64,000 bases of DNA from Fluviibacter phosphoraccumulans EoVTN8. Lineage in GTDB: Bacteria > Pseudomonadota > Gammaproteobacteria > Burkholderiales > Rhodocyclaceae. The stretch covers positions 527,846 to 591,845 of the forward strand of contig CP126743.1 in the NCBI GenBank assembly GCA_036287865.1. Direction: 5' to 3'. A program made the position numbers and the translations under genes. The notes beneath the pieces were generated by a model. That model did not search any database and was not told the origin of the DNA. It was given only the letters and a program-made list of their open reading frames with translations. Shown in pieces: positions 1 through 64,000 of the stretch (the first letter of the stretch is position 1; each line of letters starts with the position of its first letter).

Positions 1-1
1 T

Positions 2-316
2 CCTGTCCTTGAGCAATTGCGGACAGAGGGTATGCACCTGATTGGCCCTTTGCCTGCTGATACCTTGTTTACGCCTCGCGTTTTGCCGCAGGGTGATGCG
101 GTGCTTGCCATGTACCACGATCAGGGTCTGGCGCCCCTCAAGTACGCTACCTTTGGTCAGGGTATTAACATTACGCTGGGTTTGCCGATTATCCGTACAT
201 CGGTTGATCACGGTACGGCGTTAGACTTGGCTGGTCGTCGCTTAGATGGTGACGCAACCGCGGCGGATCCGGGCAGTCTGTATGCGGCAGTAACGCTGGC
301 TGCGCAATTGTCTTGA
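2..316 (+). CDS. pdxA: 4-hydroxythreonine-4-phosphate dehydrogenase, 3' part (5' end outside window)
   Basis: Motifs [36 protein letters not shown]; directly upstream of rsmA as usual. Confidence 0.95.
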
Positions 317-327
317 AAGCAGGCGCA

Positions 328-1125
328 ATGAATCGACCTCTGAACAAACTGGCACAGGAAACAGGCCACAAAGCACGTAAGCGTTTTGGGCAGAACTTTC
401 TGATCGACCAGGGCATCATTCATGGCATTGTCGATGCGGTGAATCCTCGGTCCGGCGAGCAGGTTGTGGAAATTGGCCCCGGGCTTGGTGCATTGACTCA
501 ACCCCTGCTGGAACGCGCAGGCCATCTCCACGTCGTTGAGCTGGATCGGGATCTGATCACCAGACTGGAGAAAAAATATACGCGTGAGCAGATAACCATT
601 CACGCGGGGGATGCCCTGGTGTTTGACTTTTCAACGCTTGGCCCCGAGCTCAGAGTCGTGGGTAATCTTCCCTACAACATTTCGACGCCCATCCTGTTTC
701 ATCTGCTCGATAAGGTAGAAGCCATTCGAGATATCCACGCCATGTTGCAAAAGGAAGTGGTCGATCGCATGGTGGCGCCGCCAGGCCATTCGGATCGTAG
801 CCGCCTTTCTGTCATGTTACAGCGTTACTGTTATCTGGAGCCCTTGCTTGATGTGCCGCCAGAGTCATTCGACCCCGCACCTAAAGTTAATTCAGCGGTT
901 GTTCGCATGATCCCGCGCCCCATAGCGGAGCGGTTACCGGTAGACGAGACCGCATTACGTAATGTGGTGAATGCAGTATTTTCCCAACGCCGGAAAATGG
1001 TTAGAAATACACTCAAACCCTTGCTAACGAGTAAACAGATAGAGGCGGCGGGTGTTAACCCGATGGAACGCGCAGAACAGCTCAGCGAGGCAGACTTTGT
1101 CGCGCTGGCGAAGCAGCTGGCCTGA
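328..1125 (+). CDS. rsmA: 16S rRNA adenine dimethyltransferase (KsgA)
   Basis: KRFGQNFL, VEIGPGLGALT, VVGNLPYNIS, MLQKEVV; ATG at 328 preferred to the TTG at 313. Confidence 0.96.
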   Translation: MNRPLNKLAQETGHKARKRFGQNFLIDQGIIHGIVDAVNPRSGEQVVEIGPGLGALTQPLLERAGHLHVVELDRDLITRLEKKYTREQITIHAGDALVFDFSTLGPELRVVGNLPYNISTPILFHLLDKVEAIRDIHAMLQKEVVDRMVAPPGHSDRSRLSVMLQRYCYLEPLLDVPPESFDPAPKVNSAVVRMIPRPIAERLPVDETALRNVVNAVFSQRRKMVRNTLKPLLTSKQIEAAGVNPMERAEQLSEADFVALAKQLA

Positions 1126-1887
1126 TTAAAGCGTAAAGGTCGCGATCACCGGCGTGTGGTCTGAAGGCCGCTCAAGGACGCGCGGTGATTTATCAATCAC
1201 GCATTCTGTGCAACGATCAGCAAGCGGTGAGCTGGCAAGCATATGGTCAATACGCAAACCGAAATTGCGGCGGAAAGCATTCATACGATAGTCCCACCAG
1301 GAAAAGCTTTTTTCCGCCTGTTTGAATTTGCGAAATACGTCGGTTAAGCCCAGGGCTTCAAGCGCGGCGAACGCTTCGCGTTCTGGAGGCGATACATGAA
1401 TGGCTTCTTTCCAATCCGGGTGTGCATCTGCATCGGTCGGCGCAATGTTGTAATCGCCAATCACGCACAGGGATGAATGCGTATCGAGTTCGCTCTGTAG
1501 CCACGCAGTTAAGTGCTTGAGCCAATCGAGTTTATAGGCAAACTTTTCACTGCCCGGTGCCTGGCCATTCGGAAAGTAACCATTCACGACGCGCACGCCA
1601 TTGATGGTGGCGGCAATAATGCGCTGTTGGGGGTCGTTATAACCGGGAATACCCCGTTGCACATCGCTGGCAGTCGCTCGAGATAGGAGGGCAACGCCGT
1701 TGTAAGTTTTCTGACCCGCAAACACGGCTTGGTACCCGGCCGCTTGAATCGCCTCGAGCGGAAATTTTGCATCCTCGCACTTGAGTTCCTGGAGACCAAC
1801 AACATCAGGTTTAGCAGCATCTAGCCAATCCAGCAGGTGCGGTAGACGGACATTCAGCGAGTTGACATTCCAGGTGGCGATTTTCAT
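1126..1887 (-). CDS. xth: Exodeoxyribonuclease III
   Basis: MKIATWNVNS, LQELK, GDYNIAP, GLRIDH, PSDHTP. Confidence 0.95.
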   Translation of the reverse strand: MKIATWNVNSLNVRLPHLLDWLDAAKPDVVGLQELKCEDAKFPLEAIQAAGYQAVFAGQKTYNGVALLSRATASDVQRGIPGYNDPQQRIIAATINGVRVVNGYFPNGQAPGSEKFAYKLDWLKHLTAWLQSELDTHSSLCVIGDYNIAPTDADAHPDWKEAIHVSPPEREAFAALEALGLTDVFRKFKQAEKSFSWWDYRMNAFRRNFGLRIDHMLASSPLADRCTECVIDKSPRVLERPSDHTPVIATFTL

Positions 1888-1905
1888 AGTAGTCAGCAAT
1901 GGGAG

Positions 1906-2439
1906 TTAGTGGCGGGCATCATATTCCGGTGCGGTAAAGACCCAATCGGCCTGCAAGTTCGTTTGTGAGAGTGCTATGTGTAAACGCGCACGCCATCGCA
2001 TCGCACCCGTTACACAAACGGGGATGCTGCCGGTGCCGATCCATTGACCGTTGGCTTGCTGCTCGAGATGGACTCGAATAAGCCCCATGTCCATACTGTC
2101 ATCCGTGAGGTCGATCCATACCGTTTCTGGTTTATTGGTGGTCAGTACACGTTCTGGTGGTGTTAGTGTGAATGAGAGTGGGGCGCTTACCGGGATTGGA
2201 TGTGGTGTAATGCTGAATGTCCAAGGCACTTCTGATGCCACAGGCGTGATGATCGGCAACGGGCAAGCACTACGATTCAGATTGCAAGGTGGGGGTGTAA
2301 TTTGGGTTGAAAGTGGCTCGTCAGCGACCATGCTCACTAATTGCGTCTTATAAAGTTGTGACAGCACAAGAGATAGGCCGAGCAGGATCATCGCAGCCTT
2401 TGGCCACCAACGACGTTTTGTTTTCCAGATGCCAGACAT
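1906..2439 (-). CDS. Hypothetical membrane-anchored/periplasmic protein
   Basis: 177-aa ORF with N-terminal hydrophobic segment, C-x5-C, SMDMG and PVC motifs; follows the Smr gene on the same strand. Confidence 0.65.
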   Translation of the reverse strand: MSGIWKTKRRWWPKAAMILLGLSLVLSQLYKTQLVSMVADEPLSTQITPPPCNLNRSACPLPIITPVASEVPWTFSITPHPIPVSAPLSFTLTPPERVLTTNKPETVWIDLTDDSMDMGLIRVHLEQQANGQWIGTGSIPVCVTGAMRWRARLHIALSQTNLQADWVFTAPEYDARH

Positions 2440-2441
2440 TT

Positions 2442-3025
2442 TCAGGTGATATCCCTCGTGGTTTCATGGGGGTGAGGCCGGTGCTGATTTCTAAGTAACA
2501 CAATAAGCGCGCCCTCGCCGCCATCAACTGGTTTTGCCTGACAGTAAGCTAGCACCTCACGGCGTTGCACCAGCCAGTTACGTGTGAGTGTTCTTAAAAC
2601 AGCTACTTGTCCCGGTGATCTCAAGCCTCGTCCTGTGACAACGCGTACGCACCGTTGTCCCTGAAGTAAACAGCGATTCAGAAACTTGGACAGTGCTTCA
2701 CGGGCAGCATCACGCGTATGGCCATGAAGATCAATTTCGTTCTGAATGACCCAGCGTCCGCGCCGGAGATCGCGCAATACCTGCATCGATACCACTCGGT
2801 GCAGATAGGTGGGCTCATCGCCCCCCTCCAGGCGGTCTGCTAATTGGATTGGCGCATGAATGAGCTCGTGCAAAACGGCTTGCTCATCCAGTTGCCGCTG
2901 TCGTGCCACAGGCCGTGGCAGTTTCGGCGTCAGATCCGCTTGAGGGCTTGCCTTGAGCGGAGATCCGCATCAGACACATGGGCAAGAAACAGGGCTTGTT
3001 CTTCCTCGGTCAATTTTGCCGGCAT
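2442..3025 (-). pseudogene. Smr/MutS2 C-terminal domain protein, probably frameshifted near 2960
   Basis: Smr motifs IDLHG, RVVTGRG and DGGEGALIVLL in 2442-2909. Likely N-terminus MPAKLTEEEQALFL (ATG 3025) is in another frame and stops near 2930. A truncated product from GTG 2909 cannot be excluded. Confidence 0.6.
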
Positions 3026-3054
3026 GTGGATGTACCGGTCTACAACCCGAAGTC

Positions 3055-4104
<1,050 letters not shown>

Positions 4105-4167
4105 CTACAGGGATTATAATCGTTCCTTACGTCATCACCAGCCTGATATAGAGCTTTCCATTTATTC

Positions 4168-6495
4168 ATGACTCGACTTTTCAGCCGATCCGTTACCCAG
4201 CGCATTGATGGCCCTTTGACGCTCCCGCAACGTATTAGAGCGTTGATGCAGGAAGCGCGCTGGGCTGTTCTGGGGTTTGTAGCGCTTGTCGCCGTGCTTG
4301 CCCTTTGGGGGTTTAACCCGGCAGATCCTGCCTGGTCGCATTCTGGCCCAGCGGGACGAGTCACTAATCCTATGGGCCGTTTTGGTGCCTGGATGGCCGA
4401 CTTGTTGTTTTATCTGTTTGGTGGAGCAGCCTGGCTTTGGGCGCTATTACCACTGGTACTTATTCTGATTGGTTGGTCAGAGCGTAAACGGGCACTGCGT
4501 GAAGCGGTGGAACCGGAAGTGCGCCCACTCTGGCTGACGATGGGTGGTTTTTTAGCGCTGCTGGTTTGCATGTCGACATTTGCAGCACTCCGTTTTCATA
4601 CGAGTGGTGCAACAATGCCAATGGGGCCAGGCGGCGTGGTGGGCAAAGGCCTTGCTACTGTTGTTGGACAAGCGTTCGGGTTTACCGGTGCTACCTTGAT
4701 TATGGCTTGCCTGTTGTTGTTGAGTTGGCGTGTATTTAGTGGTCTACCCTGGATGGTGCTTTTTGAGCGAACCGGCACATTGATGGAAGGCGCAGTTGTC
4801 GGCGGTGGTCGCGCAGTCGAGAGTTGGCAAGATCGTCGTATCGGCAAGGAAGTGGCGCAACAGCGCGAGGCCACCGTTGAGTTAAAACGTGCAGAGCCTA
4901 TGGAGCCGGTGTTTATTGAACCGGCAGCGCCTGTAGAAGTGCACGTATCCCGTAAAGCCGTGCAGCGCAAAGAGCGCGAGAAACAGGTGCCGCTGTTCCC
5001 TGAAGCAGTTGTCGGCGGCACTTTGCCACCGCTGAGCTTGCTGGATCCGGCGCAACCGCCGACCGACATGCCTACCGATGAGACGTTGCAGTTCACCTCA
5101 CGCTTGATAGAAACCCGTCTGGGTGATTTTGGCGTCGAAGTGAAAGTGATTGCTGCCTATCCGGGTCCCGTGGTCACTCGTTACGAAATCGAACCTGCAG
5201 TTGGCGTTAAAGGTGCGCAAATCGTAAACCTGGCTCGAGATCTGGCACGTGCGCTGGCATTGGTGTCCGTGCGCGTGGTTGAAACCGTGCCCGGTAAATC
5301 CTGCATGGCGTTGGAACTGCCGAACCCCAAAAGACAAACCGTACGATTGTCGGAAATCCTTTCTTCCCGCCCGTATCACAACATGGGTTCGCCACTCACG
5401 GTGGCATTGGGCAAAGACATTGGCGGCGTCTCTATCGTTGCCGATCTGGCCAAAATGCCGCACTTGCTGGTGGCCGGTACCACAGGCTCTGGCAAATCAG
5501 TGGGCGTGAACGCCATGATTCTGTCGATGCTCTATAAGGCTGAACCAGAATCCGTGCGATTGATCTTGGTTGACCCCAAGATGCTGGAGTTGTCGATTTA
5601 TGAAGGCATCCCGCACTTGTTGGCACCGGTAGTCACCGATATGCGTCAGGCCGCCAACGCGCTCACCTGGTGCGTGGCGGAAATGGAACGCCGCTATAAG
5701 ATCATGTCTAAACTGGGCGTGCGTAATCTGGCGAGTGCCAACGAACACATCAAAGCAGCGGCGGAGAAAGGCGAACCGATCCCTAATCCACTAACGCTCA
5801 CGCCAGAAGCGCCAGAGCCGCTACGTAGCATGCCGTACATTGTTGTGGTGATCGACGAATTGGCTGACCTGATGATGGTGGCCGGTAAGAAAGTAGAAGA
5901 GCTGATTGCCCGACTGGCGCAGAAGGCTCGCGCATCCGGCATACATTTGATTTTGGCAACCCAGCGACCAAGCGTGGATGTGATTACCGGTCTCATCAAA
6001 GCCAACATTCCGACGCGTATTGCCTTCCAGGTATCCAGCAAGATTGACTCGCGCACCATTCTTGATCAGATGGGCGCTGAAGCGCTGCTCGGCCAGGGTG
6101 ACATGTTGTACTTGCCGCCGGGTACCGGGTACCCGCAGCGGGTGCATGGCGCTTTTGTGGCCGATGAAGAAGTGCCTCGCGTCGTTGATTACCTCAAGTC
6201 GATGGGCGCCCCGGAATACGAAGAAGGCATTCTCACGGGTGCCACCGAAGGCGATGGAGAAGGCGGCGAGGGTGGCGACAATGATGCCGAAGCAGACCCG
6301 CTGTATGACCAAGCCGTTGAAATCGTCCTCAAGAATCGTCGTGCCTCCATCTCACTGGTGCAGCGTCATCTGCGGATTGGGTATAACCGCTCGGCACGTC
6401 TGATCGAAGCCATGGAAAAGGCAGGGTTGGTATCCAGCATGGATGGCCGTGGTGGTCGCGAAGTGTTAGCACCTAACCGTGCCGGTGACGAGTAA
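4168..6495 (+). CDS. ftsK: DNA translocase FtsK
   Basis: N-terminal TM region, Walker [21 protein letters not shown], gamma domain LQ-like [13 protein letters not shown]. Confidence 0.97.
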
Positions 6496-6499
6496 CCGC

Positions 6500-7117
6500 A
6501 TGTTTTTTAAAAGGACCTCGCTCGCATTGTTGGCAACCTGCTGTCTGGCTTCTGGTTCGGCTTGGGCAGACAGCATTGCTGACCTCAAAACCTGGTTGCA
6601 GGGCACACGTACGCTCAAAGCCAACTTTGCTCAAACATCGGCGGGCGGTATTGGTGGTGGCAAAAGTCAGGGCACGATGGCCATTAGCCGTCCTGGCAAA
6701 TTCCGCTGGTCGATCAATAAACCCTACTCACAGCTTATGGTGGGGGATGGTAGCCGTATCTGGCTCTACGACCCGGAACTCAAGCAGGTGATTGTTCGTA
6801 AATCCGAAAAAGCTCTCGGTGGCACACCGGTCGCGTTGCTGGCGGGCGATAACGATGCCGAGCAGCGATTTAATTTCAAAGCCGATGGCGAACATGCCGG
6901 TGCTGAATGGGTGATTGCAGAGCCTAAACAGAATGACACGGGCTTTGTACGTATTCGTATTGGCTTAGCCGGAAACGAACTCAAAGGCATGGTGCTGGAA
7001 GATAGTTTCGGTCAGGTCACCACCTTGGCGTTTACCAACGTGGTGCGTAATGGTGATGCTCCGGCCAGCCTGTTCCGCTTTACGCCACCGGCTGGCGCCG
7101 ATGTGCTCAAACAATAA
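6500..7117 (+). CDS. lolA: Outer membrane lipoprotein chaperone LolA
   Basis: Signal peptide, [34 protein letters not shown]; ftsK-lolA-rarA-serS synteny. Confidence 0.94.
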
Positions 7118-7122
7118 GCGCT

Positions 7123-11290
<4,168 letters not shown>

Positions 11291-11358
11291 TTTAGCGGCA
11301 GACTCCCTGTGATGGTGTTGGTGCCATGGCTTTGGGGTGCTTCAGAAATGGCAGAACG

Positions 11359-11367
11359 TGCTACAAT
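11359..11367 (+). promoter_or_regulatory. Probable extended -10 element (TGnTACAAT) of tRNA-Ser(CGA)
   Basis: TGCTACAAT followed by a GC-rich discriminator 9 nt before the tRNA. Confidence 0.5.
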
Positions 11368-11376
11368 TCGCGCGTC

Positions 11377-11464
<88 letters not shown>

Positions 11465-11477
11465 AATTATTGCACAG

Positions 11478-11503
11478 CCCGCTGATTCGGCGGGTTTTTT
11501 TTT
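11478..11503 (+). terminator. Intrinsic terminator after tRNA-Ser(CGA)
   Basis: CCCGCTG-ATT-CGGCGGG hairpin followed by T9. Confidence 0.85.
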
Positions 11504-11520
11504 ATTGCTTTTTGAATGGG

Positions 11521-12225
11521 TTAACGCAAGCCTGATGCTACGCCGATTGCCGTTTTAACCCATTGGCTGGCAAGGATCTGAAACTTCTCTGGTGAATCCA
11601 CTTCCCGGCGGAACTGATCGCTGGAAACCAGGTAAACCCCTTCGCCCAGTAGTTTGCCCGAGACGCTGTCCAGCAGCTTGGTTTCTACCATCAGTTGGGG
11701 TTGGCTACCATCAATGTTGGCGCCTTTACCCGCAGCTCTGAGTACTGTGCCGATAGGTACCAGACGTTTAGGTCGGAAAGTGCCGCCATCAACGATAACC
11801 CCTGTAATGGCCGTGCTTAGCCTGGCAACACGCTGTCCTGGTTTGTAACTGATACCAAATTGTTTACGGACTAACTGGCGCATGGAAATATCCATGGTGT
11901 TGCGAATGCGATAAATAGTTTCTTCAGTGATCCCATTTTTGCCCAGATCCTTGTCGGCAGCCTGATACAACACGATTGGGTCGACCATTACCGCGCGAAA
12001 GTCGGTACGTTTGAACTCGGGGTTCAGATAGCGGTAGATTTTTACCCCTGGTTGCGTGGAAACGAGTTTTAGCCGGTCGTAATCTGCGGCATCAATGAAT
12101 TCGTTGGGATCTTGCTTTGGCACGCTTGCACAGGCGACGATTAAACAGCCGATGACACCCAGACAAAGGCGTGTGTAGAGGCGTTTAAAGGCAGAGGATG
12201 AGGCGGAAACTGATAGTCGAGTCAC
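11521..12225 (-). CDS. DUF3313-like lipoprotein
   Basis: Lipobox-like IVAC; VMVDPIVLY, RLSTAITGV and ETKLLDSVSGKLLG resemble DUF3313 proteins. Confidence 0.65.
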   Translation of the reverse strand: MTRLSVSASSSAFKRLYTRLCLGVIGCLIVACASVPKQDPNEFIDAADYDRLKLVSTQPGVKIYRYLNPEFKRTDFRAVMVDPIVLYQAADKDLGKNGITEETIYRIRNTMDISMRQLVRKQFGISYKPGQRVARLSTAITGVIVDGGTFRPKRLVPIGTVLRAAGKGANIDGSQPQLMVETKLLDSVSGKLLGEGVYLVSSDQFRREVDSPEKFQILASQWVKTAIGVASGLR

Positions 12226-12299
12226 GTGTCAGACCGGATCGGCAAGATCGCGGTGTCAATGAGATAATGTAGTCATTATAAATGGTTGAGTAACAATAC

Positions 12300-13313
12300 A
12301 TGTCTCGTCACTTTCTGGTCACCGGTGCCGCAGGTTTTATCGGTATGCATACGGCCATGCGCCTCCTTGAACGAGGCGATACCTTTGTGGGCTTGGATAA
12401 TCTGAACGATTACTACGATCCGGCCCTCAAACAGGGCCGTCTGGAAGTGCTGGCCAAGTATCCGGGCTTCCGTTTTATCAAGGGCGATCTGGTTGATCGT
12501 GAATTGATGTCCGCTTTATTTGCCACGGAGCAGTTTGATGGCGTTGTTCATCTGGCAGCACAGGCCGGCGTGCGTTATTCCGTGACTAATCCCCACACCT
12601 ATGCCGACTGTAACCTGACCGGCTTTTTGAATGTGCTGGAAGGCTGTCGCCAGAATAAGGTTGGGCATCTGGTGTACGCCTCTAGTTCCAGCGTGTACGG
12701 CGGCAACGAAAAGATGCCGTTCTCCGAGGCAGATAGTGTGGATCACCCGGTGAGCCTTTACGCCGCCACCAAGCGCGCCAATGAGCTCATGGCACATAGC
12801 TACAGTCACCTGTATAACCTGCCCGTGACGGGGCTACGCTTCTTTACGGTGTATGGCCCTTGGGGTCGCCCGGATCAGTCGTTATTTCTGTTTGTTAGCG
12901 CCATGCTAAAGAACGAGCCGATCAAGGTGTTCAACGAAGGCAAGATGCGTCGGGACTTTACTTATATCGACGATATCGTCGAAGGCGTAATCCGCGTGCT
13001 TGATAAGCCGGCAACGCCGGATGCCGGTTTTGATGCGCAGCATCCGCTGCCGCATACGGGGCGTGCGCCTTATCGTATCTTCAATATTGGTAATAGTGAT
13101 CCGGTACCGCTGATGGATTTTATTGAGGCGATTGAAGCCTCGTTGGCGATGACTGCCCAGAAAAACTATCTACCCTTGCAGGCGGGAGATGTAACCGAAA
13201 CCTTTGCCGATACCGGTGCGCTCGATGCCTGGGTAGGTTTCAAGCCTGCGATGACTGTGCCTGAAGGCGTGGGGCGGTTTGTTGATTGGTACCGCGCTTA
13301 TTACAAGGTTTAA
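12300..13313 (+). CDS. NAD-dependent epimerase, UDP-glucuronate 4-epimerase type
   Basis: VTGAAGFIG, HLAAQAGVRYS, YASSSSVYG, YAATK, GLRFFTVYGPWGRPD. Confidence 0.9.
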   Translation: MSRHFLVTGAAGFIGMHTAMRLLERGDTFVGLDNLNDYYDPALKQGRLEVLAKYPGFRFIKGDLVDRELMSALFATEQFDGVVHLAAQAGVRYSVTNPHTYADCNLTGFLNVLEGCRQNKVGHLVYASSSSVYGGNEKMPFSEADSVDHPVSLYAATKRANELMAHSYSHLYNLPVTGLRFFTVYGPWGRPDQSLFLFVSAMLKNEPIKVFNEGKMRRDFTYIDDIVEGVIRVLDKPATPDAGFDAQHPLPHTGRAPYRIFNIGNSDPVPLMDFIEAIEASLAMTAQKNYLPLQAGDVTETFADTGALDAWVGFKPAMTVPEGVGRFVDWYRAYYKV

Positions 13314-13370
13314 TCAGCATTTTGTCATCAATTTGAGATCTGCCTGAGCCAGACTAAGCATTTATCTAGA

Positions 13371-14582
13371 ATGGAAAGCATCATGAATCAGCCCCTTCCC
13401 GCATTGCTTTGTTTGAATGCCGGTTCTTCCAGTGTGAAGTTTTCTCTGTATCGGGCGGGGGGTGATGATCCGGAATTTCTGTTGGGTGGCCAGATCGAGG
13501 GCATGCTGACACAACCACACTTCAAGGCAACAGATGCACAGGGTAATACGCTGAATGAGCGCCATTGGGATCAACTCCAACGACGGTCCGAAGCGGTTGA
13601 AATCATTCTGGAGTTTGTGAAATCAGCAGCCAAAGGGTATAAGCTCGCGGCCGTGGGGCACCGGATCGTACTGGGCGGTACGGAGTTCCCGCATTCGGTG
13701 GTGGTTAATGATGCTGTCCTGGATGTGTTGGATCATTACGCGCCCATCGTGCCAAGCCACCAACCTGCCGAGATTGAGTCGATCCGTTTGTTGCGTGCCA
13801 GCCACCCTGATCTGATACAGGTGGCGTGCTTTGATTCTGCTTTTCACCGTACCAAGTCTGAAGTTGCCAATCTTTATGCGCTGCCATTAAGTTACCGCGA
13901 TAAAGGTATTCGTCGTTGGGGCTTTCATGGCCTATCGTATGACTACATTAGCTCGCAATTGCCGAAGCTGTCGCCGCGTCTGGCTGCGGGCAAAACCGTC
14001 GTAATGCATCTGGGGAGCGGTGTTAGTCTGTGTGGTTTGTCTACTGGCAAAAGCGTATATACGTCGATGGGCTTTTCGCCGCTCGACGGTTTGATGATGG
14101 GCACGCGTTGTGGCTCACTCGATCCGATGATCCCGATTTATCTGATGGATCAGTACAAGATGACGCCGGCTGCGATTGAAAAACTATTCATCAAGGAATC
14201 TGGCTTGCTCGGTGTTTCGGGCATCTCGAATGACATGCGTGATCTGGAAGTCAGTTCGGACAAGTATGCTCAGCTGGCGATCGATCTCTTTGTTTATATG
14301 TTGGCGCAGCAAACGGGTACTGCTATGGCATCGATTCAAGGGCTTGATGGCATCGTCTTTACGGCAGGGATTGGTGAGCGCTCACCATTAATTCGCGCCA
14401 AAGCTTGTGCAGCACTTGGTTGGGCTGGCATAGTCATAGATCCTGCCCTGAATGAAATCAAAAGCGGTGCAGCGCGTCGTATTTCTAGCGAGCAGAGTCA
14501 GATTGAAGTTTGGGTCATTCCAACGGATGAAGAATCAGTGATTGCCCGTGATACCTGGAAGCTATGCGCTGCAATTGGTTAA
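13371..14582 (+). CDS. ackA: Acetate/propionate kinase
   Basis: LNAGSSSVKF, GFHGLSY, SMGFSPLDGLMMGTR, FTAGIGE, IPTDEE; alternative ATG at 13383. Confidence 0.9.
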   Translation: MESIMNQPLPALLCLNAGSSSVKFSLYRAGGDDPEFLLGGQIEGMLTQPHFKATDAQGNTLNERHWDQLQRRSEAVEIILEFVKSAAKGYKLAAVGHRIVLGGTEFPHSVVVNDAVLDVLDHYAPIVPSHQPAEIESIRLLRASHPDLIQVACFDSAFHRTKSEVANLYALPLSYRDKGIRRWGFHGLSYDYISSQLPKLSPRLAAGKTVVMHLGSGVSLCGLSTGKSVYTSMGFSPLDGLMMGTRCGSLDPMIPIYLMDQYKMTPAAIEKLFIKESGLLGVSGISNDMRDLEVSSDKYAQLAIDLFVYMLAQQTGTAMASIQGLDGIVFTAGIGERSPLIRAKACAALGWAGIVIDPALNEIKSGAARRISSEQSQIEVWVIPTDEESVIARDTWKLCAAIG

Positions 14583-16066
14583 AGAGGCACCATCCATTGA
14601 ATAAGTATTTGTGGCAGATTGGCTGCGGTAGTGCTATCGCTATTGCCTTAACTGCTTGTGCGCCTATGCCGGCGCTCGGCCCGGTGCCGGATGCCAAGTC
14701 ACCTGATACATTTAAAAGCGCTTCGACACTTCAGGCGCCGGAAGCCAGTTGGCCAGCTGATCACTGGTGGGAAAAGTATGGCGATGCACAGCTTAATCAA
14801 CTGATTGAAGAAGGTCTGGCGGGATCACCCGATTTGAAAGCGGCGCAGGCACGCCTACGACGTTCGGAAGCTCAGTCGCAGTCTGTGGGGTCAATTCTGT
14901 ATCCGCAACTATCGGCCAATGGCACCGTGTTCGGTCAGGAGGCCAGTACCAATTACATTGTGCCGGCGCCCTATACACCGCAGGGCTGGTATTCGTATGG
15001 TCAAGCCACGCTTAATTTCAGTTGGGAAATTGACTTCTGGGGTAAAAACCGTGCGGCACTTGCTGCAGCCGTGTCCGAAAGCCAGGCCCGCAGTGCCGAT
15101 GTGGCACAGGCTAAGCTGATGCTCACGACATCCATTACCCGTAGCTATGCAGACCTGGCGAGACTCATGGCCGATAGGGTTACCGCTGAAAAAGCACTGG
15201 ATATCCGTACTAAGACCTGGACACTGTTTGCTGAGCGGCAGAAGCAGGGTTTGGAAAACATGGGCGCAGTCAGTCAAGCCGAGGGTAAAAAGAGTCTGGC
15301 GGAAAACGACCTGGTACAGATTGATGTACGCATTGCAGAAACACGCAATCGCCTGGTTGCATTGGTGGGGGCAGGTCCTGACCGGGGCGCTCAGATCAAG
15401 CCGCCCAACAACCTGATCAAAGCAAACTATGCGCTGCCACTGGACATTGACATTAACCTTGTCGGGCGTCGTCCGGATATTGTGGCGAGCAGGTGGCAGG
15501 CAGAAGCTAGCCAGAGTCGTATCGAACAACGTAAAGCAGCGTTTTATCCGAACGTGAATATTCTTGCTTTTGTGGGGGCGCAATCGCTGGGCATTAACAA
15601 GCTGGTTGAGTCTGGCTCGTACATAAGCAATGCAGGCCCGGCTATTTACCTGCCATTATTTCTGGGCGGCAAGTTGCGGGCAGATCTCAAGGTAGCACGG
15701 GCTGACTATGACGAGAGCGTGGCCAATTACGAGAAGACGCTCATTCAAGCGTTGAATGAAGTCGCCGATGTGGCGGCAGGCTTGAAGCAACTGCAAAAGC
15801 AGGTGCGCCTGGCAGATCAGAGTGTTGCAGCGCAAACCCGGGGTTTAACTGTGGCGGCGAACCGTTATAAGGGTGGTTTGGCGAATTATCTGGATGTACT
15901 GGTGGCTGAGGATGAGTTGCTCACCAGCTGGCGTGTGCAGACAGATGTGCGTACGCGTGCCTTTATTCTGGACGTAGCGCTAACCAAGGCGTTGGGTGGT
16001 GGTTACCAGATAGATCTGGCCGCTGTGCGTCAACAAGATAAAACGAGCGAGGAGTTTCCCCAATGA
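14564..16066 (+). CDS. Efflux outer membrane factor lipoprotein (NodT/OprM family)
   Basis: Lipobox LTAC, DHWWEKYGD, SWEIDFWG, RRPDI, FYPNV, LTKALGGGY. Confidence 0.9.
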   Translation: MRCNWLKRHHPLNKYLWQIGCGSAIAIALTACAPMPALGPVPDAKSPDTFKSASTLQAPEASWPADHWWEKYGDAQLNQLIEEGLAGSPDLKAAQARLRRSEAQSQSVGSILYPQLSANGTVFGQEASTNYIVPAPYTPQGWYSYGQATLNFSWEIDFWGKNRAALAAAVSESQARSADVAQAKLMLTTSITRSYADLARLMADRVTAEKALDIRTKTWTLFAERQKQGLENMGAVSQAEGKKSLAENDLVQIDVRIAETRNRLVALVGAGPDRGAQIKPPNNLIKANYALPLDIDINLVGRRPDIVASRWQAEASQSRIEQRKAAFYPNVNILAFVGAQSLGINKLVESGSYISNAGPAIYLPLFLGGKLRADLKVARADYDESVANYEKTLIQALNEVADVAAGLKQLQKQVRLADQSVAAQTRGLTVAANRYKGGLANYLDVLVAEDELLTSWRVQTDVRTRAFILDVALTKALGGGYQIDLAAVRQQDKTSEEFPQ

Positions 16067-16917
16067 GTCGTAAGCAACAGATCGTTAACAAGCTGGCTGA
16101 ACGTAAAAAAGCCTTCTCCATCCTTGGTGGCGTGGTCGCATTGTGTACGATTGCTTTTGGCCTCTACTGGGGTTTGTATGGCTCGCGGTATGTAAGTACC
16201 GATAACGCCTATACCGCAACAGAAATCGCCCAGGTAACGCCAGAGGTAGATGGCACCATTTTGGCAGTTCGCGTGGTCGATACCAACAGTGTCAAGGCCG
16301 GTGACATCCTTGCTGAAATTGATCCGCGTGATATGCAGGTCGCTTACGATAAAGCCAAAGCGAATTATGATCGCGCCAAAATTGATTTTGATCGTCGTAA
16401 GGCGCTGGCCGGCTCAGGTTCAGTGTCAGCCGATGAACTGACGCGTTCTGAAAACGATCTGGCACTGACGAGTGCAAACTTTCGCGAGGCTGCACTCAAT
16501 CTTGAGCGCACAACCATCAAATCACCGATCGACGGGGTAGTGGCCAAGCGCCAGGTGCAGTTAGGTCAACGAGTCCGAGCTGGCACCCCACTCATGGTAA
16601 TCGTGCCATTGCACAAGCTGCATGTGGATGCCAATTTCAAGGAAAGCGAGCTGGAGAAGATCCAGGTGGGTCAGCCGGTTCGTTTGACATCGGATCTCTA
16701 TGGCAGTCGTGTGGTCTATCACGGGGTTGTGGATGGATTCTCCGGTGGTACGGGGGCAGCCTTCGCGACGATTCCTGCACAGAACGCTACCGGTAACTGG
16801 ATCAAAGTGGTGCAGCGTGTACCGGTACGCATCAGCCTGAAGCCGGAAGAACTGGCCGAGAACCCGCTGAGTGTGGGTGTGTCGATGCGCGTCCGCGTGG
16901 ATACTCGAGCAGACTGA
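16063..16917 (+). CDS. emrA: EmrA/HlyD-family membrane fusion protein
   Basis: VSTDNAY, IKSPIDGVVAKRQVQLGQ, ANFKE, PAQNATGNWIKVVQRVPVRI; ATGA overlap with the OMF stop. Confidence 0.9.
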   Translation: MSRKQQIVNKLAERKKAFSILGGVVALCTIAFGLYWGLYGSRYVSTDNAYTATEIAQVTPEVDGTILAVRVVDTNSVKAGDILAEIDPRDMQVAYDKAKANYDRAKIDFDRRKALAGSGSVSADELTRSENDLALTSANFREAALNLERTTIKSPIDGVVAKRQVQLGQRVRAGTPLMVIVPLHKLHVDANFKESELEKIQVGQPVRLTSDLYGSRVVYHGVVDGFSGGTGAAFATIPAQNATGNWIKVVQRVPVRISLKPEELAENPLSVGVSMRVRVDTRAD

Positions 16918-18449
16918 TGTCTCTGGCCGAAAAGTCGCTGCAGCCACTCGCTGGCTGGCAGTTGTGGGCAGCGGCGATGTTCCTGTCCATGGCGAACCTG
17001 ATCGCCATTTTAGATATGACCATTGCCAATGTCTCCGTGCTCACCATTGCGGGTGGTCTGGCAGTGACACCCACCCAGGGAACCTGGGTGATCACATCTT
17101 ATGCCGTGGCCGAAGCGATTACCGTACCGCTGACTGGTTGGTTTACCCAGCGTTATGGATCGGTGCGCGTTTTTGTCATTGCTATGGCGGCTTTTGGCTT
17201 GTGTTCAGCATTAGCTGGAATGTCAACTTCGCTGGGCTTTCTGGTCTTTGCGCGGGTGCTGCAGGGCATGGCGGGCGGGCCGTTGATGCCCTTATCGCAA
17301 ACACTGCTGCTGCGTATTTTCCCGAAAGAGAAGGCCGGTGCCGCAACCGGTATCTGGGCTATGATCACGCTGGTCGGCCCGGTGCTCGGCCCAATTCTCG
17401 GTGGCTGGATTTGTGACAACTACACCTGGCCCTGGATCTTTCTGATCAATCTACCCATTGCCGCCGCGTGTGCCTGGATCTGCTGGAAGATTCTGCGACC
17501 CTATGAAACCCGCATTGTGCGTAATCCGATTAATGTGGTGGGTTTTATCCTACTCATTATCTGGGTGGGGGCGCTGCAGATCATGCTGGATGAAGGTAAG
17601 AATCTGGATTGGTTCTCATCCAACATCATCATTGCGCTCGCCGTAACGGCGGTGGTTGGATTTGCCGCCTTCATGATCTGGGAGCTCACTGCAGAACACC
17701 CGATTGTCGATCTGCGGGTATTCTGGCACCGGGGTTTCAGCGCCGCTGTACTCACCATCTCGCTCACCTTTGCCGGCTTCTTTGCGGCCAACGTGCTAAC
17801 GCCACTCTGGTTGCAGAGCTTTATGGCCTATACGGCGACAGATGCCGGTATGACCACGGCCTGGATCGGCATCATGGCGTTTCTGACAGCGCCGGCGGTT
17901 GCCGGTATGTCCATGAAAATGGATCCGCGCAAACTGGTATTTGTCGGTGTGCTCTGGTTGGGCATCATGACGCTGTATCGTACCGTGGCCACCACCGAGA
18001 TGACCTACTGGGATGTGGCCTGGCCTTTGATGCTGCTGGGTCTGGGCATGCCTTTTTTCTTTATTCCATCAACTGCTGCGGCGTTGGCCAGCGTCGATGA
18101 GGCCGAAACTAATTCAGCGGCTGGACTGATGAACTTTATGCGGACTTTAGCCGGAGCCGTCGCTACGTCAATGGTAACATCCTACTGGGAAGATGAAATC
18201 ACACGTAACCGCGCTGAACTCGTGGGGGTCATTGATCCGACTCAGATGACTTATGCCCAACTCATCGATCAGGGCATGACCACTGCACAGGCAATGGCAG
18301 TTCTGGAGCGTATGGTGACAGAACAGAGTGTGATGCTGGCAACCAACGAACTGATGCTTGTGGTATCGTTCATACTAATTGGCTCAGCCTTTGTAATATG
18401 GCTGGTGCCTAAGCCCACGCGGACGATTGATCCATCGATTTCGCATTAG
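16917..18449 (+). CDS. emrB: EmrB/DHA2-family MFS efflux transporter
   Basis: LDMTIANV, QGTWVITSYAVAEAI, GPVLGPILGGW, LDEGKNLDWFSS; TGATG overlap with emrA. Confidence 0.9.
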   Translation: MSLAEKSLQPLAGWQLWAAAMFLSMANLIAILDMTIANVSVLTIAGGLAVTPTQGTWVITSYAVAEAITVPLTGWFTQRYGSVRVFVIAMAAFGLCSALAGMSTSLGFLVFARVLQGMAGGPLMPLSQTLLLRIFPKEKAGAATGIWAMITLVGPVLGPILGGWICDNYTWPWIFLINLPIAAACAWICWKILRPYETRIVRNPINVVGFILLIIWVGALQIMLDEGKNLDWFSSNIIIALAVTAVVGFAAFMIWELTAEHPIVDLRVFWHRGFSAAVLTISLTFAGFFAANVLTPLWLQSFMAYTATDAGMTTAWIGIMAFLTAPAVAGMSMKMDPRKLVFVGVLWLGIMTLYRTVATTEMTYWDVAWPLMLLGLGMPFFFIPSTAAALASVDEAETNSAAGLMNFMRTLAGAVATSMVTSYWEDEITRNRAELVGVIDPTQMTYAQLIDQGMTTAQAMAVLERMVTEQSVMLATNELMLVVSFILIGSAFVIWLVPKPTRTIDPSISH

Positions 18450-18450
18450 A

Positions 18451-19367
18451 TTAAAACTTTGTTTCAGGAGTCATGGTCACGGACACCTCTAATGAGTGTT
18501 GACCACCACCGACAACAACACCTCTCAGTGGAATGACATCCGCGTAGTCTCTTCCTATCGCTAAGGTGACAAATTCATCAGTTATGGCTTTGCCGTTAGT
18601 TGGATCTAGATCTAGCCAACCATGGCCAGGACACCACGCCTCCACCCAGGCATATGTGGCGTCTGCGCCAATCAGCCGTGGCTTCCCAGGTGCTGGGTGC
18701 GTCATGATATATCCACTGACATAGCGTGCCGGAATACCAATACTGCGTAAAGCGGCAATCATCAGTTGCGCAAAATCCTAGCACACACCACGTTTGTTTT
18801 TAAAGGCTTCAGGCAGAGGTGTGCCGACAGTCGTTGCTGTAGCGTCAAAGACAAACTCATTTTGCATCGCTTGTGTCATGAACAGTAATTGCTCATGCAA
18901 TGGTTTACCTTCGCCTAAGTGTTTCAAAGCCCACGCTTTTGATTCAGGTAATGAAGGAATCATGGGCGAATCGACTAGATAAGATGCGCAAGCCAGTGCG
19001 AATTCGGTTCCCTGGATGTCGGCGGGCTCGAAACTGCGTCGTGCCAGGCTTTTGCCATGCCAGAGGGGGCTGCTTGCTGGCCATGCTGGGCTATCAACAG
19101 TCACATCTATTCGCGACTGAACATTGAGTAATCGATGTGGCAATGTAATGGCAAAGTCACGATAGCTATTGCCAAAAAAATCAACGCCCTGGGTTGATTC
19201 TGCCAAAGGCTGGTTGATGGTAATTGTGGCGTTGTGGACGGACTGGTGATTAAGGTTACTCGGTAGCAGATGTGCACGATGGCGTGCATTCGTTACCGAA
19301 TAGGCGTAGCATACTCGGTTTCATGTACAACACGATATCGTTTGCGGGAGTTTAAGTTATTAGCCAT
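18451..19367 (-). pseudogene. Transglutaminase-family protein, disrupted
   Basis: N-terminal RYRVVHETEY, catalytic GVC*DFA (TAG at 18778-18780 where Gln is expected), ARYVSGY, DPTN. A 1-nt frameshift near 19305. Confidence 0.88.
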
Positions 19368-19375
19368 GAGTGACT

Positions 19376-21171
19376 TTAAACAGAAACAGCTGGTTCGCTG
19401 ACGTTAAAGTAACGTGTGGCAAGCAAATCATTGAGAGCGGAAGTTTCCTGAGACAGGATTGAGAAAGTAGCACGCAATTCGGTTAAATCAGGAAGGCCTC
19501 CGATAGCCCATTCTGTCAGCTGAATGCCACCTTGCTCTAATCCTACAATGGCACTACCCGCATCAGACCCAAGACGCTGCAATGCCTGCTGCACGCCTTC
19601 GATTTGGAACCTTAAGGAGCGCGGATTGGTTGCATCGAGCAAAACGATACGGCGCATAGCACGCCAACTGGCAAGACCGGTAGTCTGGCTGTGAAATGAA
19701 CCAGAAGAATCGGTTAAATCCAGAAGCCAATCGAGCGGCTGGTTCATTTCGTTGCTAGCAGCGACTGACGCATCACCTTACAGTAGTTGTGCAACGACTA
19801 TATCCAGTGCTTTTGACAGCAACTGTAATCGTTCTATACGCCGACCTAAGGATAAAAAGCGCCAACCGGCATCCCGGTTCATAGTGTCAAGGGAAAATCC
19901 GGACAAAGTTGTTATGCCTGAAACCGCTCGATCTAGCCAGACCAGAGTTGGACCCAGCGTTAATTCAGCCGACATCGCCGGATCATTGACGAGACGATTC
20001 ATCGCACGCCAGTGGTCATGGGAAATTCTGTCACGTAATGAAAATCCAACGCGCCCGAGTTCATGCAATGTTTGAGATAGTCCCTGAGGGTGTGACGGAT
20101 TTGCTGCGCAACTGATGAGAGATTCGACAGAAATCTGGGCGGGATCTTTGCAACCAGAGGGGAGCGTGATGAGTCCGTATGACCAAGCGAGCTGATGCAA
20201 TGCGGTTAGGCTATTGCGACGTCCATGGTGTAGCCGTTCACTTAAAGCAAGCCGCAAAAGGCGTGCAATACCCTCAGCCCGTTCGGTGTAGCGGCCCATC
20301 CAGAATAGATTTTCTGCAACGCGCGATGGTACGCCGGTATAAATAACAGGGGCGGCAACATCCGTTTCACGCTCATTTAATACCAGTTCGTCGCTAATAC
20401 CCGACTGTAAGACCCAGGTGTCTTTTGATGCGCTGCCTCGCTGCATGGAGACAATTCGAGCATCACGTTGAGATTCGACCCGGGTTAGCCCTCCGGGCAT
20501 GATTTCATACCCCTGTTCGGTAGCAACTGCGTAAGCACGCAAACCTACTGAACGTGCATCGATTTGTAATGCACCCGGACGTCGATTAAGAACGGGGGCT
20601 TGTGAAAGTCGGACCCATTCTTGAGCGACATACTTATCCGGACGACTCGATCTGTTCGAGTAGCGCATCACGCGCTTCTATACTAAGGTCTTGTCCGAAG
20701 ATTGGTGCAAAATCACCAATGCCCTGTACTGATTTAATGACCAGATCTTCCAGGTTGGACCGGACATAATTCATGGCAGCAGCTTCACCACACCACCAGG
20801 TGCCTACTGATGGGAGTGCAAGTTCTTCACCTAGCAGAAATCGGCAAGCAGCGGGCAAAAAGCCCTGTAGTGCAGCCGACTCAACGACACCACTACCCAA
20901 TGCATTTGCTAACAATACGGTGCCGCGTCGAGCGGCAATCTGTAAGGCCAGCAACACCTAAGGCAGAATCGCTTCGCAGCTCGAGTGGGTCGCAATAAGC
21001 ATCATCCTGCCGGCGAAGAATGGCATGAACGCGCTGAAGACCGCTAATGGTTCTAAGCCAGATAAAACCATCCCGCACGGTCAGATCGCCACCCTCAACC
21101 AGTGGGAAACCCAGGTACCGTGCCAATAGTCTATGTTCGTAGTAAGTCTCGTTGAGGGGTCCCGGTGTGAG
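19376..21171 (-). pseudogene. Circularly permuted type 2 ATP-grasp / alpha-E fusion, 5'-truncated and disrupted
   Basis: LTPGPLNETYYEH, DPLELRSDS, ANALGSG, MPGGLTRV, SKDTWV, LFWMGRYTERAE, GRRIERL. Frameshifts near 20938 and 20640, TAA at 19778-19780, 5' end cut at the IS end. Confidence 0.88.
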
Positions 21172-21935
21172 CGCTGTATTCAGATTGTTGGTTGATGAAT
21201 TATTATATCATTTTTACCTAAATGCTAAGTGAGAGCGAAGATGGATAGCCAGTCCTTTCAAAAACTTGTGAACGAACTGGAAGGTCTGACACCAACGCAG
21301 CGCGAAGCGCTGATGACCCGAGTGAGAACGCTCGCGGATCACGACGATAGTCAGCGACTAATCGATGAGCGACTTGGTGGTCAGATTCATTGCCCTCACT
21401 GTGCAAATGATGCCATTGTGAAATTTGGTAAGCTGCGGGGGCAGCAACGCTAAAAAGAGATCCCCCGTTCACCAAAAAAGCGGGGCGGTCCAGATAAGGA
21501 CATGCCAGCAACAAAGAGGGTGCCTGTGCTGGTTGCAATGCAACGTGGCAGTCGCTTAACCCATGACTGTGTGTTGGATTCCGTCAATGCCTTTGCTTTG
21601 ACGGCGGCATTACGTCCCGCATTGAGCAAAGATGCGGTACTCAGCAGCGATGGCAACCCTGGCTATGGTGTCGCCGCAAGAACTCTTGGTATTGAGTCTG
21701 GCTAGTTATCATGGCCCAGGTGGAACGGAATCTTGGCATGTACAGAACGTCAACGCCTATGACAGCCGCCTAAGAACCTGGATGGTGCGATTCAAAGGCG
21801 TCGCCACCAAGTATCTGCACAATTACCTCGGGTGGCGTCGATTCATTGATCGCTTTCGCGACAATGTCACTGCACAGCAGTTCCTGTTTCATGCGCTACG
21901 AACTGAGTACGTCAACTTATAATCTGAATACAGCG
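21172..21935. mobile_element. IS1595-family element remnant with terminal inverted repeats, internally deleted
   Basis: Left CGCTGTATTCAGATTGTTGGTTGA (21172-21195) vs reverse complement of 21912-21935, CGCTGTATTCAGATTATAAGTTGA: 21/24 identical. Encloses transposase fragments. Confidence 0.85.
21229..21922 (+). pseudogene. IS1595-family transposase fragments
   Basis: Zn-ribbon [51 protein letters not shown] at 21451, frameshift near 21703, central portion appears missing. Confidence 0.85.
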
Positions 21936-22002
21936 TCTTTACCGGTGCGGACTTCTCGCTGAACGGTGGTATCCATATGTAATCGGTTTTACCGGTTACA
22001 GT

Positions 22003-22031
22003 AAAACGGCTCGCTCAGGCGGGCCGTTTTT
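22003..22031. terminator. Bidirectional-type intrinsic terminator ending the rsx-nth-DUF1841 transcript
   Basis: AAAACGGCTCGC-TCAG-GCGGGCCGTTTTT. Confidence 0.75.
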
Positions 22032-22032
22032 A

Positions 22033-22458
22033 TTAAAGCTTCCGTAGGCGCTCCAGATAGGCTTCGGTATCAAAGATACCCCCCGGCTGCTGCGCATGCC
22101 ACACGGTTTCACCCAGACACTCCAGCAGACGATGCAGCGCTTCATGGGCATTACCGAGTTTTGTGGCCTGTTGTTCGAAGATGGTTCGAACACCGGGGGG
22201 AGAATCCACCGAAATCTGTTCAAATAACGCCATATGAAGGGACAAGTGCAGGATGGGGTTCATGGTCTCTTGTTCCGGCGTCCACTCACCTGCGATAGCG
22301 GCTTCCGGGTTATCAAGCAGCGCATGATATTCCGGATGCATGGCAATTACATCGGCCGCGATGATTTCAGCACCATCCAGCGGCAGGTTCTCACGCTGCT
22401 TACGGCGTGATTCGCAGAAGAATTGGCGTACCTGGTCTTTGGTTGGGGTGAAGATCAT
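22033..22458 (-). CDS. DUF1841-family protein
   Basis: DQVRQFF, MHPEYH, ETMNPILHLSLH, EQISVD, LLECLGETVW; nth-adjacent as in other betaproteobacteria. Confidence 0.75.
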   Translation of the reverse strand: MIFTPTKDQVRQFFCESRRKQRENLPLDGAEIIAADVIAMHPEYHALLDNPEAAIAGEWTPEQETMNPILHLSLHMALFEQISVDSPPGVRTIFEQQATKLGNAHEALHRLLECLGETVWHAQQPGGIFDTEAYLERLRKL

Positions 22459-22467
22459 GAGGGTGCG

Positions 22468-23127
22468 TTATTGATTAAGGTTGATCAGTTTACGTGCTGC
22501 TTTGGCCTCGGGTGAACGGCATAGGTCGATCACCGGGCATATTTCGCATTCAGGTTTGCGGGCTTTACAAATATAGCGGCCCAGAAGAATGAGCCAGTGG
22601 TGCGCATCCAGCAAAAATTCCTTAGGCACATTTTTGAGTAGCTTTTGTTCGACGACCAGCGGCGTTTTACCCGGTGCCAGACCGGTACGGTTAGAGACAC
22701 GGAAGATATGGGTGTCTACGGCCATGGTCGGGTGGCCGAATGCAGTGTTCAACACCACGTTGGCAGTTTTGCGGCCAACGCCGGGCAAGGCCTCGAGCGC
22801 AGCGCGATCTTCCGGCACTTCGCCACCATAAAGCTCACAGAGGATTTTGCAGGTAGCGATCACGTTTTTAGCTTTGGTCGGATACAAACCAATTGTTTTA
22901 ACGTGGGGTACCAGGCCGGCTACTTCGAGTGCGCCCATACTGGCTGCATCCGGTGCATCGATAAAGAGCTGGCGTGTAGCCAGGTTCACGCCTTTGTCGG
23001 TGGCTTGCGCCGACAGAATCACGGCAATCAGTAACTGGAAAGTCGAGCCATATTCAAGCTCGGTGGTGGGGTGCGGGTTAGCAGCCTGTAGCCGTCGAAA
23101 GAATTCGACCCGCTGTTCTTTGTTCAT
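22468..23127 (-). CDS. nth: Endonuclease III
   Basis: LIAVILSAQATD, LPGVGRKTANVV, AVDTH, [4Fe-4S] motif C-KARKPEC-EIC-PVIDLC. Confidence 0.96.
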   Translation of the reverse strand: MNKEQRVEFFRRLQAANPHPTTELEYGSTFQLLIAVILSAQATDKGVNLATRQLFIDAPDAASMGALEVAGLVPHVKTIGLYPTKAKNVIATCKILCELYGGEVPEDRAALEALPGVGRKTANVVLNTAFGHPTMAVDTHIFRVSNRTGLAPGKTPLVVEQKLLKNVPKEFLLDAHHWLILLGRYICKARKPECEICPVIDLCRSPEAKAARKLINLNQ

Positions 23128-23148
23128 GCAAAATGGCTTTGATCAGGC

Positions 23149-23838
23149 TTAGTGACAACCGCCAGCTACCGGTTGCGGTACTGGCTGGTGATTTCGGGCA
23201 GCCTGTCGGGCCATATACCAGTTGCGCCAGGCAACCAGACAACCCAGCACGGTAAACGCGCCCGGTGGCAGAATTGCCCACAATAAGCCGGGGTAGTTTT
23301 CCGGCAGAATCTGGATCGGCTGCAAAGAAGGAATCACCAGATCAATGCCGCCCAGAATGGCGCCGGTACCAATGAATTCACGAATAGCGCCGAGTAGCGA
23401 TAGCGTCCAGACCATGCCTACGCCCATCATGGCGCCATCCCAGGCCGAGGAGATCGGATTATGTTTAGCAGCAAAAGCCTCAATGCGCGCAAGCACCAGA
23501 CAGTTGGTAATGATTAGCGGAATAAAGATGCCGAGCACCAGATACATTTCGTGCAGATAGGCATTCATCATCAGATCAATCAGCGTCACCATGGCCGCAG
23601 CGATCAGAATGAAGACCGGAATACGGATTTCGTACGGAATGTAATTGCGTAGCAGGGCAACGATAAAGTTACCAGAAGCCATAACCAGCAGGGTAGCGAA
23701 AGAGATCATGGCGCCATTGACCATGGTGGTGGTAATGGCGAGAACCGGGCACATGCCCAGAATCTGGACGAGAGTGCTGTTCTGTTTCCAGATGCCGTTG
23801 GCAGTAACGTCACGAAGTTCTTTGAAGTCGGGCAGCAT
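23149..23838 (-). CDS. rsxE: Rnf/Rsx complex subunit E
   Basis: LGMCPVLAIT, EIRIPVFILI, IPLIITNC, ILPPGAF. Confidence 0.94.
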   Translation of the reverse strand: MLPDFKELRDVTANGIWKQNSTLVQILGMCPVLAITTTMVNGAMISFATLLVMASGNFIVALLRNYIPYEIRIPVFILIAAAMVTLIDLMMNAYLHEMYLVLGIFIPLIITNCLVLARIEAFAAKHNPISSAWDGAMMGVGMVWTLSLLGAIREFIGTGAILGGIDLVIPSLQPIQILPENYPGLLWAILPPGAFTVLGCLVAWRNWYMARQAARNHQPVPQPVAGGCH

Positions 23839-23850
23839 GTTGTTCTCTGA

Positions 23851-24516
23851 TTAGTTCGACGGATTGGAGTTCGTTTTGGCAAACAGCATCGTCAGGTTTG
23901 CCTGCGCAAATTGCATGGCCTTGTGGACTGCCTTCACCACGGCGCGCGGTGTTACCGTGGCACCTGCGACAGAATCAAGTTGACCACCATCTTTCTTAAC
24001 GTGCCACCGCACATCAGATAGTGCGGGCAGGTTATCAAATTGGTTAATCCAGGGATTGGCTTTATTGCGATCCTTTTTAGGATCAATGTAGTCGCCCAGG
24101 CCAGGGGTTTCTTTGTGTTCGGTCACGCGGACACTGAGTAAATTACCTTTGGCATCCAGGCCAATCAGCATTTTGATATCCCCGCTGTAGCCGTCTGGGG
24201 CAATCGCTTCAAGGATTAGACCGGCCGGCTTACCATTAAGGCGGGCGCGATAGATCTGTGTAGGAAAGCGTTGGCCTAGGGCAGGCTCAGGCGGTAGTTT
24301 GAGGGTGTCAGTCAGCGGGTCGTTGTTATACAGATCGCGCGGTAGGATCTGATCAAAAAATACCAGACGTTCTTCTTTTGCTGAGGCTTCGATCGTAGGT
24401 TTGGTAAACAGATAGGACCAGGCCAGCAATGCTGTAAAGAAAACGACAAAAGCGAGTAGGGTCAGCGATGTTTCAACCGAAACGCGGAAAATCCGTTTTT
24501 CTTCGGGCGTGCTCAT
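23851..24516 (-). CDS. rsxG: Rnf/Rsx complex subunit G
   Basis: APDGYSGDI, VTEHKETPGLGD, FMN site DSVAGATVT. Confidence 0.93.
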   Translation of the reverse strand: MSTPEEKRIFRVSVETSLTLLAFVVFFTALLAWSYLFTKPTIEASAKEERLVFFDQILPRDLYNNDPLTDTLKLPPEPALGQRFPTQIYRARLNGKPAGLILEAIAPDGYSGDIKMLIGLDAKGNLLSVRVTEHKETPGLGDYIDPKKDRNKANPWINQFDNLPALSDVRWHVKKDGGQLDSVAGATVTPRAVVKAVHKAMQFAQANLTMLFAKTNSNPSN

Positions 24517-25571
24517 GAGACGTCCTTTTTGGATTTCTCGCCAAAGATGGCTGGTTGCGTGTACATATCAATCAGCGGAACACAGATATTCATGAGGAGC
24601 ACACCGAAGGCGATACCATCCGGGAAAGTGCCGAACACGCGGATCAGGTAGGCGATGATGCCGGCACCCGCTGCAAAAATCAGTTTGCCGCGTGGCGTGG
24701 TTGCGCCGGATACCGGATCGGTAGCAATGAAAAATGCGCCAAGCAGGGTAGCTCCACCAAAGATATGGAAGACGGGACTGGCGAAGTGCTTGGGATCAAT
24801 TCCCCAGAAGAGGAGTGCCAGACCACCTATCGCGGTAATAAAAGCCACCGGAATATGCCAGGTGATAATGCGTTGTTGCCAAAGCCACAGACCACCAATG
24901 AGCCAGGCCAGCGTCACACATTCCCATCCCTGGCCGGCGCCGATACCATAGATTTTCTGGTTCTCAGCAATGCTCTGCACGGTGATCGTGTCATTGCTCA
25001 TGGAAAGGCGCAAGGTTGTCTTTAGGTGGTCTAACGGTGTAGCGCCCGCCCAGGCATCAACATTTGGTAGATGATTGAAGATGGTGCTGATCTGATCCAG
25101 AGCAGATAAGCCGCCATTAGCTAAAGTAACCGGCCACTGCGACATCACGGCAGGGAAGGAGACGATGCAGATGGCGTAAGCCACCATAGCTGGGTTGAAC
25201 GGATTCTGACCCAGACCGCCGTAGAGTTGCTTCACAACGATGATGGTAAAGAGGGTGCCCACGACTACTAGCCACCAGGGGCCGACCGGAGGAAACGATA
25301 GGGCAATCAGCCAGGCCGTTACAACAGCCGATAGATCGGCCAACGCCGGGGCAACTGGCTTGTGACGAATCTTTAGAAAGGCGGCTTCTGCCACCAGCGC
25401 CGTTGTTGTCGCCAGAAGCAGTTGCACTATGATGCCAACACCAAAGAGCGCCACGTAAATGATGATCCCCGGAATGAGGGCAATCAGTACCTTGAGCATG
25501 ATGCGGCTAACGCTCACTGGGGAGACCAGGTAAGGCGATTGCGTAAGAACGTTCGGTGTCTTGAAGGGCAC
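24513..25571 (-). CDS. rsxD: Rnf/Rsx complex subunit D
   Basis: KQLYGGLGQNPFNPA, GATPLD, FFIATDPVS, FGTFPDG. Confidence 0.93.
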   Translation of the reverse strand: MPFKTPNVLTQSPYLVSPVSVSRIMLKVLIALIPGIIIYVALFGVGIIVQLLLATTTALVAEAAFLKIRHKPVAPALADLSAVVTAWLIALSFPPVGPWWLVVVGTLFTIIVVKQLYGGLGQNPFNPAMVAYAICIVSFPAVMSQWPVTLANGGLSALDQISTIFNHLPNVDAWAGATPLDHLKTTLRLSMSNDTITVQSIAENQKIYGIGAGQGWECVTLAWLIGGLWLWQQRIITWHIPVAFITAIGGLALLFWGIDPKHFASPVFHIFGGATLLGAFFIATDPVSGATTPRGKLIFAAGAGIIAYLIRVFGTFPDGIAFGVLLMNICVPLIDMYTQPAIFGEKSKKDVS

Positions 25572-25585
25572 GGCGGGTTTCCGGG

Positions 25586-27220
25586 TCAGTGTTTGTTATG
25601 GTTGTCGCGGCGGGCGCGCGCCTGCTCAACAGCCGCAGCAATGGCTGCCTGTTTGGTTGCCGCATCCAGTACCGGATGCGTATCAAGTGCCACGGGCGTC
25701 GTGGCTTGTTCGTGGTCGTTGGCCGGCGTCGCCGCTGCCTCAGGTGTTGCTGTGGCAGCAGGCGCACCATCTGTGAGCGTTGCACCGGCAGCCTGACGGG
25801 CCGCATTGGCCTTGGCCAGACGTTCTGCTTTCTCACGCTTTTCGCGCTCGGCACGTTCTTCGCGGAATTCAAAACGCTCGCGGGCGCTGTCAGCGGCCTT
25901 GTGCGAACGAGCCTCGGCCTGGATTTCGCTCTTGGCGAAACGGAAGTAGTTCACCAGTGGAATGTGGCTCGGGCAGACATAATCGCAGCAACCGCATTCG
26001 ATGCAGTCGAAGAGTTTGTACTTCTCGAGCTTGTCGAATTTGCTGGCGCGTGACCACCAGTAAAGCTCGAAAGGTTGTAATTCCTGCGGGCAGGCCTGAG
26101 CACAACTGCCGCAGCGAATGCACTGTTGTTCAGCCGGCTTTGGTGGAAACAGTTTGACTGAATGCGCGAGCAAACAGTTGGTGGCCTTGATCACGGGCGC
26201 ATCGGCCGTTGGAACGCGGAAGCCCATCATGGGGCCGCCCATCACCACACCATCAGTATCAGGCAGGGGGTTGGCAAGGGCGATCAGTTCGCCGATGGGC
26301 ATGCCAATCGGTACAGACCAGTTTCGTGCCTCACCCACATTACCGCTGAGCGTCACAATGCGCGAGATTAGTGGTTCGCCATATTGAATAGCGCGCCAGG
26401 CAGATTGCACCGTGGCCACATTAAAGACTTGTACCGCAAAATCGGTGGAGCGTTTGCTGCCGGGTACTTCTTTGCCGGTGAGCACGCGGATCAATTCTTT
26501 GGCACCACCCGTCGGATAAATCGTTGGCACGGTGATAACTTCAACGGGCGCATCAAGGGCAACCTGTGCCGCCTTCAGTGCTTCAATGGCTTCGGGCTTG
26601 TTGTCTTCAACGCCGATCAGTACACGCTTGGCACCAATCAATTTGCCAAAGAGGGCGCTACCCTGAACAACTTCCGCCGCCTGCTCGCGCATGAGGCGAT
26701 CATCGCAGGTAATAAAGGGTTCGCATTCGGCGCCGTTGATAATTAGTTCTTCAACCAGTTTGCCGCGTGGCACGCTCAGCTTTACGTGGCTTGGGAAAAC
26801 CGCACCACCCATGCCCACAATGCCCATGTCGCACAGGTATTCGCGTACGGCATCGGCTGAAGTGCTGTTCAGATCAAACGGCGTGCGTTCAATCCATTGA
26901 TCTCTACCATCTGCTTCGATGACTACGCAGTCGGTCGGCAAACCAGACGGGTGCGGCATGACGTGCGGGCCGACTTCAACCACTGTGCCAGAGGTCGGTG
27001 CATGTACTGCTGCCGAGACCCAGCCATCGGCTTCGCCAATGCGTTGGCCTTTCAGTACATAGTCACCGGCCTGAACCATCGGTCGTGGTGTGCCACCAAC
27101 GCTCTGATGCAGCGGCACGATATAACGTTTGACCAGCGGTGCCTGTGCAATCGGCAGCGTGGTCGATAGCGACTTGTTTGGATTCGGCTTAACTCCCCCT
27201 TTGAAGGAGAAGAGCTTCAT
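25586..27220 (-). CDS. rsxC: Rnf/Rsx complex subunit C
   Basis: SFKGGVKP, GIVGMGGAVFP, NGAECEP, two ferredoxin motifs CIRCGSCAQACP and CIECGCCDYVCP; ATG at 27220. Confidence 0.94.
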   Translation of the reverse strand: MKLFSFKGGVKPNPNKSLSTTLPIAQAPLVKRYIVPLHQSVGGTPRPMVQAGDYVLKGQRIGEADGWVSAAVHAPTSGTVVEVGPHVMPHPSGLPTDCVVIEADGRDQWIERTPFDLNSTSADAVREYLCDMGIVGMGGAVFPSHVKLSVPRGKLVEELIINGAECEPFITCDDRLMREQAAEVVQGSALFGKLIGAKRVLIGVEDNKPEAIEALKAAQVALDAPVEVITVPTIYPTGGAKELIRVLTGKEVPGSKRSTDFAVQVFNVATVQSAWRAIQYGEPLISRIVTLSGNVGEARNWSVPIGMPIGELIALANPLPDTDGVVMGGPMMGFRVPTADAPVIKATNCLLAHSVKLFPPKPAEQQCIRCGSCAQACPQELQPFELYWWSRASKFDKLEKYKLFDCIECGCCDYVCPSHIPLVNYFRFAKSEIQAEARSHKAADSARERFEFREERAEREKREKAERLAKANAARQAAGATLTDGAPAATATPEAAATPANDHEQATTPVALDTHPVLDAATKQAAIAAAVEQARARRDNHNKH

Positions 27221-27221
27221 A

Positions 27222-27821
27222 TCAGGCAGCCTGACCCATGCCGGTGGCAACAGGAATAATTGGAATCACGCGTGGTGGCGTGTTGGGTTTTTCCCATTTC
27301 CAAGTATCCAGCGTCGTTTCTACTGTTTCCATGGAGATGCACTCGACCGGGCAGGGTGGAATGCAGAGTTCGCAACCGGTACACAAATCAGTCACGATGG
27401 TGTGCATCTGCTTGGCCGCGCCGACAATCGCATCGACAGGGCAAGCCTGGATGCACAGGGTGCAACCGATACAGGTTTTCTCATCGATGAGCGCTACGGT
27501 TTTCGGCTTTTCTACACCGTGTTCTTCAGAGAGCGGTTTGTATTCTTTACCTAGTAACTCGGCGAGCTTGTGAATGTTTTCATCGCCACCGGGGGGGCAC
27601 TGATTGATTTCGGCCGCACCATTTGCAATGGCTTCAGCATAAGGTTTGCAGCCGGAAAATCCACATTGGCCACACTGCGTTTGCGGCAGAATGCTGTTGA
27701 TCTTTTCAACCAGCGGGTCGCCTTCCACTTTGAACTTAACCGCAGCAAAACCCAGCATGGCGCCGAGCAGTACGGCGCCGAGTGCCATGACTGCAATTGC
27801 GTAGAGGAAGCTATCGCTCAT
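27222..27821 (-). CDS. rsxB: Rnf/Rsx complex subunit B
   Basis: [46 protein letters not shown]. Confidence 0.95.
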
Positions 27822-27826
27822 GTTGA

Positions 27827-28411
27827 TTACCGGATGCGATCTAGGCCGGCAAAGCCCATGAAAGCTAAGCTCATTAGGCCGCCAGTAATCAGACCAATTG
27901 CCGTGCCACGAAAATGCTGCGGCACATCGGCGCCTTCAATTCGTTCCCGAATGCCAGCAAATAGTATAAGTGCTAGAGAGAAACCAATGGAGCTACCCGC
28001 ACCAAATAGAATCGAGGCGATGAAATCATTGTTCTGCGAAATGTTGAGTAGCGGTACACCCAGTACGGCACAGTTGGTCGTAATCAACGGTAGGTAGATA
28101 CCGAGCACCTGGTGAAGGGTGGGGCTCGTTTTCTGGATGACAAGTTCGGTGAGTTGTACTAGTGCGGCAATCGTTACGATAAACGAAATGATGCGCAGAT
28201 ACTCCAGACCGAATGGAATGAGTAGGTAGTGATCGATGATGTAGCTGGTGCCGGTGCCGAGCGTTAACACGAAGGTGGTGGCAGCGCCCATACCATAGGC
28301 CGTGGCCAGTTTTTTGGACACGCCCATAAACGGACATAGTCCAAGAATCCGAACCAGTACGACGTTGTTCACCAGAACAGCGCCAATTACCACGAAAATA
28401 TATTCGGTCAT
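27827..28411 (-). CDS. rsxA: Rnf/Rsx complex subunit A
   Basis: [34 protein letters not shown]. Confidence 0.95.
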
Positions 28412-28543
28412 CTACAGAAAGACGTTAAGTCAGAAAATGGGTTGCCTGAAGGGGGTCGCGATTTTGCGATTAACTTTTACATTATCCGCCCGCCATTGGT
28501 GTGGCGCAACACGCATTCGCTATAACTATATGCATTAATACGC

Positions 28544-28572
28544 AAAAGACCGCAGCTTTACTGCGGTCTTTT
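28544..28572. terminator. Intrinsic terminator downstream of pyrD
   Basis: AAAAGACCGCAG-CTTTA-CTGCGGTCTTTT perfect stem. Confidence 0.8.
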
Positions 28573-28587
28573 GGCATATACCCTGTT

Positions 28588-29637
28588 TTAAACGTTAGGG
28601 CGGTGATTTTGGCGCGTGTAGCGGGCGAGGGCTTCACCCACGTCTTTAATCAACTGCGGCCCCTGATAAATGAGGCCGGTGTAAATCTGAACCAGTTCAG
28701 CACCGGCGTCACGCTTGGCGATGGCATCGTCGCCTGAGGCAATACCGCCGACACCAATGAGCGGCAGCTCACCGGCCAGTTTGTTACGCAGCGCAGCCAG
28801 CACCGCAGTCGATTTTTCAAATACGGGCTTACCTGATAAGCCGCCAGTTTCGCCCGCGTTCGGATCACCCATCACGGCGGCACGTTCCAGCGTGGTATTG
28901 GTGGCAATCACCGCGTCGAAGCGGTGACGGCATACGGCGGCGGCAATGGCATCAATCTGCAGGTCATCCAGATCTGGTGCAATCTTTAAAGCAAGCGGTA
29001 CGTATTTCCCGTGCTGGTCTGCCAGACGTTGCTGACGATCTTTCAAGCCTGCCAGTAGGGCTTCCAGTGCATCGTCCTGTTGCAGGGAGCGCAGGTTCTG
29101 GGTGTTGGGGCTAGAGATATTGATCGTGACGTAGTGCGCATGCGCGTAGGCTGCATCCAGGGCGATCAGATAATCGTCATTGGCACGATCAATCGGCGTG
29201 CTGGCGTTCTTGCCAATGTTGATGCCGATGATGCCGCCGTTTTTAACGAAATGGCTGGCTTTGACATTGCTGACCAGATTATCAACACCCTGGTTATTAA
29301 AGCCGAAGCGGTTAATCAGCGCACCATGGGCCGGCAGGCGGAACAGACGTAGCTGTGGGTTACCCGGTTGTGGCTTAGGTGTCACCGTACCGATTTCGAT
29401 AAAACCAAAGCCCATGGTGGCCAGGCCATCGATATGTGCGCCATCTTTATCAAGGCCAGCCGCTAAGCCCACACGATTAGGGAATTGAATCCCCATTACC
29501 GTAACCGGATCAGCGGGCAGTGTCTGACGCAGTAGCCCCAGCTTGGCAGCGTGGTCAAGGCCATTAAAGCTGAGATTGTGCGCGGTTTCTGGGGCGAGGC
29601 TAAAAAGGAGCGGGCGTAAAAAGGAATAGGCGTTCAT
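28588..29637 (-). CDS. pyrD: Quinone-dependent dihydroorotate dehydrogenase
   Basis: [42 protein letters not shown]. Confidence 0.96.
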
Positions 29638-29654
29638 ATTGGGGTTCTTTGCAA

Positions 29655-30395
29655 TCAAGCCGGCATTTTAATCCAGCGGCCATCGTCCAGCATGTCCATC
29701 GGTTGGTAGCGGGATTTATAGGCCATCTTTTCGCTCTCGGCGATCCAGTAACCGAGGTAGAGATAGGGAAAGTTGTTGTACTGGCACTGAATGATTTGCC
29801 AGAGTACGGCGTAAGTGCCGTAGCTGGCCTTGGCATCGCTCGGGTCGTAGAAGGTGTATACCGCAGAAAGCCCATCGGGCAGCACATCCATCACGCTCAG
29901 CATGACCAGGCGACCTTCAATACGGAACTCGATCAGGCGTGTGTCGACACCGCTACTCAGTAAAAACTGGGTGTATTGGTCAGCATCGTCCTCATCCATG
30001 CCGCCTTTAGGGTGACGATGCTGCTGGTAAGCGCGGTATAGCGCGTAGTGTTCGTCACAAAATTCAAGCGGGCATTCGCGCACCTGCATATAACCCGGCT
30101 TGTTCATGCGATTAACAAGTTTGCGCTGGGTGTGATCGGGCACAAAGTCGAGGGCGCGCACACGAACCGGCACACAGCGGGCACAACCATCGCAGCGAGG
30201 CCGATAGGTGTATTGCCCACTACGACGAAAGCCCCGTTGTATCAGGGTGCTGTAAACAACACCATCAATGTGTTCTGGCGGAATGGCCACCTGAGATCGT
30301 GCCTGACGATCGGCCAGATAGCTGCACGGGTAGGGTGCAGTGGTGTAAAACTGGAGCAGCGCATCGGGTAGACCCGCTTCGTGAATGTTCGACAT
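29655..30395 (-). CDS. ate: Arginyltransferase-family aminoacyl-tRNA-protein transferase (ate/bpt)
   Basis: [16 protein letters not shown]-x2-[29 protein letters not shown]. Confidence 0.88.
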
Positions 30396-30425
30396 GGCAC
30401 TAGCTTAACCAAAACCACCGGAAAT

Positions 30426-30447
30426 AAAAAACGCCGCAGGTGCGGCG
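30426..30447 (-). terminator. Probable intrinsic terminator after the NlpC/P60 gene
   Basis: CGCCGCA-GG-TGCGGCG stem with A6 on the left (U-tract on minus strand). Confidence 0.6.
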
Positions 30448-30470
30448 CTTTCGGGGTGCAGGGTAATCGT

Positions 30471-31163
30471 TTAAAACGAGAGCGCCTTGCTTGGGGCGGC
30501 GGTTACGCCATCCAGACGACGGGCGCCGTTGTATTTGTTGACCCAGTAAGACTGCTGCATATTCTCTACGCGAATTTCCGCACCGGGTTTAGGGGCATGC
30601 ACAAACTGGTTATTGCCGAGGTAAATGCCTACATGCGAATAGGCGCGACGCATGGTGTTAAAGAACACCAGATCACCCGGTTTCAGTTCGTCGGCGCTGA
30701 CTTGTGTACCCACGTGCGCTTGTTCAGCGGCCGTACGGGGCAGGTCGATGCCATTCGAATCCAGGAATACGAGGCGCGTAAAACCGCTGCAGTCCAAACC
30801 GGACTCCACCGTATTACCACCACGACGATAAGGGACACCCACGAACTCCAGGCCTTTAATCACCAGATCCTGGATGTTCACGGTGTATCGCTGCAGCAGA
30901 CCCGGCTTTTCCAGCTCATCGGCACGAACAGCCGTAGACACCGGAACCAGCGCGCTTGTAATGGTGATAGCCGTAATGGCCTGCACCAGAGCTTTGCGCG
31001 TCATGCGGCTTGCGCCAGCACTTAGAGTCGCCTTGCGAGGGGTTTTTACCTTTTGCATGAGGTTTACTCTAACCCAAAGTTCTGTCCAGGGCAACCCTTT
31101 GTTGTCGTTAGGGGATTGCCCCGTTTTTGGGCAGTTTTCAACTCTTTTATAAGAGTTTGTCAA
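30471..31163 (-). CDS. NlpC/P60 (C40) peptidase; true start probably later (31058 or 31004)
   Basis: VPYRRGG, GLDCSG, LKPGDLVFF, YSHVGIYLG, FVHAP. Confidence 0.88.
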   Translation of the reverse strand: MTNSYKRVENCPKTGQSPNDNKGLPWTELWVRVNLMQKVKTPRKATLSAGASRMTRKALVQAITAITITSALVPVSTAVRADELEKPGLLQRYTVNIQDLVIKGLEFVGVPYRRGGNTVESGLDCSGFTRLVFLDSNGIDLPRTAAEQAHVGTQVSADELKPGDLVFFNTMRRAYSHVGIYLGNNQFVHAPKPGAEIRVENMQQSYWVNKYNGARRLDGVTAAPSKALSF

Positions 31164-31282
31164 TTTCTCTTATTTCCCTCTCGCTTATGGCTTCGGCTTG
31201 TGTTACAAATTCAGTTTGCGCAGTTATTTTCCGATAATTTGCCTCAAATTGTCGTTCCTCCGTTTTTTGAAAGAAAACCGCC

Positions 31283-33880
31283 ATGTTAGAAGCTTACCGG
31301 AGCCATGTTGCCGAGCGCGCCGCCCTGGGGATTCCCCCGCTGCCGCTGAATGCCCAGCAGACCGCAGACCTGGTCGAACTGCTGAAGAATCCACCTAAAG
31401 GTGAAGAAGATTTCCTGGTTGAGCTGATCACCTACCGCGTACCTGCTGGTGTGGATGATGCTGCACGCGTTAAGGCGGGTTTCCTGGCCGCTGTTGCCAA
31501 GGGTGAAGTGAAGTGCGCGCTGATCTCGCGTGTGCGCGCTACCGAACTGCTGGGCACCATGCTCGGCGGTTACAACGTTAAGCCACTGATTAATCTGCTG
31601 GGCGATGCCGAATGTGGCGCCGCAGCGGCTGAAGGCCTCAAGAAGACCCTGCTGGTATTCGATTTCTTCCACGACGTGAAAGAACTGGCCGACAAGGGCA
31701 ATGCCAACGCCAAGGGCGTTCTGCAATCCTGGGCTGATGGTGAATGGTTCACCTCGCGTCCTGAAGTACCTGCTTCGCAGAAGCTGACCGTACTCAAGGT
31801 CACTGGCGAAACTAATACCGATGATCTGTCGCCAGCCCCTGATGCCTGGTCGCGTCCGGATATTCCACTGCACGCTCTGGCCATGCTGAAGAACCCACGC
31901 CCTGGTATCGATGCTGATGAGCCAGGTACGCGTGGTCCGATCAAACAACTCGAAGCGTTGGCCAAGAAGGGCAACCAGATCGCCTACGTCGGTGACGTGG
32001 TAGGTACCGGTTCCTCGCGTAAATCGGCTACCAACTCGGTGCTGTGGTTTACCGGTGAAGACATTCCTTTCGTGCCGAACAAGCGTTTCGGTGGCGTCTG
32101 TCTGGGTTCGAAGATCGCGCCGATCTTCTTTAACACCATGGAAGATGCCGGCGCACTGCCCATCGAAATCGATGCCGTTCAAATGAACATGGGCGACGAG
32201 ATCGAGCTGAAGATCGACCAGGCCACAGCAAAGGTTACCGCGCTGAAGAACGGCCAAGTCATCGCCGAATCGCAACTCAAAACGCCAGTGATTCTGGACG
32301 AAGTTCGTGCCGGCGGTCGTATTCCGTTGATCATTGGTCGCGGTCTGACGACTAAGGCACGTGAAGCACTGGGGCTGCCACCATCGACTCTGTTCCGTCT
32401 GCCACAAGACCCAGCCGATTCGGGCAAGGGCTTCTCGCTGGCCCAGAAGATGGTCGGTCGTGCCTGTGGTCTGCCAGAAGGCAAGGGCATCCGTCCTGGC
32501 ACTTACTGTGAGCCGAAGATGACCACCGTGGGTTCGCAAGATACCACCGGCCCAATGACCCGTGATGAGCTGAAGGATCTGGCTTGTCTGGGCTTCTCGG
32601 CTGACATGGTCATGCAATCGTTCTGCCACACCGCGGCTTATCCGAAGCCAGTGGACGTGAAGATGCACCACGAGCTGCCAAACTTCATCGAAACCCGTGG
32701 TGGCGTTGCGCTGCGTCCGGGTGATGGTGTGATTCACTCGTGGCTGAATCGCCTGCTGCTGCCGGATACCGTTGGTACTGGTGGTGACTCGCACACCCGC
32801 TTCCCGATTGGTATCTCGTTCCCGGCCGGTTCTGGCCTGGTTGCCTTCGCCGCTGCTACGGGCGTTATGCCACTAGACATGCCTGAATCGGTGCTGGTTC
32901 GCTTCAAGGGCAAACTGCAGCCTGGAATCACCCTGCGTGACATGGTTAACGCCATTCCGCTGGCGGCCATCAAGCAAGGCCTGCTGACGGTTGAGAAGAA
33001 GGGCAAGAAGAACGTGTTCTCTGGCCGTATCCTCGAAATCAAAGGCCTGCCAGATCTGAAGGTTGAACAAGCGTTTGAACTGTCGGATGCTGCTGCTGAG
33101 CGTTCGGCTGCTGCCTGTGCCATCCAGTTGAACCCAGAGCCAATCGCCGAATACCTGACCTCGAACATCACACTGATGAAGTGGATGATCGCTAATGGTT
33201 ACCAGGACAAGCGTACGCTGGAGCATCGTATCAAGGCTATGGAAGCCTGGATCGCCGATCCGAAGCTGCTGAAGGGCGATGCCGATGCAGAATACGCCGC
33301 TGTGATCGAAATCGACATGGACCAGATCAAAGAACCGATCGTGGCCTGCCCGAACGATCCGGACGATGTGAAGCTGCTGTCGGAAGTTGCTGGCGACAAG
33401 ATCGACGAAGTCTTCGTCGGTTCGTGTATGACCAACATCGGTCACTTCCGTGTCGCCTCTAAGTTGCTGGAAGGCAAGAGCGATATCCCGGTTCGCCTGT
33501 GGATCGCACCGCCAACCAAGATGGATCAGCACGTGCTGACTGAAGAAGGCCACTATGGCGTTCTGGGCCGCACCGGTGCCCGCATGGAAATGCCGGGCTG
33601 CTCGCTGTGTATGGGTAACCAGGCACAGATCCGTAAGGGATCGACTGCAATGTCGACCTCGACCCGTAACTTCCCGAACCGTCTGGGTATCGATACCCGC
33701 GTGTATCTGGGTTCGGCCGAACTGGCTTCCGTTTGTGCACTGCTGGGCAAGATCCCGACCCCGGCCGAGTACATGGAACACCAGGGCGTCATCAGCAAGA
33801 ACGTTGACTCGATCTACCGCTACATGAACTTTGATCAGATCAAAGAGTTCAAGGACGTGGCAGATACGGTTAACGTCTAA
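31283..33880 (+). CDS. acnB: Aconitate hydratase B
   Basis: [58 protein letters not shown]. Confidence 0.98.
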
Positions 33881-33900
33881 GTTGATCTAGCAATAAGAAG

Positions 33901-33933
33901 AACCCGCCGCTCGCAAGACCGACGGGTTTTTTT
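33901..33933 (+). terminator. Intrinsic terminator of acnB
   Basis: ACCCG...CGGGT imperfect stem followed by T7. Confidence 0.7.
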
Positions 33934-33973
33934 ATAGTCGTTCAGTGAAACGCCTCAGATTACAGTCTTGACT

Positions 33974-34003
33974 TTGACTTAATTCAGGTCTAAATTCAGT
34001 CAA
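33974..34003. promoter_or_regulatory. Imperfect palindrome, probable toxin-antitoxin operator
   Basis: TTGACTTAATT...AATTCAGTCAA, 18 nt before the antitoxin ATG. Confidence 0.5.
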
Positions 34004-34021
34004 TCGATTTGGGAGTGAGCC

Positions 34022-34300
34022 ATGCAGACAGTCACCAATATCAAAACAATCTCCTACCTCAAAAGCCATGCGGCTCAAGTAGCCGAGGAATTGGCATTGA
34101 ATGGACAGCCGTTTGTTGTAACCCAGAACGGTGAGGCCAGCATGGTGATTCAAGGCATCAAAGAGTATCAGGAGAAAGAAGCGCTGATCGCCGCCCTGAA
34201 AATTGTTGCGATGGGTGAAAAGCATCGTCAGCAAGGTCATGGTTTGTCGGTTGAAGAATCCAGAGCGCAGCTATTGGCCGCTCGTCAAAGCCGTAAATAA
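34022..34300 (+). CDS. Phd/YefM-family antitoxin
   Basis: IKTISYLKSHAA, PFVVTQNGEASMV; 92 aa; stop overlaps the toxin start. Confidence 0.85.
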   Translation: MQTVTNIKTISYLKSHAAQVAEELALNGQPFVVTQNGEASMVIQGIKEYQEKEALIAALKIVAMGEKHRQQGHGLSVEESRAQLLAARQSRK

Positions 34301-34620
34301 TGTCGATCATTATTTTGCCTGATGCGCAGGCAGATCTGCTTGCGTTGCAGGATTACATGCTTGATCAGTGGAGCGAAGCGGATTGGATCAAAGCTGAAGA
34401 CGAAATCTTTGCAAAGCTAGTTCAGGTTGATGGTAGTTTCTTGACGGGACAAACGGTTTCAGAACTTGCGACTGTTGGCATACTTGATTACAGAAACGTT
34501 TATACGTCCCACCACAAACTGGTATATCGTCGAATCGGTGCTGATACGTATGTTTATATCGTGGCTGGGCATCGCCAGGAATTCCCCACGCTACTGATGA
34601 AGCGTTTATTGCGCGCCTGA
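34300..34620 (+). CDS. RelE/ParE-family toxin
   Basis: ILPDAQADL, HHKLVYR, VYIVAGHRQ; 106 aa coupled to the antitoxin. Confidence 0.82.
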   Translation: MSIIILPDAQADLLALQDYMLDQWSEADWIKAEDEIFAKLVQVDGSFLTGQTVSELATVGILDYRNVYTSHHKLVYRRIGADTYVYIVAGHRQEFPTLLMKRLLRA

Positions 34621-34637
34621 CTTAAAAGGAAATATCC

Positions 34638-35039
34638 ATGAAAAAATCGACATCAATCGCCATCGTTGCATTGCTGGTTTCCGCAACCGGCGTTGCCCAA
34701 GCTGAAACACTGCGCGCCATTACGGTGGAACAAAATGCGAGTTACGCACTTGATATCGACAGCCTGGTGCAATCCAATGGCAAAACGGCTTTTAGCGTTC
34801 AGACGGTTTACACCAGCAAAATGAGAGCACCGAATGGAACGGAATACACCAAAGCTACCAACACCTTTCTGGCAGACTGCAAAGCCAAGACTCAGGCCTT
34901 AACGGGTGTGTCGCTTATGGATGGGTCAGGCAAGGTGGTTTACAGCTACAACCCAACCGTTACTGAAGCACCGATGATTGCCCCGGAAAGAAATTCGCTA
35001 GATGCCAAGATCATGCAAACCGCGTGTGCTATTAAATAA
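34638..35039 (+). CDS. Secreted hypothetical protein, surface-adhesin E-like fold possible
   Basis: Signal peptide (AQA), RBS AAAGGAAA, Cys pair in ADCK and TACAIK, spacing resembling Adhesin_E-like proteins. Confidence 0.55.
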   Translation: MKKSTSIAIVALLVSATGVAQAETLRAITVEQNASYALDIDSLVQSNGKTAFSVQTVYTSKMRAPNGTEYTKATNTFLADCKAKTQALTGVSLMDGSGKVVYSYNPTVTEAPMIAPERNSLDAKIMQTACAIK

Positions 35040-35046
35040 CTATTAG

Positions 35047-36112
35047 GGCGGTGGCAGCCAGACGGCATTCACCTCGGGTGTGTTGCAAGGCCTCTTTGAG
35101 GCTGGTGTGCATGATTCGCATGATATTACGGCAATCACCGGGGCATCGGGTGGTGCTTTGAATGCCGCATTGGCTTGGTATGGTCTATTGAAGCGTGCTG
35201 CCGGCGATGCAACACCGGTACAGCAGCGGATTGCGGATTTTTGGAATGAATTGAAGGCTTCTGAGCCAATGGAGCAGTGAATCGATATGATCGCCTCACA
35301 CTCACTGCGAGTTTCGGGCGCGGGTTACTTACCCAAGTTGGAAAGCAGTCCGTCGTCGCATTTCAGTCAGATGTTGCAGAACGTGATGAGCTATCTGTTA
35401 CCTCGTACGAACTACACGGACTTCAAAGGCTTGATCGAGTCGCATATTGATTTTCATGAAGCAGCACGCCTCAATAATCTGGATCGAAGCACAACCCTCT
35501 TGATGGGGGCAGCCGATGTTCTCAAGGGAAAAATCAAGATATTTAGCTCCCGTGAAAATGCAATTTCTGTCGAGTCTATTATGGCCTCTGCAGCAATCCC
35601 TAGTGTCTTTCCAGCAGTCCAGATTGGTGATTCTTATTATTGGGATGGTCTGTTTTCAGCGAATCCACCGCTTGGCGCTTTGCTTAGAAACGTTTATATG
35701 GGCGGGGGGATCGGTTTCCGGAAGAAATCTGGGTTGTGATGATTGACCCTCTGGAATATCACAAGGTGCCAACCTCGCCGGACGAGATTCTTGAACGTCG
35801 CACCCAGATGACCAGTAATATCTCGGTGGTTCAGGAGATTGAAAAGATCGCGATGTAGTGGAACATGATCTACAGAGATGGCGTTAAGCAAGAGTTTCTA
35901 GATGACAATGGCTTTTCACATGTGCGTCATCTGCGTATTCGGTTTATCAAGATTTCTGATGAAATTCAGTAAACGCCGGACTACGCAAGCAAGCTTTCTC
36001 GTAACCCGGATCGCTGGTTGCTGAGGGCAAAACGCAAGCGCGGGAATTCGTCGCCTCGTTTAGCGAGCCTGGTTTGACGCCTATGGAAGCGCTAAAGCAG
36101 ATATCAGCCTGA
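35047..36112 (+). pseudogene. Patatin-like phospholipase, multiply disrupted and lacking its N-terminus
   Basis: GGGSQTAF loop, GASGG nucleophile motif, ASAAIP, DGLF. Stops at 35044, 35278, 35856 and 35970; frameshift in the G-run near 35705. Confidence 0.85.
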
Positions 36113-36120
36113 TTTATGGA

Positions 36121-38007
36121 TCAAAGGTCGATACGCCGGCTAATGATCATTGAATCGGGGATCGGCATGCTCAGGAATTCAATGGGCTGTTGCGCGTTGC
36201 GGAACATCAACCGGTATAAATTCCGACGCCAGCGCATCATGCCTTTTTCCGGACTAATGCCAACGATACACTGCGTAATGAAAAAAGACGCTGGTTCCGG
36301 ATATTTCGGGAGACTATCTGGCCAGTGTGCTTTTAGCTCATCGGTAATTGAAATTCGCTCCATAAAGCCACAGTTCATTTGGATCTGAAAAAAGCCTTTG
36401 TCACATAGGGTGACGTTCACTCTGTCTTCTGGTGCTACATATGGGGTGAGGACGTATTTAACGTAAAGTAGCGCTACCTGTTCATGGATCACGCCAAAGT
36501 GTTCCATGGTTGTACGTAGACCTCTAAGTGCAAGGTGTGGGTCGTTCAGTAGATAAATCCCGGTACCTTTGGTTCGTGGTGTTTTATCCGTAATCGTATT
36601 GGCAATATATTCTGTAATTGGTACGGCGTCTTTACGAATGCGTTCTAAAAGCGTAACGCGCGCGGTGCCAGGTGGTCATGATAATAATCATGACCAAGCT
36701 GAGTGCCAGAGGTAACCAGCCACCATCCAACAACTTGAGCGTGTTGGATGCAAAGAACACCGAGTCAATGACGATGAAGGTGCAGGCGCCTAGAATAGAT
36801 TGCCAGGTCTTCCAGCGCCAGATATTAATGACAGCCACAATCGCCAGGAAGTCTGTGATCAGCATGGTGCCGGTAACGGCAATGCCGTAAGCGGAGTCGA
36901 GGGCACTGGATGATTTGAAGATCAGGATGACAGCAACAACACAAAGGGCCAGTAGCATGTTAACGATGGGAACAAAGATCTGTCCGACAGAATCAGCGGC
37001 CGTTTGTAAGATGCGCATGTGGGGCAGAAAACCCAGTTGCCAGGCTTGGCGTGTCATCGAGAAGGCGCATGAAATAACGGCTTGTGAGGCAATCACTGTA
37101 GCGACAGCGGCCAGAATGATCAGCGCCTGGTGCAGCACGGCGGGTGCCATTATGTAGAACAGATTGCTTAAAGTGTCAGGTTGGTTGAGTAGCAGTGCAC
37201 CTTGTCCGAAATGGTTTAGTAGGAGAGCGGGTAGCACGAGACCCGTCCAGACAATACGAATGGGCAGCGGGCCAAAGTGGCCCATGTCTGCATACAGTGC
37301 TTTCGCACCGGTGAGACAGAGCATCACAGCGCCAAGCGCAAAAAATGCGAGGGGTCCGTGGGTTGCCAGAAATTCGATGGCATGGAATGGATTTAATACA
37401 GAAAGAACGCCGGGGTGCTGCAGGATATTGAGAACACCCAGAGCGCCAATCGCAACAAACCAGACCAGCATGACGGGCCCGAAAAAGAGGCCGATGGTGC
37501 CGGTGCCTCGGCGTTGTGACCATAAGAGTGCGAGCAGGATGCCAAGCGCTACAGGGATCACAAATTCCTTGAGGCTGGGGGAAATTAGTTTCAGGCCCTC
37601 TACCGCAGAGAGTACAGAAATGGCAGGCGTAATCACGCCGTCACCATAGAAGAATGATGCGCCGATGAGCCCAAGTATTAAAAGAGTGCGGCGTTTGGGT
37701 GAATCTTCCGGCAAGTGGCCCATGGCCAATGCCATCAACGCTATGATGCCGCCTTCACCATGATTGTCTGCACGCATCATGAAAAACACGTACTTCAGCG
37801 ACACCACCATCATCAGCGACCAGAAGAAGAGAGACAGTACGCCGTAGATATTGGCTTCACTCACTGGTACCGCGAATGGATCCCATTCGAAAAGACCTGT
37901 TCAAAAGCATAAAGCGGGCTGGTGCCGATGTCGCCGAAAACGATACCCAATGCGGCGAGGCTGAGTGCCTGCAGGGATTTTTTGGTGGTTGTTTCAGAAC
38001 TGCTCAT
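36121..38007 (-). pseudogene. kup: Potassium transporter Kup, two frameshifts
   Basis: [51 protein letters not shown]. Frameshifts near 37872 and 36655; total span is about full Kup length. Confidence 0.9.
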
Positions 38008-38092
38008 GGTTTGGCTTAGACGATTGTATAACCCTCAATTATATCAATCGAAGCTATGCATCCACTTTGATGGGGACTGCAAGTATTGTTTA

Positions 38093-38133
38093 TTGACAGG
38101 GGTTGTTTGATGTTTATACTTATGTATAAACAT
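38093..38133 (+). promoter_or_regulatory. Sigma70 promoter with overlapping palindromic operator of mazEF
   Basis: TTGACA (38093) - 16 nt - TATACT (38115); perfect inverted repeat ATGTTTATAC-TTAT-GTATAAACAT (38110-38133). Confidence 0.8.
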
Positions 38134-38154
38134 GCGTTGCAAAGGGAGCTAACT

Positions 38155-38409
38155 GTGAGCGAAGCCATTCTAGATATCAAGCATTGGGGAAATTCACTGG
38201 GTGTGCGTTTGCCAGCGGCGCTGGCTCGTGAAGTGGGATTAACGGTGGATCAGCGTGTGCGCCTGGTCGTTGAAGATGGTCGTGTGGTCATTACCCCTGT
38301 GAGCAATGAGCGATTGACGCTAGAACAACGTTTAGCGACTTATGATGTGCAGCGCCATGGGGGTGAAGCGATGAGCACGGATGAGCATCTCGGAGCTGAG
38401 CGGTGGTAG
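38155..38409 (+). CDS. mazE: AbrB/MazE-family antitoxin
   Basis: KHWGNSLGVRLPA, VEDGRVVITP; GTG 38155 with AGGGAG RBS. Confidence 0.88.
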   Translation: MSEAILDIKHWGNSLGVRLPAALAREVGLTVDQRVRLVVEDGRVVITPVSNERLTLEQRLATYDVQRHGGEAMSTDEHLGAERW

Positions 38410-38780
38410 GCCGCCTGCGAGTCAGTTCCCATTGGGTGCCGGATCGGCAGGACGTTATCTGGATTGATTGCAATCCGCAGTCTGGTAGAGAAATGAAGGA
38501 TTTGCATCCATTTCTGGTTCTATCGCCCAAGGCCTTTAACGAAAAGACCTCTTTGGTGGTCGGTCTCCCTATGACCACGGCTGCGTATAACGCAGACAAC
38601 CCCTTTGCAGTGGCCGTGGGGCACATAGAAAAGCGTGGCCAACCTAAAGTCAGTTTTGTTTTGTGTCACCAGCCAAAATCGTTCGACTGGCGTGCGCGTG
38701 GCGCGAAGCCGCATCCATTAGGTCAATTAGAGATGGCGGTGTTTCAGGAAGTGTGTGCTATTTTGAACCAGATTGCCTGA
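38403..38780 (+). CDS. mazF: PemK/MazF-family endoribonuclease toxin
   Basis: DVIWIDCNPQSGRE, HPFLVLSP, LPMTT, HQPKSFDWRARGA. Confidence 0.88.
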   Translation: MVGRLRVSSHWVPDRQDVIWIDCNPQSGREMKDLHPFLVLSPKAFNEKTSLVVGLPMTTAAYNADNPFAVAVGHIEKRGQPKVSFVLCHQPKSFDWRARGAKPHPLGQLEMAVFQEVCAILNQIA

Positions 38781-38812
38781 GTCTGCTCAAGCTTGAGTAG
38801 TACTCTAATAAC

Positions 38813-38848
38813 AAAAAGCCCCGGAGTTTTTAACCGCCGGGGCTTTTT
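38813..38848. terminator. Bidirectional terminator between mazF and nrdJ
   Basis: AAAAAGCCCCGG...CCGGGGCTTTTT. Confidence 0.85.
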
Positions 38849-38868
38849 ATTGGGTGCTACCTTAGTGC

Positions 38869-41745
38869 TTAGCCGCAGGTACCTACAGCACCGCAAGCGG
38901 TACAGAAGTCACAACCATCTTTTCTAATCATGGTGGTGTTGCCGCACTCGCTGCACAGCTTACCTTGAACTGGCTTCACCGCACCTTCTTCGGTTGGGGC
39001 TTGCAGAATACCCATCTGTTTCAGTGGGAAGCCGTTTTCATCGAGAATGCCCAGCATGGCGTAGCGATGTAGGATCAGGTGAGCCAGGTAAGCAATGGTC
39101 GACGGGTAGGTCTGTTGCTTACGCGAACCTGGTACGAAGGCCAGCATGTCACCCAGAGGTTCCGGGTAGTCCAGCAGCTTACGTAGCTTCATGCCGATCC
39201 AGGCTGGGTCAATAACGCGCATGTCTGTCGACAGCAGCTTCGAGAGGCCATCCAGGGCGCGCGGGTAGTTACCTGACAGCCACATTGAGTATGGGCGGCT
39301 CACGTCATCTGGCAGGGTGATTTCTTTCAGACCCAGTACGAAGTCTTCGCCGGTGTTCGGGTTGTAGATATCAACCGTCCACGACAGGGTGCCATCAGTA
39401 CCGGTTTTCGGCTCTTTGGCGCTCATCAGGGCATCGAATACTGGGGTTGGTAGATCCTGCTTGAACCAGCCCAGTTGCTCGACACGGAAGCGCACCAGTT
39501 GTGCGAATGCCGAAACTGACGACGACATGAGCTGACGTTCACCATTCGGTGGGAAGGCTATGTCAAACGATTCGCCGGCAGATGGGGTGTTCGACAGTGA
39601 GTCGAGCTTCAGCTTCAGCCAGGCCGGGTCGTTGGCGCGCATGTCCATCGAGAGGGTCTTGGCAACCGCACCCAGGCCACGCGGTTGGTCCGGGCCGTTA
39701 ACCCAGACTTCGAATGGCCAGTTTTTGGCTTCCTGTTCAACGTGACCGACAAACAGCGCGAACTTACCGAACGGACCATCAATCATGTAGGTCCAGGCCA
39801 GGTTACCTTCAGGCAGGTTAGGGCGGTTTGGCCAGCGCAGCGATGAAAGAACCGGTGCCGGCAGATACTTGATGTGCAGACGACGGTTAGCATCGTTGGT
39901 CACAAAGTCTTGTGGTTGTTTCTTCTCTTCTTCTTGCTTTGACGTATCAACCGACAGCACCGAACCTAGCACGCTGTTCGGACGATAGGTGGCAAGACCC
40001 TTCAAACCGGCCTTCCAGGCTTGCATGTACAGATCCTGGAACTCTTCGTACGGGTAGTCAGCCGGTACGTTCACCGTCTTAGAGATCGAGGTGTCGATAA
40101 ACGGTGCCACTGCGGCAACCATGTCTTTGTGCGCCTTGGCCGACAGTTCCAGCGCCGTCACAAAGTAGTCTGGCAGATTGTTCACGTTGCCGCCCAGGTG
40201 GCGGTACAGACGCCAAGCGTGGTCTTCAACGGCGTATTCTTTGATGTTGCCATCGGCCATGCGCTTCTTACGGGTGTAGGTCCAAGAGAAGGCTGGTTCG
40301 ATGCCGTTCGAGGCGTTGTCGGCAAAGGCTAGCGAGATGGTGCCGGTAGGCGCGATCGACAGCAGATGCGAGTTGCGCAGGCCGTGCTTACGGATCTCGG
40401 CCTTCACTTCGTTCGATAGACGCGAGGCAAAGTTGCCACCCGACAGATACAGCTCGGCGTTGAACAGCGGGAAAGCACCACGCTCTTTAGCCAGATCGAC
40501 CGAGGTCAGATACGCGGTGTCGCGCATGTATCTAGAGATCTTCGAAGCCATGGCTAGTGCTTTTTGCGAGTCATAACGCAGCTTCAGCATGTACAGCGCA
40601 TCACCCAGGCCTGTGAAGCCCAGGCCGACACGGCGCTTATTCATCGCTTCCTGTTGCTGGTTGGCGAGTGGCCAGTGGGTGGCATCCAGTACGTTATCCA
40701 GCATACGGATCGACACTTTAACGACTTCACCGAAGGCAGCGAAATCGAACTCGGCCTTCTCGCCAAATGGATCAATGACGAAGTGGGTGAGGTCGATCGA
40801 ACCCAGGCAGCAGCAGCCGTATGGGGGCAGCGGCTGTTCTGCGCAAGGATTCGTTGCTTCGATCAATTCGCAGTAGTTGAGGTTGTTGTCCTTGTTCATG
40901 CGATCCAGGAACAGGATGCCAGGTTCAGCATGATCGTAGGTGGACTGCATGACCTGATCCCACAGATCACGGGCGCGCACCTTGCGGTAAACCCACATGC
41001 CGTCTTCGCGCTGGTAGGCGCCTTCGGCCAGGATGTCTTCGTTAGGCTCTGCAATGTGGACCAGTTCAACGCTATCGTCGGCTTCAACCGCTTTCATGAA
41101 GGGATCGGTCACGCCGATCGAGATGTTGAAGTTGGTCAGGTCGCCTTTGTTTTTGGCGTGGATGAATAGTTCGATGTCCGGATGGTCGCAACGCATCACC
41201 CCCATCTGGGCACCACGGCGCGCACCGGCAGATTCAACGGTTTCGCACGAACGGTCGAATACGCGCATGTACGAGACAGGACCCGAAGCGCGGGAGTGGG
41301 TGCCTTTAACGCGAGCGCCTTGTGGGCGGATCGACGAGAAGTCGTAGCCAACGCCGCCGCCGCGACGCATGGTTTCGGCCGCTTCAGCCAGCGCGGTGTA
41401 GATGCCTGGGCGGCCATTAACTGTTTCAACGACCGAGTCACCGACCGGCTGCACAAAGCAGTTGATCAGCGTGGCTTGCAGGTCGGTACCGGCGGCGGAG
41501 TTAATACGACCTGCTGGCACAAAGCCGTTTTCCTGTGCCCACAGGAATTTGCTTTCCCATTTGGCGCGGTTTTTTTCATCTTCAACCTTGGCCAGGGCGA
41601 GGGCAACGCGGGCGCGTACTTCCTGGATTGATTGCTCTTTGCCCTTGGCGTATTTTTCAATCAGAACTTCGGTACAGATTTCCTGTGGTGGAAGATCGGC
41701 ACGTGCAGTTGCGGCTGTCTGTTGGGTGTTTGTCTCGGTTGTCAT
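38869..41745 (-). CDS. nrdJ: Adenosylcobalamin-dependent (class II) ribonucleotide reductase
   Basis: [53 protein letters not shown]-terminal Zn ribbon; no ATP cone evident. Confidence 0.93.
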
Positions 41746-41814
41746 GGTTGTGTCCGTAACAGTTTTGTATTTGATGGAGTTTGGAAGATTCGCGGAAATT
41801 TGTATGGATGAAAT

Positions 41815-41861
41815 TTACTACATCTAGTGTCCTAGTTCAAACGTTTCTCTAGATATAGTGT
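41815..41861. promoter_or_regulatory. Tandem NrdR boxes
   Basis: TTACTACATCTAGTGT (41815) and TCTCTAGATATAGTGT (41846), 31 nt apart, upstream of nrdJ; fit the acaCwAtATaTwGtg consensus. Confidence 0.85.
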
Positions 41862-41880
41862 TTTGTGTCAAAGCGAGACG

Positions 41881-41946
41881 TATCAATGGCTTGCGCGTTT
41901 ACCCGCGCGGAACCACTTGATTTACCTGTCTGAAAATAATTTTCAG
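41881..41946. promoter_or_regulatory. IHF-like site(s) and an 8-bp palindrome in the nrdJ-aroC intergenic region
   Basis: TATCAATGGCTTG matches WATCAANNNNTTR; a second inverted near-match at about 41911-41923; CTGAAAAT-A-ATTTTCAG at 41930-41946. Confidence 0.45.
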
Positions 41947-42152
41947 TGTCTAAACGATCTGGATTTGCGGGTTGCGTTGTTAAATTCCTGTGCCTGGTGC
42001 ATCGCATATATGTTTGCTGCATAGCTGCATACGCAAAACCTTGTCCGTACAGGGAATAACCACAGCACATGCTAGAATTTGTGCACGTTCAGGCGCAATG
42101 GAAGTGTTTTGTCGCCAGAAATTTCACAAAAATTTCAGAAAAATCAGACACT

Positions 42153-43259
42153 ATGTCCGGAAATACGATCGGTACCCTGTTTACAGTCACCTCGTTTGGC
42201 GAATCCCACGGTCCAGCGATTGGGTGCGTGGTTGATGGCTGCTCCCCGGGGTTGGCTATTACCGAAGCCGATATCCAGGCAGAACTGGATCGCCGTAAAC
42301 CCGGTACATCACGTCATGTCACGCAGCGTCGCGAACCGGATTCGGTAGAAATCCTGTCGGGTGTTTTCGAGGGTAAAACCACCGGCGCACCGATAGGGTT
42401 GCTGATTCGCAATACGGATCAACGGAGCAAAGACTACGGCAATATCTCGGAGCAGTTCCGCCCGGGGCATGCTGATTACACCTACTGGCAAAAGTACGGC
42501 ATCCGCGATTATCGCGGTGGCGGTCGTTCATCGGCCCGTGAAACTGCCGTGCGTGTTGCCGCTGGGGCTGTTGCCCGCAAATGGTTGTTCGAGCGTTATG
42601 GCATTACGATCCAGGGCTGGATGGATCAGCTGGGCCCGATTGAGATTCCTTTTGTTGCCGCCGATCAGATCGATCAGAACCCCTTCTTTGCGCCGAACAA
42701 TGAGATCGTTCCCGAGCTTGAAGCGTATATGAATGCGCTACGTAAAGATGGCGATTCGGTCGGGGGCGGTATTACCGTTGTCGCACGTGGCGTACCTGCT
42801 GGTTGGGGAGAGCCGGTCTATGACCGTTTCGATGCCGATCTGGCGCATGCGCTTATGGGTATCAATGCCGTCAAAGGTGTAGAAATCGGTGCCGGTTTTG
42901 ATTCGATTGTTCAGCGCGGTACCGAACATGGTGATGAAATTACGCCACAGGGTTTCTTGAGCAATAACGCCGGTGGTGTGCTGGGTGGTATTACAACGGG
43001 GCAGGATGTCGTGGCGCGTATCGCGATTAAACCAACCTCGAGCATTCGTACGCCGCGTCGGAGTATCAACGTCCGTAATGAAGAAGTGATGATTGAAACC
43101 TTCGGCCGGCACGATCCTTGTGTGGCGATTCGTGCCACACCGATTGCCGAATCCATGATGGCGATTGTGTTGATGGATCACGCCTTGCGGCATCGTGCCC
43201 AATGTGGCGATGTGGATTCGGGGTTGCCAGCGGTGCCGGCTTCGGCACCGCGTGCCTGA
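42153..43259 (+). CDS. aroC: Chorismate synthase
   Basis: [46 protein letters not shown]. Confidence 0.96.
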
Positions 43260-43291
43260 GCTATTGAGCACATTCTAGGCGCTGCTTTCTG

Positions 43292-44353
43292 ATGACTGGT
43301 GCGCCGCTCCCTTACTGGCGGCTGTCACTCTATTACTTTTTCTATTTCGCCTTCATTGGCGTTTTTTCGCCGTATTTCACGCTCTATCTGCAGGGCTTGA
43401 GTCTCAGTGCAGCGGATATCGTCTTGCTGATGTCGCAGATGCAGTTGATGCGACTGCTGGCGCCCACGTTCTGGGGCTGGCTGGCCGATAAGCGGGGGCG
43501 TCGGGTCGATATCATCCGGTTGTCGGCGCTCTGCGCCTGTGTTGGCTTTACCGGATTTTTCCTGACGGATGATTTTATTTATCTGTTCATCCCCATGACG
43601 TTGATGGCCTTCTTCTAGAGTGCATCGCTGCCACTGGTGGAAAGCTTGACCTTTGTGCATCTCAAAGATCAGCCGCAGCGCTATAGACAGATCCGCGTTT
43701 GGGGTTCGGTGGGGTTTATTGTGGCCGTGCTGCTGGGTGGCGCGTTGCTCGATCAACTGCCGATTAGTGATGTGCCCGCGATGGTGTTTGTGGTGCTGAT
43801 CGGTATTCTGGTCATGGCATTTAAAGTACCAGAGGGGTTGCATCTTCCTCGAACGGGCGCAGCCGAAGCCGCTGATGAGGCAATCGCATCGCTAGGATCG
43901 GTGATACGGGAGCGTCGGGTCCGGATGCTATTGCTCGCCTGTTTTCTGATGTCATCGGCGCATGGCGTGTATTACGTATTTTATTCCATTCACCTGGATG
44001 CACTAGGGTACAGCAAGGGGATGATCGGATGGGGCGGTGAATCGATTATTCTGTTGTTGATTGCCCAGACGATGCACGGCGTGACCTTCGGGGTGCATCA
44101 TGCCGCATCGATTGCCGCAGTGAATGACTGGTTCCCGAAACATATTCACACCAGGGGGCAGGCGCTGTATTCCAGCCTGTCTTTTGGCGGCGGTTTGTTT
44201 GGTGGCCTCGTCTGCGGCCTGGTCTGGGATCCGCTCGGTGCGGGTTGGGCTTTCACACTCGGTGCGCTTTTTGCATTGGCTGGGTGGTTTTGTATTGCCA
44301 AGGGGATGTCTGTAGCGGCTGAAACCCCAAACAGCGCGCCCCTTGTGCGATAA
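43292..44353 (+). pseudogene. MFS transporter (MFS_1-like, 3-phenylpropionate/maltose permease type), disrupted
   Basis: YWRLSLYYFFY, RVWGSVGF, YYVFYSIHL; in-frame TAG at 43616-43618; apparent internal deletion near 44025. Confidence 0.8.
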
Positions 44354-44404
44354 TTTCCGGCTCTTGGCCGTGCTTGGCACTGCATTGCATCTACGGAATT
44401 CGCC

Positions 44405-45826
44405 ATGGCAAAAACACTTTACGATAAATTGTGGGAAAACCACGTTGCCTGTCAGGAAGAAGACGGCACAGCGCTGATCTATATTGACCGTCATCTGGTA
44501 CACGAAGTGACCAGCCCACAAGCCTTTGAAGGGCTGCGAATGGCCAATCGCAAGGCCTGGCGTATTGAGTCTGTGGTGGCCACCGCTGACCACAACACAC
44601 CGACCGATGGTTGGGAAAAGGCCGAAGGCACAGCTTGTATTGATGACGAGATCTCGCGTCTGCAGGTCGATACACTCGATGCCAACATTCGCGCGAACGG
44701 CGCGTTAGCTTATTTTCCCTTCAAAGATGTACGTCAGGGCATCGTGCATGTGGTTGGTCCGGAGCAGGGCGCCACACTACCGGGTATGACTGTCGTCTGC
44801 GGTGACTCGCATACCTCAACGCATGGTGCGTTTGCTGCGTTGGCCTTTGGTATCGGTACCTCGGAAGTCGAGCACGTGCTGGCCACGCAGACACTGATTT
44901 CCAAAAAATCCAAGTCGATGCTGATTCGCATTGAAGGCCACGTTGGTAAGGGTGTCGGCGCTAAAGACATCGTGCTGGCCATTATTGGCAAGATTGGCAC
45001 CGCAGGTGGTATGGGTTATGCCATCGAGTTTGCCGGCAGCGCCATTCGTGGTTTGTCGATGGAAGGTCGTATGACCGTTTGCAATATGGCCATCGAAGCT
45101 GGTGCGCGCGCCGGTATGGTGGCAGTGGATGATATGACCATCAATTACGTACAAGGCCGTAACTTCGCGCCAAAGGGCTGCGATTGGGATAAGGCCGTGG
45201 CTTACTGGCGCACGCTGCATACCGATGAGGGTGCAAAATTCGACAAAGTAGTTGAGCTTGATGCGCGCACCATTCAGCCGCAAGTGACCTGGGGTACTTC
45301 ACCAGAAATGGTGGTCGGCATTAACGAGATGATTCCTGATCCGGCGAAGGAGCAGGATCTGGTTAAGCGTGAAGGGATGGAGTGCGCGCTGGCTTATATG
45401 GGTTTGAATCCGAACACACCAATTGCCGGTGTACCCGTCGACAAGATTTTTATCGGTTCGTGCACCAACTCGCGTATCGAAGATTTGCGTCAGGCCGCTG
45501 CCATTGTGCGCGGTTGTTCCGTAGCCGCGACTATAAAGCTGGCGCTGGTGGTGCCGGGTTCGGGTCTCGTTAAGCGTCAGGCCGAAGAAGAGGGTCTGGA
45601 CAAGATTTTCAAGGCCGCGGGCTTTGAATGGCGTGAACCGGGTTGTTCTATGTGTCTGGGCATGAATGCAGACCGTCTGTCGCCGGGTGAGCGTTGTGCC
45701 TCGACCTCGAATCGTAACTTTGAAGGCCGTCAAGGCCCGATGGGTCGTACCCATCTGGTGAGCCCGATCATGGCCGCGGCTGCGGCTATCGCTGGCCGTT
45801 TCGTTGATGTGCGGGAGGTGCTGTAA
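44405..45826 (+). CDS. leuC: 3-isopropylmalate dehydratase large subunit
   Basis: [48 protein letters not shown]. Confidence 0.97.
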
Positions 45827-46467
45827 TGGATAAGTTTGTTGTGCTGGATGGCCTGGTAGCACCGCTGGATCGTGCCAATGTCGATACCGATGCCATCATC
45901 CCGAAGCAGTTTCTGAAGTCGATTAACCGTTCGGGGTTTGGTCCGTTCGCATTTGACGAATGGCGTTACATGGATGTGGGGCAGCCAGGTCAGGATTGCA
46001 CCAACCGTCCGCTGAATCCGCAGTTCTCGCTGAACCAGCCGAAGTTCAAGGGCGCGTCGGTGCTGCTAACCCGTCAGAACTTCGGTTGCGGTAGTTCCCG
46101 TGAACACGCCCCATGGGCGCTGCTCGACTATGGCTTCCACGCCATCATTGCCGAGTCCTTTGCCGACATTTTCTTCAACAACTGTTTCAAGAACGGCATC
46201 CTGCCGATCGTATTGCCAACGCAAGTGGTCGATCGCCTTTTTGCCGAAACGCTGGCAACGCCGGGTTACCGCCTGGTTGTGGATCTGCCGAATCAGGTGG
46301 TGCGCACACCATCGGGTGATGCGATTCCTTTTGACGTGGATGCTTTCCGCAAGGAATGTCTGATCAACGGTTGGGATGATATCGGTCTGACGTTGCGCCA
46401 TGCAGATGCGATTCATGCCTATGAAGATCGTCGCCGTAACGAACAGCCCTGGTTGTTTGCTAAATAA
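45826..46467 (+). CDS. leuD: 3-isopropylmalate dehydratase small subunit
   Basis: [33 protein letters not shown]. Confidence 0.97.
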
Positions 46468-46485
46468 TTCTCTGGAGTATTTCTG

Positions 46486-47565
46486 ATGTCTCGCAAGATT
46501 CTCGTACTGCCGGGTGACGGCATTGGCCCTGAAATTACTGCTGAAGCAGTGCGCGTGCTCGAAGCGCTGAACAAGAGTGGCCTTGGTCTGGAAATCACCA
46601 CCGGTCTGCTGGGCGGCTGCGCCGTTGATGCCACAGGTGAACCGTATCCGGCCGAAACGCGCACCAAGGCTGAAGCAGCCGATGCCGTGCTGCTCGGTGC
46701 AGTGGGTGGTCCGCAGTGGGATACGTTGCCGCGTGAACAGCGTCCGGAGCGCGGTCTGCTTGGCATTCGTAAGCACCTGAACCTTTTTGCTAACCTTCGT
46801 CCGGCCATTCTGTATCCCGAGCTGGCTAATGCCTCGTTGCTCAAGCCTGAAGTCGTATCGGGTCTGGATATCCTGATCGTGCGCGAACTCACCGGCGACA
46901 TCTACTTCGGTCAGCCACGTGGCGTTGAAGAGCGCGACACGGAGTGGGGTCGCCAGAAGGTGGGCTATAACACCATGGTTTACGCCGAGAGCGAAATCCG
47001 CCGTATCGCCCATGTGGCTTTTCAGGCAGCGCAGAAACGCGGCAAGAAGCTGTGCTCGGTTGATAAGATGAACGTGCTGGAATGTACCCAGTTCTGGCGC
47101 GATATCTTTGAAGAGATCGCCAAGGAATATCCGGACGTGCAACTTTCGCACATGCTGGTGGATAACGCCGCCATGCAGCTGGTGCGTGCGCCGAAGCAGT
47201 TTGATGTCATGGTCACCGGCAATATGTTCGGTGACATCCTGTCGGATGAAGCCTCAATGCTCACGGGTTCGATCGGCATGCTGCCGTCGGCCTCGCTGGA
47301 CGAAAACAATAAAGGTTTATACGAACCATCACATGGTTCCGCCTCGGATATCGCCGGTAAGGGCGTGGCCAACCCGTTGGCAACGATTCTGTCCGCCGCC
47401 ATGCTCCTGCGCTACACTTTCGGTTTGGAAGCCGAAGCGGTGCGTATCGAGAATGTGGTTCGCACGGTGTTAGCTCAGGGCTATCGTACGGCCGACATCT
47501 ATGAAGAGGGCACCCGCAAGGTGGGTACCCGCGAGATGGGCGATGCTGTACTTGCAGCACTGTAA
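46486..47565 (+). CDS. leuB: 3-isopropylmalate dehydrogenase
   Basis: [38 protein letters not shown], HGSAxDIAG. Confidence 0.97.
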
Positions 47566-47610
47566 TTGAAGTTATATCAATAAATAGCAGTTCACACGGA
47601 GATAAGAGTC

Positions 47611-48750
47611 ATGGCAAAGCCTGTCGTTGGTCTGGTCGGTTGGCGCGGTATGGTGGGTTCGGTCCTCATGCAGCGCATGCAGGAAGAAAAAGACTTTGCT
47701 CACATCGAGCCAGTGTATTTCTCGACGTCGAATGCAGGCGGTGATGCGCCGGCTTTCGGTGGCGTGAGCTCGGGCGAGAAACTGCAAGACGCCAGCAACA
47801 TTGATGCACTCAAGAAGATGGACATCATCCTGACCTGTCAGGGTGGCGACTACACCAAAGAGGTTTATCCGAAGCTGCGCGCAGCCGGTTGGAACGGTCA
47901 CTGGATTGATGCTGCTTCGGCATTGCGTATGGCTGATGATGCCGTGATCGTACTCGACCTGGTGAACCGCGATGTGATCGATGCCTCGCTGGGCAAGGGC
48001 GGTAAAAACTGGATCGGCGGTAACTGCACCGTGTCACTGATGCTGATGGGTCTGGGTGGTCTGTTCGAACACAAGCTGATCGACTGGGTATCGTCGATGA
48101 CTTATCAGGCAGCCTCGGGTGCTGGTGCACAGAACATGTGCGAACTGATTGCTCAAATGGGCACCATCCACGCATCGGTGGTAGATCTGCTGAATGACCC
48201 GAAGTCGGCCATTCTGGAGATCGACCGTAAGGTTGCCGAAACGATCCGTTCGGATGCTTTCCCGAAGAAGAACTTCCGCAACACACCGCTGGCCGGTTCG
48301 TTGATTCCATGGATCGATGTGCCTGTTGAGCATGGCCAGTCGAAGGAAGAATGGAAAGGCGGCGCCGAGTGCAACAAGATCCTCGGTAACCCCGCGTTCC
48401 GTTCGCCAGGCTCGATTCCGATCGATGGCCTGTGTGTGCGTATCGGCGCCATGCGTTGTCACTCGCAAGCACTCACCATCAAGCTCAAGAAAGATGTGCC
48501 GCTGGACGAAGTGAGAGACATTCTGGCCAAGGCCAATGATTGGGTGAAAGTGGTGCCGAATGAACGTGAGCTGAGCGAACGTGACCTGACACCTGCTGCC
48601 GTGACCGGTACGCTGACGGTGCCCGTGGGCCGACTGCACAAGATGGCAATGGGTCCGGATTATCTGGCTGCGTTCACCTGTGGTGACCAGTTGCTTTGGG
48701 GTGCGGCCGAGCCGCTGCGTCGTATGCTACGCATTCTGGTAGAAGCTTAA
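47611..48750 (+). CDS. asd: Aspartate-semialdehyde dehydrogenase
   Basis: [47 protein letters not shown]. Confidence 0.97.
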
Positions 48751-48762
48751 TTAATTAAGTGG

Positions 48763-48796
48763 ACGCCCCGTCTGGCTTTGCGGCCGGGCGGGGCGT
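48763..48796. terminator. Strong GC hairpin after asd
   Basis: ACGCCCCGTCTGGC-TTTGCG-GCCGGGCGGGGCGT; no clear U-tract. Confidence 0.5.
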
Positions 48797-48818
48797 TGTC
48801 GTTAAGGCGAGTAATTAG

Positions 48819-49052
48819 ATGAATATTCCTGATTGGGTCTGGGTGGTTGGTAGCCTGACACTGTTGTTGCTGGGATTGCAGCTGGGGGTTAGCCTCGGTC
48901 GCGCTGGAGAAAAGGCGCGGCAGAATGAGCATGCAAAACCAGATCATGACGATCAGCCACGCGTTAAACCCCAGCCTAAGGTCAACTGGGGTTCGATAGA
49001 TCTGGATCTGTCTTCCCCGCCTAAAGACAAAACACCGGACACCGATCGCTAA
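48819..49052 (+). CDS. Small single-pass membrane protein at the usual fimV position
   Basis: 77 aa, N-terminal TM helix, charged tail containing SIDLDL. Confidence 0.55.
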   Translation: MNIPDWVWVVGSLTLLLLGLQLGVSLGRAGEKARQNEHAKPDHDDQPRVKPQPKVNWGSIDLDLSSPPKDKTPDTDR

Positions 49053-49054
49053 AA

Positions 49055-49708
49055 ATGTTCACTGGCCAGACTGCTTCGTCGACGCGTATCTCGCCTGCGA
49101 TCAAGTTGATCTCCGTATTTGCTGTTGCCATCGCCTTGCAGTCTGTTTTGGGTTTGCCGTTAGCGGCAGCTTTGTGTCTTTGGGCGCTAGCACGCCATCG
49201 CGTCCGGTTTTTCAAGTTGCTACGTTGGGTTCGCTTATTGATAGTTGTCCTTTTTATGGTCACGTTACTCATGACGCCGGGTGCTGCGTTATGGCCCGAA
49301 TGGGGTTTATATCCCACTGAAGAGGGGATGCTGCTCGGGGTGACACAGCTATTCCGATTAGTGGGTATGCTAGCCGTCGTCAGCCTGTTGCTAGATACCA
49401 CAGACGATCGTAGTCTCGCTGCCGGGTCACTTTCATTGTTGCAGCCTCTGGCGGGTAAACGACAGTGGCCGGAACGTGCTGTGGCGCGCTTGTTGCTGGT
49501 GTTTCATTATCTGGAAACGGCGCCCAAGCCACGCAACCTGCATGATGTATTGGCGTTGGCGGGCGCAGATCTGTCTGTTTCTACTGTAGTGGATGCGCCT
49601 GACGTACTTGAGTTAGAGGTAGTGCCTTTGTCCGTCCGTGACCTGGTGTTGGCCGGTCTGATGCTGGGTGCTGCTTTCCTAAGCCTTGCCTGGGGGAGTG
49701 TTGCATGA
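49055..49708 (+). CDS. CbiQ/EcfT-like transmembrane protein
   Basis: Hydrophobic ORF with TPGAALWP, ERAVARLLLVFHY; sits before truA as in related betaproteobacteria. Confidence 0.65.
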   Translation: MFTGQTASSTRISPAIKLISVFAVAIALQSVLGLPLAAALCLWALARHRVRFFKLLRWVRLLIVVLFMVTLLMTPGAALWPEWGLYPTEEGMLLGVTQLFRLVGMLAVVSLLLDTTDDRSLAAGSLSLLQPLAGKRQWPERAVARLLLVFHYLETAPKPRNLHDVLALAGADLSVSTVVDAPDVLELEVVPLSVRDLVLAGLMLGAAFLSLAWGSVA

Positions 49709-50547
49709 CACAGCAGCGCTGGGCATTAGGTATTGAATATAATGGCGCCGCGTTTCATGGTTGGCAAGCGCAAGCACCGACGACGCAAGTTGTTAATGGG
49801 TTGCCTGTAGGATCAACCCTACCCACCATTCAGGGTGCGCTGGAATCGGCCATGTCACAGATTGCCGATGCACCGGTGCAGATTGTTTGTGCAGGCCGTA
49901 CCGATGCGGGCGTGCACGCCACCGGGCAGGTGATCCATTTCGATGCACCGGTCGAGCGGCCCGATTCGGCCTGGGTGAGAGGCGTCAATGCGCTATTACC
50001 CGATAGTTGTGCCGTGCGCTGGGCACAATCGGTAGCGGAAGATTTTCATGCGCGGTTTAGTGCAACAGGGCGGCGTTACCGCTACATTCTGCTCAATCGA
50101 CCTGAGCGGGCAGCAATTTTCGCTGGCCGTGCCGGCTGGTTCCATCGACCATTGGATGTGGCGTCGATGGCTGTTGCTGCCCGATCGATTCTTGGGACGC
50201 ATGATTTCAGTGCGTTTAGAGCGGCTGAGTGTCAGGCAAATAGCCCCATCCGTACGCTAACCGAAGCTCGTGTAAGCCGTCAGGGCGATTGGGTGGTCTT
50301 TGATTTTGCGGCGAACGCATTTTTACAGCACATGATTCGTAATCTGGTGGGGGCATTGGTCTATGTGGGTAAAGGTGCCGAACCCGTGACACTCACGACA
50401 ACCTTGTTGGCGCAAAAGGACCGCAAGCTGGCACCACCGACATTTATGCCGGATGGCCTGTATCTCACCGCAGTCGATTATGATGCGGTATGGGAGTTGC
50501 CATCTGCCGGACAGAAGGGTGATCCACTTCAGGTTTTTAATTTCTGA
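49705..50547 (+). CDS. truA: tRNA pseudouridine(38-40) synthase
   Basis: [47 protein letters not shown]. Confidence 0.96.
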
Positions 50548-50560
50548 TGATCGTTATTTC

Positions 50561-51187
50561 ATGACACTGCACGCTCAACCCCGCATTAAAGTTTGTGGCC
50601 TGACCCGCGTTGAAGATGTGCAAGCGGCTGTATCGGCAGGCGTTGATGCAATTGGCCTGGTTTTTTATGCCGACAGTCCGCGACACGTCACTATTAAGCA
50701 GGCTAAAACCCTGGCCAGGGCGATTCCACCCTTTGTGACCATTGTCGGTTTGTTTGTAAATGCATCCAGAGCAGAAGTTAACCGCGTGATCGAAGAAGTT
50801 CCGCTCAATTTGTTGCAGTTTCACGGTGATGAGACTGTTGATCAGTGCGAGGGATTTGGCTTGCCGTATCTGCGCGCTGCGCGCGTTCGGCCAGGGGTCG
50901 ATCTGTTAGAATTCGCGATGCAATTTCCCACGGCACATGCCCTGTTGCTCGATACCTGGACCCCGGCTTATGGCGGGAGCGGGGAATCGTTTGATTGGTC
51001 GCTAGTTCCGTCTTCGTGCCCCTTGCCAGTGATTCTTTCCGGTGGGCTGAATCCATACAATGTGGCTGAGGCCATACGTCAGGTTCGCCCCGTGGCGGTT
51101 GACGTGTCTTCCGGGGTAGAAAGTGCTAAAGGCATTAAAGATGCCGACAAAATTCGAGCTTTCGTCCATGCCGTTCGTGGCCAGTGA
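50561..51187 (+). CDS. trpF: Phosphoribosylanthranilate isomerase
   Basis: [38 protein letters not shown]. Confidence 0.96.
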
Positions 51188-51223
51188 TGAAAGATGTCTC
51201 ACAGTAGTCAGGATATTTGCTTC

Positions 51224-52498
51224 ATGAAACCCTACGATTTGCCAGATAACCGCGGTCACTTTGGTCCCTACGGCGGATCTTTCGTGTCAGAAACGCTGGT
51301 GGCGGCGCTCGAAGAACTCAAGCATGCCTACGCGCACTACAGCCGCGATCTGGAATTTATTGCCGAGTTCGAGAGTGAACTGAAGCACTTCGTAGGTCGA
51401 CCCAGTCCGATTTATCACGCCAAGCGCTGGAGTGAGCTGCTGGGCGGGGCGCAGATTTATCTGAAGCGTGAAGATCTCAATTACACCGGTGCTCACAAGA
51501 TTAACAACACCATTGGTCAGGCTTTATTGGCACACCGTATGGGCAAGAAGCGCGTTATTGCCGAAACCGGGGCTGGTCAGCATGGGGTTGCATCGGCAAC
51601 TGTAGCCGCCCGCTTCGGCATGAAGTGTGTGGTCTACATGGGTGCAGAAGACGTGGGTCGCCAGTCGGCCAACGTGTATCGCATGAAGCTGCTGGGTGCC
51701 GAAGTAGTGCCCGTTGAAAGCGGTTCGCGCACGCTGAAGGATGCACTGAATGAAGCGATGCGTGATTGGGTCACCAACGTTGAAGACACCTTCTACATCA
51801 TTGGCACCGTGGCGGGCCCGCATCCGTATCCGATGATGGTGCGTGATTTCAGTTCAGTGGTCGGCAAAGAGTGTGTGAAGCAGATGCCTGATATGGTTGG
51901 CCGTCAGCCCGATGCGGTGATTGCCTGTGTGGGTGGTGGTTCCAATGCCATGGGTGTTTTCTACGACTACATTCCGCACGAATACGTTAAATTGATCGGC
52001 GTAGAGGCGGCCGGTGATGGTATCGATACGCCACGTCACGCTGCATCACTACAGCTGGGCAAGCCTGGTGTACTGCATGGCAACCGCACTTATCTGTTGC
52101 AGGATGATAATGGTCAGATCATTGAAACGCATTCTGTTTCGGCGGGTCTGGATTATCCGGGTGTGGGGCCGGAGCATGCCTGGCTGAAGGATAGTGGCCG
52201 TGCCGAGTACGTGGGTGCTACCGATAAAGAAGCGTTGCAGGCTTTCCATGATTTGTGTCGTATCGAAGGCATTATTCCTGCGCTAGAGTCCAGTCATGCA
52301 CTAGCCTACGCCGCAAAGCTGGCGCCAACATTGCCTAAGGACAAGATCCTGCTGGTCAATCTGTCTGGTCGTGGTGATAAGGATCTGCATATCGTTTCTG
52401 AAGCCAGTGGCATGGAGTTTTATTGCCGTCAGAGCTGCCGTACGGCATTTGCAAAAGCCGGTATGCGCGTTAACGACAGCAATGCGGAGACCAGGTAA
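51224..52498 (+). CDS. trpB: Tryptophan synthase beta chain
   Basis: [45 protein letters not shown]. Confidence 0.97.
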
Positions 52499-53310
52499 TG
52501 GGACGTATTACCGATACATTTGCCGCTCTGGCCGCACAAGGTAAAAAAGGCCTGATCCCATACATCATGGCAGGTGACCCTGCGCCGGCGCTAACCGTTG
52601 ATCTGATGCATGCACTGGTTGAAGGCGGCGCCGATGTCATTGAACTCGGTGTGCCTTTCTCTGATCCGATGGCCGATGGCCCGGTGATTCAACGTGTGGC
52701 CGAGCGTGCGATTGCGCAGGGTGTGGGTATGCGCCAGACACTGGCGATGGTGGCTGAATTCCGCAAGAAGGATCAGACGACGCCGATTGTCTTGATGGGC
52801 TACGCCAATCCGATTGAGTGCATTGGTCAGGCTGCCTTTGTTGAAATGGCAAAGGCGGTGGGGGTGGATGGGGTATTGGTAGTGGATTATCCGCCGGAAG
52901 AGTCGGAAGACTTTGCCAAGCAGTTACGCGCCGTCGATATGAATCCGATTTATCTGCTCGCGCCAACATCCACCGAAGAACGTATTGCGGCAGTGGCTAA
53001 GGTGGCTAGTGGCTATCTTTACTATGTGTCGTTGAAGGGTGTAACAGGTGCGGGTCACCTGGATCTGCATGAAGTGTCGCAGCGCATTCCGCAAATTCGT
53101 CAGCGCACTGGTTTGCCGGTGGGCGTGGGTTTTGGTATTCGTGATGCCAGCACAGCAGAACGACTGGCAGGTATGGCCGATGCCGTTGTGGTTGGCAGTC
53201 GTTTGATCGATGCCATTACCAGTGTGCCGAAGCGTGAAGCGCGTGCCGCTTTGCTGGCGGTGATGAAAGATATTCGTGCCGGCGTTGATAAAGCCGCCGC
53301 TAAACAATAA
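52498..53310 (+). CDS. trpA: Tryptophan synthase alpha chain
   Basis: [35 protein letters not shown]. Confidence 0.96.
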
Positions 53311-53333
53311 TTAACGTTTATTAGGAGCATGCG

Positions 53334-54200
53334 ATGAATTGGGTTAACAAACTGCTGCCCCCCAAGATCAAACGCGCGGATGGTCAGCGTAAGAGCGCCT
53401 TGCCAGAAGGCTTATGGTGCAAGTGCCCGAATTGCGAAGCGGTTCTGTATACGGCAGACCTTGAGGCCAACATGCAGGTGTGCCCGAAGTGCGAGCATCA
53501 TCATCGCGTTAAGGTCCGTGCCCGTCTGGACATGCTGATGGACGCCCATGGCCGTAAAGAAATCGGTGCAGAAGTGCGTCCGAAAGATGCGCTGAAGTTT
53601 GTAGATAGCCGTCCGTACCCGGTGCGTGTTGAAGAAGCGCAGAAGCAGACGAGCGAAACCGATTCGCTGGTCGTGATGCAGGGCACGATTGAAGCGGAAC
53701 CGGCCGTAGTTGCCTGTTTCGAATTCGAATTTATGGGTGGTTCGATGGGCTCGGTATTGGGTGAGCGTTTTGTGCGCGGCGTACGTGCTGCCATCGAAAA
53801 CAAGTGTGGTTTTGTCTGTATCACTGCTTCGGGCGGTGCCCGTATACAGGAAGGTTTATTCTCGCTGATGCAGATGGCCAAGACAACCGCGTCGATTTCT
53901 GAGTTGGCGCGCCATGGCTTGCCGTTTATCACCGTGTTGACCGATCCGACTATGGGCGGCGTTTCTGCCTCATTCGCCTTTGTGGGTGATGTCGTTATCG
54001 CCGAGCCGAATGCGCTGGTAGGTTTCGCGGGTCCACGCGTGATCGAACAGACAGTTCGTGAAAAGTTGCCAGAAGGCTTCCAGCGTGCCGAGTTCCTTCT
54101 CGACAAGGGTGCCATCGATATGATCGTTCATCGCAAATCGCTGCGTGATGAATTGTCTTCGCTGCTGCGTATTCTGCGTAAGGAACCGGTGAGCTCCTGA
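53334..54200 (+). CDS. accD: Acetyl-CoA carboxylase carboxyltransferase beta subunit
   Basis: Zn finger WCKCPNC...VCPKC, FMGGSMG, PTMGGVSASFA, GFAGPRVIEQT, GFQRAEFL. Confidence 0.96.
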   Translation: MNWVNKLLPPKIKRADGQRKSALPEGLWCKCPNCEAVLYTADLEANMQVCPKCEHHHRVKVRARLDMLMDAHGRKEIGAEVRPKDALKFVDSRPYPVRVEEAQKQTSETDSLVVMQGTIEAEPAVVACFEFEFMGGSMGSVLGERFVRGVRAAIENKCGFVCITASGGARIQEGLFSLMQMAKTTASISELARHGLPFITVLTDPTMGGVSASFAFVGDVVIAEPNALVGFAGPRVIEQTVREKLPEGFQRAEFLLDKGAIDMIVHRKSLRDELSSLLRILRKEPVSS

Positions 54201-54219
54201 GCTTCTCCTTAAGGCAAGC

Positions 54220-55560
54220 ATGCAAACTCTGGATCAGTGGCTGGCCCAAATAGAGGCCATGCACCCCCGTGGCATTGCCGGCATCGAGCTGGGCCTGGAT
54301 CGGGTTAAAGCTGTTAGTGAGCAATTGGGCCAGCAAGCGTCGCTCACCGCCGCCGGAATACCCATTATCATGGTGGCGGGCACCAACGGCAAAGGATCGG
54401 TCGTCGCCTATCTGTCAAACATGCTCGATCGGGCCAGTTACAAAGTCGGCACGTATACTAGCCCGCACTTGATTCATTTCAATGAACGTATCCGCATCAA
54501 TGGAGTATCCGCCCCGGATGAGGCGCTGATTCCAGCTTTTGAGCAGGTCGAAACTGCCCGCAAGTCGGTGGGTGTCGATCTCACTTACTTCGAGTTCACA
54601 ACGCTGGCTGCGATGCAGGTGTTCCTAATGGCACAGGTAGATGCGCTGGTGCTGGAAGTTGGGCTGGGTGGTCGACTGGATGCCGTTAACATTTATGAGC
54701 CCGATGTATCGGTAGTCACGGGCGTTGCGATAGATCATCAGGACTATCTGGGTGATACCCGCGAAGCAATCGCGCTTGAAAAAATTGGTATTGCCCGTGC
54801 TGGCAAGCCGATCGTGATTGCCGAGCCTGATATGCCGTTGCCTGCGCTCAAACAGTTGGCCGCAGCAGGCGCCAAGGTTTACCTGATTGGCGAAGCCTTT
54901 GGTTTCGAGCCGTTGCTCGGAGAAGAGGGTAAGCCCAGCATTCAGTGGCGTTACTGGCTACGACAGCCGGGTACCAGACCAGAGGATATGCAGCGGCGGG
55001 GTGGTTTGGCCTATCCCGGGTTGCGCGGGAAGATTCAGTTGCTGAATGCGGCTACGGCCATGACGGCGATCGATTGCCTGCAGGATCGTCTGCCTATTGC
55101 CATGGGTGCCGTACGCCGTGGCCTCCTGGAAACCGAATTGGCAGGGCGCTTTCAGGTCATTCCGGGACCCCCTGATCTGCTACTCGATGTGGCCCATAAT
55201 CCGGATGCAGCCAAGGTATTGGCCAATAACCTGAGTCATTTACCCTTTGTCCACACGCAACACGGGGTAGTGGGCATGATGGCTGATAAAGACATGGTGG
55301 GGGTGCTAACCCCGTTGGTCAAAGCGATTACCCGCTGGTACCTCACGCCGCTCGACAATCCCCGCGCGGCCTCCGTGGCGCAGTTGCGCGAGATCTTGTG
55401 CAGCCTCGGTGTTAAAGACAGCTTGATCGAAAGCCACGAAAATCCTCGAAGCGCGTATGCTGCAGCACGAAAAAACGCGACTGAGAGTGATAGAATTGTG
55501 GCCTTCGGTTCTTTCCTCACAGTAGCGGATGTCCTCAGGGACTTGGGCAGAACGGCATGA
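54220..55560 (+). CDS. folC: Bifunctional folylpolyglutamate synthase/dihydrofolate synthase
   Basis: AGTNGKGS, YTSPHL, TYFEFTT, LEVGLGGRLDAVN, DVAHNP, FGSF. Confidence 0.95.
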   Translation: MQTLDQWLAQIEAMHPRGIAGIELGLDRVKAVSEQLGQQASLTAAGIPIIMVAGTNGKGSVVAYLSNMLDRASYKVGTYTSPHLIHFNERIRINGVSAPDEALIPAFEQVETARKSVGVDLTYFEFTTLAAMQVFLMAQVDALVLEVGLGGRLDAVNIYEPDVSVVTGVAIDHQDYLGDTREAIALEKIGIARAGKPIVIAEPDMPLPALKQLAAAGAKVYLIGEAFGFEPLLGEEGKPSIQWRYWLRQPGTRPEDMQRRGGLAYPGLRGKIQLLNAATAMTAIDCLQDRLPIAMGAVRRGLLETELAGRFQVIPGPPDLLLDVAHNPDAAKVLANNLSHLPFVHTQHGVVGMMADKDMVGVLTPLVKAITRWYLTPLDNPRAASVAQLREILCSLGVKDSLIESHENPRSAYAAARKNATESDRIVAFGSFLTVADVLRDLGRTA

Positions 55561-56309
55561 AGCCAGATACTCTAGAATCAGATAGCCAGCAGGACCTTAA
55601 AAGACGCGCCCGTCGCCGTCTGTTAGGGGCTGCTTTTTTTGTCATTATCGTGGCAGCGGTATTGCCGATGGTGATGGATACGGCACCACCGCCACAACTG
55701 AATGACTTCCGCATTGTGACCGAAGCCGAGAAACAGGCGGCAGCAGCCCCTGTGATTGTGCCGCCAGCTGAAGCGGTACCCGCTAGCGCTGCACCTGCAG
55801 CCCCCAGCGAGATTAAAGAAGCTCCGGCAGAGAGCAAGCCTGCTGAGCCTGCAACGTCACCCACCCCTGTGGCTGCACCCGTTGATGCCAAGCCTGTGGT
55901 CGTTGCATCGGCGCCAGAAGCCAAGCCTGAACCAGACAAACCGGTAGAGAAACCGGTTGAAAAGCCTGTCGAGAAAAAAGTCGCTGAAAAGCCTGCTGAA
56001 AAATCAGCGGATAAGAAGCCAGCTGACAAACCGTCTGATGCAAAGAAAGACGCTAAAGACAGTAAAGAGCCAGTCCAGGCCGGCCATTATTACATTCAGG
56101 TCGGCGTGTTTGCCGATGCCGACAACGTGAAGCAAGTGCGTAGCAAACTGAACGGGCAGGGGATTTCCAGTTGGACAGAAGCGGCTACGGGTAACCTCGC
56201 GGGTAAGACACGCGTTAAGGCCGGCCCGTTTTCTAGCAAAGAGGCGGCAGACAAAGCCTTGGCAAAAATTAGTAAGGCCGGTTTGAATGGCCTCGTTGTT
56301 AAAAAATGA
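55557..56309 (+). CDS. dedD: SPOR-domain cell division protein DedD-like
   Basis: RARRRLLGA TM segment, Pro/Ala/Lys-rich linker, SPOR domain YIQVGVF...RVKAGPF. Confidence 0.85.
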   Translation: MKPDTLESDSQQDLKRRARRRLLGAAFFVIIVAAVLPMVMDTAPPPQLNDFRIVTEAEKQAAAAPVIVPPAEAVPASAAPAAPSEIKEAPAESKPAEPATSPTPVAAPVDAKPVVVASAPEAKPEPDKPVEKPVEKPVEKKVAEKPAEKSADKKPADKPSDAKKDAKDSKEPVQAGHYYIQVGVFADADNVKQVRSKLNGQGISSWTEAATGNLAGKTRVKAGPFSSKEAADKALAKISKAGLNGLVVKK

Positions 56310-56339
56310 TCCTGAGCTTAACCGGGCGCCATAGGTGAT

Positions 56340-56912
56340 ATGACCGGTTTTGATTACGCCGTTATCGCCATATTGGCCGCCTCGGTACTTTTGGGTGCCT
56401 GGCGCGGCATGGTGAGCGAGGTGATGTCGCTCGGTGCCTGGGTGGTTGCCTTTCTGGTCGCACGCGAACGGGGTGAGACTGTGGGCACGCAGTTGCTGGC
56501 CCCTTATCTGACTGTCACCTTCTGGCAGATTGCCGGGGGGTGGGTTCTGCTCTTCATTGCATCGATTTTGTCGGTATCGATTTTCCGGGCGCTGATTCGC
56601 AAAACGATTCATGCCATTGGCCTGGGTTTCTTCGATCGTACGTTGGGTATGGCTTTTGGTGTGGCACGCGGCACACTGTTGGTGTTGCTATTGGTCGCTA
56701 TTGGCGGCATGACCCATCTGCCGGAAGGGCCATGGTGGCGTCAGGCGCGTCTTGCGCCGTTGACTGAGCAGGGCGTTAATTACATCAAACCCTGGTTGCC
56801 CAATGATCTGGCCAAGCACATTGCTTATGCCGACACGCTCAGCCAGATGGCACCACAACTTGCCCCGCAGCTGGTTCCCCAGCTGCTACCCCAGAATCCA
56901 CTTTCTAAGTAA
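56340..56912 (+). CDS. cvpA: CvpA (colicin V production) family protein
   Basis: MTGFDYAVI, GAWRGMVSE, DRTLGMAFGVARG; precedes purF. Confidence 0.9.
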   Translation: MTGFDYAVIAILAASVLLGAWRGMVSEVMSLGAWVVAFLVARERGETVGTQLLAPYLTVTFWQIAGGWVLLFIASILSVSIFRALIRKTIHAIGLGFFDRTLGMAFGVARGTLLVLLLVAIGGMTHLPEGPWWRQARLAPLTEQGVNYIKPWLPNDLAKHIAYADTLSQMAPQLAPQLVPQLLPQNPLSK

Positions 56913-56923
56913 TCGAGACTAGC

Positions 56924-58474
56924 ATGTGCGGAATTATTGGCGTTGTAGCCACCACACCGGTTAACCAGTTGCTCTACGACGGACTCATGGTGCTTCAGCA
57001 TCGTGGTCAGGATGCGGCAGGCATTTCAACGGCAGAAGGTAGCACCTTTCATATGCACAAAGGCCCGGGTCTGGTGCGAGATGTGTTCCGTACACGCAAC
57101 ATGCGGGCGTTGCCGGGCAACTGGGGTATTGCGCACTGTCGATACCCGACTGCCGGTTCGGCCTATAACTTTGCCGAAGCCCAGCCGTTCTATGTGAACT
57201 CGCCTTTTGGCCTGATGCTGGCACACAACGGTAACCTGACCAATGCCGAAGAGCTGAAACAACAACTCTTCAAGCTGGATCTGCGTCACATCAATACCAA
57301 CTCCGATTCCGAAGTGCTGCTCAATGTTCTGGCTCACGAATTGCAGAAAGCGGCGCACGGTACGCGCCTGGATCAGGAAGCGATTTTCAAGGCCGTGCGT
57401 GGCGTTCATAAGCGTGTTCGTGGTGCCTATGCCGTGGTCGTCATGATTGCCGGTTATGGCCTGTTGGCCTTCCGCGACCCGTTCGGTATTCGTCCGCTGG
57501 TGCTGGGTAAAAATGAAACACCGGCAGGTACCGAGTGGATGCTGGCGTCGGAATCGGTACCGCTGGACTCGCTGGGTTTCGAGCGCGTGGATGACGTGGC
57601 GCCCGGTGAAGCGGTCTATGTTGATTTGGATCGCAACATGGTGCGTGAGCAGTGCGCTGAAAAACACACGCTCTCACCATGCCTCTTTGAGTATGTGTAT
57701 CTGGCCCGCCCGGATTCGATGCTGGATGATGTGTCGGTTTACGAAACCCGTCTGCGCATGGGTGAAACCCTCGCGGCCAAGGTGCGCAAAGTGATTGATC
57801 CAGCTGACATCGATGTGGTGATTCCGATTCCGGATTCGTCGCGTCCGGCAGCACTGCAAATGGCGCACGCTCTTGGTATCCCGTTTCTGGAAGGTTTTGT
57901 TAAGAACCGTTACATCGGACGTACCTTTATCATGCCCGGGCAGGCAACACGTAAGAAGTCTGTCCGCCAGAAACTCAACACGGTGGTTCAGGAATTTGCT
58001 GGCAAGAATGTGATGCTGGTGGATGACTCGATCGTGCGTGGCACCACTAGCCATGAGATCGTGGAGATGGCACGTGCTGCGGGCGCCAAGAAGGTGTATT
58101 TCGCCTCGGCATCGCCGCCGGTACGTTTTCCTAACGTATACGGTATCGATATGCCAACACGCGGCGAGCTAATCGCAACCGGTCGCACCGATGCACAAAT
58201 TGCCGCATTGATTGGTGCCGATGAGCTGGTGTATCAGGATCTTGCCGCACTGGAAGAGTCTGTGCGCGCGTGCAATCCGAACATTACGGGTTTTGATGAC
58301 TCCTGCTTTACCGGTAACTACATTACCGGTGATGTGGATGCCGCCTATCTGGATGCCGTTGAAAAGTCGCGTCAGAAACCGAGTGCGCCTGCTGCCTCTC
58401 AGGAAGACGATGACGAGGGTGGTAATGCAGCTCAGCAAATCGAAATGTTTGTCCGTCGTCCGGGTCAGGAATAA
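56924..58474 (+). CDS. purF: Amidophosphoribosyltransferase
   Basis: MCGIIG, QHRGQDAAG, HCRYPTAG, CLFEYVY, LVDDSIVRGTT. Confidence 0.97.
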   Translation: MCGIIGVVATTPVNQLLYDGLMVLQHRGQDAAGISTAEGSTFHMHKGPGLVRDVFRTRNMRALPGNWGIAHCRYPTAGSAYNFAEAQPFYVNSPFGLMLAHNGNLTNAEELKQQLFKLDLRHINTNSDSEVLLNVLAHELQKAAHGTRLDQEAIFKAVRGVHKRVRGAYAVVVMIAGYGLLAFRDPFGIRPLVLGKNETPAGTEWMLASESVPLDSLGFERVDDVAPGEAVYVDLDRNMVREQCAEKHTLSPCLFEYVYLARPDSMLDDVSVYETRLRMGETLAAKVRKVIDPADIDVVIPIPDSSRPAALQMAHALGIPFLEGFVKNRYIGRTFIMPGQATRKKSVRQKLNTVVQEFAGKNVMLVDDSIVRGTTSHEIVEMARAAGAKKVYFASASPPVRFPNVYGIDMPTRGELIATGRTDAQIAALIGADELVYQDLAALEESVRACNPNITGFDDSCFTGNYITGDVDAAYLDAVEKSRQKPSAPAASQEDDDEGGNAAQQIEMFVRRPGQE

Positions 58475-58485
58475 TTGCGTCCATT

Positions 58486-59679
58486 ATGAGTAAGCATCAA
58501 AAACTGCCGGAAGGCCTGGCCGCAGAAACACTGGCCGTTCGCGCCGGGATGAATCGTAGTGTGCATAACGAACACAGTGAAGCGCTGTACCTGACATCCA
58601 GCTTTGTTTTTGACAATGCGGCTCAGGCGGCTGTGCGCTTTTCAGGTGAAGAAGAGGGCAATGTCTACGCCCGCTTTACCAACCCCAGTGTTACGCTCTT
58701 CGAACAGCGGCTTGCTGCGCTGGAAGGTGCCGAAGCCTGTATCGGCACGGCCAGTGGCATGGCCGCCATTACCTCTTTGGTCATGGCAAATCTAAGCGCC
58801 GGTGATCATATTGTTGCCTCCAATTCGCTATTTGGTTCGACGATCCAGTTGCTCGGCACCATCATGCCGCGCTTTGGTATTGAAACCACCTTCGTTTCGC
58901 AAACTGATGCCAGTGAATGGGATAAAGCCGTTCGGCCCAATACCAAGCTCCTGTTTTGTGAAACACCATCCAACCCACTGACGCAAGTGGCCGACATTCG
59001 TGCCCTGTCTGTGATTGCTAAAAAACATCATCTGCTGCTGGCGGTTGATAACTGCTTCTGTACGCCGATTCTGCAAAAGCCGCTGGAACTGGGTGCCGAC
59101 ATTGTGGTGCATTCGGCAACCAAATACCTGGATGGTCAGGGTCGTGTGCTCGGTGGCGCAGTCTGCGGCAGCAAGGAAATTATCGAGAAGCTCTTCATCT
59201 TCTTGCGCACAACTGGCCCAACGTTGTCGGCCTTTAACGCCTGGGTTCTGGGTAAAGGCTTGGAGACGCTGTCGATTCGTATGAAAGCCCAATCGGCAAC
59301 AGCGCTCGAACTGGCCAGATGGCTGGAAGCGCATCCCGCCATTGAGCGTGTGTACTATCCGGGTTTGCCATCGCACCCCCAGCATCAGCTGGCCATGCAA
59401 CAGCAGAAATCCGGCGGGGCGATTGTCAGCTTTGAAGTGAAGGGTGGCAAAGAGGCTGCCTGGCGTGTGATAGACTCCTGTCAGTTGTTGTCGATCACCG
59501 GTAACCTGGGTGACACCCGTACGACGCTGACGCATCCTGCTTCCACAACGCATGGTCGTATTACCCCGGAAGCACGTGCCGTCGCAGGTATTCATGACAA
59601 TTTGCTGCGAATCGCAATAGGCTTGGAAACGGTAGACGACATCTGTAACGATCTGGCTCGTGGGCTTTCTGCAAACTGA
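58486..59679 (+). CDS. metZ: O-succinylhomoserine sulfhydrylase
   Basis: SEALYLTSSF, YARFTNP, HSATKYLDGQGR, NLGDTRT. Confidence 0.93.
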   Translation: MSKHQKLPEGLAAETLAVRAGMNRSVHNEHSEALYLTSSFVFDNAAQAAVRFSGEEEGNVYARFTNPSVTLFEQRLAALEGAEACIGTASGMAAITSLVMANLSAGDHIVASNSLFGSTIQLLGTIMPRFGIETTFVSQTDASEWDKAVRPNTKLLFCETPSNPLTQVADIRALSVIAKKHHLLLAVDNCFCTPILQKPLELGADIVVHSATKYLDGQGRVLGGAVCGSKEIIEKLFIFLRTTGPTLSAFNAWVLGKGLETLSIRMKAQSATALELARWLEAHPAIERVYYPGLPSHPQHQLAMQQQKSGGAIVSFEVKGGKEAAWRVIDSCQLLSITGNLGDTRTTLTHPASTTHGRITPEARAVAGIHDNLLRIAIGLETVDDICNDLARGLSAN

Positions 59680-59755
59680 TTGCAGTGCCGCCTGACCGGT
59701 TCGACCATGAGTTCATTCTGATTTTTTAGCCTGTTAGCCCCTGAGGGCAACAAAT

Positions 59756-61631
59756 ATGTCTTTTGAACAGTTTTCACTTTCCGAGCCACGTATCAATGCC
59801 ATTCAGGATGCCGATATCTCCGGCACGCCTGCGCCAACACCGGTACAGGCCGCGCTGATTCCGCTGGTGCTGACCGGTAAAGATGTGCTCGTGGCGGCGC
59901 CTGCGGGTTCCGGCAAGGCGGCCGCTTACGCCATTCCAACGCTTGATCTGTTGCAGCAGGATGATGCGGCTCTGACGCAGGAGCCGGGCCGTGGCCTACG
60001 CATTCTGGTCTTGGTGCCAACGCGTGAAGTGGCCCTGCAAGTGCTGGATGCCTACCGTACCTATGGGCGTCATGATGCCTATTACTCTTTTGCTGTTTAC
60101 GGCGGTGTCAGCATGCATCCCCAAGTCCAGGCGCTGGAGCGAGGATTGGATGTGCTGATCGCCACGCCCGCCCGATTGCTGGATCATCTGGGTCAGGGGC
60201 ATGTGAATCTGGATCGCGTGCGTGTCGTCCTCTTCGACGAAGTCGATCGCATGATGGATATGGGTCAGGCTGCCGAGCTCGAGCGTCTCTACCCGTTGCT
60301 ACCGCCAACTCGACAAACGATCGTCGTGGTCAGCTCATTCGGTGACAATATCCGCGGATTTTCTGATGGCCTACTGAAATACCCGGAAGAAGTGGTCATT
60401 GATCGCGGCGATGATGTCACCACCCGAGTCCACCAACGGTTCATTGCGGTCGATCCGCACCGTAAACGGGATCTGATGACGCAGCTGTTCCGTGACGAAG
60501 CATGGCCGCGTTCATTGGTATTTGCCCGTACAAAGTTCGGGGCAGAAGGCCTGGCGCGCAAGTTGGCCAAAGGTGGCGTTACCGCCAATGCGCTGCATGC
60601 CCATCGTGGTCAGATGCCCCGTGGTCGTGCTCTGGAAGAGTTTCAGACCGGGTTGCTGAGTGCCCTCGTTACAACGGATATGGCACTGCGTGGGTTTGAG
60701 ATGGACGGCATGCAGCGGGTAGTTCACTACGATCTTCCTGCGGTGCCTGATGATTACCCCGCACGCTTAAATCGTGTGTTGAATGGTGAAGAGGGTCGCG
60801 TTGGCAATACCGTTGCTTTTGTCACGCATGATGGCCGTGCTGCTCAAATCAATCGAGCGTCTACTAGGTGCCGAAATCCATCCAGAAATTATTCCGGGTT
60901 ACGAACCCATGTCGCCTGAAGCGCTGGTCGAATATCAGGCAGAGCAAGCAGCTAAGTATGCAGCCGATCCGCGTAATACGCGCAATCAGCCCGCTGCCAC
61001 CGGTGAAGAATCTGCTGAAGGCATTGACGCCGACAGCAATGCTGAGTTTGAAGAGTTTGATGAAGATTGCCAACCGGTTGAGCTGGATGAAGATGCCAAG
61101 GCACGGGCTGAAGGTGAAGCCTGGCTGTACGCCCGTCAACAAGCGAATCAGCGACCACCGCGTGGCCGTAAACCGCGTGACCCAGATGCCCAGCCTTACT
61201 TCCCTGACGATCGTGACCCTTGGGCTGATTTGCCGGAAGACAAACTGTACGTGATGGATGCCATGTACAACGGCAATAAGCTGGCGCCGGGTGAAACCGA
61301 TCCGCTGACCGCGCTACAGTTTATTGATGACGATCGTCAGCCACGCGGTGCCAATGCGCACGTGCGTGACATCGTTGCCGAATTCCGGCGCGAAGCCTGT
61401 GAAGACCGTAATCTGCATCGTGAGCTGGCCGGCATGCCGGCACTCAACAGCCTGCGCAAAAACCATCGTGGTAAAAAACCCTTTGGTAAGTCATCACAAT
61501 TCGGTAAGGGGCAGGGCAAACCTGCAGGGAGCAAACCACCGCGCAGTGGCGGCTACCAGGGTGCTAAACCATTCCGTCGTAAACCCACGGGTCCGGGTCG
61601 TCCGCGATCCCCCAAACCCGAGGCAAGCTGA
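59756..61631 (+). pseudogene. RhlE-like DEAD-box helicase homolog, degenerate motifs, frameshift near 60840
   Basis: GSGKA, VPTREVA, DEVDRMMDMG, FARTK. The helicase C-terminal continuation (LLKSIERLLG) is in a different frame. Confidence 0.75.
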
Positions 61632-61655
61632 TAGAATCTTGTCTGAATTTAAAAA

Positions 61656-61745
61656 GGGTCTGTGGCTGAGTGGTTTAAAGCAACGGTCTTGAAAACCGTC
61701 GTAGGTGCGAGCCTACCGTGAGTTCGAATCTCACCGGACCCGCCA
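61656..61745 (+). tRNA. tRNA-Ser, anticodon TGA
   Basis: GGGTCTG/CGGACCC acceptor stem, ACGGT-CT-TGA-AA-ACCGT, long variable arm, GTTCGAATC, 3' CCA. Confidence 0.96.
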
Positions 61746-61750
61746 AATTA

Positions 61751-61782
61751 AAACGGCTCGTCGAGAAATCGACGGGCCGTTT
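61751..61782 (+). terminator. Hairpin/terminator after tRNA-Ser(TGA)
   Basis: AAACGGCTCGTCGA-GAAA-TCGACGGGCCGTTT. Confidence 0.8.
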
Positions 61783-61853
61783 GCTTTGGCCGCTTGCATT
61801 CATCACGGGTCGTCATAGAATGCAGGCATAACAAATGTTCCTGGAGATAAAAC

Positions 61854-62814
61854 ATGTACCACGCCCTACAGATTAATAAAGATGATGCCGGCTATCGTGC
61901 CGAGCTTAAAGAACTCGATGACTCCGCGTTGCCTGAAGGTGATGTGACAGTCCAGGTGGCCTGGAGTACGCTCAATTACAAAGATGGCCTGGGCATAACC
62001 GGTAAAGGCCCGGTGGTTCGTAAATTCCCATTAACCCCCGGTATCGATATGGCCGGGACCGTATTGGAAAGCAGTCATCCGTGCTGGAAGCCCGGGGATA
62101 AAGTCATTTTGAACGGCTGGAGTGTCGGTGAAACATACAGCGGCTGTCTGGCACAGAAGGCGCGCCTGAATGGTAACTGGCTCGTGCCATTGCCCACCGC
62201 ATTTACCGAGCGTTAGGCCATGGCCATTGGTACGGCGGGCTATACGGCCATGCTTTGCGTGCTGGCACTAGAAAAGCACGGCATTAAACCGACGGATGGT
62301 GAAATCCTGGTCACGGGTGCTAATGGTGGGGTGGGCAGCGTGGCGATCATGCTCCTGGTCAAGCTGGGTTATACCGTCATTGCGTCTACGGGGCGCCCAG
62401 AAGAAGAGCCGCACCTCAAAGCACTGGGTGCTGCCGGCATTATCGACCGCAAGGAACTATCGGAGCCCGGTAAGCCGCTCGGCAAAGAACGCTGGGCAGG
62501 TGTGGTTGATTCAGTCGGTAGCACCACACTGGCCAATGCCTGCGCTACAACCAAATACAGTGGTGCGGTAACAGCCTGTGGTCTAGCCGGCGGGGCTGAT
62601 TTTCCGTCAACGGTGATGTCATTCATTCTGCGGGGTATCACCCTCTACGGCATCGACAGTGTGATGGCACCTTCCGAGAAGCGTATGGAAGCTTGGCAGC
62701 GTTTGGCGCGAGATCTGGACCACTGAGATCAGTTTGGTCGAAGCGATTAGCGTAGGCGCACAATTGCTTGAAGGCAAAATGCGTGGCCGTGTGGTGGTGG
62801 ACGTTAATCGTTGA
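61854..62814 (+). pseudogene. acuI: Acrylyl-CoA reductase AcuI/YhdH-family oxidoreductase, disrupted
   Basis: [41 protein letters not shown] at 62214-62216 and a frameshifting deletion near 62722; C-terminal RGRVVVDVNR in another frame. Confidence 0.88.
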
Positions 62815-62822
62815 TTAATTGA

Positions 62823-62866
62823 GGTTTGTCCCGTAAAAGGCTTTTTTTGATTTTTACGGACAAACC
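62823..62866. repeat. Long imperfect inverted repeat
   Basis: GGTTTGTCCCGTAAAA (62823-62838) vs TTTTACGGACAAACC (62852-62866). Confidence 0.8.
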
Positions 62867-62891
62867 CGAGAGGATTTTCTTGACGTTGCGA

Positions 62892-62937
62892 TTGTTTTCA
62901 TTCAAATTTGCAAAATGTAATTTCTGAATGAAAACAA
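62892..62937. repeat. 13-bp perfect inverted repeat abutting the next start codon
   Basis: TTGTTTTCATTCA (62892) - 20 nt - TGAATGAAAACAA (62925), then ATG at 62938. Confidence 0.8.
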
Positions 62938-63908
62938 ATGGCCAGTGAACTATCGAACGATCAACGGAAATACTTGATTGATTCAGCCCAGATGTATGAG
63001 TCATACATCGAAGCCAAGCGGCATGCTGATAGTTATCGGTATGGGATTGACTTGGAAGCGCTCCCGCGACAAAGAGTATCTGTTTCGTCTATCGGGGCGA
63101 ACAGGTTATGGTCGCTCATTGGGTGTGCGCAGCCCGGAAACAGAACTGATAGAAGCAGAGTTTCGTGAAGGTAAGGCTCGTGCCAACACCCGTCTGGATG
63201 CTATTAAAAGCCGTCTTGATGAATTTGCCGTAATCAATAAGGCACTTCGTGCCTAATGTTGTGGCACGTATCCTACGTTTGCTTGATGAGCGAAACCTGT
63301 TGGGTCAGGAATTTATCGTTTTAGGTACACAGTGTCTTTATGCTTACGAGGCCGCAGCGGGGGTGCGTGTTGATCCATCTCTAACCACATCGGGCGATGT
63401 TGATTTGATGTTTGATACCCGCAGAAAGATCGAGCTGGTATCGCAAAAGTTAGATGGTTCAGGCTTGATCGGATTGTTGCGTAAAGTGGATAAATCGTTT
63501 GAACCGATGCAGCGTAGTAAGTTTCGGGCAGCAAACGATCAGGAGTTTATGGTCGATTTGATCATGCCACCTTTGGACATGCGAGATGGTCGCAAAATAC
63601 AATTTGCCGAAGGTGATCTCATCGCATCAGAAATTCCTGGCCTGGAATGGCTAATGAACGCGCCGAAATTTGAGGCGATCTGTATGGGTGAAGACGGCTG
63701 GCCAACACAATTTGTCGTGCCAGATCCGAGAGCATTTGCTATTCACAAAGCCTGGCTTTCAACCTGGCCGATGCGAGATCCGCTCAAGAAAACACGTGAT
63801 GCAGCACAAGGCGTAATGGTGCGTATGATCACCGAGAAATATTTTCCGCACTTATCTTTTGCGCCGAGTGCCATGAAATCTTTCCCCCAAGGAAAAATGC
63901 CAGAATGA
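62938..63908 (+). pseudogene. GSU2403-type nucleotidyltransferase-fold protein, two frameshifts
   Basis: TWKR..EYL, SLGVRSPETE, LGTQCLYAYE, TSGDVDL, VPDPRAFAIHKAWLS, RD..Q. Frameshifts near 63045 and 63248. Confidence 0.7.
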
Positions 63909-63910
63909 AC

Positions 63911-64000
63911 ATGATTCACCTGACTCATATTGATTTAAGTAAAGATCCAGATGCAGCGCACTATCTGAAAACCGAAGTGGTGCAGGTGATGTTCGCCCGC
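63911..64000 (+). CDS. 5' part of a CDS, resembles PGDYG-domain proteins (runs off window)
   Basis: MIHLTHIDLSKDPDAAHYLKTEVVQVMFAR open to the window end; similarity is from recall only. Confidence 0.5.
   Translation, partial: MIHLTHIDLSKDPDAAHYLKTEVVQVMFAR

Follow-up and report, generated by a model that had tools for sequence, protein, structure and literature searches.

Private C>T and G>A changes in the housekeeping genes of a Fluviibacter genome that is probably in early reductive evolution

Housekeeping genes and pseudogenes in the window

The window, a stretch of 64,000 nucleotides from the closed and complete 1.67-Mb Fluviibacter genome G000, carries on its plus strand a block of intact housekeeping ORFs at 31283..55560 (acnB, aroC, leuCDB, asd, truA, trpFBA, accD and folC). 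Together with two minus-strand ORFs that lie inside it (36632-37864 and 38869-41745), the block makes up the 15 genes counted below. The initial annotation had singled out seven codons in these genes, and all seven occur at the positions given here with the letters it reported. It had left open whether the residues were private or shared by the clade. The congeneric genomes compared (G003, G002, G001, G011, G016 and G007, which is F. phosphoraccumulans SHINM1; five congeners at the AccD site) have the canonical residue at seven of seven sites, so the unusual residues are private to G000. Each congener codon differs from that of G000 by exactly the predicted step, a single C>T or G>A change.

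All seven codons are on the plus strand. The aconitase AcnB has E587K in the motif LEI[K]GLP (33041..33043, GAA>AAA by G>A), where the congeners have GAA and Escherichia coli AcnB has Glu. In the chorismate synthase AroC, the first Pro of PPG is replaced by Ser, giving GC[S]PG (42243..42245, CCC>TCC by C>T); congener codons are CCC, CCG or CCT, and Pro is found in five of the five solved chorismate synthases shown. LeuB P287S (HGSA[S]DIAG, 47344..47346, CCG>TCG by C>T) affects a residue encoded by CCG or CCT in congeners and retained in solved IPMDHs; Pro287 is carried by 11 congeners in one comparison and by six in another. Two changes are in Asd, P117L (LD[L]VN, 47959..47961, CCG>CTG by C>T at 47960; CCG in congeners) and R177C (NM[C]EL, 48139..48141, CGC>TGC by C>T; CGC or CGT in congeners), and both P117 and R177 are invariant in 80 of 80 betaproteobacterial homologues. 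The tryptophan synthase subunit TrpB has Tyr in place of His in LN[Y]TGAHK (51482..51484, CAC>TAC by C>T; CAC in congeners), five residues before the PLP lysine, and the structures of Thermus, Pyrococcus and ancestral TrpB retain this His. Solved structures from distant phyla show the TrpB His, the LeuB Pro and the first AroC Pro to be conserved. AccD M171I (GGAR[I]QE, 53844..53846, ATG>ATA by G>A at 53846; ATG in congeners) is a conservative change, and it is the weakest of the seven sites because one solved homologue has Gln at this position, although E. coli and Staphylococcus aureus have Met.

These seven residues belong to a genome-wide load of C>T changes, stops and frameshifts. Across the 15 genes, residues that are invariant among the congeners have changed privately 69 times in G000 and 11 times in G003 (binomial p = 2e-11), and 37 of the 69 changes are pure C>T/G>A. 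Genes with broken frames lie within and near the block. Between aroC and leuC, an MFS transporter pseudogene (43268..44353, plus strand; Pfam MFS_1_like) has TGG>TAG at 43616, a G>A change, in a frame that is open in G003 and G002. A patatin-like phospholipase pseudogene (35047..35739, plus strand; Pfam Patatin) has TTG>TGA at about 35278, with another broken frame downstream. On the minus strand, a transglutaminase-like gene (18451..19320; Pfam Transglut_core) has CAG>TAG at about 18778, and its neighbour in the cluster (19376..20677), which we take to be alpha-E-like, carries two lesions, CAA>TAA at about 19778 and, at about 20643, a private 2-bp indel. The endonuclease III (nth) homologue (22621..23028, minus strand) has an intact frame and four private changes at invariant residues.

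Substitution spectrum and repair genes

The sister genome of G000 is G003, a 130-contig MAG (1.4 Mb at 81% completeness) that is 94% identical to it. The 16S gene of G000 is 98.6% identical to that of SHINM1; nucleotide identity in aligned regions is only about 80%, and by ANI G000 is therefore not the same species as SHINM1. At 1.67 Mb, G000 is smaller than SHINM1 and G001 (2.3 Mb each; isolates have 2.3-2.4 Mb). However, the size estimate for G003 is similar to that of G000, and about 93% of the G003 DNA fetched aligns to G000. The size reduction would therefore mostly be older than the erosion described here and is not itself evidence for erosion in G000.

Polarised private changes in a three-way alignment of 244 kb are enriched in C>T/G>A, as the initial annotation had anticipated: there are 3160 C>T changes in G000 and 1948 in G003. 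C>A changes are also more numerous (689 vs 386), and the excess is limited to these two classes, which have increased by factors of 1.6 and 1.8, respectively. T>C changes do not differ significantly (1590 in G000 vs 1495 in G003, p = 0.09), C>G, T>A and T>G are equal between the genomes, and total GC-neutral substitutions number 776 and 770. The nearly unselected changes in G000, estimated as the excess of nonsynonymous changes, are about 69% C>T and about 14% C>A, and the per-site ratio of GC>AT to AT>GC is about 5. An AT-ward substitution bias thus accompanies falling GC in G000, with GC3 at 0.570 compared to 0.580 in G003 and coding GC at 0.542 compared to 0.549.

The C>T/G>A excess is spread evenly along the genome and amounts to 0.7-1.6% in all 16 trinucleotide contexts. 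A Dcm-type 5mC effect or a DddA/APOBEC-like TC deaminase was ruled out, as the excess is not confined to one context. The C>A excess is located in the CCN context (the 5'-G of GG). Leading-strand C mutates 1.44 times as often as leading-strand G in the G000 excess (p = 3e-6), and the synonymous substitutions of G003 have the same asymmetry, with a ratio of 1.41.

The dominance of C>T among the nearly unselected changes, together with the GC>AT ratio of about 5, would be expected if a lineage-specific G:C>A:T mutator state, rather than drift alone, had supplied most of the changes, which then hitch-hiked to fixation. Possible causes are missense-impaired repair of uracil, oxidised cytosine or 8-oxoG, or a deaminating or oxidising intracellular milieu. 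The 5'-G of GG, where the C>A excess falls, is an oxidation hot spot, and the nonsynonymous rises in C>G (+31) and T>A (+5), compared to +587 for C>T, are below those calculated for pure relaxation of selection. Some repair proteins have private changes at invariant residues (14 in MutS, 19 in MutL, counted without a G003 reference, and four in MutY), including MutL G61D, which adjoins ATPase motif I, and MutY W185C. However, none of the repair genes is truncated, the catalytic and Fe–S residues of MutY are intact, and the missense load of the repair proteins is close to the genome average. C>T and C>A have risen by similar factors, unlike the outcome of a single repair defect, and both transition classes fit a simple relaxation of a GC-favouring force with a calculated S of about 1.6. 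The same pure-relaxation model over-predicts C>G, T>A and T>G, in counts too small for a decision. The unraised T>C changes exclude a mismatch-repair mutator, and the equal GC-neutral totals also speak against a mutator state. We therefore regard a mutator origin as improbable.

The initial annotation had invoked drift plus weak repair behind the bias, and of the two weak repair remains conjectural. A search of G000 for loss of repair genes (UDG, MutS, MutL, MutY and Nth) found all five present and free of internal stops, and the absence of a second UDG-family gene is shared with G003 and G016. Two specific candidates were rejected. A mismatch-repair hypermutator is inconsistent with the T>C counts and with the intact MutS and MutL frames, and loss of ung, mutY or nth is inconsistent with the presence of these genes, whose private missense changes occur at approximately genome-average density. 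A bolder proposal is that a G:C>A:T-specific rise in mutation rate, involving deamination and guanine oxidation under missense-crippled base-excision repair or in host cytoplasm, drove the erosion and left many intact ORFs, leuB, trpB and asd among them, as functionally dead "cryptic pseudogenes". We consider this doubtful; if true, ORF-based annotation would be blind to such genes.

Selection on the terminal branch

Purifying selection on the terminal branch of G000 has largely collapsed. We assessed 205 genes for breakage and selection, with new stops scored only in frames whose evolution between G003 and G002 is that of coding sequence; the evidence throughout is the consensus sequence. Private nonsynonymous and synonymous changes number 1447 and 3812 in G000, compared to 592 and 3436 in G003, and nonsynonymous C>T changes alone number 652 and 100 (p = 5e-100). 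Per site, the C>T excess is 0.86% at nonsynonymous and 1.19% at synonymous positions, which corresponds to an omega of about 0.72. This value of about 0.7 compares to about 0.03 for the G003 baseline, and dN/dS is accordingly raised on the G000 lineage. In intact genes, nonsynonymous C>T changes occur at about 75% of the pseudogene rate. The private changes are also more radical (mean BLOSUM62 of -0.04 vs +0.33, p = 3e-5).

Constraint makes little difference to this load. Over tertiles of constraint, omega is 0.67, 0.73 and 0.81, and the most constrained third of genes has 205 missense C>T changes in G000 compared to eight in G003, equivalent to an extra one in about 0.8% of codons. Uniform omega across constraint classes is also expected from errors or from an unselected burst of changes.

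Nonsense changes behave differently. Only 10 C>T stops were observed where 40-55 were expected, a 4–5-fold depletion per site relative to missense and synonymous changes (p<=2e-8). Stops or frameshifts break 27 of the 205 genes (about 13%), several of them with more than one lesion, and private frameshift indels number 24 in G000 and four in G003, with sizes that include 2, 4, 10 and 13 bp. Broken genes with identities confirmed by Pfam encode ThiC, a PyrR-like PRTase, HflX, an M17 peptidase, MFS transporters and a patatin, and a transglutaminase/CP-ATP-grasp/DUF2126 cluster is also broken. The broken genes are the dispensable ones, and the core genes are intact.

These results bear on whether the unusual residues exist in the living organism at all. 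Cytosine-deamination or oxidation damage, or another consensus error, would account for an excess that is mostly C>T/G>A, evenly spread, found in all trinucleotide contexts and equally heavy in strongly and weakly constrained genes, and the C>A excess in CCN is reminiscent of the 8-oxoG preparation artefact, of which CCN is the known context. Damage is blind to the effect of a change on the codon, yet C>T stops are depleted and those that occur are in dispensable genes. It is also blind to the direction of replication, yet the excess shares a 1.4-fold leading-strand C bias with the natural substitutions of G003. Furthermore, the nonsynonymous excess per site is below both the synonymous excess and the pseudogene level, private frameshifts and multi-lesion pseudogenes accompany it, and a consensus error rate as high as 0.5% is implausible in a contig of 1.67 Mb that is closed and has its core frames intact. 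The initial annotation had offered deamination damage in the assembly as its alternative; the nonsense depletion, strand asymmetry, raised C>A, frameshifts and pseudogenes all disfavour it, and we consider an artefact of this kind highly unlikely. In the kinds of change it carries (C>T/G>A, with C>A at CCN), G000 resembles the cytosine deamination of ancient DNA and FFPE material and 8-oxoG artefacts, but it differs from them in selection against nonsense, in replication-strand asymmetry, and in its indels and gene decay.

Another possibility is that both organisms are free-living and that the asymmetry between them is a sampling effect, in which a single clone with recent unpurged polymorphisms is compared to a metagenome consensus that masks rare deleterious variants. 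G003 is indeed a MAG in 130 contigs and G000 a closed genome, and dN/dS is reportedly inflated for very recent changes (Rocha et al. 2006). However, the load of even the most constrained tertile is too large for standing polymorphism, about 13% of genes are broken, thiC and hflX included, and GC3 has shifted. We find this explanation scarcely credible.

We conclude that the private residues, spectrum, omega, nonsense depletion, strand asymmetry and pseudogenes observed in G000 are likely the result of early reductive genome evolution, in which drift (Muller's ratchet) acts together with AT-ward mutation pressure. The near-neutral excess, the depletion of nonsense changes, the broken genes and the replication-strand asymmetry point to mutation in vivo that is filtered by viability alone. 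In the proposed mechanism, once purifying selection had collapsed on this branch and most mutational input was G:C>A:T, invariant residues of intact housekeeping ORFs would take on missense changes such as P>S, P>L, H>Y, R>C, E>K and M>I. Missense changes would be fixed at about 70-75% of the rate expected under neutrality, alike in strongly and weakly constrained genes, and the only changes still purged would be outright killers of indispensable genes, i.e. nonsense changes in needed genes. Such a process would be the one at work in bacteria newly restricted to a host, and its cause may be that host restriction left the population with a small effective size. The reading first given to the seven residues, namely fixation of slightly deleterious mutations by drift under a deamination-type bias, agrees with their private status and with the enriched spectrum. 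"Slightly deleterious" may understate the effect, because the most and least constrained genes are struck equally often.

Related symbionts and consequences for annotation

The process is a textbook one, and a description of it for this symbiont probably exists already. A symbiotic Fluviibacter of Euplotes octocarinatus is the subject of a paper cited in PMC13071891 (Wang et al. 2024, Appl Environ Microbiol 90:e0190023). G000 shares the genus with this symbiont and is probably the same published endosymbiont, an identification based on the literature and not on a match of records. The published symbiont reportedly has a closed small genome that is rich in pseudogenes, with raised dN/dS. In these features G000 resembles it.

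Polynucleobacter necessarius symbionts, which reportedly also live in Euplotes (Boscaro et al. 2013, PNAS; 2017, Nat Ecol Evol), are another parallel. They are betaproteobacteria that became host-restricted recently and have close relatives that live freely, with genomes of about 1.6 Mb and more than 10% of genes as pseudogenes. Like them, G000 has intact core frames and relaxed selection. Unlike Polynucleobacter, which belongs to the Burkholderiales, Fluviibacter is placed here in the Rhodocyclales; its nearest relative, G003, is already small, and erosion has proceeded mainly by point mutations and not by deletions.

Early-stage erosion is known in Sodalis/SOPE, Serratia symbiotica and Mycobacterium leprae, and G000 resembles these in its GC>AT-only excess, lower GC3, higher dN/dS and nonsense and frameshift pseudogenes among dispensable genes. 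A mutational bias of GC>AT is reportedly universal once selection is relaxed (Hershberg and Petrov 2010; Hildebrand et al. 2010). Loss of repair genes is common in older symbionts, whereas UDG, MutS, MutL, MutY and Nth were all retained in G000.

A few "wrong" residues in textbook motifs sufficed to flag a genome in which purifying selection has collapsed. Intact reading frames in G000 cannot safely be assumed to encode working enzymes. Pathway reconstructions may overstate its abilities, such as the synthesis of leucine, tryptophan, chorismate and the aspartate family, because about 1.7% of its codons bear a private missense change and highly conserved positions are struck as often as others. 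The pair formed by G000 and G003, which are 6% apart and of which one is eroding, allows the nearly unselected mutational spectrum to be estimated cleanly at the onset of genome reduction, at a stage before repair genes are lost.

Private substitutions in EoVTN8

The closed EoVTN8 genome (G000; 1,672,251 bp, 53% G+C) is closest to G003, at 94–95% nucleotide identity; G002 follows at ~87% and the remaining congeners at 80–86%. The window covers G000:C1:527846-591845. The genus is Fluviibacter (Rhodocyclales): the 16S gene is 98.6% identical to that of F. phosphoraccumulans SHINM1 (G007), and a contig search matched its Asd at 98% identity to that of a Fluviibacter sp. MAG. The initial annotation had listed seven altered residues of housekeeping enzymes, AcnB LEI[K]GLP (33041), AroC GC[S]PG (42243), LeuB HGSA[S]DIAG (47344), Asd LD[L]VN (47959) and NM[C]EL (48139), TrpB LN[Y]TGAHK (51482) and AccD GGAR[I]QE (53844), and both the coordinates and the letters of these codons proved correct. 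The canonical residue is present at each of the seven in every congener available for comparison (11 for LeuB), encoded by a codon that a single C>T or G>A change separates from that of EoVTN8, as had been claimed, so the changes are private to EoVTN8 and are not clade variants. Asd P117 and R177 occur without exception in 80/80 betaproteobacterial homologues. In solved structures of proteins from distant phyla, TrpB has the same His, LeuB the same Pro and AroC the same first Pro; the equivalent AcnB residue of E. coli is Glu. AccD M171I is the mildest change, because one solved homologue has Gln there.

Some features of these genes are separate from the seven changes. The AcnB start codon (31283) is ATG in EoVTN8 and GTG in all congeners, a private G>A that happens to improve the start. 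The longest AroC ORF begins 28 codons before homology to solved chorismate synthases (extra segment 42069–42152), and the true start is probably 42153 (MSGNT...), where homology begins. The TrpB ORF (51194–52498) has an N-terminal extension and runs ~30 residues beyond the end of all solved homologues, alignment to which stops near residue 403 of 434; conservation of residue 424 among congeners makes the C-terminal tail seem a genus feature.

The seven residues belong to a larger, genome-wide pattern. Across 15 genes at 31–56 kb of the window, counting only residues that four or more congeners share without variation, private amino-acid changes number 69 in EoVTN8 and 11 in G003 (p = 2e-11). 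We then aligned EoVTN8, G003 and G002 over 244 kb spread round the chromosome (drawing on 412 kb from G003 and 830 kb from G002) and polarised private substitutions by parsimony with G002 as outgroup. EoVTN8 has 6509 and G003 4900, and the proposed C>T/G>A enrichment is clear: C>T stands at 3160 vs 1948 and C>A at 689 vs 386, with T>C at 1590 vs 1495 (not significant), C>G at 514 vs 481, T>A at 262 vs 289 and T>G at 294 vs 301. The surplus is thus specific to G:C>A:T. It is distributed evenly over the genome and is seen in 16/16 trinucleotide contexts, its C>A part being concentrated at CCN (which corresponds, on the opposite strand, to the 5'-G of GG), and GC3 has dropped from 0.580 to 0.570. 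Genome-wide, C>A at CCN is several-fold commoner than at other contexts in both genomes, with the amplification in EoVTN8 greater at CCC, CCG and CCT than at CCA.

Selection and broken genes

Selection was analyzed in 205 genes (67,133 codons), restricted to frames whose G003–G002 divergence looks like that of coding sequence. Nonsynonymous C>T changes number 652 in EoVTN8 vs 100 in G003, and synonymous ones 1695 vs 1363. The excess per site is thus 0.86% nonsynonymous and 1.19% synonymous (omega ~0.72), and it is nearly equal across thirds of genes ranked by constraint (0.67 in the most, 0.73 in the middle and 0.81 in the least constrained), the most constrained third having 205 nonsynonymous C>T changes vs 8 in G003. 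In intact genes the nonsynonymous C>T rate is ~75% of that in the genome's own pseudogenes. Private replacements are also more radical (mean BLOSUM62 -0.04 vs +0.33 for G003, p = 3e-5) and consist of the textbook GC>AT exchanges (A>T, A>V, D>N, G>S, R>H, R>C, E>K, P>S, P>L, H>Y).

Broken genes account for 27/205 (13%), several with more than one lesion; four lie within the window (18451–19320, 19376–20677, 35047–35739 and 43268–44353). In EoVTN8, frames that are open in G003 and G002 carry in-frame stops in genes whose identities Pfam confirms: ThiC, a PyrR-like phosphoribosyltransferase, an M17 aminopeptidase, HflX (two stops), two MFS transporters, a patatin-like lipase and a transglutaminase / circularly permuted ATP-grasp / DUF2126 cluster. 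Private frameshifting indels in real genes (1, 2, 4, 10 and 13 bp) number 24 vs 4 in G003. Two separate transglutaminase / alpha-E / circularly permuted ATP-grasp / DUF2126 clusters (G000:C1:1524534-1531928 and window 18451–20677) are decaying, each with several stops and indels, and are intact in G003 and G002.

Origin of the changes

The initial annotation had left two alternatives, fixation of slightly deleterious changes by drift under a deamination-type bias, or deamination damage in the assembly. Four sequence-internal tests favor the former, and an origin of the C>T changes in damage or error is very improbable. Single-step C>T stops number 10 vs the 40–55 expected from the missense or synonymous excess rate (Poisson p ≤ 2e-8), a 4–5-fold depletion, and they are confined to dispensable genes, whereas errors would be blind to nonsense and missense. 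By cumulative GC skew, replication begins near 310 kb and terminates near 1150 kb; relative to this, nonsynonymous leading-strand C>T exceeds leading-strand G>A 1.44-fold per site (p = 3e-6), matching the 1.41 of ordinary synonymous substitutions in G003, and damage arising in DNA after extraction could not follow the direction of replication. The nonsynonymous excess is smaller than both the synonymous excess and the pseudogene rate, and the point changes come with indels and multi-lesion pseudogenes. Together, these observations argue for mutation in vivo.

The best reading is that relaxed selection and a G:C>A:T-dominated input explain the changes: purifying selection would have been relaxed recently and almost completely on the terminal branch, with the biased input acting alongside. 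If the nonsynonymous excess is taken to represent nearly unselected input, C>T contributes 69%, C>A 14%, T>C 12%, C>G 4%, and T>A plus T>G 2%. By our own calculation, the two transition classes and the synonymous pattern can both be fitted by a simple model with two phases: a free-living lineage under a GC-favoring force (S ~1.6–2), then relaxation (omega ~0.5–0.7) over the last ~tenth of the branch. The observed nonsynonymous rises of C>G (+31), T>A (+5) and T>G (+12) are smaller than this model predicts, a misfit that, though the counts are small, would be compatible with a real change of input in favor of C>T and C>A. There is no general mutator, since GC-neutral transversion totals are equal (776 vs 770), and a mismatch-repair mutator is excluded by the flat T>C.

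The data do not demonstrate the suggested weak repair. None of the genes for family UDG, MutS, MutL, a MutY homologue and Nth is missing or contains stops, and in MutY the catalytic Glu and Asp and the Fe–S cysteines are intact. Their missense load is about the genome average (MutS 14, MutY 4, Nth 4, UDG 2, and MutL 19, the last counted without the G003 reference). A second UDG-superfamily gene (~255 aa, barely above the Pfam cut-off) occurs in four congeners (G002:C1:34996-35505, G001:C11:39679-40188, G007:C1:2226076-2226558 and G014:C26:2976-3482). EoVTN8, G003 and G016 all lack it, so EoVTN8 is not alone in having lost it.

Comparison with known symbionts

The erosion is confirmed as real, genome-wide and well quantified. 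It looks like the usual early reductive evolution of bacteria after host restriction, with its closest parallel in Polynucleobacter necessarius in Euplotes. A symbiotic Fluviibacter of Euplotes has been published (Wang 2024, AEM 90:e0190023); the abstract reportedly describes a small, pseudogene-rich genome with raised dN/dS. EoVTN8 matches these features, and it is plausible, indeed likely, that it is that symbiont; the phenomenon is of a known kind and has probably been published already for this organism. Given that G003 has a similar estimated genome size and that ~93% of the fetched G003 DNA is common to EoVTN8, erosion so far has proceeded by point mutations and small indels and not by deletions. 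Intact ORFs of this genome may already have impaired function, among them leuB, trpB, asd and aroC in the window.

The two 16S copies of EoVTN8 (G000:C1:424601-426110 and 843193-844702, outside the window) mismatch at 6/1510 positions, with a single G>T at 441 and the other five clustered at 844–848; both SHINM1 copies are identical across the corresponding stretch. Gene conversion among the rRNA operons could perhaps now be ineffective.
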